Assembly (NCBI GenBank): GCA_003614675.1
Contig: ML002288.1
Span: 1-47,298, forward strand
Source of the DNA: Dimargaris cristalligena
Taxonomy: Eukaryota
Length of the DNA: 47,298 bases
Direction: 5' to 3'
A program made the position numbers and the translations under genes. The notes under the pieces are model-generated. The model made no database searches and was not told where the DNA came from. It was given only the letters and a program-made list of their open reading frames with translations. Within the stretch, counting starts at the first letter, position 1. Each line of letters opens with the position of its first letter. Below, one piece after another: positions 1 to 47,298 of this stretch.

Positions 1-801
1 GCTACCGTCGCCCTGGCTTCCGCCCCCACCCTCGGACACGAACTCGGGCTCGCGTCGGGTGATATGGGCCCGACGAAAGTAGGCCGTTACGCCGGGTTAG
101 TGGAACTGCGCTGCGAAACGGACTTCGTCGCCCGAAACGAACTGTTCCGGGGTTTGGCCACCCGGATCGCCCAAACCGCCGCCTACCCGTCGTTCGACCG
201 GAGTCAGAACTTTACCACTCCTCCGGCGGGCCGGGGATTAACTACCCTCCCCACCGCGGAAATGGGTCAGCGGGAACTGGCGCCTCCCGAAACTACCGCC
301 CAGACTTCACTAGTCGATGGAAGTAAGGGTCGGGAAACCGTCGAAGACGGCATCGTGCAGGTCGTGGGTAAATTAAAGGAAAACATAGTGGTGGGTCAGG
401 TCTGCTCCGGGGAGGCGGAAGTACGGGCCGATGATCCAACCTGGAGCCGCGTGTTTGCGGTAGCCACCCACGGTGGGGAATCACCCTTCACCGGTAAATA
501 CGGGGCTCTCCTGGCGATGCGGTACCGGTATTTAGATCAGCGTAACCTCGCCGGAACCGACCCTATCCCTACCGCAGTACAGGATTTGGCCGCTCGTATG
601 GCCCGGGTGGTGGTGGGTTTTGCCCCCCAGTATGTAGATGGTGCCGAAGCTGCCAAGGCCGAGTGCACGGATGATCAAGCCGTTTTGTTGAATCTGTCCC
701 TGCTTGGCCAGGATAAAACGGTGACGGAAGCACTGGAGCTTCTAGAAAAGGAGGAGAGTGTCCAGCTTCAGGTCACTGGGTTCGTCCGCCACTCCATTTA
801 A
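1..801 (+). CDS. TSF1: Mitochondrial translation elongation factor Ts, 5'-truncated by the window edge
   Basis: EF-Ts signature LVELRCETDFVARNELF, plus KLKENI, LAARMARVVVGFAP and a C-terminal VTGFVR. The frame is open from base 1, so the true start lies upstream. Confidence 0.88.
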   Translation, partial: ATVALASAPTLGHELGLASGDMGPTKVGRYAGLVELRCETDFVARNELFRGLATRIAQTAAYPSFDRSQNFTTPPAGRGLTTLPTAEMGQRELAPPETTAQTSLVDGSKGRETVEDGIVQVVGKLKENIVVGQVCSGEAEVRADDPTWSRVFAVATHGGESPFTGKYGALLAMRYRYLDQRNLAGTDPIPTAVQDLAARMARVVVGFAPQYVDGAEAAKAECTDDQAVLLNLSLLGQDKTVTEALELLEKEESVQLQVTGFVRHSI

Positions 802-1070
802 ATAAAAACGGTTCATAGCCAATGGCGATGGATTCGGGCTTATTCCATTATTAGGGGCCAGTTAACTTTGGAAGGTTGCTGAACCGTTTGATCAGCCACT
901 ATGATAATTTATAAATAAAAAGCATTATATGTTCGCTTCCATACCTATCCGTTCTGTCCAAAGGCACTCTTTTGGTTATATGATATAAAATCAATTTCTA
1001 GCCATTCTAAACTCAGTCATGCAAGGTGATATTTATTTTTTTCAAGACGTTGCTAAACGCCCTCAACTAG

Positions 1071-2419
1071 TTAGGAGGGAGGTCCCTGCCAGAAATTAGT
1101 ATCCATCAACTTATTCAGACTCTCCTGATAGTTCTGGGCGCTCAGGTCCACGGGGAACCGATTTTGCGAATACCGACTGGACGAAAACCGGATTCCATCG
1201 GCCTCGGCCGGAAACAGCACAATCTCGACCGACGCCACGGCCGTTTCCGTAGCCGGCGGTTCAGTGTCCAGAATATCATCCCACGTCACCAACACGGTAT
1301 CGGTGTCGGTGCTCAACGGATTAAAATCGATGATAAACACTCGGGTCAGGTCCGATTGGACATACACGTCCACGGCGTAATGCCGGCCCGGAAACGTGGT
1401 CTGGACGACCGTTTGGAAGAAGGTGTGGATCAGGACCCGGATTTTTGGTTCATCGCCGGCGAGGTAGCCGTAGTGGTTGAGGTCGAGTTGACTAATGGCC
1501 CGGATCTGTTGGTCCACGACGAAACAGCGGAATTCCAGGGCGGGGTTGAGGTTGGACCATTTACGAAGCACTAGTTCGCTGATGGCGGGCGTGAGGGGCT
1601 GCTGACTAATGCGAGGATCGGTGTCGTGGGTGACGGCCCGGAAGGGCCGCAGTAGGTCGTTGGTGATGAGGTCGGAGCTCTTAAGTAGAATGAAAATTTC
1701 GTCTGCCGAGGTACATTTTAAGGTATTGGTGGCGGTGATCCAAACGGCGTCCTATTAAAGCGGTGCGTGGTAAAAAAAAGGGGGCGGAATTCAATTAAAC
1801 CCAGTTCAGGGAAAATGCACATGAAGTACAGTCAGTATTCGTTAAATTCGAGGAAAAGTGAGAGCGGGACACATTATCCTACCTATATATATATATATAT
1901 ATATATACATATGTATAAAGTCCAGTGGCTGGCTTATCGAAATTATAGGGAAAACGGACGCACCTTTGGGGAACTCCAATTGAGTTTTGGGAATACGGCT
2001 CCGCCTAATTCTTCAATGGCCTTCGTGATGATCTCGGTCACGGCCTCCAATTCCGGGCCGGATTCCTCAGCGGTCGAGTCGGAGTCCGGGTCTGTGTCCA
2101 ATTCCGTCTGGGAGTCACTCAACTCTTCGAACTGTAGGTGCCGCATGTCGGCCTCGAGGGACGACGCCACATTGCCCTGGTCCGACCGATTTTCTTCGGG
2201 ACCTTTAGAATTAGTCTCTTTCGCTGAGTTGGGCAGCAGAATGCCGTCCTGGTGGAGGTAGTCCAGTAGGTCCTGTGGAATGGGCTGGATGATTTTAGAC
2301 CGGATGGTATGGGCGCGAAACAGGGGGTACCATTGCGAAAAGGAACACTTTAGAATGTCGTCCTTGGTCACTCGAGGCAGCGAGATCGTTTCGGGATCGG
2401 TCTGGACCATATTGTTCAT
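1071..2419 (-). CDS. CDC123: Cell division cycle protein 123 (D123 family, ATP-grasp eIF2 assembly factor), 2 exons, ~378 aa
   Basis: Exons 2419-1964 and 1751-1071; intron 1963-1752 (GTGCGT...TAG). Splicing restores PKLNWSSPK|DAVWI. Other motifs: CSFSQWYPLF, LLKSSD, LRKW, EFRCFV, IIDFNP. Start could also be the ATG at 2410. Confidence 0.93.
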
Positions 2420-3049
2420 AGAGAGTTGGTTAAGTGAAAGCCTGTAGTATAGAGAAGGGGAAATCGGGCAATGCATGGAAAGAGGGTAAATGGAACCGAG
2501 AAAACTAACGAAGAGTTAATAAATGTGGCTGGGCTATAGGCAGGGGAGAGAGTCCAGCTGACTCATGGGCTTTTGAGTTAAGGCAGCAAACTAGTGCACC
2601 CGGCGCAGTAACAAAAATAGTAATACCGATAATTATTTTTTACTGCGCTACTTCCATAAGTGTCTGGTTAACCCATTATTAGATATCGTATTTTTAAAAA
2701 AAGGCTTTATTTTGCTTAAAAATACCGAATAAGGATTCAAAATGGACTGTAGCGAAATATATTATTATCAGTCTGTTCATAGGAATGAGTGTAGAATGGG
2801 GATTCGTAAAAAACCAATGCCGGAGTAAGGTAAAGGAACACTGCGATGTAATCATGAATAATAAATCAGGGGGGAATAGCACGTAGCAGCCGAAGGGGTT
2901 GCTCCACCACCGGTAGCCTTGTGGTGCGCACGAGGCGGTGTCCTCCTCCTCTTATAGAAAAAAATTAGACCGAAACCACCATCACATTACAACCCATGGC
3001 TTAATTGCAACTTGGTCCATTATCTAGTCAACCCATCCTCAGTTTCCCT

Positions 3050-4328
3050 TCATTTTCCCGGGACAGAATTGAAGCCGGTCATGAACCGCGTTGTATTAAA
3101 GAATGGCTGGGCCGGTTGGTACCCGGAGGTGGCTTTACCCACCGGCCGGGAAATAGTCGGTTTGCCCACCTGCTGTTGTTTTTGCGGCAGTTTCTGCTGG
3201 TTGTTGTTGGCGGGTTTATCGTCGCTGCCACTATCACTGTCATTATCGTTGTCTGACGGTTCGGTTGATCCGTCATGGGCGATACCCTCAGGAGAGGCAG
3301 ATACATCGCTGGAATTGTCATCATTTTGATCCTGGCGGGCTTTAGAGGTCGGAGCAACTTGGGCATTTGCACCAGCGGCTTGGCGCTTCTAAAAAGATTA
3401 TTTTTTAAAAAAAATAATAATAGCAAAACAGGCCATAACAATGGTTGAAAAGTGAGTGAGTGCTATTCAATATTAGGTATCCATGTAAAAAACATTAGAA
3501 GACTGCTGGGGAGGGGAGTCCTATTTATGGTTGGATCACAGTCTCTCCATTAGAGGATAGGTAGGCAAAGCAGTTGCTAGATTCCGCCAGTGGTGCCGGG
3601 GTAGCAGTATAGTAGTGATATATATATATATAATATAAACTTACTCGCGAGAGTCTCAGTGCCTTATTCAATGCGGCCAACTGAAGGCCCCGTTTGAGGG
3701 ATGTATTATTTCCCCGGGAAGGGTACTCTAATTCCACTTTTTTCCCCTTCAGGAGCCGATGATGGCAGTCCAGGCCATGCTTCAGATCCTCGTTGGTAAA
3801 GAATTCCACAAAGGCGCAGCGGACGTGAGTGGGCGACTCGGCACTGTAGATCAGCCGTACGTCTTTCAGGGCCTCGATGGTACAACCACCACCAGTACTA
3901 GCATCATCATTGGTGAAGAATGTGTGGATATCAGACTGCGTGGTTTCCGGGTCCAAGTTACTCATAAATAAAATCTGGGTACCGGACGAGGAGCCCGCTG
4001 TTGACTGACGGAGCAGACGTTTCGCCGTGCGCAGGCCTTCCCGGGCCGCTTTGCGTTGGCGGGCGCGTTTTTCGTGGCGGGTCACATTTTTATGGCCCGA
4101 GATTTTGGGGCCCTGCTGGGACTCTTCGGCCTCCTGGTGGGCATTCCTCGAATGGGCTTGCATGGAGGCGTCGCGAGTGGCCTGAATCGTTTGGTTAATC
4201 AACGAAAAGTTAGATAGGACGACTGGCGTTTGGGGCTTGGTTTCGACGATCCGGGAGGCGGCCCGCTGACGTCTTTGGCGGGCTTTTTTGCCTGGCCGGG
4301 GGCCATCGCTACGTTTGTTAGCAGCCAT
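3050..4328 (-). CDS. Nucleolar-type single-RRM protein (Nop6-like), 2 exons, ~340 aa
   Basis: Exons 4328-3645 and 3388-3050; intron 3644-3389 (GTAAGT...TTTTTAG), frame preserved. RRM: ILFMSNL (RNP2), RCAFVEF (RNP1), HHRLLKGKKVELE. Basic N-terminus and acidic/Gln-rich tail ending RFMTGFNSVPGK*. Confidence 0.72.
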
Positions 4329-5105
4329 GGTGAATGTGTGCAATTGTGTGTGTGTGTTAACGATTAATGGGAAAGCCAAGAAACGTAGTCTAAAGAACTG
4401 GGATAGTTGAGTTCGACGGGGCGGATATATGCAGACTGGCGCGGGGCACTTGTTAGGTATGTCGCTGAGGTCGCGGGTGGCCTTCGGCTTTGGACCGGCT
4501 GATTCGCGGGAATCGTTCAGAATCAATGAGAAGGGGGGGAGAGGCTATATGATTGAAATAAAATGAAGCGGCAGAGACAATATTAGAGATAACGTAGAAG
4601 TTTCCTCTCACCGGTATTACTTCAAGCATGGCCTTAATTCCAGGCGGGGAAAACTACCACCACTATACTAGCTAGCTGCCCGCGTTTTTTTACGCAGCCT
4701 TTTTATTTAGCCAATAATTTTCTATTTGAGTGGAGTATTTTTATGTATGCACTCACTGCACCGGCAGAGTAGAGTGAGAGTGGTGGAGTGGGTTTTTACA
4801 GTGAACAACAGCCGCTTAGGATTTTGATTATTTAGGCCCTAAAATAAAATAAAATCCCCATCGCGGGAATAAAAAATGGACCACCACCTGCTTATTTGGG
4901 CTGAGCCTGGGGAATCGAGAAAGATAGCGCTAAAGTTTCCTAATGCTTCTTTCCTTAACTCTTAATTCTGTAGCTGGAATTCCAGGGACTGGACTTCACC
5001 TTCCATTGATCCTTGTAAAGGCCTTCTTGCGCGAAACTTAGAGTTGTATTGCCATTACTACTTTCAACTTTTTTCCAACCTTCCACCCCACTACATACAT
5101 ACATC

Positions 5106-5744
5106 ATGAACAACGCTGCGGCCCAGGATGCTCAGATTGCCCAAGCCCGTTTTGTGGGAACCGGTGATGCCGAAACGACAAAGTAGTAAGTAGAGAACCC
5201 TGCTAGGAAGCTCTTTTTGCATATGGACGGGAGAGCCAGAAAACCAGTTTAAAAAGCAACGGTCCGTTCTGAGCCGCTGTTTTTCTTGGGTCTAACCATA
5301 CTGGTTTAATGAACCCCCTTGACTTACCCTCGTATATGACCCACCCCTACCACGTATTATTATAAAACCTGTTTAAACTACTTAGCCAATGGCTCTCCAA
5401 CCAACACCGGGACACATACGCCTCGCTTATCGGCCACCCGAACCTTCTGAGCTATATGGCCGTTGCGGAGAATGAAAGCCTAGCCCGGTGTCGACTCAAC
5501 CTGCTGGAGGTAAGGGAGGCCCTAATTACACGGGCGTATGGGTGAGATAGCCACCCCGGATGAATTTAAGGAACACAAAATCCCCAGACCGTGCGTGTGC
5601 CATATCGGCCATGTACGGGACTTCTTATGACCCTGTTCTAATGCTCCCTATAATGTATCTGCTTCCCCCTGATGCCATGGTTCATGACCGCTTTAGAAAA
5701 TGGTCCAACCCTGCGGGCCACCTCCCCCGGCCGAAGATGCTTAA
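5106..5744 (+). CDS. SF3B5: Splicing factor 3B subunit 5 (SF3b10/Ysf3), 3 exons, 83 aa; not in the ORF track
   Basis: Exons 5106-5185, 5386-5509 and 5697-5744 splice to MNNAAAQDAQIAQARFVGTGDAETTKYQWLSNQHRDTYASLIGHPNLLSYMAVAENESLARCRLNLLEKMVQPCGPPPPAEDA. This matches the SF3B5 motifs GTG, NQHRD, AENES and M-QPCGPPP. All introns are GT-AG. Confidence 0.95.
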
Positions 5745-5976
5745 CCTGATGTAATTATGGTTTGGCTAGAGGTGCCGTCTATATATTTTAAGTACACCTT
5801 ACTCAGCAGCTACTTAGAGACGACCCAATTCTGATTTGATTTGTACTGCAAATCCTTCCGACTTCACTATAAGAAACCATGGTTCCAATTTATAATTTGT
5901 TTGGGCACATGGTCCGTGTAATAATAACCTAGCTTACTTTAAAAGACTGGAAGGAATTGGATTTGAAGGCAAACTA

Positions 5977-5978
<2 letters not shown>

Positions 5979-6006
<28 letters not shown>
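5979..6006. repeat. (TA)n microsatellite
   Basis: Direct reading. Similar tracts occur near 1884, 7088, 13500, 15927, 26700 and 45125. Confidence 0.9.
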
Positions 6007-6009
<3 letters not shown>

Positions 6010-7867
6010 TATCTTCAAGCGAAGGGGGGGGCTATAAAGATGGCCGGATAATGACAGAAATGGCCTAGTGGGGAGGGGGTTATTATGACGGCGCATCGCC
6101 ATTGATTGCCGTTCTTTTGAACTCCACTCGTAGACGGGCTATCCGCGGGGTTCAATGCTTGATCCCGACAATCACCTATGGATGTATGGAGGGGAGGGGG
6201 GTGTTGTTACTTATTATTGGCTGGGAAGTGCTAATCTAGAAGGGGATGCGGTATACTATAGAGCTACCGTCACTCAGATGAAGTAGAGTTTTATTTAAAG
6301 TGAATCTAAGGCAGGCGACCTTTTGGTCATAATTGCTATCCACAGGGAACATGATAATGGGTACTTTGCTACCGTCACTCAAGCATGCGATATTTTAACC
6401 AGCAGTAAACTCCAGCTGCATTAGTAATAATAATAATAATAATAGTATGCATCGCTCTGTTAAAGTCGGGCAGGGCAATGCACAGCCATCCTACCGTTAT
6501 GAAGAAAGTGGTGGTGGACCAGTCCCCCCGCTCCATTGGTAAAGCAAGGTTCGGCTTTTCAATGATAATGGGCTTGGCCAATTGCAATACTCCAAGTCGG
6601 GGACCCAGTCATCATCCCCATTGCTAGACCCCTCGCCTAGTGTCCTTCAGACCCCCAGTTACTACTGCTACACTTCGGCTATTCGTACTGCTGCACCTTT
6701 CCTACTGACACCAACGATGTCGACTAGTAGGTAAGTAAACAAATAGGTGGATGGGAGGACAGTCATCTAGCAGCAATATCCTTGACCATATTTGTACACC
6801 GTTACGCAGCCATCCCCACTGGGTGATGATGAGAGGTACCTTACTCCCCCCCTCCCTATCTCATCCATCCGTATTGGAGGAGAGGAGTAAGGGGGGTGGC
6901 AACCACACTTCCTAATCAGACGCCAAATGCCACCCCCTCGTTGACGCCAGGGACCGGCCGTGTGGGTGGGGGAGAAAAGGTACCGGAGTACAATCCCAAA
7001 AATATCAATGACTCGCAGGGGCCGCGGGAAGAGCGGCGGCGGCAGCGGAAGGCGTGGCTGGCGAACTGATTTGTTTCTTGGAGGTGTTTATATATATATA
7101 TATATATTATTTATTTATATATAATGGAAGCAGGTAGTGGAAATGTGGAGCAAGGTGGAGTGAAGGACCCTTGCGTAAATGTTGACGGGTGCGGTGTGCA
7201 CCGCATCTGCTTGATGGGTGTGGGGTTTTCCTTAGTTCGGGAGGCTCACAGTCGGTGAATATGAGGGGTTTTATAGAAAAAATACCAATATTCCGTAGTG
7301 GGTTGTACCGTGGGGTCGTCTGATCCTTGCATAAGGCTCTCCGCTTTGTTCGGCATCAGCCTCGGCCGTCGAATCTGGTGTAGTGCGGTGGGTATGTATA
7401 TATGTATGTATTTATGGGGATGTATGTGTGTTTATGTGTGTGTGTGTGTATTTGAAGGGGGTAAGGGGGGGTTTAGCCCAGCAGTAGGAGGGGTGTTATA
7501 GATAGCAAGGCTAGTTAGTTAAGAGGGTTATTCCGAATTTACGGGGCTCGTTCTTGTTAAGAAGGGGGAATATTCCTTTTGATTGTGGTTCAACTTCCTT
7601 CCTCCACTTGTCTCTCTGGGCTTAATAAAGTATGAAGGAAGGTATGGTATACAAGGAGGGGAGGGGAGGGATTAGTATAAACAGGGGAGGTATATTAGCA
7701 GTAGGTAAGCCCATAATAGAAGGTATATACATATATTATTTTATAACCAAAGGAATGCAATAATAATGATACACGGCTCAACTTAAAACCTCTTTCCCAT
7801 TTTACTACTGCTTCTTTCGGCCTCCCTAGTACATAGTTCGAAACATACCACCAACCACGCTTACGCC

Positions 7868-7940
7868 AACTCTCTCACTCTCTTACTCTCTCTCTCTTTC
7901 TCTTTCTCTCACTCTTCTCTTTCTCTTTCACTCTCTTCCC
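7868..7940 (+). promoter_or_regulatory. CT-rich pyrimidine tract upstream of RAC1 (probable core promoter/TSS region)
   Basis: About 70 nt of (CT)n-like sequence ~460 nt upstream of the ATG; such tracts are common near fungal transcription starts. Confidence 0.4.
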
Positions 7941-8400
7941 TCACCTACTTACTTAGCTTAGCGCATCCCTCTCTTGACTTGCTGTTTCCTTTCATCTACC
8001 TGCTTGTCTCTCGTTTCCTGCGGTGCATTGTCTCTTTAGTTTGCATCTGTCATCTGCTCTTCCTTTGTAAGTTTCTTTCGGCTGTAGTTGAGTTGAACGG
8101 TGGGCCCATCCGACCGATCGTCTCATCTAACTATGCCCTCCCTCACCTTTCTTTTCCGAACCAGGGTCCAAACCACCTTCAAGGGGACACATTCCGTATT
8201 CCCACCCGTCTGCTCCCTAAACACTCCCCCGGCCAGCTATACGGGGCTCTCCCACTACGCGTTTATTCACCTCTCCATCATCTATGCTATTGACCTTCTA
8301 CCTACTACTGCCACATTACCGACCGTCTTGCCCGCATTTAGAACTCTCTACGTCTTGTACCGCCAGCGTTCCAGTTTATATTTCCCGCACTAACTGTACC

Positions 8401-9362
8401 ATGCAGGCCATCAAATGTGTAGTCGTTGGGGACGGGTAAGTCCACCACTCTCTACACACAGACACCCTCAACCCCAATAACTCTAACCGGCCCCTGTACC
8501 TCCTGATGTACTCTCTAGGTCGGGGTACTCTTCACCTCATATTACTAAGCCCCACTAACAACCTATGTATCCTCCCATTGCTGCCCCCCGATTCTATTCC
8601 AACCACTCCCATTCCCTCCGGAACTTTCCAGTGCCGTCGGGAAAACTTGCCTACTCATCAGTTACACAACAAATGCCTTCCCGGGCGAGTATATCCCTAC
8701 CGTGTTCGATAACTACTCCGCAAATGTCATGGTCGACGGCAAACCCATCAACTTGGGCCTCTGGGATACGGCCGGTCAGGAAGATTATGATCGCCTACGA
8801 CCCTTGTCCTACCCCCAAACCGATGTTTTCCTGATTTGCTTCTCTCTAGTCAGCCCGCCGTCGTTTGAGAATGTCCGAACTAAGGTACGCCCAGAGAAGA
8901 TTCTCCTAAAATAACTCCGAACATTATTGTTATGGGGCCTACAATGCGACCCACCCCTTCACTATTGTATATCAGTCGGACCTGCTTCCTGTCGGTACCC
9001 ACTATATATATATTTGATATTAACCCTAACTATACACCCAACATCCCTCCCACCTCTCTATGGCGTCACAGTGGTACCCCGAAATCGACCATCACGCCCC
9101 CAACATCCCCGTCATTCTGGTCGGCACTAAGCTGGATCTCCGCGAAGACCCTGATACGATCAATAAGCTGAAGGGCAAGCGAATGACCCCGATTGCGTAC
9201 ACCCAAGGTCTGCAAATGGCGAAGGACATCAAGGCCGTCCGTTACCTGGAGTGTTCGGCCCTTACCCAGAAAGGCCTCAAGAATGTCTTTGACGAGGCTA
9301 TCCGGGCCGTGCTAATCCCCGCCCCACCCAAGCCCAAGGCCCACAAATGCCTGCTGCTCTAA
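8401..9362 (+). CDS. RAC1: Rho-family small GTPase Rac1, 3 exons, 192 aa
   Basis: Exons 8401-8435, 8632-8884 and 9072-9362 give [76 protein letters not shown]...CLLL. Rac-type LGLWDTAG, CaaX box and canonical length. Confidence 0.97.
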
Positions 9363-12166
9363 TATGTGTGTCCGACCGCTTTTGTTTACCCAGGTTGTAA
9401 TATTTAATCGTTTTCCCGCTTCTTTATTTCTGTTCGTTCCTTATTCCTCTCTGCCCCCTATCTTGCCTAGTAAACTATACCCATTTTGGTACTGATCAAA
9501 GGCCTATCGAGGAGTCTCTATCTACCTTTCTTGATAGCGCCGTCACCCCAGGCCCCGCCAAGTCGACCGATATCTCGTGAGATTGGCTGAGGGAAAGGGT
9601 GCCAGTCACACTGCACCCAGTCAAACCTACTCTAGTCATTTTTCCCATTATTTGTTTACCTGGTCCATTCTACCCCCCCCCTTTACCTATCGTGATTTTC
9701 CTTTTGAGATTCTACTATAACCGCCCCTTTATTCTACCGGTCACTAGTTCATTTCATTCGGCGACAGTTTCCTTTATGACGGACTAAAGATTTTATTAAC
9801 GCTGATGTTTTCCCTTTTCCTTTCTTTTTCTTGTCGTTCTAGTATTGCACTTCTCTTTAGCCATCCAGTATACCACAATGGTCGTCGGGCCTAATGTACG
9901 GTCAGCTTTCCCTGACTATCGCGATCCTTATTCCTCACTATAACCCCCCCATCCCTGTTACTTCGACATGTGGCTCGTTCACAATTCGGCCCTTTCGCCC
10001 ACTTCACTTCACGTCATTTCTCTTTTTTTTTTATATATTTTATTTTATTTTGAATATTGACCTGCAGTATGTGTTCGTACACACGTCATTTAGTTGTCAG
10101 CTTTCAGTGCCTTATTTCATCGTTTAGTAGTTCCTTGGAGTACCCTCGATTTTTATTGCCGCTGGTTTTTTTCAAGGATAGCATTTTAGTCAGTATATAT
10201 ACATACATAAATTTTACCAGTGAGGTTCAATTTTTGGGGTTGATTGGTTGGGGATAGTTCCTGTACGTTGAGGCACCGGGTAGAGATACTAATTTCCAAC
10301 AAATATAATACAGTGACAGGCTCAACTTGCTCTTCACGGTAGGTAAACTATACTGAATTATATTATTGGGGCTATATCGAGCTGCATTCAGAAGAGTTTT
10401 TTAAACTAGTGTCTACAACCTCCCATTTGCTCTAATTTGCCTAGTCCTACTTCGGCGGTGTATCGCGGCATTACCCGTAGATACTAATGCGTGGGAATGG
10501 GTACAGGGAATTGGCAATAGAGAGGTGAATTACCCATAAAGCCGATTGGTACTAATGTACCCAGCAGAGGGATCTTAATGTGTGGGAAACGATGCGGTTC
10601 ATCCTTGTAATTGGAATATCTGGAATCCAAAACGATTGTATTTTTACCATCGGTTCTTGACCCCGCCCCCAGGTTATAATAATAATAATAACATTTACAC
10701 TAATAATAATTCCCATTATTGGCTCAGTCCACGGCCCACGCTCAACAAATGGCGAACTAGTTTATCATATTACTGACCCAGGACATCCCATCTTCGCTAG
10801 TATATTGCATGTCCAACATCAGACCATGAAAATAGGCCATCGGTATGTTCATTACTCTACGATTAAAGGCGTGGATTAGTGGTCGGATAGTAAAACATTT
10901 CCAAGCTTATCGACAGCACTGACTATAGAGTATGCAAAGGCGAAAATGGTGCAGGGGTAATGGCGAGTGTACACCTGGATTTGGTCGCTGCAATAGGTAT
11001 GCAGTGTGGGTGGAAGAATGCGAGATCGGACGGATTCGGTCGACCACCCCTCCTCTTCCCTGCCGTTGCTCTTACACCGCCATGTCCGACTCTGCCCCTC
11101 CCTTCGCAGTGACCCGTGGTCCAGCACTTAATATAAGTCACATTCGAGTGTGTGTGTGTAGGGTGGAGTTCGAGTCGACGTAATTATTAGTGGCTTCCCT
11201 CTATACCCCACCCACACCGGCAATCGGTTACAATCCAGGCAACCGCCGCACCGCCCCGGTGGGCCAGTACTGAGTTTAGGCGAGGGGATAAAAAAGAGGG
11301 AGGGAGAGAGCGAATCTCAGCTGGTTGGCGGACTTTGCCATTGGCCCGCTGTTTGTTCGCATGAAACATAGATTCTATTGTCCATCCTCTCACCCATAAC
11401 GGGCCGAGATTGCCCGCGGGGTTCTCTCTGTCGCTCTCTCTCTCTCTCTTTTTCTCTGTATTCTTTTCCCGTTGCTGTTGCCGTGGCCACTGAGCGCTGC
11501 ATAATCTAATTCGGATTTTCACGGTTGACGCTAACCGATGGACACATTCGCATCTACCGTATGAGTCCAAGGGGGGTCTCTAGGACCTCTGAAAGAGGGG
11601 CTGGCATGGCTGGAATCTCCCCACCACACTCCAGACCTGACGGAGGATCGGACGGGGGCGGCAATGCGCGAATTATATTATGTGCAAGGGTGAAACAGGA
11701 AAAGACAAAGGGGGAGGGAGTGAGGATTGCCCAGTGCGGTATTGGCTAACCATTCGCTACTATGTCATTTGCTATAACCTAATGAATTTAAATGAAAGTA
11801 TAAGAAGAGCCGGTAGGTGCGCCTTCCGTAATTCTGGTTACATTTGCGATCATTTAATATCCCTCGGTTCTATACTTACCTTTACCTTTAATTTGCGCTA
11901 ATTTATAGTCCTTTACTTTTCTATTCCTTTCCGATTCGATTCTTTGGAGTCAAATTGGGAATTCGCTGTAAAATCCCGTCAGCTCTGTGGAAGACCTGAC
12001 CTTTGTAGTTTTTATCTCCCCCTATTTATTTATTTTAAAAAAAGACTAGTGTATAGTGTGTCCTTCACCTGTCAGTCGGTGAACTATTCAACCATCCAGC
12101 GACTCCTGAACCTTAGAGAGGGGCGGAAACCTATCCGTACCCCAATTATTTGTTACTCTCTCACAC

Positions 12167-12190
12167 TATATATATATATATATATATATA
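12167..12190. repeat. (TA)n microsatellite just upstream of the 7TM start codon
   Basis: Direct reading. Confidence 0.9.
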
Positions 12191-12207
12191 CTGGTACTAC
12201 TGTAATA

Positions 12208-13340
12208 ATGTCAAGCCAGTCGTCCGCTGAATCAGCGAACCCAAGCGTGTATGCCCGAGTGCCCGACCCGTTTGGCGGCTGGGATATCGCCAGCATTGCT
12301 ATCGGCGGGGTTGTATACTTTATAAATATAGCCATTTTTATTTTGGTGTTGGTCCGGAAGCGGGACTTTCTGCCTTTCCGTACCAAGAATGTCCGTCTCC
12401 TTGCCCTCCTCGAAATTTGTAAGGCCTTTACCATTTATGTATTGTCTCATACTTTTAGGGCAGATGGTCAATTATTTAGACAACACCGTCTATCCTAATG
12501 TATATCTCTCTTCTATACAGATTCTAATTACTGTATCGCTGTTGCATCTTCCTTATCCACGCCTCCCTAAACCAAATAGGCGGCCTTTGCTTTTGGACCT
12601 TTCAAATCGTGGATTTCGACACTCGTGCGGTCTTTTATTCCCGGGCAGCCTGTGTCATTTTATTTCCCTGGTTAATGTACGGGGTGGGATTACTCCTGTA
12701 CATGGTCATTGTCAACTATCGACTCTACATTTTATATTGGCTGCTGGTCCTCAAACGGCCCATGGGCGGATTTGCCTTTCACGCTATTTTCTGCCTCACC
12801 TATATCCCCACAATATTATTTCTCGTGGCAAGTTCAGCGTCCACCACATTAGTGACCACCACCCGGTTCCCCGAGACCGGGCAGTGTTTGTTTAATTTCG
12901 GCTACCGCATTTTTTTTTCCGCCGCCCTGTACTACCTGGTCGGCATCGCCGTCCTCTTGAATATCCTCCTTCGTAATATCCGTAAGACGTTCAACGAGTA
13001 TCGTGAATCCCTCGCCAGTACCTTGAGCTTCACCATCTTCGCTATTACCATTGGTGTGGCCAACGCCAAATACATTTCGGCCTACAGCTGGGGCCGGTTC
13101 GTTATGAGCATGTGCGCCCTCATTGCGGTCAATGTGTTCTTCTGGGTCACCCTGGCCCGCCCCTTGTACGCCTATTTCTTTAACCGGGACGCGTACCTGG
13201 CCGAATTCAAACAGAACCTGGCCCTCGACGGACTCGATAATTTCCAATCGTCCAATCCCTCCCGGTCCGGTGGCGGTACGCTGGTTCGCCAGTCCATGGC
13301 CATCGCGGAAGAAGAGTTGCATCACGGGGGGGGATATTAA
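12208..13340 (+). CDS. Multi-pass (7TM, GPCR-like) membrane protein, 2 exons, ~323 aa; C-terminus may extend to 13455
   Basis: Exons 12208-12418 and 12580-13340; intron GTAAGG...AATAG, frame preserved (LLEI|CGLCFWTFQIVDF). About seven hydrophobic segments; motifs LPFRTKN and NIRKTFNEYRE resemble the FNE motif of class-C-like fungal 7TM proteins. Confidence 0.75.
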
Positions 13341-13699
13341 TCCGCCTAGCTATGGGAGTAATTACCCGCAGTCCGTGTCGGAGGCTGAACTAACGACAGT
13401 CAAGTCGTTGTTCACGCCCCTAACTCCCCTGGGCGAGAAAAACTACCTGGTATAGGGTTCAGCCAGCTCCCTCCCATGATTTCGGGGCACTAATAAATCA
13501 TATATATATATATATATAACACTATCTGTTGCCTTTACGTTCGGATGACCAGCACTAGGCGGTGATGACCGCCATCTTAGCCTCTGGAACCCTTGGTTTG
13601 TGGCCGAGGCCCGGTTAGCGAATCGGTTCTGGCCTGGTGATAGGGACTTGGAGCTACCATAGGAATGTAATCGTAAATGTAGGATTACCGTAGCTATTG

Positions 13700-14390
13700 C
13701 CAAGCCCGAGGATGCTGTATCGGGTTCCACTCGCTACCTTAGTCAACAATAATCTCCTCAATTGACCGCCAAGCTTCCCGTACATGTTATTGGTACATAC
13801 CTTTTGCTCCCCTTACCCAATCGCCGTTTTATTCACCGCGCCATCTTGTTTAGGTAAGTCGGAGCTAGACAGACAGCCTCTAGGACCACTCGGCTCGTTC
13901 TAGCTATATTATACATGAATCCCAAGCATCGTTTGCGACTAATCTATCTGCATTTTTCCTTTGGGACTTTCCCTCTCGCATTGGTCTGTTTCCTAGTCCG
14001 CTTATTCGGTGAAATAGAATAGAGTTATTCCGGGTATAACCATTCACCCTGTCTCACCGCCCAATTTACCCTGCCAATAATACTGGGCACACGATTCCCT
14101 TGTAAGGTATTCTTGGGAATGCCTGTGACTATAAGTTGGTTTTAGCCCCTTTCTCGATTAAGAAACATGTGCTTTCTTTCCTTCTTATGGAATTCCGCCC
14201 ATCACTAAGCAATAGTAAAGCACTTGTCCATCCTTGGACGGAGTATGGCTCAGTCCGATTCAAGACAATATATCCATGCGCCCTCCATAAACTGCTAATC
14301 GGGAAACAGCTGGCTGATGGCGTCTCTTTCTATACAGAATTCCCATTTGTTTCCCTTTCTCTAAAAGATGGGCCCAGTGCTGGATGACTT
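13700..14390 (+). pseudogene. Decayed tandem copy A of the upstream 7TM gene
   Basis: About 14220-14350 translates LVHPWTEYG...LHKLLIGKQLADGVSFYTEF, versus ILFPWLMYG...LYWLLVLKRPMGGFAFHAIF in the intact gene. A YIPF stretch followed by a GTAAGT donor (13854) resembles the end of exon 1. Boundaries approximate. Confidence 0.45.
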
Positions 14391-15179
14391 TGTACCCACT
14401 TACATTCAGACTGTAACCCACTGTCTTAATGACTCAGTGTACTTTCTAATGTACCGTACTCGCCCAGAATAATAGAGTGATGATACTCACCCATGGACTG
14501 GGAGATGACAAGCACTTGGACTTGCCGCTTGACTCATCTCCGACTATATTCCTTGCGGGAAAGTCAGCCTCTACTAAAACCTACTTGTGGACATACCAAG
14601 AGGGCTATCAGATGGAATGCAAATATGGTAGTTAACCTTGCTAAAAGGGATTAATGTCCCTAACGGGTATTTATTATCGTCACCAGGAAACTCGCCGTTT
14701 TCGCCAAGGTTTGGGCTCACATTCCGATGGGTAATTTGGTAATGGAGGTGATATTTACATGCTTCTGTTGAATCGGGCGTCTCTTCGTGGGAAGATAAGA
14801 TCATCTCTTCTATTCCTTCAACAATGGGAAATAGGTTAACAAACTACCAGTTTCAGGTTTGGATAGTACCAGGCACCCTCTATCTCACATCTCCATTCAT
14901 GAAACTGATAGAAATACCAGTCTTCATGTGTAGGAGAGATTGGTGGGAATGCAGCCGAGGCACTATCAGTCCTGATAGAATTCTGCTTGGAACGGTAAGA
15001 CCGTCTAGGATGGATTTTTTTGAGTAGCTACCCAAGGATCATTCATAATTCGACTATCAAAGGTGCAGTCTAGTAGAGGATTGGACTGGATAAGTAAGCT
15101 AGTCGTCGTGGGTGGGGATTTAGCCCTTTACCGATCCACCAACTTACCCAACGCTATAATTGGCAGAGTTGAAATCCAT

Positions 15180-15640
15180 GGTCTTTACATGATTGTTTTA
15201 GACCCCTTTGGTAGGTGGAATGTTGCGACAACTAGGCTAGGGCATATTGCCTACCTCGTCAATGGTGTACTTGTTGACTTTGTCCTGTTTCCGCAAGAAC
15301 CATTGTCGCCTATTTTGAGCGAATAGTAGTCTTGCCCTAATAGTTGCTACTATGTTGAGTAAGCCACTTTGGCCACCCACCCCTATGGAATAATTCGGCC
15401 CTTACCTCATCCCCCTTTGGACAAGAATGGCATATCCATAGTGGTGTCACTACTTCCTCACGGCATCTTCCAAACCACTATTGAGTCATTTTATCCATCG
15501 GTTTTACTGCTCATCGAAATCAAGCGGGTTGTTTATTCAGGGTCTTTGAGTTGGGCACCTACCCCATCCATTACCTGAAGCTTACCTGCGCTATGGGCAT
15601 CTTTATTTAGTCACTAACCAGTGGCCATATACGTCCAGCC
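15180..15640 (+). pseudogene. Decayed tandem copy B of the 7TM gene
   Basis: VLDPFGRWNVATTRLGHIAYLVNGVLVDFVL versus VPDPFGGWDIASIAIGGVVYFINIAIFILVL. A GTAAG donor at 15359 lies 158 nt after the DPF codons (154 nt in the intact gene). Stops and frameshifts follow. Confidence 0.6.
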
Positions 15641-16242
15641 AGTTGGACGATACAGCGACCAGCTCCACTCATTCTAAGGTGAAATAAACTAGGACCACCA
15701 CCCCCCTTCTTCCCCCAACAGTCCTAGAGAGTAGGGTTTCGAAATAGAACTCTTGCCGACCCCCCTTTCGGGCTTGGCCCATCAATTCTTGTAATGAAAA
15801 ACCCCGTATGTTATAATCGGATAAGAGATTTCGAGCTGTGCTTTTTTAAAACATTAAGCGATGCTATTTATTCCCCCGAATGTAAGGAATCAAGTTCCAG
15901 TTTCAGGATTTATGTTGAAAATATACTATATATATATATATATAATTGATTTCATCTATTTTTCGAGTTCAAGAAACTTAATAGGTCGAAGTGGTAAAAA
16001 TATTAAAAGGTGGTTTGATAGCCTATAAGTGGTAAACTATATATATATTTTAATGTTGTCGGCTTGGATCTGGACAATGTTCATAACAGAGGCAGTAATT
16101 GTGGAATGACGTGGCAGTCAACCTACCCACAGCACCCATATAAGAGGCAACTATGGGTGGTCCCGTCTTGCTACGTTGAATACAGTGCCAAGAGTCCCTT
16201 TGGACAACCTGACACCATCGACTGCCAAATCCATAGAAGTTA

Positions 16243-17721
16243 TTAAAGATTATAATCAGGTACTCCCCAGCCCTTGGGGACATGGTCAATTGCCGTGGTC
16301 TCAACTCCGCTTGGACTGCTATAAAAGGCCCGGGCGGGCGCGACGATAAAGAGAGCGCTCTCCAAATCCAGCCATTGATAGGTTGGAATGAGGTAGGGTA
16401 CCCGGTCACTAGCCGGCTCATCTTTAAATGCCTCGGTTTCGGGCCATTGCCCTTGCAGATATTCGGCGACCGGCGCTAAGCCCATGTGATTTAGCTCGTG
16501 AATGAACAGTCGCTGATAATAACTGGCCGCCCCGCTATTATTCCCTAGGGGGGTGGAGTATTCAAAAGACACATAGTCACGTAGCCAGGCAATGTGGTCG
16601 TTCTGTTGAGCCAGGGCGGCCAGCACGGTGATAAAGCGGGCGTGTTGGCCAATACAAGCGAGTCGTTCGGACCACTGCTTATTTTTGGCGGAACTCTTGG
16701 GTCCGCCCAGCGGCCCGGCCTGGGTGAAATACGCCTGGATTTCGCTCCACTGGCCCTGTCGGTACCAATGCCACAGCCCAGCGGTGATTACCCGACTCAC
16801 CGCAATGGGTATAACGACTACCGCTTCGGCGTAATCGAGTTTACGCTCCAGGAGGGCCTGGGGGTTAAAAGGGAAGTTTGCAGGGACCCTGCCGATATTC
16901 AACGGGGTAGTTTCGCCCAGTTTCGGAACGATATAAAGTAAATCAGCTAACATGGAACCAGTGGCTTGGGCCGCCAGGGGAAACTTCAGGGCCAAAGTGG
17001 CGCTGTCCAGAGTGGCTAGGCTGATGAGGGTACGGTGATTGGCGGAATGAGAGCTAGCGGCCGTGCTATGGGTGGATGGGGGGCGGCTACTACTATTACC
17101 TCCATTTGGTGACCCGGAAGTGCTCAGACTATTCTGGCCAACGGTAGACTTTGCCGACGGTGGTTTCGAAGTGGCCGGGAAATTAACCAAATAGACATCC
17201 CAGGTCTCCAGCGGTGCCAGTGTATACCATAAATCGGAGGCCTCATTCCATTGTGCTTCGCTAGTGAGAAGTCCCCGAATACCATCTGCGTATCTATCCC
17301 AATCGGTAATAATCTAATCCGTGCAATGACGAGTTGAGGTTAGACAAAGAGAATAGTCAGTAGGTCAGTTTAATCCTGCGAATCGAGCGGCAGTTGGGAT
17401 TGGATTTAGAGTCAGTTGACCGTATGTGAGTTATTAGAATACAGGGTCCATTCGACCTACCTGGGATGCAGTGAGTTGTAAAGGGGCCGGCTGGCTACTC
17501 TTCTCGCTCCAAATAGATGGGCCAGGGCTTCCGGTTGAAAGGTTCGGTGTGCTTAACTCGCTATAGCCGGGCCCTGCCATAACTCCCAAAACTGGGGTTG
17601 AGTTGATGGCGGTGTAAGTCTCGCCCGAGCTATACAATTTAGTGGGCCAGCTGGGAGCTCCTATCGCATTCTCTCTAGCGAGAATGGCTATCCAGGCCAA
17701 TATAGTGACAGATAGTTTCAT
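16243..17721 (-). CDS. Putative secreted protein of unknown family, paralog 1, 2 exons, 443 aa
   Basis: Exon 1 17721-17461 starts with signal-peptide-like MKLSVTILAWIAILARENAIG. Intron 17460-17314 (GTAGGT...TAG). Exon 2 17313-16243 begins IITDWDRY. Colinear similarity to 28946-30553. Confidence 0.8.
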
Positions 17722-18323
17722 AGTATTGCCGTTCGAGTGACGGGGGGCTCAGGGAGAAATCGATGGCGGGCAATGCTGTGAAGGTGTAGCAATAATGGGA
17801 AAACTTCAGCACTTTGAAAAGAGAAAAATACTTATGGAAGACCAAGATATCAGTTAGTCTGATAAAAGTGGCCGAGGCGGTTAAACCAGAGTCTCCAGAT
17901 ACGGTATGTTTAAAGTAGGCGGGGTAGCAACCTTGGGGAGGTTATATTTATCATTTTATATACATTACGTGTGTAGTCTAATCCACCGATAATGGACCTT
18001 AACGAATACAGCTAGTCCCTATGAGGACTGGCTATAGACAACCAAGGCACCAGCACATTTTGGGGAAGAAGTTCCGCATCCCCCGTTCCCTTTTGCTTTA
18101 AAAGCTATCGACTACTAAGACTGTGCTAATTCAGTTCCACATCTCCTTCTAAGAGCCTAAGCGAGGCGGACCTTAGTGGTACCACCACATCGCTATGGCG
18201 GTTTTTCAATCTCCCCCCCCCCCCAAAAAGCAAGTGGGCGATAAATATTCATTGACCATTGACTCTAGAAAATTCCGTAGAAAAATCGATAGTCCTACCT
18301 CTGCGCAACATACCCATCGAACA

Positions 18324-18329
<6 letters not shown>

Positions 18330-18360
<31 letters not shown>
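18330..18360. repeat. (TA)n microsatellite
   Basis: Direct reading. Confidence 0.9.
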
Positions 18361-18364
<4 letters not shown>

Positions 18365-21300
18365 CATAATTAGCAAAATAAAAAGTCTATATTAAATTCT
18401 TTTTTGGAATAGTCAAGGGAAAGGGGGGGATAATAGAGTGAGGAAAGGGAACCCTGTATAATTGTGGGTGAAAGAGGCTGTTGGGCTTTATTCCCAGTCT
18501 CCGATAAGGCTGGTGAGGTTCATTAATATCATACCGTATAGCTCCATAGTTATCATTGATGGATTTTTGGAGTGGCCAACAAAACTATATGCTAATCTAA
18601 TTGAAAGGAATACTACGTTTATAACTGCCAAAACGATGTATGTACCAATGTGAGCTATTTATATGATGCTGCACCTAGGTGCCAAGCATGGGCATATGCC
18701 TAGAGGTCATTTACAAATCTCACACCTTCAGCAGGGTGAAAGTATTTAAAAAAATTACCGCGTCAAAACTAGTATGCTCGGGACCAGGGATTAACCCGGG
18801 ATAAGCACACTTGTACATAGAGTTTTTTGTGGGTAGTTCATCGCCCACCAGCACCAAACACGGTGCGTTTGGTATAGCGACTATGGATTTAAATACCGTG
18901 ACTTAACTGCCCGAGTCAGGTAGTCCAATACTTCGAAATGACCATACCATATATAACCGATAGCAATAACCACGAAGGTTAAGCCCTTTAGTGGAATAGG
19001 AGATCCTCCGCTGTATGCTTTAAGGTGGAATCCGGTTATGCTCTTGGTGTCTTCTCCGACCATTGTAACTAAATCCCGCCCCATTCCCTATTTTATCTAC
19101 CGACCGAGAGGGCCCAAACCAGCTGAGAGATAGCTATTTATACCACATCTTAGGGTACCGTCTGTGTCACCGCTGCGCTATTCTTTTCCAACTTTAGAAT
19201 CGAAGGAAGTCATTGATGTACCACCCCCTCACCACCCAAGTAACTGAAACCAAAATGTGGGTGCATAAAAAATAAAATAAAAACAGATCTAGAATGCAAC
19301 AATGCCAGTTTCCATTTCTTGCCTAATTGCAAGTTTATCGGTCAAATTATAGTAATGTTGGTTTGCGCGGGCTGGGATGCCTCTATACTTTCTCCAGCGC
19401 GGGTGACCCTCCTACTATACAAGTAGGTAGAATGTGGCACAAAACAGGCCCAACCGAAGTCATTTTTATACTATTTAGGTTTTATAAAAACAATAAGTTT
19501 TTGGGGGGAAGGTGGTGGTATGCAATCCTAATAACTACAGAGGTGGGACCACTATTGAGTAGTTCAGCACAACTAACCCAAAATGGCATATAATAAATTA
19601 ACCCCGACTATATGGGAAAACCCCAACTTGCTGGGCCATTCGGTTCCAGATACTTCCCCGTAAACCACCGACCCCATTATGGCCCGTACATTAAAAATGA
19701 TACGCCATGGGGGACGATCAACCTCTATCTTAAGACTGTAGATTTTCCTCTATACCATTGGTGCTTCTTTGGAAAATGAAGGGCTTCATATTCGCCATGC
19801 GCTACTATATTATAGTATACATGTGCTTTCAATTGAATCCTAATGTGTACTCTGTATACAGCGGCCAATGATATGCGAAGTTATCTAACGGTCTGTTTTT
19901 CAATAACCATAGATTAATGGCCACACGTTTCCCAGCTTGCTTCCAAACAACTACTAGGCGGCAATCCCTTTTTGGATACCCATTAATTGCTTCGCTATTT
20001 TGATTAGCCTGAAACTGAGGCTTTATTGTACTCTACATAGAGTACACTCCAGCTTATCTGTCACGTGACGCTGTCGCCGCCACTTCCCACCATTGAGCTG
20101 TAGGAAATTGTGCGGTATTTTCTGCTGACTTGGGGGTAGTAATTGACAGGCACATATTTATTGCCAAGGAACACATGGGACATGTGCGCCATTACGACAG
20201 TTTGGGCCAGTCCACCCCCTGCTGACTGCAAGCCGCAGTTTATCGCATAGCCTCTATCCAGAGAAATCGGGAAACGGATAAATAAATGATCAAATCGACG
20301 GAATTCCTGGGTGATGACGTAGAGTGCAGCTTTAAGAAAGAAAGAAAAAGGGGAAGCTAGGCTGATTAATGTGACCCTCAGCAGATATACCAAAGCGCGG
20401 AGTGCATTCGGGCACAGTCGGAGGGAAATGGGAACCCCGACGTACGTAAGCAGCTGGTAAAATGGTAAGGAAAGAGGCAACCCCACACCACAGATAAACT
20501 TATCTTCTATTCGTGCAGGAGAGGCGAGTGAGGGGGGGCCAATCCCTTCTATTCGATTTGCCGTTGGTCCACGAGCGACGCCCAATTTTGTTAGTCAGAC
20601 TGGCAGTGAATCCCAGTCTGGTTGACTAACCAGATGGCTTCTGGGCCATGAATGCCAAAGAGCTGAGCTTCTCTCTGGTGTGTGGGTCCGACAATCCCTG
20701 GGGGAAGATTGGTGGATTTCAGTCGCCTACTTCCACTGACCGGCGACTTCCATTAAGCGGAGTTTCATCGATAGGTGGATTTTCGGTGTTATTGTTATAC
20801 GGATGGGGCGCATTTCTCTGCCAGTATTATTAATAGAGGAAAGGATTATAGTTTCCTTAAGGGTGTAAATTTAGACTAGTAGCTGGGCATACTGGCGTGG
20901 CGTTTGGGGTTAAAGCTGGTTAGGGACAATCTGGTATACAAATAGATATTGCTGTTTCCGCAATAGGGGTATTGTCGTCAGTGGGCGGGGTAGTTGCTAA
21001 TCTAGCCCAGTAAACGACACGCATATGGCCCAAAGGGACGGCGGCGGGGTCGGTATGACGACGACAACAAACCTGGCAGGAATGTTTTCTTAATATCCCT
21101 TGGGCTATGTATGGGGCACTACTACAGAATGTCGGGAGGGCGGGGGTCTAACTCAAGTCTGGCCTCCTTTGACTGCTGCATGTATCCCCCAGTCACAATG
21201 ACGTTGGCCCAGGCAGCCCCATCCTACGAATTAAGGCGTGGAGGTAGCTATTGTTTGGGGGGTATTACATCAGCCCGTGAGTCCCACGCATCTGGGACAA

Positions 21301-23615
21301 GGTCATTAAGGTTTACATGCCAAAAACCCTACACGTGTTTGGCAAGATGGAAGATTTCGAGAAGGTTTGCGTAGACCCTTCGATGTCACGGGGTTACCCA
21401 AGATAACAAACCCTGCCCCGTCGAGTGCAGTAGTAACCAGGGGGGTGTCAAAGTAAGCCCGCCAAGCCGTACGTAGAGTAGTAGTAGTTGTATTGTGGCG
21501 AAATATCCTTGGCACAAACCCATGGACAAGGCGACACTCCCCTACAAGTAGATGATTGTGAGGGGGAACATGAGCTCCGACCGATAGACCAGCCGAGTCG
21601 AGTCCTCCCTCTCCTTTCTACCCCGCCCAGCTTGGGACTTGGGGCTTGGCATTGTTTCGCCGCCAATGCTGGCCGAAGGGTCGTGACTTTGAATCGTCTG
21701 TATCACCATGACGCCTTCCCGTTTTCTTTTTTGCCCCTGTTAGAGGTGCTTGGGATTATGTAAGCCAGTACAGTGGCATCCCTTTCTTTATGGACCGCCT
21801 GCATTTTCGGGTGGTTCGGCGGATGCAAAGGGACTAAAAACTATGCAGGCTGCTGGGGTAGGTAGGGTATATCTTGTTAGAATAGCCCCGATAATCGGGG
21901 TATGTGTGTTTTCCACTCTTTCCACAGGACCCGAGTTCCGCCAGCCGGCCCCGCTCGATTTATGTGGCCACGGACGATAGCGAAAAAAAAGGCGCCGGGA
22001 AAATAGAGAGGGAGAGAGAGAGAGAGGCGTAGGCTACTTTCTATCAGGTGTCCCCGCCGCTCGTTTCTTAGGCGGATGTTTTTATCGAGAAAACCCGTTT
22101 GGTGGCTATTGGCCCGAGCGGTGCCGTTGCTCTTGCTTCGGATTCTGGCACTTGGCGAATCGTTGGCGTATCGGACGGACACGGGCACCAATCACCGGCG
22201 TGCCCTTGCGGCTCCTTCATCAGCAAGGCTGAAAGATGTGCCGCGCAGAGAGTGAGAATGGGAGTGGGAAAGGGGGAGAGAAGGAAAGAGGAGAAAACCC
22301 CCCATCGGATTGCCCTGCCTACTAGAGAGACTGTATGCGTTTATTATATTCCCTCTCGCACTATGTATGCTATATGCGGTGGTGCTATATTTCCCCTCGT
22401 GGACCTATATAAAACAGTATCCCTCTCCACTCTGCGTCGCCTATTTTTCCCTTTCCTTGCTTCATCCCCGTCTCCTCTATTCTTCCTCGCAGTCCTTAAT
22501 CAACAAGGCATTCTCTTTATCCTTCTTCCTTGCGCCCAGTGGATATATACATAATACCCAACTATACAACCCACTGGTAATTCAATTCGTCCTGCTTATT
22601 CACATCCGCCTGTGTGTATATATTATATATATCTTAGCCTCTCCTGATACTGCGTTGGTTTGGTTTTAGCCCAATCCCCCTTTTCATTCACTCCCGTTCG
22701 CTTGGTTTGGGTTACCAGTTAGCTGTTTCGGCTCCCCCTGTTCTTTTGGTTGATTGGGCGTCTCCCCCCCGCTCGGTTCCAACACCCCGCCGGTTTCACC
22801 TGTTTCGCCAATTTCTGGTAAGTATATATCCCCCCGGTTTGTGAAATAATCAAATAGATATGTAAAAAAACCCCCAATAACAAGCACCCCACCACCACTA
22901 CTGTGTATTTGGGGCTACTGTGGGTTGGCTGGGATGAGCCTGGCGAGTGTTCCGTTCTGTTGGTATTATTATCTACTCACCCTCTTGGAGCCTCACATCC
23001 ATCCAATTGCTTACGAAGCGCTCCTCCTCTCCATCTTGGCTTTTAACCATGCCAAAAAACACACAGTTGTATTCTTTCTCTTCTCTCTATCTCCTGCCTT
23101 ATATATCCCTCGTATTTCACATACATTGGGCAGTTCACACCTCTTTTGCTTTCCTTCTCTCTCAACCTGCTCTAGGGTTTTTTTATCCAAGTTGGGTTGA
23201 CTTATTTATCTCTCCCTCCTCCTCCTTCACTGCGCATTATTTATACGTTGCTAATCAGACGTTGCGTTCTCTATTCCACCCTAGTTCTCTGTAGCCTTTC
23301 CATCTATCCAACGTAGAAATAGTGTGAGGGTGACCCTACCCACCATCTTATAGTAGTCTCTCCCCCCTGTTTACTGCTCCATCCTCCTTGTTTGGCCTGT
23401 CTTTGTCCCCCCCCCTCGAGCCCTCTATTTCTTGGACTTCTTCCTCTGGGTTCCTGACCCCTTGGTAAACACACCTCATCTGCGACGGCCCCCTAACTAT
23501 ATAATATTACCCCGTCCTTTTCTCCCTCTATGCTCCATCTGGTTTCCCTCTTTCCTGTTCAGGCGATCTCTCCTATTATTTCCTTATTTAGCACTATTAG
23601 CTCAACACTGCCACA

Positions 23616-25364
23616 ATGGGTAAAGGCAAGCGCGCCACTTTCGACGTCAACCCCCACCTGGGCCACCAGCAGCCCACGCGCACTGACCGTATAGCCCTGG
23701 GTAAACTGGCCGCGGCTGACTCTTTCCAGGCTACCCACCAAGCCTTGGACGCCTCTACTCAAGCTTCCCGCGAACCCTCAGTGCTGGATCTCCATCCCGC
23801 CCACTGCTCTGCTGCCCACTCCGCTTCGCCTCTACTCCAAGAGGCTCTGGACACTTCCGCCCTCCCCGCCAACAAACGTCGTCTGTTGGGTGCCCACGAA
23901 CCGGCCAAGTTTGTGCATATGGAGGAACCCGAGGTGCCCCTCTTTATCCTGGTCTCCACCTACTTCAGTTACCTGGTGCTGATTATCTTTGCTCACGTTC
24001 GCGACTTTTTGGGTAAACGCTTCAAGAGCCACGAGTATACTTATTTACGGCACCACGACGGGTTTGCCCCCATTTTCTCCGACTTCGAGAGCCTTTGGCG
24101 TCGTCGTCTCTATCAGCGTATCCGTGATTGCTTCAACCGCCCCATTACCGGCGTGGCCGGCTCCTACGTGACTCTTATTGACCGGGTCACTCCGGACTTT
24201 TGCAAGACTTTTGAACTGACCGGGACCCACACCCGCACGCTCAACCTGGCTTCGTACAACTACCTGGGGTTCGCTCAGAGCACCGGTCCCTGTGCCGACA
24301 GTGTTGAACAGGCCATTGAGCGTCTCGGAGTGGGCAATGCCAGTTCCGTGGCCGAAATGGGTAATTCCCAGCTTCTGCGCGATACCGAAGCCATGGTAGC
24401 CCGCTTCCTGGGTGCTGAGGCCAGTTTGATTGTGAGCATGGGTTTCGCCACCAACTCCACCACTATTCCTGCCTTGGTCTCCAAGGGCTGTCTGCTTATT
24501 TCCGATGAACTGAACCACTCGTCGCTCGTGACCGGCTCTCGCCTGTCCGGGGCTACTATCCGGGTCTTCCGCCACAATAGCACCACCCACCTCGAACGGG
24601 TCCTGCGGGAAGCGATTTCCCAGGGCCAGCCCCGTACCCACCGCCCTTGGAAGAAGATCCTGGTGGTGGTTGAAGGTCTGTATAGTATGGAGGGTCAGTT
24701 CTGCGATTTGCCCGGTATCATGGCGCTCAAGGATAAGTATAAGTTCTACCTGTTCGTCGACGAGGCTCACTCCATCGGTGCCGTGGGTCCCCGCGGTCGT
24801 GGTGTTTGCGATTTTTACGGCATCGACCCCTCTAAAGTCGATGTGCTTATGGGTACTTTCACCAAGAGTTTCGGTGCCGCTGGTGGTTACATTGCTGGCC
24901 GCAAGTCCCTTATTAACCACCTCCGCCTCAACAACCACGCCTCGGTGTACGGCGAGTCCATGTCGGTCCCTGTTCTCCAGCAAGTGGCCAGCTCCATCCG
25001 CATTATCATGGGTGAAGATGGTACCCACGACGGACAGCGTCGGTTGGAAACCCTGGCCTTCAATGGCATGTACTTCGCTAAGCGTCTACGGGAGCTTGGT
25101 TTCCTGACCCTTGGTAGCGATGGTTCGCCTGTTGTCCCCATGTTGCTTATGAACCCCGCCAAAATCCCGGCCTTCTCTCGGGAATGCCTGAAGCGCGGTA
25201 TCTCAGTGGTGGTTGTGTCCTACCCCGCCACCCCCATTATTACTTCCCGGGTCCGGTTCTGTCTTTCTGCGTCTCATACTAAGGAGGATATGGATTACGC
25301 CCTGGAGCAGATCGAAATTATTGGTCGGCGTTTGAAGCTGAAACTGGGTACCCCAGAGTTTTAA
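23616..25364 (+). CDS. LCB2: Serine palmitoyltransferase catalytic subunit (LCB2/SPTLC2), 582 aa, no intron in CDS
   Basis: PLP-lysine motif GTFTKSFG; NLASYNYLGF, SDELNHSS, VEGLYSMEG, DEAHSIG, RVRFCLSASH; LCB2-type RRLYQRIRDCFNRP. Confidence 0.97.
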   Translation: MGKGKRATFDVNPHLGHQQPTRTDRIALGKLAAADSFQATHQALDASTQASREPSVLDLHPAHCSAAHSASPLLQEALDTSALPANKRRLLGAHEPAKFVHMEEPEVPLFILVSTYFSYLVLIIFAHVRDFLGKRFKSHEYTYLRHHDGFAPIFSDFESLWRRRLYQRIRDCFNRPITGVAGSYVTLIDRVTPDFCKTFELTGTHTRTLNLASYNYLGFAQSTGPCADSVEQAIERLGVGNASSVAEMGNSQLLRDTEAMVARFLGAEASLIVSMGFATNSTTIPALVSKGCLLISDELNHSSLVTGSRLSGATIRVFRHNSTTHLERVLREAISQGQPRTHRPWKKILVVVEGLYSMEGQFCDLPGIMALKDKYKFYLFVDEAHSIGAVGPRGRGVCDFYGIDPSKVDVLMGTFTKSFGAAGGYIAGRKSLINHLRLNNHASVYGESMSVPVLQQVASSIRIIMGEDGTHDGQRRLETLAFNGMYFAKRLRELGFLTLGSDGSPVVPMLLMNPAKIPAFSRECLKRGISVVVVSYPATPIITSRVRFCLSASHTKEDMDYALEQIEIIGRRLKLKLGTPEF

Positions 25365-26192
25365 TGAGGGGAGGATGTAAAGGATTATTTGGCCCGTCAT
25401 ATTTCTGGGGTCGTATTCTTTTCCCGCCTTTCAGTTATCGTGTATGCTATTTCTATTATATATTCTGATCTTTGTTCTACTCCCCTAATTAATTTTTCTG
25501 CCAACCCTTCAATAGTCATTTAATTTACCTCGCTCATCTATTTCTATTTTGCAATCGTATTTATTAATTATAATCAGGTCATCTGCCATTTTCTATTATT
25601 TATGAGGGTGCTATGATGTGGTCATACCTCATTTACTCGCGTTGTTAATGGACACTCGGGTCTCTGGAGCCATTGGTGCTTTTACTAGTTCCGTATTTGG
25701 TCATCTCTTTATAGACAGTATATTGTCGATTATTATTGCACATTTCAACGATGCGTGAAATTAATCTTAACTAAAACTAAATCAATCCATCTAACTGCCT
25801 TCAGTTGTCGCTAAGGAGGAAAATACAGTTATTCAGAACGTCATAATTGATGCACGTTAGGTAAGAATGAATCGCCCCTCCTTAATAATATCACTAGTTA
25901 GTATCTCAATGGTATATAAGAAGACTACGAGAGGGGGGGAGGATTGGTGCGGGAAGCATAGGATCATATGTATTGAAATATATAATAAACGAGGTATAAA
26001 TGATTGCAAGAATGGGAGAGGACGATGGAATTAATCGTAAGGGGGAATAAAGGAAAGTTGCTTGCTACTGATAAATTATACAAATAGTACGCAGGTTGGG
26101 GGGATAGACATACGGGGGAGATGGATGTTCAACATTTGGTTGAGAAGGAGATTGGAGTAGGAAGGGAAGGGAAAATTGGGCACGAATTATGA

Positions 26193-27145
26193 TCAGTAGT
26201 TGTAGTTTTCCTTGGTGAAGTTGGGGTCTTGGACAAAGGCAGCGAGTACTTTACTGCCCGTTTGCAGAAGAGGATGTCCCGCAACACTGTAGAATTGGAT
26301 AGTAGTGGGGTTACCGCGGATATGTATGGCAAGTGGATAGTAACGTAGTAGGGGTTATATTAGTTATCGGTATACTGTTGCATTCCATGACATCAGTCCG
26401 CAAGGGACAGGGGTGGGCTGGTTGAGAGGATGTTATAGTAGAGTATATTGGCAGACGTGATAGGGGTGATTGTATACATTCAGCACCCGTTGAGCCATTG
26501 GTGCTAGGATAGGGTCAAGGGTTTTTCGGGCAAGCACTGTTCATATACTACTCCCCTTTACACTTTCACTAATAAGTACCCAGGGGAATCTAGCTGGGAA
26601 TGATATTATATTTCCTGTGCACCATTCCAATCCGCAATATAGAAACTAGCCTCTACCCACGCCACGAGGGATATGCTACGCGGCGTGCCGAAGCGAATAC
26701 ATATATATATATATATTGGTATATGTGTGTGAATGAACAGGTTTAGCGGTTTCTGGACTACTTACATTTGCAGGAACCGTTCGAGGCCCAAACGACGGGT
26801 TTCAATCACCTCGTCGGTGAACCGGTTGGTGAAGACTTTACCGGGCAACGGGGGAATATTCACCTTGGAGGTTTCCCGTTCCAGCATATCCCGGAACCAT
26901 TCGAAGTCGCTGTACCGGCGACGCACGGCACTCTGTTTCAGTTTAAAGGCCGGGATGTTGGTACGACAGCCGATTTCATAGTCGGTGTACATTTTGCGGC
27001 CGAACCCGTGGGTTTGGGGGTTGCGTACTTCGATTTCGAGAAAGTTTTCGGGGATGCCGTAGATTTCGTCAATGGACTGCTCGCGGGTTTCGAGACGGGT
27101 GGCGGCGGTGAAGGCCCGGGGAAATGAGGAGCCACCGGTGACCAT
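26193..27145 (-). CDS. SNX3: Sorting nexin-3 (PX-only), 2 exons, 157 aa
   Basis: Exons 27145-26766 and 26286-26193; intron GTAAGT...CTACAG. Motifs [29 protein letters not shown] and spliced [18 protein letters not shown]. Confidence 0.96.
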
Positions 27146-28945
27146 GGTGGTATTCTAGAGACGGTGGTGGTAGTAGTCGAAATTAGAGTACTCTGCTGGA
27201 ATAAGCAGGAAACACAAAGCTAAGATTAAGGGGGATGGTACAAGAGGCCGAAGCACAAAAAGGGTGGGAATGGATGACAAGGGCAGAATGTCTAGATGAA
27301 ACCGCGGCTACTGTTTAATGGGTGGAAAAAAAGGGGAGGGGGTGTATTATAATAGTTTACCAAACGAATGGGCGGGGCCAAAATAAGGCGAGAAATAAGT
27401 AGAGGGGGTTTTGCGCGTGGGTCAGTGTATCAGGGTCAGGTGAAGAACAACTGGGCTGGGCTCTCCTTTATCCACATTCCAACTAATACTAAGCTGAAGA
27501 AGGAAGATGCCTTTTTGGCAAGTAAGTAAGTTGTTATACGGAAGGAAGGGTTGTTGGGCGTTATAAAGTAAGTGCAGGCCACCCAAGGCAAGAGATATTG
27601 GCCCGGCTGGTGGCGCCCCAGTAGTACTCCCGGCTCTATGACGAAAGTGGGGTAGTGGGAATAAATGGGCGGGCTAGCGAAGCGTTGGGGACTGGCGAGG
27701 AGGTGTAACCCCTCCCCTACTGGCCGAGCGCGCTTCCTTAGGAGTTGCTTAAGCTCCAGATATAGAATATATATTATTGTGCACATCACCCTGCCTTGTA
27801 TTTGCACTAGCTATTTACCTATTCATCTGGTTTAAGTGACTGTTTAACAACTTCTCTGCTCCACAGCCGCCTTCAATCCCAACCCCCAATGTATTACACT
27901 CCTTTTGTTAGGGCCATACTGCCACCATCTTGATTACTTTACGACGAATATCTTTGTGTAGTCAAAGTGGGATATTGTTGATTATCATATCTCAGTTCCT
28001 GAAAATAACACAGTCCGTCGTTCACTTTGGATATCAACGCATTTGTATTTTACTGGCCTTGCACGTTGGAAATTCACACTGGTGCTATATTAATCTGCGG
28101 GATGCGCACTTGGCTTACCATTACTTAAAGATGCAGTTTTAGAATGAGGAATGGCGATATGGTGCACCCCACCTCCCCTTTCATACTAATCCGTTGCTCC
28201 CTTACTCGGCCTCGTCCTGTAATATAGATATATATATATATTTCAGTGAACGGCGTATCCTAGATCTTTTCTATCAGTCCATCAGACTAATATACCCCCG
28301 TGTCATCCTCGTTGAGTAGACGTGTATGACTCTTGAGCGCACACCTTTCCCATCGACGACCCAAGCAATAATAGGATGTGCACAGTGGCGTTTCCAAAAG
28401 GAAAGGCTCATTCAACTACAGTGTAGTACAGAATTCGTTCCCCCATCCGAAGGAGAGGTAAGGGGGGACCCAGTCTCTGGGTTATCCTATGAAGGTCCGG
28501 GGTCCTCTAATCTCACCCTAAACCTACACCAAAAGCCCCCGTAAGAGGGAAAACGACCCGAGCCTTGCCATGAGCGACTCCCCCCCAAAAAGCTAGTTTA
28601 GCCAAATTTTGCGTTCCGAATAGTAGTGCTACCCCCTCCCCCATCTCTCACCTTCCTCTTGGGACCACTCTCTCTCTCTCTCTCTGAGATAATTATAAAT
28701 GATAGCGACTCCTCCTCTATTTCGCAGATATTATGGACCTCTTCTCTCTTTTTATATATATGTATATACACTGGCACCCTTATAATCATATATAGTTACC
28801 GTTTATACTGCTCCCCTTCCACACACGCATCAACTCCGTGATTTAATAGTCATCCAAGTTGTTTCCGCCTCCAACCTAGATTATTTTTTTGATATCATTC
28901 CTTTTCTCTGCCACCGGCTCGTCTCCAAGGGCTCGATTTAAAAAT

Positions 28946-30553
28946 ATGAGGGTTTCTACAACTTTGCTGAGTCTAACCGCCCTTCTCGCGAATCCAGTTG
29001 CATTGGGGAGCTTCTTTCCTCCCATTTTTTCAACTAAACAGAGCACAGTCGCGCTCACGGAAACTGGAAGCGAGCCCCCGCACATCATCACTGGTGGCCA
29101 GACCCCAGTTTTAGCTCGATTTGGTCAACCCGTACGTTCGTCCAGGCCGCCTACTGTAAATAGCCAAGAGGATACTCCCCCTCTTTCAAGCTATACCGCT
29201 ATAGACGTATGTTTCCTATTTGGTAGCACATACACACACCCCCTCACGCATCCTCCTCAAATTGCTACACATCTAAAGGTCCCACATATGCATTTCCAAT
29301 GACTTACGCCGCCATAATTTACCACCAATCCCTTCCCTATATCAAACTGTACGCCCCAATTTCATACTTAGATTATCGACCACTGGGACACCCATGTCCT
29401 TAATATCCAACAACTTCTGATAAGCAAGGAAATGTGGGATACGTACTCCCCCTTGTGGTATACACTCGCCAATTTGGAGACCTGGGATACCTACTTGAAG
29501 AGTCTTCGGCCCAGGCCCAATGCCCCGCCCGCCCCCAGCCAGATGGAAATTGAGTTGGGCCGCCGCTACATGGCCGAAATGAAAAAACGGCAACAGAAAC
29601 CTGGCCAAGCCGTTGCACGCGAGTCCCTAGCCTACAGCCGTCGCATCCCCGTCTGTTTGAGAGAAATTAGCCCCGAGTCCCTGAAGCAGGAATTCCCGGT
29701 GGTGAGCCGGGCCACGGGTAAACTATTGGCCGATTTACTGGTCCTAGTTTCCAACCGGCGCGGCCCCCCTCTCTCACCCGCCGCCGACCCTACGATGATC
29801 CCGGCCGCGGAGCCCCAGTTTCTCATCGACCGCACGTTGAGTTTCGGGGCGGCCAAGGTGATTCTACCAACGGTGGTAGACCGAATGACTACGGCTGGGC
29901 TATGGCGACTGTATTGCCTGGATCAATGGGACGAAATCCAGAATTATTTTAAATTGGCTGGACAAGTGGCCGAAAAGGCCTCGGCGACCCGCGGGGGTGT
30001 TGGAGGTGAGGGGATATCCCGCCGGACGGCCCTCATTGGTCAGCATGCCCGGCTGATGACCACCATGGCGGCTTTATTTGAAAACGAGGACCGGGTGAAG
30101 TGGCTTCTCAACTATATCGATTTTGATTTTCCGAGTACTGACCCCCATCACCTCATCGAGTACCAGCGGCAGTATCTGCAGGACTTGAATAACCACCAAC
30201 TGGGGAATGCGGCTGGGTTCCTGCATAAAGTATGGCCCTTGACGAAAGGCCTTACGCGGATGTCGGCCCAGGTATGGTCAGACACTAGCGCTAGGGGAGG
30301 AGAGAAGACGGCGACTGTAATCTACGGACAGTCCCCTACTAAACCGGATGGCCCGACGTCGGGGAATAATTTCCCGTTCCTGAACGAGCAATACACGTGG
30401 CTAAAGTGGAATGGCTTTCTCTATGTGGCGGTGCCTTCCTTGGCCTTTCGTGATCCAAATAACGACATTAAATTGTTGTCTAGAAACACCCCGGCCGATT
30501 GGCCGGCCATGGCTTACCACAGAGATGTTTCAATTCTTGAGAGGCCCATGTAA
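28946..30553 (+). CDS. Putative secreted protein of unknown family, paralog 2, 2 exons, 480 aa
   Basis: Exon 1 28946-29206 starts MRVSTTLLSLTALLANPVALG. Intron 29207-29371 (GTATGT...TTAG). Exon 2 29372-30553 begins IIDHWDTH. Colinear with paralog 1. Confidence 0.82.
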
Positions 30554-32000
30554 GAACGGGCGCTGTATCTAGTATATCTTTTCGAACAGTTGGTGCGGCT
30601 GGTTAAATTCGGCATTTCGCAGGGCCACCGGTATATACAGCCGGCCCACTTGCCGCCTGCCTTATTTTAATTCGAAGTAGATGTTCCTACTGTTAAATCT
30701 AATCAGATCTTATTTACAATCAATTGGGTTGGGCCAACCCTAATATATTTAGACGGAATAGTTTGCACCTGTCGCTCTGAGGATTATTGCTTTATCCTAA
30801 TGAACTTCCTATGGTCCCGAATTATTTTTTGAGAATTGTCAAAGGAAAGGGCTATACTGATAGTGCCATAAAACCTTATTTGGTCCACTGCCCATTTAAA
30901 AAACACGGTGAGCAGGGCTCTGTTATGTTTAGGTTCAGTAAATAACAGTCCTGATGACGATTAGTTAGGGTCTGGCTTGCAGAGTTGTTTTTATTGATAC
31001 ATAAATTGGGGATTGGATCGGTTTGGCATATAGGAGGGAGCTATTGGGCTACCATAGCGCTCACTCAACTAATCAATAAACTACCCTGGCATCTCGATTG
31101 AACTAGCCAGAGTATTCCGACTACATCATTGGGTGATATAATCGGAGCTATTTTGGGGTAAGGTCCGCTGGGTACCTGGTGATAGAATTTGGGGTCATTG
31201 GACAAGATGGTAACGTCCTTTCCGGGGGGAATACTTACAGTATTATTATAGTTTATGGTAGACCTCTGGTGGCCAATGAGGTTTCTATATCGTCACCGTG
31301 CATATTTATGGATACAACCATATTTTAGTGCGGAAATTGCGTAGACACTATACTGGTAATACAGGGAGTGGTAATAAGAGGCCGAAATATAGGTTAGTTG
31401 GGTGTAATAATCGGGGTTGTCCCAAATTCATCTTGGCCCCTATTACGATAGGTTTGTCCTACTATCATCAAGGCACTCTGTTCTTCATTGGTTCGGTCAT
31501 TCCCGGCTAAATATGGGCATCCCGCTCATCTTAATGACTGGCCACTCAGAATCATACTTTGCAGAGCTGAGTCTCTCTTTTTTTAGGCACCATTTAAAGA
31601 CGCAAAGTTGATAGACAAACGAGAGGGGTCATTGCCTATGCTGTAATTAATCATAATAGGGATTGATGACCAAATTGGTATATTAGGTACCAGAGGCCCA
31701 TCATCCATGTGATCAGTGGAGTCGTAATAACCTGGGGCACGGACAACCGAACTGGTGAATAGCCCGGTCGTTTAGGCGAATGGCTCGAAACTATAGACTG
31801 CGGATTTCTGCTACCTCTACAAGGCATGTCAGATCTGATGTGGCAGTTCATCACCAATGAAGCATAGTATTAGGGGGGTATTTAGCGGATGTAAACAATT
31901 CTTTAAAATGTCTGCGTCGGAGTCTAATGATTAGTGACCACTAAGCGAGGGCAATAATGTGCGCCAACACTACCCCTTTTTGCAGTAGTTTATTTATTGG

Positions 32001-32026
32001 TATATATATATATATATATATATATA
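32001..32026. repeat. (TA)n microsatellite
   Basis: Direct reading. Confidence 0.9.
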
Positions 32027-32765
32027 CTATGGAGCTGGCCGCACTACCAGCATACCAAAGTTTTCAGGGAGGGAGTCATGCGCCCAAACGTCTCGGAAAA
32101 CTTGTACACTGCAGCAGCGAATATCTAGGCCAGTGATTAGTAGTTAATAGCCCGCTGGTTAATTTAGACCAAAATTATCGAAGCCGAGGCTAGGCAGGAA
32201 TATTTGGGACTAGTGGTAATTCGTTGCGGGGCTGGTTAATAGACTAACTAGGGCTCTCGTCGGCCGAGAGGTAGGCGCAAGTGGTCGACAAGGCTGTAGG
32301 AATAGGCGAATATTGAAATGGTATCGAATGCAGGTGCACGTCATTCAAGGCACCTGACCCGCTGTGACTGGCAACTGCGCGCATTCACACAGAGACAGAG
32401 GAAAGAGGGAAACAGCCCCTGCACGATCCGCTCTGGCCGGGGTCCGTCCCGGTTTACAGAAGGAGGGCCAAAAGTAGACCGAGTACTGCTGTTGGACCCT
32501 TTCTTCACCTCTTTCTTTCACTTTATCTCCCGGACATATTCCTACCCATTCTCTTTTATTATTCCTAACCCTTCATCGCCTTTTCCACCTAAACGGTTTT
32601 AAGACCGCATTACCCCTCTGCTGAGCCCTATCGCCCGTCTTTTCCCCGTCCCCGTCGCGCGCTCTCTGCGACTTCATTGAAAACAACTCTTCCTCCCTCC
32701 CATCTTTACAAACCACTCGCTCGCCATTGTCCAGCCTCTCCACGCGTTCCTTCATCACTCATGCC

Positions 32766-35612
32766 ATGACAGAGCCCAGAGGTAAGCAACCCCTCCCATC
32801 TCTACCCGCCCCTACACTGACCAAAGGGTCCATGGCAGTCGCTTTGCAACTAGCTCTCACTCACACTGTCTCTTGCGAATTCCCCTCCTTGACTTTGCCC
32901 TGAACAGAGTCCGACGCCTACCTCGCGGCTTCCGCCTGGAAGAGCTTCGTCGCCGGCACATTTGGTGGTAAGTCACCCGCATATACTCTGCCGTATTCAC
33001 GGTCTTCCCTAAATACCACTACTACTAGTCTCAAGGGACGCATGTAACCAGCACTTGAGTTGAGGGAGATATCCTGACTATTATTCCTCTATACCTCCCA
33101 ACCTTCTCTCACCTATCCCTATGTACCCCCCCCTCTCTCCAACTGTTTCTTCGCCGTCACATATAAAACTATCGTCCTGGGAATCTCGTCCGCTTTTGGA
33201 CTATCGTGCCGCTCTCCGGTTGGCTGGCGTAGGTTGTGCCGGTTTGTTTGTCGGCCACCCTTTTGGTAAGTTGGCCCATTCGCCAGGGATTATGTGTCCC
33301 CCAGTTATTAGACCTTTTTTTATTGTAGGGATTGATGTAGAATATTAGACACTGAGCCCCGGCTTTACCGGAAACACCTCCATTTATTGACCTAAATTGC
33401 TCAATAATGGTATATTTTACCACAAGGCAAAATTACCCCATTGATTTTGATATCATCGCCAGTCGCATCAGCTGACCTGGATATGCTTGAAATGGGCAAT
33501 CCCTGGCTGATAACACTGATCCTGATGATTATTGTTGTATGCCTGACCTCTCTCTCTCCTATTCCCCTCCCTGACCCCTGTCTTGATCCCACTACAGATA
33601 CTAGTAAGTAAATTATGTGGTACCTGTCTGATTAATGCGGATAAGCGATCTAATTATGACACATACCTTAGGCAGACTCATAGATCAATCTTATCCAGTG
33701 TACCACCCTCCTTCCATTATCTGGGATTTAACACCCCTTTCCACTTATGCTGCAACACATTCCAACAGTCAAGGTCCGTCTACAGTCACAGACCCAAACC
33801 ACCATGCGATACTCGGGGACTTGGAATTGTCTGGTTAATATTGTGCGGAAAGAGAAGGTAAGATATATAGTTATCAAAAGCTACTCGGTCAATGGCCGTG
33901 TTTCGGTTCTCGTCATCCACACTATTATAACCTCAGATGGATGGTTTGATTGCTCGAACCAGCCAGGGCAGGGCAGACAGGCTGAGCATCAGATCCATAG
34001 TATGGTTTATTGGTCTCTAATTTCCTTATGATTGATTATATTTCTACACTCGACTCCCGAACACTCTAGGTCCAAGGTCTATTTAAGGGCATGGTACGTA
34101 CACTATAAACACCCCGGTGAAATTCGACTCCTTTTCCTTATGGACAGACCCATTGACCTCGGCTATATATCCTATCATCCATAGTTAATACGAGCCTGAC
34201 ATTTCCCTGATAACATCAATTGGTTTACTTCTGTCTATTTACCGTGGCTCCAGGCATCACCCTTGGTAAGTATTTATCCAAACCACTAGTTCCCCCATAC
34301 CGTGTGTCCACGTTGATGAATCATACTAGAATTCTGATGAAAACGTACGCGATCATACACATGGGCTAATCGGTATTCTTATCTTTCATATTCCTACTGT
34401 GCACACCCTCGGGCTATTTTTGACTGATGACGACGCTCTTTTCAGGCCGGGGTTGCAGCAGTGAATGCAGTTATTTTTAGCGTCTACGAAACATCCCTAA
34501 CCCTCCAAACCCAGGCTACGGGGACCGATCCCACTCTTGGACAGGTATTCGCGGCCGGCCTTGTGACGGGGGTTGTCAGCAGGTACTGTTACTTTATGGC
34601 GATTGCCTCTTTTATTTGTTATGTGTTAGAATAATCCCCCGGACTCAGTCAATACTCACCACCTGTAATGTCCGATATAATGCCCACGCACCCCCCAGCC
34701 AAAACCATCGGACCCGGTGGGATTTCATTCGACCAATGAGCACTACTAACCGGGTTACTCTACTGCCCTATGCCCTATTTTGCCACATCCCCATCTTCTA
34801 GCATCATCACCTGCCCCATGGAACTGGCCAAAATCCGGCTTCAGAATCAAATACCTGCTGACCAGGGCATAATGGCCGGGAAGGGAGCCACCGCGCCGCT
34901 AAAGGGACCCCTAGACTGTTTTATGCGTACGTTCCGCCAAGGAGGGATGCGGGCGTGCTACCGGGGATTTACACCCACCATTCTTCGCGAGCTTAGCTTG
35001 GGCCCGTATTTTGTATCGTACGAACTTTACTGCCGGTGGCTCAAACCGGTGGACCGGGATATCGACGACCTAGGGCCCATGTCCCTGATTTTGGCCGGGG
35101 GCTTTGCTGGTATCACAGCGTGGCTCACCACCTATCCGATGGGTAAGTGTTGGGAATGGGAATGGGAATAAGAATAGGAGGTTCTCTTGAAAAGGGGTCC
35201 GGTATTTATGTTGTGTCCAGTCCAGGGGTATAGGCTATTGTTTTTATAGGTGATGCACAGGACCGTGTCCGTGACCGTGTTGACCCGCCGACTAACCGAT
35301 AGGCTTGTCCCTTCCACTTGGCCTTTCCCCTACATTCCGGACTCTACCGGTATTTTAGATGTGATCAAAACCCGTATGCAGGACATTGATCCCCAAGCCG
35401 TGAAAAAATCACCCTACCGAACCATGTTGGGAACGGCTTGCGCGTGTTATCAAGAAGGCGGGGCCAGGGTGTTTTTCCGCGGCCTTAACGCCACCATCAT
35501 CCGGGCCTTCCCATGTAATGCAGCCACGTTTTTCGTGTATGCCACGGCCATTCGATTCATGAACCGCGAATCATATAGTACTGCATCCACACCTCTACCA
35601 GAAACCGAATAA
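32766..35612 (+). CDS. Mitochondrial carrier (SLC25; carnitine/basic amino acid carrier-like), 10 exons, 323 aa
   Basis: Exons 32766-32781, 32908-32967, 33233-33265, 33598-33603, 33769-33857, 34070-34093, 34254-34265, 34446-34582, 34802-35142 and 35359-35612 total 972 nt in one frame. Three PX[DE]XX[KR] repeats: PFDTIKVRLQ, PMELAKIRLQ, PMDVIKTRMQ; also GLFKGMASPL and RAFPCNA. Confidence 0.92.
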
Positions 35613-37100
35613 TGTACAGGAGAGCTTAGATGTAGTGTATTCCTCCACCAGCCCCACCGGTTAGTTCTTTAATAACCCTGTATTGCTACTAGCGTCCAAT
35701 TCTATTTTTATATTTATTCCAAAACCTGATTATATATTATATTGCAATTTATTTTTACATGGCATTTCACCGCAGCCGCTCCGGCGGGGATTCTTTTATT
35801 TCTATTATTCTATGGATTTTATCACACATGATAGTCTATTTGTTTTCTGGAGGTTACACAATGGGGAAGGGGGTTTTTGAATTTGGAATGTTTAAGTGTA
35901 TGGGAGAGTGTATTTTTCTCTTTTGGATGACAAAAGTAGGTCTCTGGGGGAATTGGCCGACAACGTGGGGCCAGTAGGCTAAATCAAGGTAAATAGGGCT
36001 CTGTCCAAGGGGTCAGGGACCCCACCCGATAGACAAGGGAGGGGGGCATTCCTCAGCTTGCGTCATATGGGAAATACACGGAAAGGCAGGACAAATCGAG
36101 AGACGGATAGAATGTGGTCAGGATCAACCCAACAGGTGGGGAGGGTATTAGGTATTATTAGGTATTAGGTGGTGGTGGTTAGTCAGGGTCATAATTGTGT
36201 GGGTGGGAGGAATGGACATGGAGTATCACATGACTTGTAGGCCAGGTATAATGGGGATTGGTGAGGAATAAGGCTATTTATAGTAGTGGTCGTAGTTATA
36301 AGGGAGAGGGCACTATCCGCTAGATAGGAATAGGTAATGGGCCTGAATGAGTATATTATAGACTAGCGCAACTGCCCTATCTCCCCTTCCCTTCCACTCA
36401 CACCATACCACTTTCCCTCTCTCTCTCTCTCTCCCGCACCTTACCACTCCTCTGCTTCTATAAGGCTCCACTTCTCCCTCCCTCACCAGCTCACTGGTTT
36501 TGACTTCCGCTATTACTTTTCTCTTTTAAAACCACTGGTTCCCTTCAATCGCTTCGTTTCGGCTCCTATCTTTTTATAAATACGGAAATATCTGGAGCAT
36601 AACGCCCCGACTCTAGTTTTATTCTTACTGCCTCTCTCCGTTTCTCGACATTCACCAGTTCCAGTCTTATTTGATATATATATATAACCTTACTCATTTA
36701 CATTTACACAGCCTTCCACGTTTCGGTCGCCTCCGGCCATGCCGTCGTTACAGACTGCCCTCCCTTATTCCCAAGCTCCTTTTGTTTTTTTAGCCCCCCC
36801 AAGTCCGAGGCTTCCCTTGGTGAACCGGACTGTGGAATCCCACCACGCCCTTTAACCGCTACTACTACTACTACCGGTACCACTTTGAATACAGCCCCGC
36901 CGCCCGTCGCTTCTGTACCGCCTGGAATTTCTAGGGCCAGCTTGAGTTCGAGTTCCACTTCGCCTTCGACACCCGGTGTCAGTAGTGGTCCCAGTTCGGT
37001 TTCGGGTCCTCCTTTGACGCCTGCTTCAGCAGCGTCTTCGTCACCCCCCTTTGCGCTTCGCATCGGTTGGCCGGACTTTGGGGTCCCCTTTGCTCCCCGC

Positions 37101-39061
37101 ATGCTCTTCTCGTATCTACTTAGTTCCCGGCGAAACTCCGCTCCCCAACCCCCCCTGCTTAGCTGTACCTCGGAAACTGCTCCCCCGGCTTCGTCGAGTA
37201 ATGGGTGTGGTGGTTCCTTGCCCTCCCGGCGGCCTGCCTTAGACGGGACAACGGCCCACCCTTGTTTGGCGGACCCGGGGTCGTCCACCGGGGGGGTGCC
37301 CGGCCCGGACCCCGCCGTCGCCCTGTCCTACCCCCTGGCCCGCACTTTCCCCCGTGGTGGGGGAGGTTCGGCCACCGCCGCCGCCACCACCCCCCGGTTG
37401 GGTGAGACGGCCAGTGGAGGCGGGGTAAATGGGAACCCCCACCTCAGTCCCCAGGCGAGTTACCAGACGCTGGGGCGGCGGCCCCTGCTGGCCGACCAGC
37501 CCGAACAGAGCCACTCGGCCCCGCACCCGGTCCCGACCCACCTGTTACAACGGACCCCATCCGTCAGTCATATAGAAGGGGGTGGGGCCACTGCTTCGGC
37601 GACAGCAACAGAGGGAGCGGCAGCGGTGGGACCCGTCGTCCCTCTGCACCTCTCGGCCCCGGGTCTGGGTTCGACCGCGGAGTCGTCCCCAACTTTGGTT
37701 TCCCGGACCTCCACTCCCCTTTCCGACCCCGAATCCCCTTCTCCTTCTGTTCTCCCCCACGTATCCTCCCGATTATTATTGACCGGTTCCCTGCCCCATA
37801 TGCCCCGGAAACGACCCCGCACGTTTTATCACCCCGTTCCCCATATCATGCAGGTAAGTAGTCAATGAAGGGGGACACCGCCCTGAATTCAACCCTCCTT
37901 GGGCCATGCAGTCGTTCAACCGGTTTTTTACGGCGGCCCGGTGGCTCCGATCCCGCAACCTCCCGCGACTTAGGAGGAGGGTCCACGGAAAGAGCCGTGT
38001 TCGGAGGTGGTACAGGATTCTGGACTTATTCGGGTCTACTGTGTATATACACCCCCTACCGCACCCTTCATCTAAAATTAACTACGGAACCCTTCTAATA
38101 TTCACCACCTGCATATTCTGACATTTTGGAAATTGCCCCCCCCCCCATATACCCCCCTAAATTATCCCGTCGTCCCTCCGTCGTAGTGGTACTCTTGGGA
38201 TTGTGGCCTGGCCTGCGTCTGTATGATCCTCCACTACTACGGGCTCACCCAATTCAACATGGAGGATCTCCTCCGCTACTGCAAATGCGAGTCCATTTGG
38301 ACGATCGATGTCGCCTTCATTCTGCGCAAATTCTTGGGAGTTGATTTTACCTATTACACCCGCTACCTAGGGATCAACCCCGAATACGCCGGCAATACGT
38401 TTTACCAGGACACCATCGACGAGGACCAGCAGCGCGTCGAACAGCTGTTCCAAGTGGCCCATCGGAACAACGTGCGTATCATTCGGATTGCCCTGCCGCT
38501 CCTGGATATAAAACGCTTTGTTGCCGAACGGAAATTCGCGATCATTATGTTGGTTAATGCGCGGCTCCTGCGGTGCGAGTATTGTACGGTAGGTATTACT
38601 AGTCCCTCGCCCCATCTATCCTCCCCCCCTTTCGCTTCGTTTGGTTTAGGACTCGTATTTTAATAGAATAATGTTCAAGAAGGATTAGTTACGTACGCCC
38701 CGGCGAATTGGTTTCACCCCTACAACATTGCTAATGCCTATTTCTATGCTTAATTGTAACCCTTGTTGAATGTTTTTTACTCACCCGGCTACGTTGGGTA
38801 ACCATTACACTATATTCCCCTCCGTAGCAAGAGTCCAAGCGGACGCACTGCCTATCCTACACCTGCCTAAAGACGCTCTTTGACACCAAGGAGTACGTGG
38901 GCCACTTTATCCTGGTGGTCGGGTACAACTTCATCCTCGATACGTTTTATTACCGGGATCCGGCACTGGAAGATGAGCTGTGCCAGATTAAGGCATCGGT
39001 TCTCGAAAAGGCCCGGGCCAGCGATGGGACTGACTTTGACAGTATCGTGGTGCGACTTTGA
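37101..39061 (+). CDS. GUCD1: GUCD1 (papain/C39-like fold) with long low-complexity N-terminus, 3 exons; start uncertain
   Basis: Exons 37101-37853, 38187-38588 and 38828-39061. Splicing gives PVPHIMQ|WYSWDCGLAC; also SIWTIDVA, YVGHFILVVGY, YYRDP and ARASDGTDFD. The first in-frame ATG is 37101 but the frame is open from ~36675. Confidence 0.85.
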
Positions 39062-40373
39062 TCGGCATTGTGACTGTTCAGTCGGTGCTTCCACCCAAGG
39101 CCACACGGGATTATCTGGCCACATCCCATACCATACTAGAGTGTTGCCTACCGATCTTCATATTGAAAAAACTCCAGCATCATCTTCATTAGTAGGAAGT
39201 CCAAGGCCATTCGCCTCGACCTTCACCAATACCACACCTCTCCTGATGTACCTTGCTTACCATTGTTTCATTGTTTCCTGTTCTCCGCACCTATCCACCT
39301 CGGATAGGACTCGTCCCGAATTATTATTCTTTAACCACCCTTTCGAAGTCTGTAATTTTAGCATCAGCATACCATTTACCCATTCTATTCACACCGAGCT
39401 GCCTTCTTTTAATGTCCTCCTATTTAGCGGGATTTTCTTTTCTTTTTTCGGGTTTACTTTTTCTCGTCGCCATAGGTAGGGTCATGCACCTTCTCCTCTC
39501 TGCTGGCCGCTCATTCATGCACATAGTCTACAATTTTTTACACCCACTGTCGTTATATTCTATTTTTTTACTCATGAGTTCCTTTCCTCTACTCAATACC
39601 GATATTGATGTAATTGTACTCCTTTTTACACATTTCTTATACTACTAAATCCGGAGCCCACGTTGCCCTTGTGGTGGTCGACTCGACCCACCTACTTAAT
39701 GGGTACCCCGTTGGTCTCCACCCTATACATTTTTCTGAACACATAGAGTAAAGCGTTGACTGGCAGGGATGAAGGGGGCGGGGTTAAACCTTCGGAACAA
39801 GCCTGTTTGACTAGGAAGCTATTACATCTCTTGCACCATTCCACTGCTGGCCAATTATTATTTTGTTGCCTATGGGCCAGATGAAACTCTAAAGATGATG
39901 GGCGTCAATCAGTTGTTGGGGGAAGTATACTGTACAGAGAATCTGGAAAGCGGCCGTAGTGTGTGTATGTGTGCCTCTTCTGGTCTCCATGCCGTCCAGT
40001 CCAATCAGTAAAGGTCTATTATGAAGGATTATAAATAAACGGACTCGCTGCAGTTGGCCGCTCACATTGAGAAGGGAAAAGGACAGCTGGGTGATTGTGA
40101 CATGTCCGCTAGATGTCGGTTTATGCCCCAATCCAAACGTCAACTGGCTGTATGGAGGAGGGGGTGTCGTTGGGAAGAAACGGGTCAGCCAGAATCACGC
40201 CAGTTCAAGAATTTAGTCTTTTAGATGGCAAGATATAGAGGATACCATAAAAGAGATTGGGGCAGATGTGGGGGATTGTAGTCTAATAGAGGATATCTGC
40301 TTATCACCTGGCTGTCCTGCTAGGCATGGCCCTTGCCTGACCCTGACTTGGCCTTGCGTGTGCCTATCTTTAA

Positions 40374-40398
40374 ATATATATATATATATATATATATA
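40374..40398. repeat. (TA)n microsatellite
   Basis: Direct reading. Confidence 0.9.
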
Positions 40399-40867
40399 TT
40401 CATAAATGATTAAGAAAGACCTTGGGGCGCGGGGAAGATGGGGGTTGTGCTGTATCCTAACAGAATGACCAGCGAATACCGACCATTCGCCAGCCAAGGC
40501 CCCTTATTCTCTTCATGATAATAGTCAACCAAAAGTGGAGTGTATTCTGAGAGCCCCTCAACGTGCGGACCCCACCACTCCGACTACGACTTCCAATTGC
40601 GGGGACTCCGCACACCCACGCACATCCACACCTACTCACTAACTAGTAGAGTCCCCTTCCCCTTTTCGTCTTTGTATTTTTTTGGTCCTTTATTCAACTT
40701 ATCTTATTTCTATGTGCCTCTTAATACCTAATATTCTTCAACCCAGCTCTACTAAAACTAAACTCCGCTTTTCATTAACCGCCATTGTCGTCGGCCGTGC
40801 TGTCCAACGACCTTTCTGATGCTCACCAGCCAGGCGTAGCACTGGGCTTTTATTATATCCCCCTCTT

Positions 40868-40892
40868 ATATATATATATATATATATATATA
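40868..40892. repeat. (TA)n microsatellite just upstream of the Pro-rich gene start
   Basis: Direct reading. Confidence 0.9.
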
Positions 40893-40916
40893 CAGCTATA
40901 GAGCCAGCGGACGAGC

Positions 40917-43169
40917 ATGGCCCGCAGTGCCACGGCCTCCAAAAAAAAGCCTGCGAGCCAGCGGTCTCGTAAGGTGTCCACCACCTCCTCCCATTATAGC
41001 CAGAGTCCCAGCGGGATGGGCATCTTCCGGGAGAGTTTCGACTTTGATTCCATCGAAGATCCCTTTGCCAAGAAGGATAAGATCCCCTGGGAGTTGGCCT
41101 CGCAGGCCCACAAGAAGGCCACCACCAAGGCCCAATCTCCGTCTACCCCTATACTCCCCGCCGCACCGGTGCCGGCCCCGGCAGCCCTACCGCCTCTTTC
41201 ACCCGTCGAAGCGCCGCCTACTTCACTTTTAACTCCGCCCGAACCTCTCTCCCCTCCTAGTAGCGATTCTCTTCATTCTCTTCCTACGCAACAACAACCA
41301 CCCATATCACTATCGCTATCACTGTCGCCACCACAGCCCCAACCCCAACCACCTGCTCAGCCCCGCTCCGCTCCACGCGACCGGAAACCACCGCATTCGG
41401 CCCAAACCATCACCCTCACCCCCTCGGCTTTACGAGTGACCACCGGTAACAAACCCGCCTCTTTACCCGCCCCCGGGAGTCCCCAAGAGTCGACCATCCC
41501 TCTGAGTGGTGGGGCCTCAAGCGGAGGTGCAGGCGTAATCTCCCTTCCGGTCACCCCGCACCAGCGGACCAACCCCGCCGGCCGGGCCACCTCCCCCATG
41601 TCCGCTCCCTCTAAAAACCTATCCATCGATTTCTCCGCCATTAAAGATCCGTTCAAGAAACGGGATAAAATCCCCATGACACCGATCGATAGTAACCCGG
41701 CCTCGAACCGGATTAGTCTCAATACCGATGCGGCCCTGATGCCGGGCGTCGCCGCCACCGTCACTGTTATGGTGCAGGATATTGACGGGGTGCCGGTGAA
41801 TCGTTACGCACCACCCCCTCCGCATCTTACTCCACCTAGTTTAGCCAATTCACCGCCCCAGTGGTCGCCACTGTCGGCGTTATCATCACCACCACTACCC
41901 CTACCGTCCACCATCGCGCCGCCGTCGTTGTCGGTAGCCCCCGCCACACCGGAGAACCATCATTCAACCGCCCAGCCGCGGGCGACCAGTCCGCTACCAT
42001 CGCCGAATAAATCCATCACCTTTACCGCGCAATCCTCCCCGCTGCCGCCGGAGGTCTCCAAGAAACACGACTTATTGCCCACTCCCTTCCGCAAACGGGA
42101 CAAAATCCCCATGTATTCCAAGTCCATGGAGGCCCTGGCGCATTCCAACTCCATCCGCCTTTCGCGACCACCCGGCAGCCAACCCCAGACCCCGTCCCAC
42201 ACCAAACCAGCCACAACCAGTAGCCCACCTTTAAGTTCCCCACCGGCCCTGGGTCGTCCGCCCCCACTGCGACTGAATAGCCCCGATTCCGGCCTTGGTG
42301 GGTGGTCACCAGGGCCCGTGGAGGAACGCCCGACTGCTCCACCGGCCGAATACGACAGGCCTCCGGCAGCAGCCACGACGGGCGAAATTCTGATCCCGAC
42401 GGTCTATAAACAACTCCGGCGGCAGGGGCATGCAGCCATTGCCGAACTGGATGACGACATGCGGCGGCGGTACTTTCTCACGGATAAATGGTACGCCCGC
42501 CAAAAGAAAATGTCCCCCCTCATGGATAGTATGTATGTCCTGGGCGACGGAGAGCATTCCACTCCTACGCCTACTCCATCCCACGGACACAGCCATGCCT
42601 CTGGCCCCCGGACTTCCTCTCCGCTAAGCCGGAAGGCCACCGCCGGTCGGGCTTCGGCGGCGGATTATATGTTGTCGAACAGTCCCCACCGACCGCCATC
42701 GGCCCAACCTATGCTCGCTCCGCCGAGCCGGACCGCGACACCCCAGGTACCCGGCGACGAACCGCGTCACCCCGGACGTCATCCTACGCCCCATGCCACG
42801 GCATCCCTGGATTCACTCGAATTATCCTCGCTCGACCCGAGTAGCGCTAACCTGCAATCGCTTATTTCAACCGACCCGTATCCGTCGCCCCAGACCCCTA
42901 ACATGCCGTCCCCGGATACACCGAACTCCCACTACCACCAGCAGATTCCTATGCCCCCGCACAGCCACAACCACAACCACCAATACCACCACTCTAACCC
43001 TTACCAATCCTACCAAAATCCACCACCGCATCCCGCTCACCACCACCAACCTACTTCGGCCGCCTGGACGTATCCTCAGCCCCACCCCGAATCACCCCCC
43101 AGTTCCGAGCATCCGGGCCACCAGCCCCCAGCGCGGCGTTCCCGGGTCTGCTGCTGTGCCCTTATGTAA
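40917..43169 (+). CDS. Pro/Ser-rich, largely disordered 750-aa protein with three PFxK(K/R)DKIP repeats and C-terminal CCCALM
   Basis: Long uninterrupted ORF with an internally repeated motif and a CaaX box preceded by cysteines and basic residues. Confidence 0.8.
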   Translation: MARSATASKKKPASQRSRKVSTTSSHYSQSPSGMGIFRESFDFDSIEDPFAKKDKIPWELASQAHKKATTKAQSPSTPILPAAPVPAPAALPPLSPVEAPPTSLLTPPEPLSPPSSDSLHSLPTQQQPPISLSLSLSPPQPQPQPPAQPRSAPRDRKPPHSAQTITLTPSALRVTTGNKPASLPAPGSPQESTIPLSGGASSGGAGVISLPVTPHQRTNPAGRATSPMSAPSKNLSIDFSAIKDPFKKRDKIPMTPIDSNPASNRISLNTDAALMPGVAATVTVMVQDIDGVPVNRYAPPPPHLTPPSLANSPPQWSPLSALSSPPLPLPSTIAPPSLSVAPATPENHHSTAQPRATSPLPSPNKSITFTAQSSPLPPEVSKKHDLLPTPFRKRDKIPMYSKSMEALAHSNSIRLSRPPGSQPQTPSHTKPATTSSPPLSSPPALGRPPPLRLNSPDSGLGGWSPGPVEERPTAPPAEYDRPPAAATTGEILIPTVYKQLRRQGHAAIAELDDDMRRRYFLTDKWYARQKKMSPLMDSMYVLGDGEHSTPTPTPSHGHSHASGPRTSSPLSRKATAGRASAADYMLSNSPHRPPSAQPMLAPPSRTATPQVPGDEPRHPGRHPTPHATASLDSLELSSLDPSSANLQSLISTDPYPSPQTPNMPSPDTPNSHYHQQIPMPPHSHNHNHQYHHSNPYQSYQNPPPHPAHHHQPTSAAWTYPQPHPESPPSSEHPGHQPPARRSRVCCCALM

Positions 43170-44197
43170 TTCTAATATCTTTTTCTCTCCCCTCCTCCAC
43201 ACCCCCCTTTCCTTCTCCCCTCCCTTTACTTTTTCACCCGCCCTACCCTGCCCTTCGGTTCGACTTTCCGGCTCAATGATGCTTTTTTTATACGATTTAT
43301 TTATTGTTCATGTCCGTAGTTACTTATGTTCACCATACCAGGCCGATTATTAGGCCGATTTTATCTAATGCCTCTGGATATGCTGTTTGAAACGATATGT
43401 GGCCCTATTGGCCCCCCTTAGAAAAATACCTTTATGGTTTTACTCGCCCTAGTTTTTATTAAATTCCGAGTGGTTGATTCTTTATAAACGAAATGGTTCA
43501 TGCCTCTTTACTAGTAATCCCGGAGATTTCATTGAAGAGTTATATCCAATAATCCGGGATCGTTAAATTTCAAAAGGAATGGATGGACTCTCGTGGTTAA
43601 AAGAGGTCCACGGTTGCTTAGCTGTCATATAAACAAGAGGGATGTGACTGTTACACAAACGGCCTTTAATGCAACCCCACCAGGTCCTCCACTGTTACTT
43701 GAGGCGGTAGGTCACCTGTGGAGCTTTGGGGTCAGCCGTACCCTCTTGGGAGGAAGAATACTTGTCCACAAGCAGGACAGGCGGAAGAAAGCTCACTTCG
43801 CAAAGTAGAGGGGAGGGGGTGGGCGCGTTAAAGGACTCTCGGTCCTTAATAAAGTTCGCTTGGCTGGCTCCCCCAATCCAGTTGAGTTGTAAATAGAAGA
43901 CACCACCACCACCATTGCCGCTGTCGAGTCAACTCAACCCCCTCCCTCCCTTCTCCACCTTTGTCATTTTGTGAATTTCCCCTCCATTAGTCCCATTCCT
44001 CGGTTGGACTTGCCCTGCTTAGCCTAGAGACCGTGTCATTCGATCCTCATCCCCACAACCACCCCCTCCTCTCTTTTTCATCCAGCCTTACCCCCCTCCC
44101 CCCAACCTCTCTCGCTTGACGACCCCGCGCCCGTATTATACCCCTTTTCCACCCATTCACCTTCCATTTCCCGACCACTACCGTCGCCCGCACCACC

Positions 44198-45081
44198 ATG
44201 GCCGCTCTGCAGAAGGACCGCAAATTCATCGCCGTTATTGGCGATGAAGACTCCGTGACCGGGTTCCTCTTATCCGGTATTGGCCACATTGACGCTCGCC
44301 AGAAGTCCAACTTCCTTATCGTGGACTCTAGTAAGTAAGCCCCTTACCCGCTGTTCCTGCCGAGCTTAAATAAGCCAGTGAAGCGCTTGGTGTTTCTTGG
44401 CGGGGCGGGCCGGCCGGCATGTGTAAAGGAGTTCAGGGTATATATACTCCGAGAATTATGAACTTCTCGTTGGCCAATATACGCCCCGCTTCGCTGCGCT
44501 GACTTTACCCCTCCCCCGTCATTCCCGGCCCGCACAGTTAGGTTTCCTTTGCGGTATTTAGGATGTTCTATAGGTGTATTGCTAAATTTGGATGCCTCTA
44601 ACCCAATATCTATTTATATACGCTGGTGGCTTTATTTATAGAAACCCCTCTGTCGACAGTCGAAGAGGCTTTTACCGAATTTACCAAGCGAAAGGACATT
44701 GCCATTATTCTAATTACCCAACAGGTAGGTTCGCCAATAGTAGCTCATATCTACTCACCGGGTTATTCGTTTGTTTTACCGCCTCATTCCGCTCCTCGTA
44801 TAATAGCCAAACACCTTTGGGTGTATTCTTAAATGGCCCACTACAGCATCACCCCCCTATTAACTCCATACACATCTATCAAATCGTATTACCACCACTC
44901 CGCTCGTCAAAAACTCTACCCCTACCCCCCCCCCCGCCAGGTGGCCGAGGAGATCCGCCATCTCATGGACGAACATAATGCGGCCTTCCCCACCGTACTT
45001 GAAATCCCCTCCAAGGACCACCCGTACGATCCGTCCAAGGATTCCGTGCTCAAGCGAGTCCAGCGTCTGTTTGGCGAATAA
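44198..45081 (+). CDS. VMA7: V-type ATPase subunit F, 3 exons, 118 aa
   Basis: Exons 44198-44330, 44642-44724 and 44941-45081. Motifs [30 protein letters not shown] and [21 protein letters not shown]. Confidence 0.97.
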
Positions 45082-46488
45082 TTCATTTAATCCAACCACC
45101 CTAGTCGTGGCGGGAATACATACATATATATATATATATATATTCAACACTCCTTGTGAATCAGCAATTTTGCGGATTTTACTCGGAGGGTGGATATACT
45201 ACAACGTTTGTCCCTTTTTCTCTTTCCCTCTCCCTGAGTCGGCCCACCCCTTTGGTTCCATAAAAAAATATTCGAGCCTTACTGGGTAAAATGCAATGTA
45301 TTCACCGGGCCGTTTTTTGTATGGTGTTATTTTCCCCTATAAAGCATTTCCTTTGTAGCAATTTCCCCTGGGCCCTTTAACTGCTGTAGAATGGCTCAAT
45401 GATGCTGGGAATGGGGGCTAAAATGCGCAATTGAATGACTATGTAGTCGCTGAATTGAATCGAAATTCCCAGTATAGAGGCTCTTCGCTGCTCCGGCCCA
45501 AATATCAAAGTGTGTCTACACTAGTATAGCTTTTCTATCCAGTAGTGGGAAATTGGTCGGACACACCACCTGATTTCCACCCGCCGGGCTCATCCTAAAG
45601 GTGGCTGGAAAGTGTAATGAAGAGTTGCACAAGGGACTGGTACTCTAAAGGGCATTTTCCCCAAGGGTACGCGTCTAACTAAAGGAACGTATCTCAGCCG
45701 ATAATAGGGCCCTCAAAAGCAATTGCTAATATTCGAATGGTCTGCCGTATCCTCCGTTGATGGGGTAGTACGCCTGTTCGTAGAGTCCTTTCTATATTAG
45801 TGCCAGTATCGGCCAGGTTCCTTAAAGAAACCACACACACTCTCACACTCTCACCCTCTCCCCCATCCCACATGAACATGGTGGCACAAGCGAAATAACC
45901 CTCATCCCTTTATTCTATTTAACATCCATTTATTCCGTAAAGCTGGAATAGGAATCCCGAATGGACTAAAGGGTCGAAGAGAAAAAGGGGGAGCTCATCA
46001 GGGACCTCTCTATTCGACGGGAAATTCGGGTGCGTGAGATTACCTTCGCCAATGAAAACACAGGATGGCTCCACCCAACCCGCAAAGATGCCACCTGTTG
46101 TTACATGTACCGGTAGGGCCGTATAATTTTTGGCTATGCTCGTCGGTGACACACCACCACAGCCTCCCTATTCTCATTGCTGGAACGTATATGTAGCGAT
46201 GGTCTATAAAAGCATGTCGACGGACCTCTCACTCCCGTGGTAGTATATAGTACACAGCTTCCAATTGCCAATCCTTGTTCCCTCTTTCGCTCTGCTTTAC
46301 TAGCCCTTTAACCGTATTTTTGCAAAAAAATAATTTTGCGGTTGGATTCTATTATTATTATTATTATTATCACAATTTGGACCAGTATTGAATACTAGGC
46401 CATTTCGCTACTCCACGTACGTCTATAGACTGACCTCGATTTTCATTCAACCTTTCTTTTAAGTGAACTCGATTACACTCTCGAAAAT

Positions 46489-47298
46489 ATGAGAGCTTTC
46501 ATTTCTGTGTTTGCCTTGATAGGACTGCGTATCGCTGAAGTGGTTTCCCTGCCCCCTCCTTGGCCCATTCTGGGACAGTCCAACCGCGCGGCCGAACCCG
46601 TGGTATTCCGAAGCGGGAATGATGCCGATATTTCTGGCAACGACTATTCTCTCACCGAGTCGCCCAGTTCAATCAGCGATAGAAGCAGCATCTTTAACCC
46701 GTCTAGCTTCCCCTCTGCCGACGATCAGGTAGAACTTAATGATGGCTTTATTCCCATCTTATACATATATATATATTTCAAATAATTTAAGATAATCTAT
46801 TACCGGGAATGCGTCGATTCATCTGCACAGGGTTTAATTAGACGTATTAACTTGTTTCCGTTTGCAACCGCTGGGCCTGAACATTATTATTATTATTGAT
46901 TCCTAGATTCCCGGGGATTGGGACAGCAGTGAGACTCGCCTACTCGAACGTTCCCTTACCAGCCCTGAGGACTGGAGTAGTGCCTCTAACTCATGGATTA
47001 AGTTGGCCCCCCTCGAAATTTTGGACACTTTGGCAGCCATCCTTTCAGAGAATGAACTGGCTCGTCTGAAAAGCGGGGCGGGTCCCGAGGACAAATCCGA
47101 GGACCCGGAGACCGGGGGACCGAATACCCAGGACCCTGGTCTCCGAATTCCCATCGATTTCGCTAAAGTTGAGTTGATGGGGGCTTTCGAGCGCGAGTTT
47201 CCGCTGGTGAACCAGGCGATCTCTACTGCTACTACTACACTGGCCTATTTGCTGAAGGTCATTCCCGACCAATCAGTACCAGTATCAGTATCAGCATC
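46489..47298 (+). CDS. Putative secreted protein of unknown family, paralog 3, 3'-truncated by the window edge
   Basis: Exon 1 46489-46728 starts MRAFISVFALIGLRIAEVVS. Intron 46729-46906 (GTAGAA...CCTAG). Exon 2 from 46907 is open to the end: IPGDWDSS...WSSASNSWIKLAPLE...RIPIDF...EREFPLVNQA...LAYLLKVIP. Confidence 0.75.

Follow-up and report, generated by a model that had tools for sequence, protein, structure and literature searches.

The closest described systems are effectors that carry an F-box. As reported in PMC4617103, the SSGP-71 proteins of the Hessian fly (Mayetiola destructor) combine an F-box with LRRs and bind host Skp proteins, with one member lacking the F-box; they are proposed to hijack the host proteasome via Skp. 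Bacterial F-box effectors include RipG/GALA of Ralstonia, as named in the same source, and AnkB of Legionella, as named in PMC2790608; in the form described there, these share an F-box and a repeat-like helical part that recruit host SCF, occur as paralog sets with redundant function, and are injected by type III or IV systems without an ER signal peptide. The family described here, from the fungus Dimargaris cristalligena, resembles SSGP-71 in that a eukaryotic parasite places an N-terminal F-box-like motif ahead of a variable, putatively target-binding part, with some members lacking the F-box, and the same hijacking of the host proteasome is proposed for it. SSGP-71 is used by an insect on a plant and carries LRRs, whereas the Dimargaris family belongs to a fungus living on fungi and carries a helical domain without a match; Skp binding is reported for the former but putative for the latter, and no sequence relationship between the two was found or is implied. 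Unlike the bacterial effectors as described in those sources, the Dimargaris members have a signal-peptide-like start. Cellular F-box proteins (PF00646, PF12937; FBXW7, FBXL2, FBXL5, FBXW8) share with the family motif its L-P-x-E start, two short helices, length of about 40 residues and N-terminal position ahead of a binding domain, but the family motif follows a predicted signal peptide, has a degenerate third helix, stays below the Pfam cut-off in close members and is absent from the three genes studied here. A preliminary description of this DNA had guessed at a (myco)parasitic fungus, and D. cristalligena is indeed a haustorial mycoparasite of moulds, in an order, the Dimargaritales, of haustorial mycoparasites found mostly on Mucoromycotina, as stated in PMC6899921.

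The window, by which we mean the whole 47,298-nt stretch analysed, contains three genes of the family, and a six-frame profile search of it found no fourth copy. Paralog 1 begins at an ATG at 17721 on the minus strand: exon 1 (17461..17721, −; 87 codons) encodes a signal-peptide-like start of ~21 aa and a Ser/Pro/Thr-rich linker (45% S+P+T) without an F-box, the phase-0 intron (17314..17460, −; 147 nt, GTAGGT..TAG) has CTAAC 30 nt before the acceptor, and exon 2 (16243..17313, −) encodes the family domain, 356 aa and helical with a small beta part, for a total of 443 aa. Paralog 2 begins at 28946 on the plus strand, with 87 codons in exon 1 (28946..29206, +; signal-peptide-like start and Ser/Pro/Thr-rich linker, no F-box), a phase-0 intron of 165 nt (29207..29371, +; GTATGT..TAG) in which no CTRAY-type branch motif was found, and an exon 2 (29372..30553, +) encoding a family domain of 393 aa, for 480 aa in total. 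Paralog 3 begins at 46489 on the plus strand, with 80 codons in exon 1 (46489..46728, +; signal-peptide-like start and Ser-rich linker, no F-box), a phase-0 intron of 178 nt with a weaker donor (46729..46906, +; GTAGAA..TAG) and the first 130 codons of exon 2 (46907..47298, +), after which the contig ends. Its exon 1 is identical at 30/70 aligned residues to exon 1 of a paralog on contig C795, and an open 237-codon frame at the end of that contig is probably its remainder. Reading exon 1 through the donor meets a stop after 95, 118 and 98 codons in paralogs 1, 2 and 3, so splicing is required in all three.

These models bear out the preliminary description, which had proposed three paralogs of one architecture (a signal-peptide-like start, a phase-0 intron after codon 87, 87 or 80, and a shared block); all motifs it quoted are present. 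Paralogs 1 and 2 match each other at E 1.4e-46, and paralog 3 scored 27.7 bits (E 6.4e-8 over 991 six-frame segments; best of 200 shuffles, 1.0) on profile A1, which was built without it, and is therefore a genuine but divergent member. A hypothetical protein of D. cristalligena in a public database matches paralog 1 at 100% identity, and a public gene model of paralog 1, itself a prediction, has the same junction (ASQ|IITDW). Upstream of the ATGs lie TATA-like boxes, each a consensus match only, at 17956..17962 (−, 241 nt before paralog 1), 28694..28700 (+, 252 nt before paralog 2) and 46205..46211 (+, 284 nt before paralog 3); TATA-like words were the only motif enriched in the upstream regions, relative to a control set that is largely coding sequence. 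As had been noted, the genes are interspersed among housekeeping genes, their neighbours being EF-Ts, CDC123, a Ras-family GTPase, an aminotransferase, a PX protein and a mitochondrial carrier.

Both the lineage-specific expansion and the fast divergence proposed for these genes are evident genome-wide. Four queries located at least 40 distinct close family places in the D. cristalligena genome, and adding three distant clades or queries brought this to ~108 as a lower bound, broken copies being included in both counts; paralog 1 alone gave 27 matches among 37 scored. Close members are only about 17–33% identical to paralog 1. A profile search for relatives, a step the preliminary description had suggested, found 53 proteins among 1.84 billion representatives when run with 23 sequences, and the 31 that could be identified (27 from D. 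cristalligena, four from Tieghemiomyces parasiticus) are all from Dimargaritales; a word-based search with a 48-sequence alignment returned two proteins, both from D. cristalligena. That the three genes belong to a real family is virtually certain, and we lean towards regarding it as a superfamily specific to Dimargaritales, composed of a predicted signal peptide, a (degenerate) F-box, a phase-0 intron and a helical domain of ~330 residues. No description of it was found in the open-access literature searched, including that on secreted F-box effectors of fungi and on F-boxes in D. cristalligena. The main texts of two genome papers covering D. cristalligena do not mention F-boxes, and one of them contains no word beginning with ‘secret’ or ‘effector’; an expansion of F-boxes could still be recorded in the domain-count tables of PMC6784888 or PMC9866270.

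The F-box-like motif was seen in relatives of the window genes. Among the exon-1 peptides of close members, 13 of 30 contain [LFI][PA]xE[ILV], and on a profile of 13 cellular F-boxes from the same genome ten of these 13 scored above all 200 shuffles, whereas each of the other 17 peptides was reached by at least 25 of 200. In 12 of the 13 motif members the phase-0 donor lies 37–39 codons after the Pro/Ala of the motif, which places the end of exon 1 at the F-box border. Profile–profile alignment (hhalign) of the motif with cellular F-boxes gave a probability of 94.9% (E 4.6e-8). Of 17 PDB sequences matching at E ≤ 10, seven belong to F-box proteins (four to FBXW7, and one each to FBXL2, FBXL5 and FBXW8); none reaches E ≤ 0.001, and the top match is MgtE (E 0.0037), not an F-box protein. 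Seven of the 13 motif-bearing members match a Pfam F-box at E ≤ 1, and no close member reaches the cut-off of PF00646 or PF12937 (best 20.6 bits vs 24.3); the third-helix motif (VC/SxxW) is mostly lost. The PDB, hhalign and Pfam tests are partly circular because the 13 motifs had been pre-selected for an F-box-like pattern. In the AlphaFold model of a full-length member, short helices form at the motif (38–47 and 50–60, pLDDT about 90), and the third is continuous with a long main-domain helix (H64–91).

More distant members retain stronger F-boxes. We found 48 Pfam F-box-like loci in the genome and analysed 30, of which 11 also encode a signal-peptide-like start in that exon; of 15 segments downstream of such loci, nine scored 9.6–50.6 bits on the family profile, more than any of 30 shuffles, and the score of L107 is helped by a relative inside the profile. 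Two of these nine loci, L094 and L099, have F-boxes above the Pfam cut-off (34.2 and 27.9 bits), with family-profile scores of 9.6 and 24.0 bits for the exon 2 that follows, and profile–profile alignment of the family with the clade bearing Pfam-grade F-boxes is weak (probability 20.8%, 41 columns). The motif also occurs in a Tieghemiomyces member. UniRef labels seven records ‘F-box domain-containing’, a label of uncertain basis because other members are labelled ‘Alginate lyase’ or ‘DUF1800’. Taking these comparisons together, the motif is very probably homologous to the F-box.

The explanation we favour, which we hold to be somewhat better than an even bet, is that the family consists of secreted effectors in which an F-box and a helical domain recruit host SCF, the window genes being F-box-less binders. 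In exon 1 of the three window genes, Pfam F-boxes found no match at E ≤ 10 and the genome-built F-box profile gave no score, and a search of the window with the family's own motif profile found nothing; since none has an F-box signal, the F-box mechanism touches the window genes only through family membership. The reading of the preliminary description, a secreted host-interaction family, was supported but incomplete, as the Ser/Pro linker it described stands in place of the F-box-like motif of many relatives, and that motif offers a likely mechanism for the family. On the midpoint-rooted family tree, F-box presence changes seven times, with at least three of the changes forced, in keeping with an ancestral-type F-box and several losses; the F-box-less branch holding window genes has support of only 94/99 and 87/99, and paralog 3 is unplaced. 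Repeated loss, the 17 of 30 close members without the motif, the sub-threshold Pfam scores of the rest and the fusion of the third helix with the main domain are also what would be expected if the motif were a decayed relic or a structural cap, on secreted helical effectors that bind host proteins or mop up Skp1 and form no working ligase. We judge this improbable but worth serious weight. The L-P-x-E start, the length and the exact intron position are kept in 12 of 13 members that are only about 20% identical, which points to selection, and distant members retain Pfam-grade F-boxes. Binding without ligase activity may hold for the window genes under either explanation.

Secretion, the other part of the favoured effector reading, had been proposed from the N-termini of the window genes. 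Their best 9-residue Kyte–Doolittle values are 2.84, 2.34 and 2.82 for paralogs 1, 2 and 3, and by the same hydropathy heuristic, a loose one that fires at 22% of control positions, exon 1 is signal-peptide-like at 30 of the 33 close loci for which upstream DNA was available. At distant loci the count is 38/43, against 65/300 random control positions, and is rough since a wrong upstream frame was taken for some loci (e.g. L122 and L163). Most N-termini are laid out like cleaved signal peptides, short and basic–hydrophobic–small, and their sequences are freely variable, whereas the 13 cellular F-box control loci were read as having no such start. It is highly likely that the proteins are secreted. 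F-box families are expanded in plants and nematodes, and one could instead imagine an uncleaved membrane anchor on unexported proteins that serve as an expanded set of the parasite's own SCF adaptors, for example in non-self recognition or ER turnover; F-box function is confined to the cytosol or nucleus, the genome has a Skp1 gene of its own besides another Skp1-like locus, and export is predicted by heuristic. We think this unlikely, as most starts resemble cleaved signal peptides, the 13 cellular control loci were read as lacking them, and all identified members come from mycoparasitic Dimargaritales.

The shared exon-2 domain, in which the preliminary description had recognised nothing, matched no known family in these searches: Pfam returned nothing at E ≤ 1 for the three window products and nothing above a cut-off for the 53 relatives, and the family profile met only pheromone-binding proteins among PDB sequences, at E > 1. 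Structure prediction, which like the Foldseek search had been suggested in the preliminary description, gave confident helical folds for paralog 1 exon 2 and a full-length member (pTM 0.83–0.84), with a predicted low-confidence Ser/Thr-rich insert at about residues 45–90 of the former, where most relatives have a YxxFLxxN helix. Neither model matched the PDB at E ≤ 0.001, nor did the full-length model match BFVD at that threshold. F-box proteins were absent among the Foldseek matches listed, as expected for a motif that forms a 40-residue part of a 477-residue model. In a wide VIA-align search the best matches, at background level for helical models (Z 6.3, rmsd 4.0, 158 aligned; Z 7.4, rmsd 4.5, 208 aligned), were generic helical solenoids, HEAT/ARM/TPR and the alginate lyase toroid being the folds considered. 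The models point to a helical domain without a structural match in the PDB, an absence that does not prove a new fold.

In contrast to the LRR or ankyrin repeats reported for RipG/GALA and AnkB in the sources cited above, neither repeat was detected among Pfam matches of the 53 relatives at E ≤ 0.3, and hhalign found no internal repeats. Against D. cristalligena ankyrin repeats, hhalign probabilities were <1% for the whole family, at most 11% for the best of five segments and <3% for ten segment pairs. The ESM Atlas feature neighbours of P0028 (0.87–0.92) are giant-virus and chlorophyte ankyrin-like proteins, the nearest named clusters all being ankyrin, but they fall below the naming bar (≤148 shared features) and serve as a lead only; an ankyrin origin is not supported by the sequence comparisons. 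The neighbours of paralog 1, unnamed bacterial clusters of low recognition, were discarded.

Disulphide-held small extracellular proteins, and the small cysteine-rich secreted effectors of fungi, which are under about 300 aa and have conserved cysteines, contrast with this family: paralogs 1 and 2 measure 443 and 480 aa, and cysteine makes up 0.54% of family residues with none conserved. Twenty of 22 close members retain E36, W38, D39 and R94 (paralog 1 exon 2 numbering), and this, with the UniRef alginate lyase label, could suggest an extracellular enzyme or a wall or surface protein with the P-L-E-x-W-D block as its active site. We find that idea very doubtful, because the conserved columns are mostly hydrophobic core residues, the block is altered in distant members, and an N-terminal F-box-like motif would be hard to explain in an extracellular protein. 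Similarity by chance or faulty gene models, for which the predicted status of the junctions, the weak donor of paralog 3 and the missing branch motif of paralog 2 might speak, are largely refuted and exceedingly improbable given inter-paralog E-values down to 1e-47, an acceptor exactly 33 codons ahead of the PLExWD block in most members, the confident fold, and 96.8–100% identity in nine same-species public protein pairs.

Under the favoured explanation, secreted F-box and helical-domain effectors, the proteins would enter the secretory pathway, as their N-termini suggest, and would pass through the haustorial interface to reach the host mould's cytoplasm, a delivery we infer from the lifestyle and from the F-box acting only in the cytosol or nucleus. 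By homology, motif-bearing members would attach to host Skp1, with the variable helical domain choosing a host protein for ubiquitination and destruction. Members with a Ser/Pro linker, including the window genes, would retain the helical domain and serve simply to bind, inhibit or decoy host targets. A complex prediction for mature P0055 (23–420) with Gamsiella Skp1 as a stand-in scored 0.00 twice, run without alignments and with an uncertain partner fold, and counts neither for nor against binding. An effector role is suggested by the sequence features of the family, and that at least some members functionally recruit host SCF seems to us marginally likelier than not. The fullest version has about an even chance of being right: roughly a hundred secreted F-box proteins with a PDB-unmatched binding fold, delivered via haustoria to reprogram host SCF, with F-box-less branches as decoys or inhibitors.

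Very little has been learned of the means by which biotrophic mycoparasites control living host hyphae, and a secreted F-box-like family would offer a concrete mechanism that is cheaply testable, through Skp1 binding and then target capture. With the intron at the F-box border, the hook can be retained or lost as a single exon, and the family thus offers a natural series with and without it. The value lies in the family rather than in the window genes alone, which are of moderate interest by themselves. If the explanation is true, it would add a well-folded domain without a structural match and extend secreted SCF hijacking to fungi, giving the strategy of the Hessian fly, Ralstonia and Legionella a parallel in which both parasite and host are fungi.

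The preliminary description had proposed three genes of one family, at 17721-16243 on the minus strand (paralog 1), 28946-30553 on the plus strand (paralog 2) and 46489 to the contig end on the plus strand (paralog 3), and these models were borne out, with first exons of 87, 87 and 80 codons, phase-0 GT-AG introns of 147, 165 and 178 nt, and a conserved exon 2. Paralogs 1 and 2 are complete, encode 443 and 480 aa and match each other at E 1.4e-46, and against a profile built without it, paralog 3 reaches 27.7 bits (best shuffle 1.0). A six-frame scan found no further family copy in the window. Exon 2 of paralog 1 is 100% identical to a Dimargaris cristalligena hypothetical protein, the sole match among 8000 scored candidates, and the public gene model of paralog 1 has the identical splice junction. 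Elsewhere in the window, a multi-exon gene at 11902-13340 (+), for which Pfam gives no family at E<=0.001, has several hydrophobic stretches and on visual inspection resembles a GPCR gene, and long Pro/Ser-rich frames at 40902-43169 and 36675-37868 (both +) gave no convincing Pfam family, only one weak ZirS_C match below cut-off.

The finding is real and larger than first reported. A 23-sequence profile searched against 1.84 billion representative proteins retrieved 53 relatives at E<=0.001, and the 31 identified comprise 27 from D. cristalligena and 4 from Tieghemiomyces parasiticus. In the genome, four close queries gave 40 distinct places and three distant queries added 37, 20 and 11, for 108 in total; both 40 and 108 are lower bounds, with copies containing stops counted in. 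The 23-sequence profile search connects two distant clades with the core (E 9.2e-9 and 7.7e-4). The third connects through a score of 30.4 bits on a wider profile, but a profile-profile comparison with an alignment containing it was weak (20.8%). Many superfamily copies carry in-frame stops or split frames (on contigs G000:C180, C9, C26, C1697, C657, C872, C1781, C2008 and others), suggesting birth-and-death turnover. In one public gene model, P0056, a family member is joined to a tail that we take to be phosphoribosyltransferase-like, probably a fused annotation.

The gene anatomy is shared. Exon 1 is signal-peptide-like at 30 of the 40 close places and not at 3, the others lying at contig edges (4) or not having been fetched (3). 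Such a start, called by a hydropathy heuristic rather than SignalP, is found in 38 of 43 distant loci versus 65 of 300 control positions. In most close members the acceptor lies exactly 33 codons upstream of a P-L-E-x-W-D block, and a TATA-like word precedes the ATG in 25 of the 30 with exon 1. Exon 2 contains 0.54% cysteine and no conserved Cys. Loci L011, L014 and L015 (also L012 and L026) end in basic amphipathic helices, with a moment of 0.75-1.0 and a net charge of as much as +8, which could target membrane or nucleus; the helices are strongly basic in the first three and absent from paralogs 1 and 2. A sub-branch of database proteins (P0054, P0035, P0036 and P0185, in the clade with C40) has less hydrophobic N-termini and a further decayed F-box-like motif, and may be non-secreted.

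The window is an entire contig (C81), and paralog 3 is therefore truncated by the assembly. It stops at about residue 140 of paralog 1's domain, and an open frame at the end of contig C795 starts at about residue 151; window 46907-47298 and G000:C795:12490-13201 (L004) probably complement each other as parts of a single family gene, with matching orientations at two contig ends that share no sequence overlap. The closest relative of paralog 3 exon 1 is the next paralog on C795 (30/70 residues), and in the public gene set the counterparts of that paralog and of paralog 2 lie five locus tags apart, each on a contig of identical length. C81 and C795 are probably neighbouring contigs, and we infer a local cluster of four family genes.

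Among exon-1 peptides of close members, 13 of 30 contain the motif [LFI][PA]xE[ILV]. Scored against a profile of 13 cellular F-boxes from the same genome, with 200 shuffles per peptide, 10 of these 13 outscore all shuffles and the other three are reached by 1, 2 and 13; each of the 17 motif-less peptides is reached by at least 25. A phase-0 donor lies 37–39 codons past the motif's second residue in 12 of 13, a match independent of the scoring, and the intron therefore marks the F-box end. Comparison of the motif alignment with cellular F-boxes gives a probability of 94.9%; against PDB sequences at E<=10 the alignment gives 17 matches, 7 of them F-box chains, with MgtE on top and none reaching 0.001. 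No close member passes the Pfam F-box cut-off. UniRef labels 7 records 'F-box domain-containing', a Tieghemiomyces pair among them, which we give little weight since other members bear unrelated labels. In this motif, part of the family is homologous to F-box proteins. The three window genes are not F-box proteins: they contain no F-box signal at all, and their exon 1 is similar in length to that of their relatives but 36–45% Ser/Pro/Thr.

A PF12937 search of the genome found 48 places, 18 above cut-off. Among 30 such loci retrieved, a signal-peptide-like start shares the F-box exon in 11, and most of these have a GTAAGT-type donor just past the F-box. Scored with the family profile, 9 of 15 downstream segments of F-box loci beat every shuffle, and two of the 9 follow F-boxes that pass Pfam. 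Of the 43 distant-clade loci, 16 score at least 4.5 bits with the F-box profile, and L-P-x-E is visible by eye in further ones. Across L094-L114 (e.g. G000:C409:5253, C1130:7517, C1427:2122 and C510:16637), many Pfam F-box-like matches are genes of signal peptide, F-box and intron, and much of the F-box complement of this fungus may be secreted. One signal peptide plus F-box gene (L106:467-1345, G000:C654, minus strand) has an exon 2 that resembles ankyrin on inspection and gives no match to the family profile; the gene may represent another secreted F-box architecture. Besides the canonical Skp1 on C77, a second, divergent Skp1-like locus lies at G000:C314:14224-14538 (L117, L118).

In a midpoint-rooted tree of the shared domain (47 rows, paralog 3 fragment unplaced), paralogs 1 and 2 fall together with the two C795 pieces (94/99) and then with two more F-box-less genes (87/99), a branch placed among F-box-bearing rows with support below the strict mark. 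The distribution of the F-box takes 7 changes to explain, of which strong branches force at least 3, and a single-change history occurs in no bootstrap tree. As the motif is also present in Tieghemiomyces, the simplest account is that an old F-box has been lost repeatedly.

The preliminary description had proposed modelling the core and searching it by structure, and this gave no identifiable fold, with no Foldseek match at E<=0.001. AlphaFold2 gave pLDDT 81.9 and pTM 0.83 for paralog 1 exon 2 (mainly helices, with three short strands, the insert at ~45-90 being disordered), and 82.9 and 0.84 for a full-length F-box-like member, with short helices at the motif. The best structural Z scores, 6.3 and 7.4, are to generic helical solenoids, a modelled resemblance that fits a binding scaffold and does not itself indicate function. 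An ankyrin origin, prompted by language-model neighbours, was not supported on testing.

The build of the genes, the size and range of the family, the homology of some members to F-boxes and the lack of an F-box in the window genes are directly established, and for the family's working we somewhat favour host-directed SCF adaptors. Family proteins would be secreted and pass into the host cytoplasm, where F-box-like members would bind Skp1 and take targets, a predicted recruitment with about even chances, and the window genes' products would act as binders or decoys. The reason is that an F-box following a signal peptide can do nothing within the secretory pathway of the cell that makes it, but fits a protein bound for another cell. 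A relic F-box, in effectors acting without a ligase, is possible at distinctly lower probability. Membrane-anchored adaptors serving the parasite itself are improbable, and an extracellular enzyme is more so. An artefact is scarcely credible.

Host-directed SCF adaptors would resemble Hessian fly SSGP-71, Ralstonia RipG and Legionella AnkB, as described in PMC4617103 and PMC2790608. According to the review PMC4617103, SSGP-71 proteins combine an F-box with LRRs and bind Skp proteins of the host, and the F-box is missing from one member. The family belongs to none of these three, with no sequence link and no LRR or ankyrin detected. A passage of PMC8146833 calls the F-box domain's role in eukaryotic pathogenicity unclear, and the main-text portions consulted of PMC9866270, PMC6784888 and PMC13188720 do not contain 'F-box'. 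Our search of the main texts of openly available papers found no published description of this family. Dimargaritales are haustorial mycoparasites with mostly Mucoromycotina hosts, according to passages in PMC6899921. Built on a shared domain without a match, such adaptors would be a known strategy at work in a kingdom and host system from which we found no description of it.
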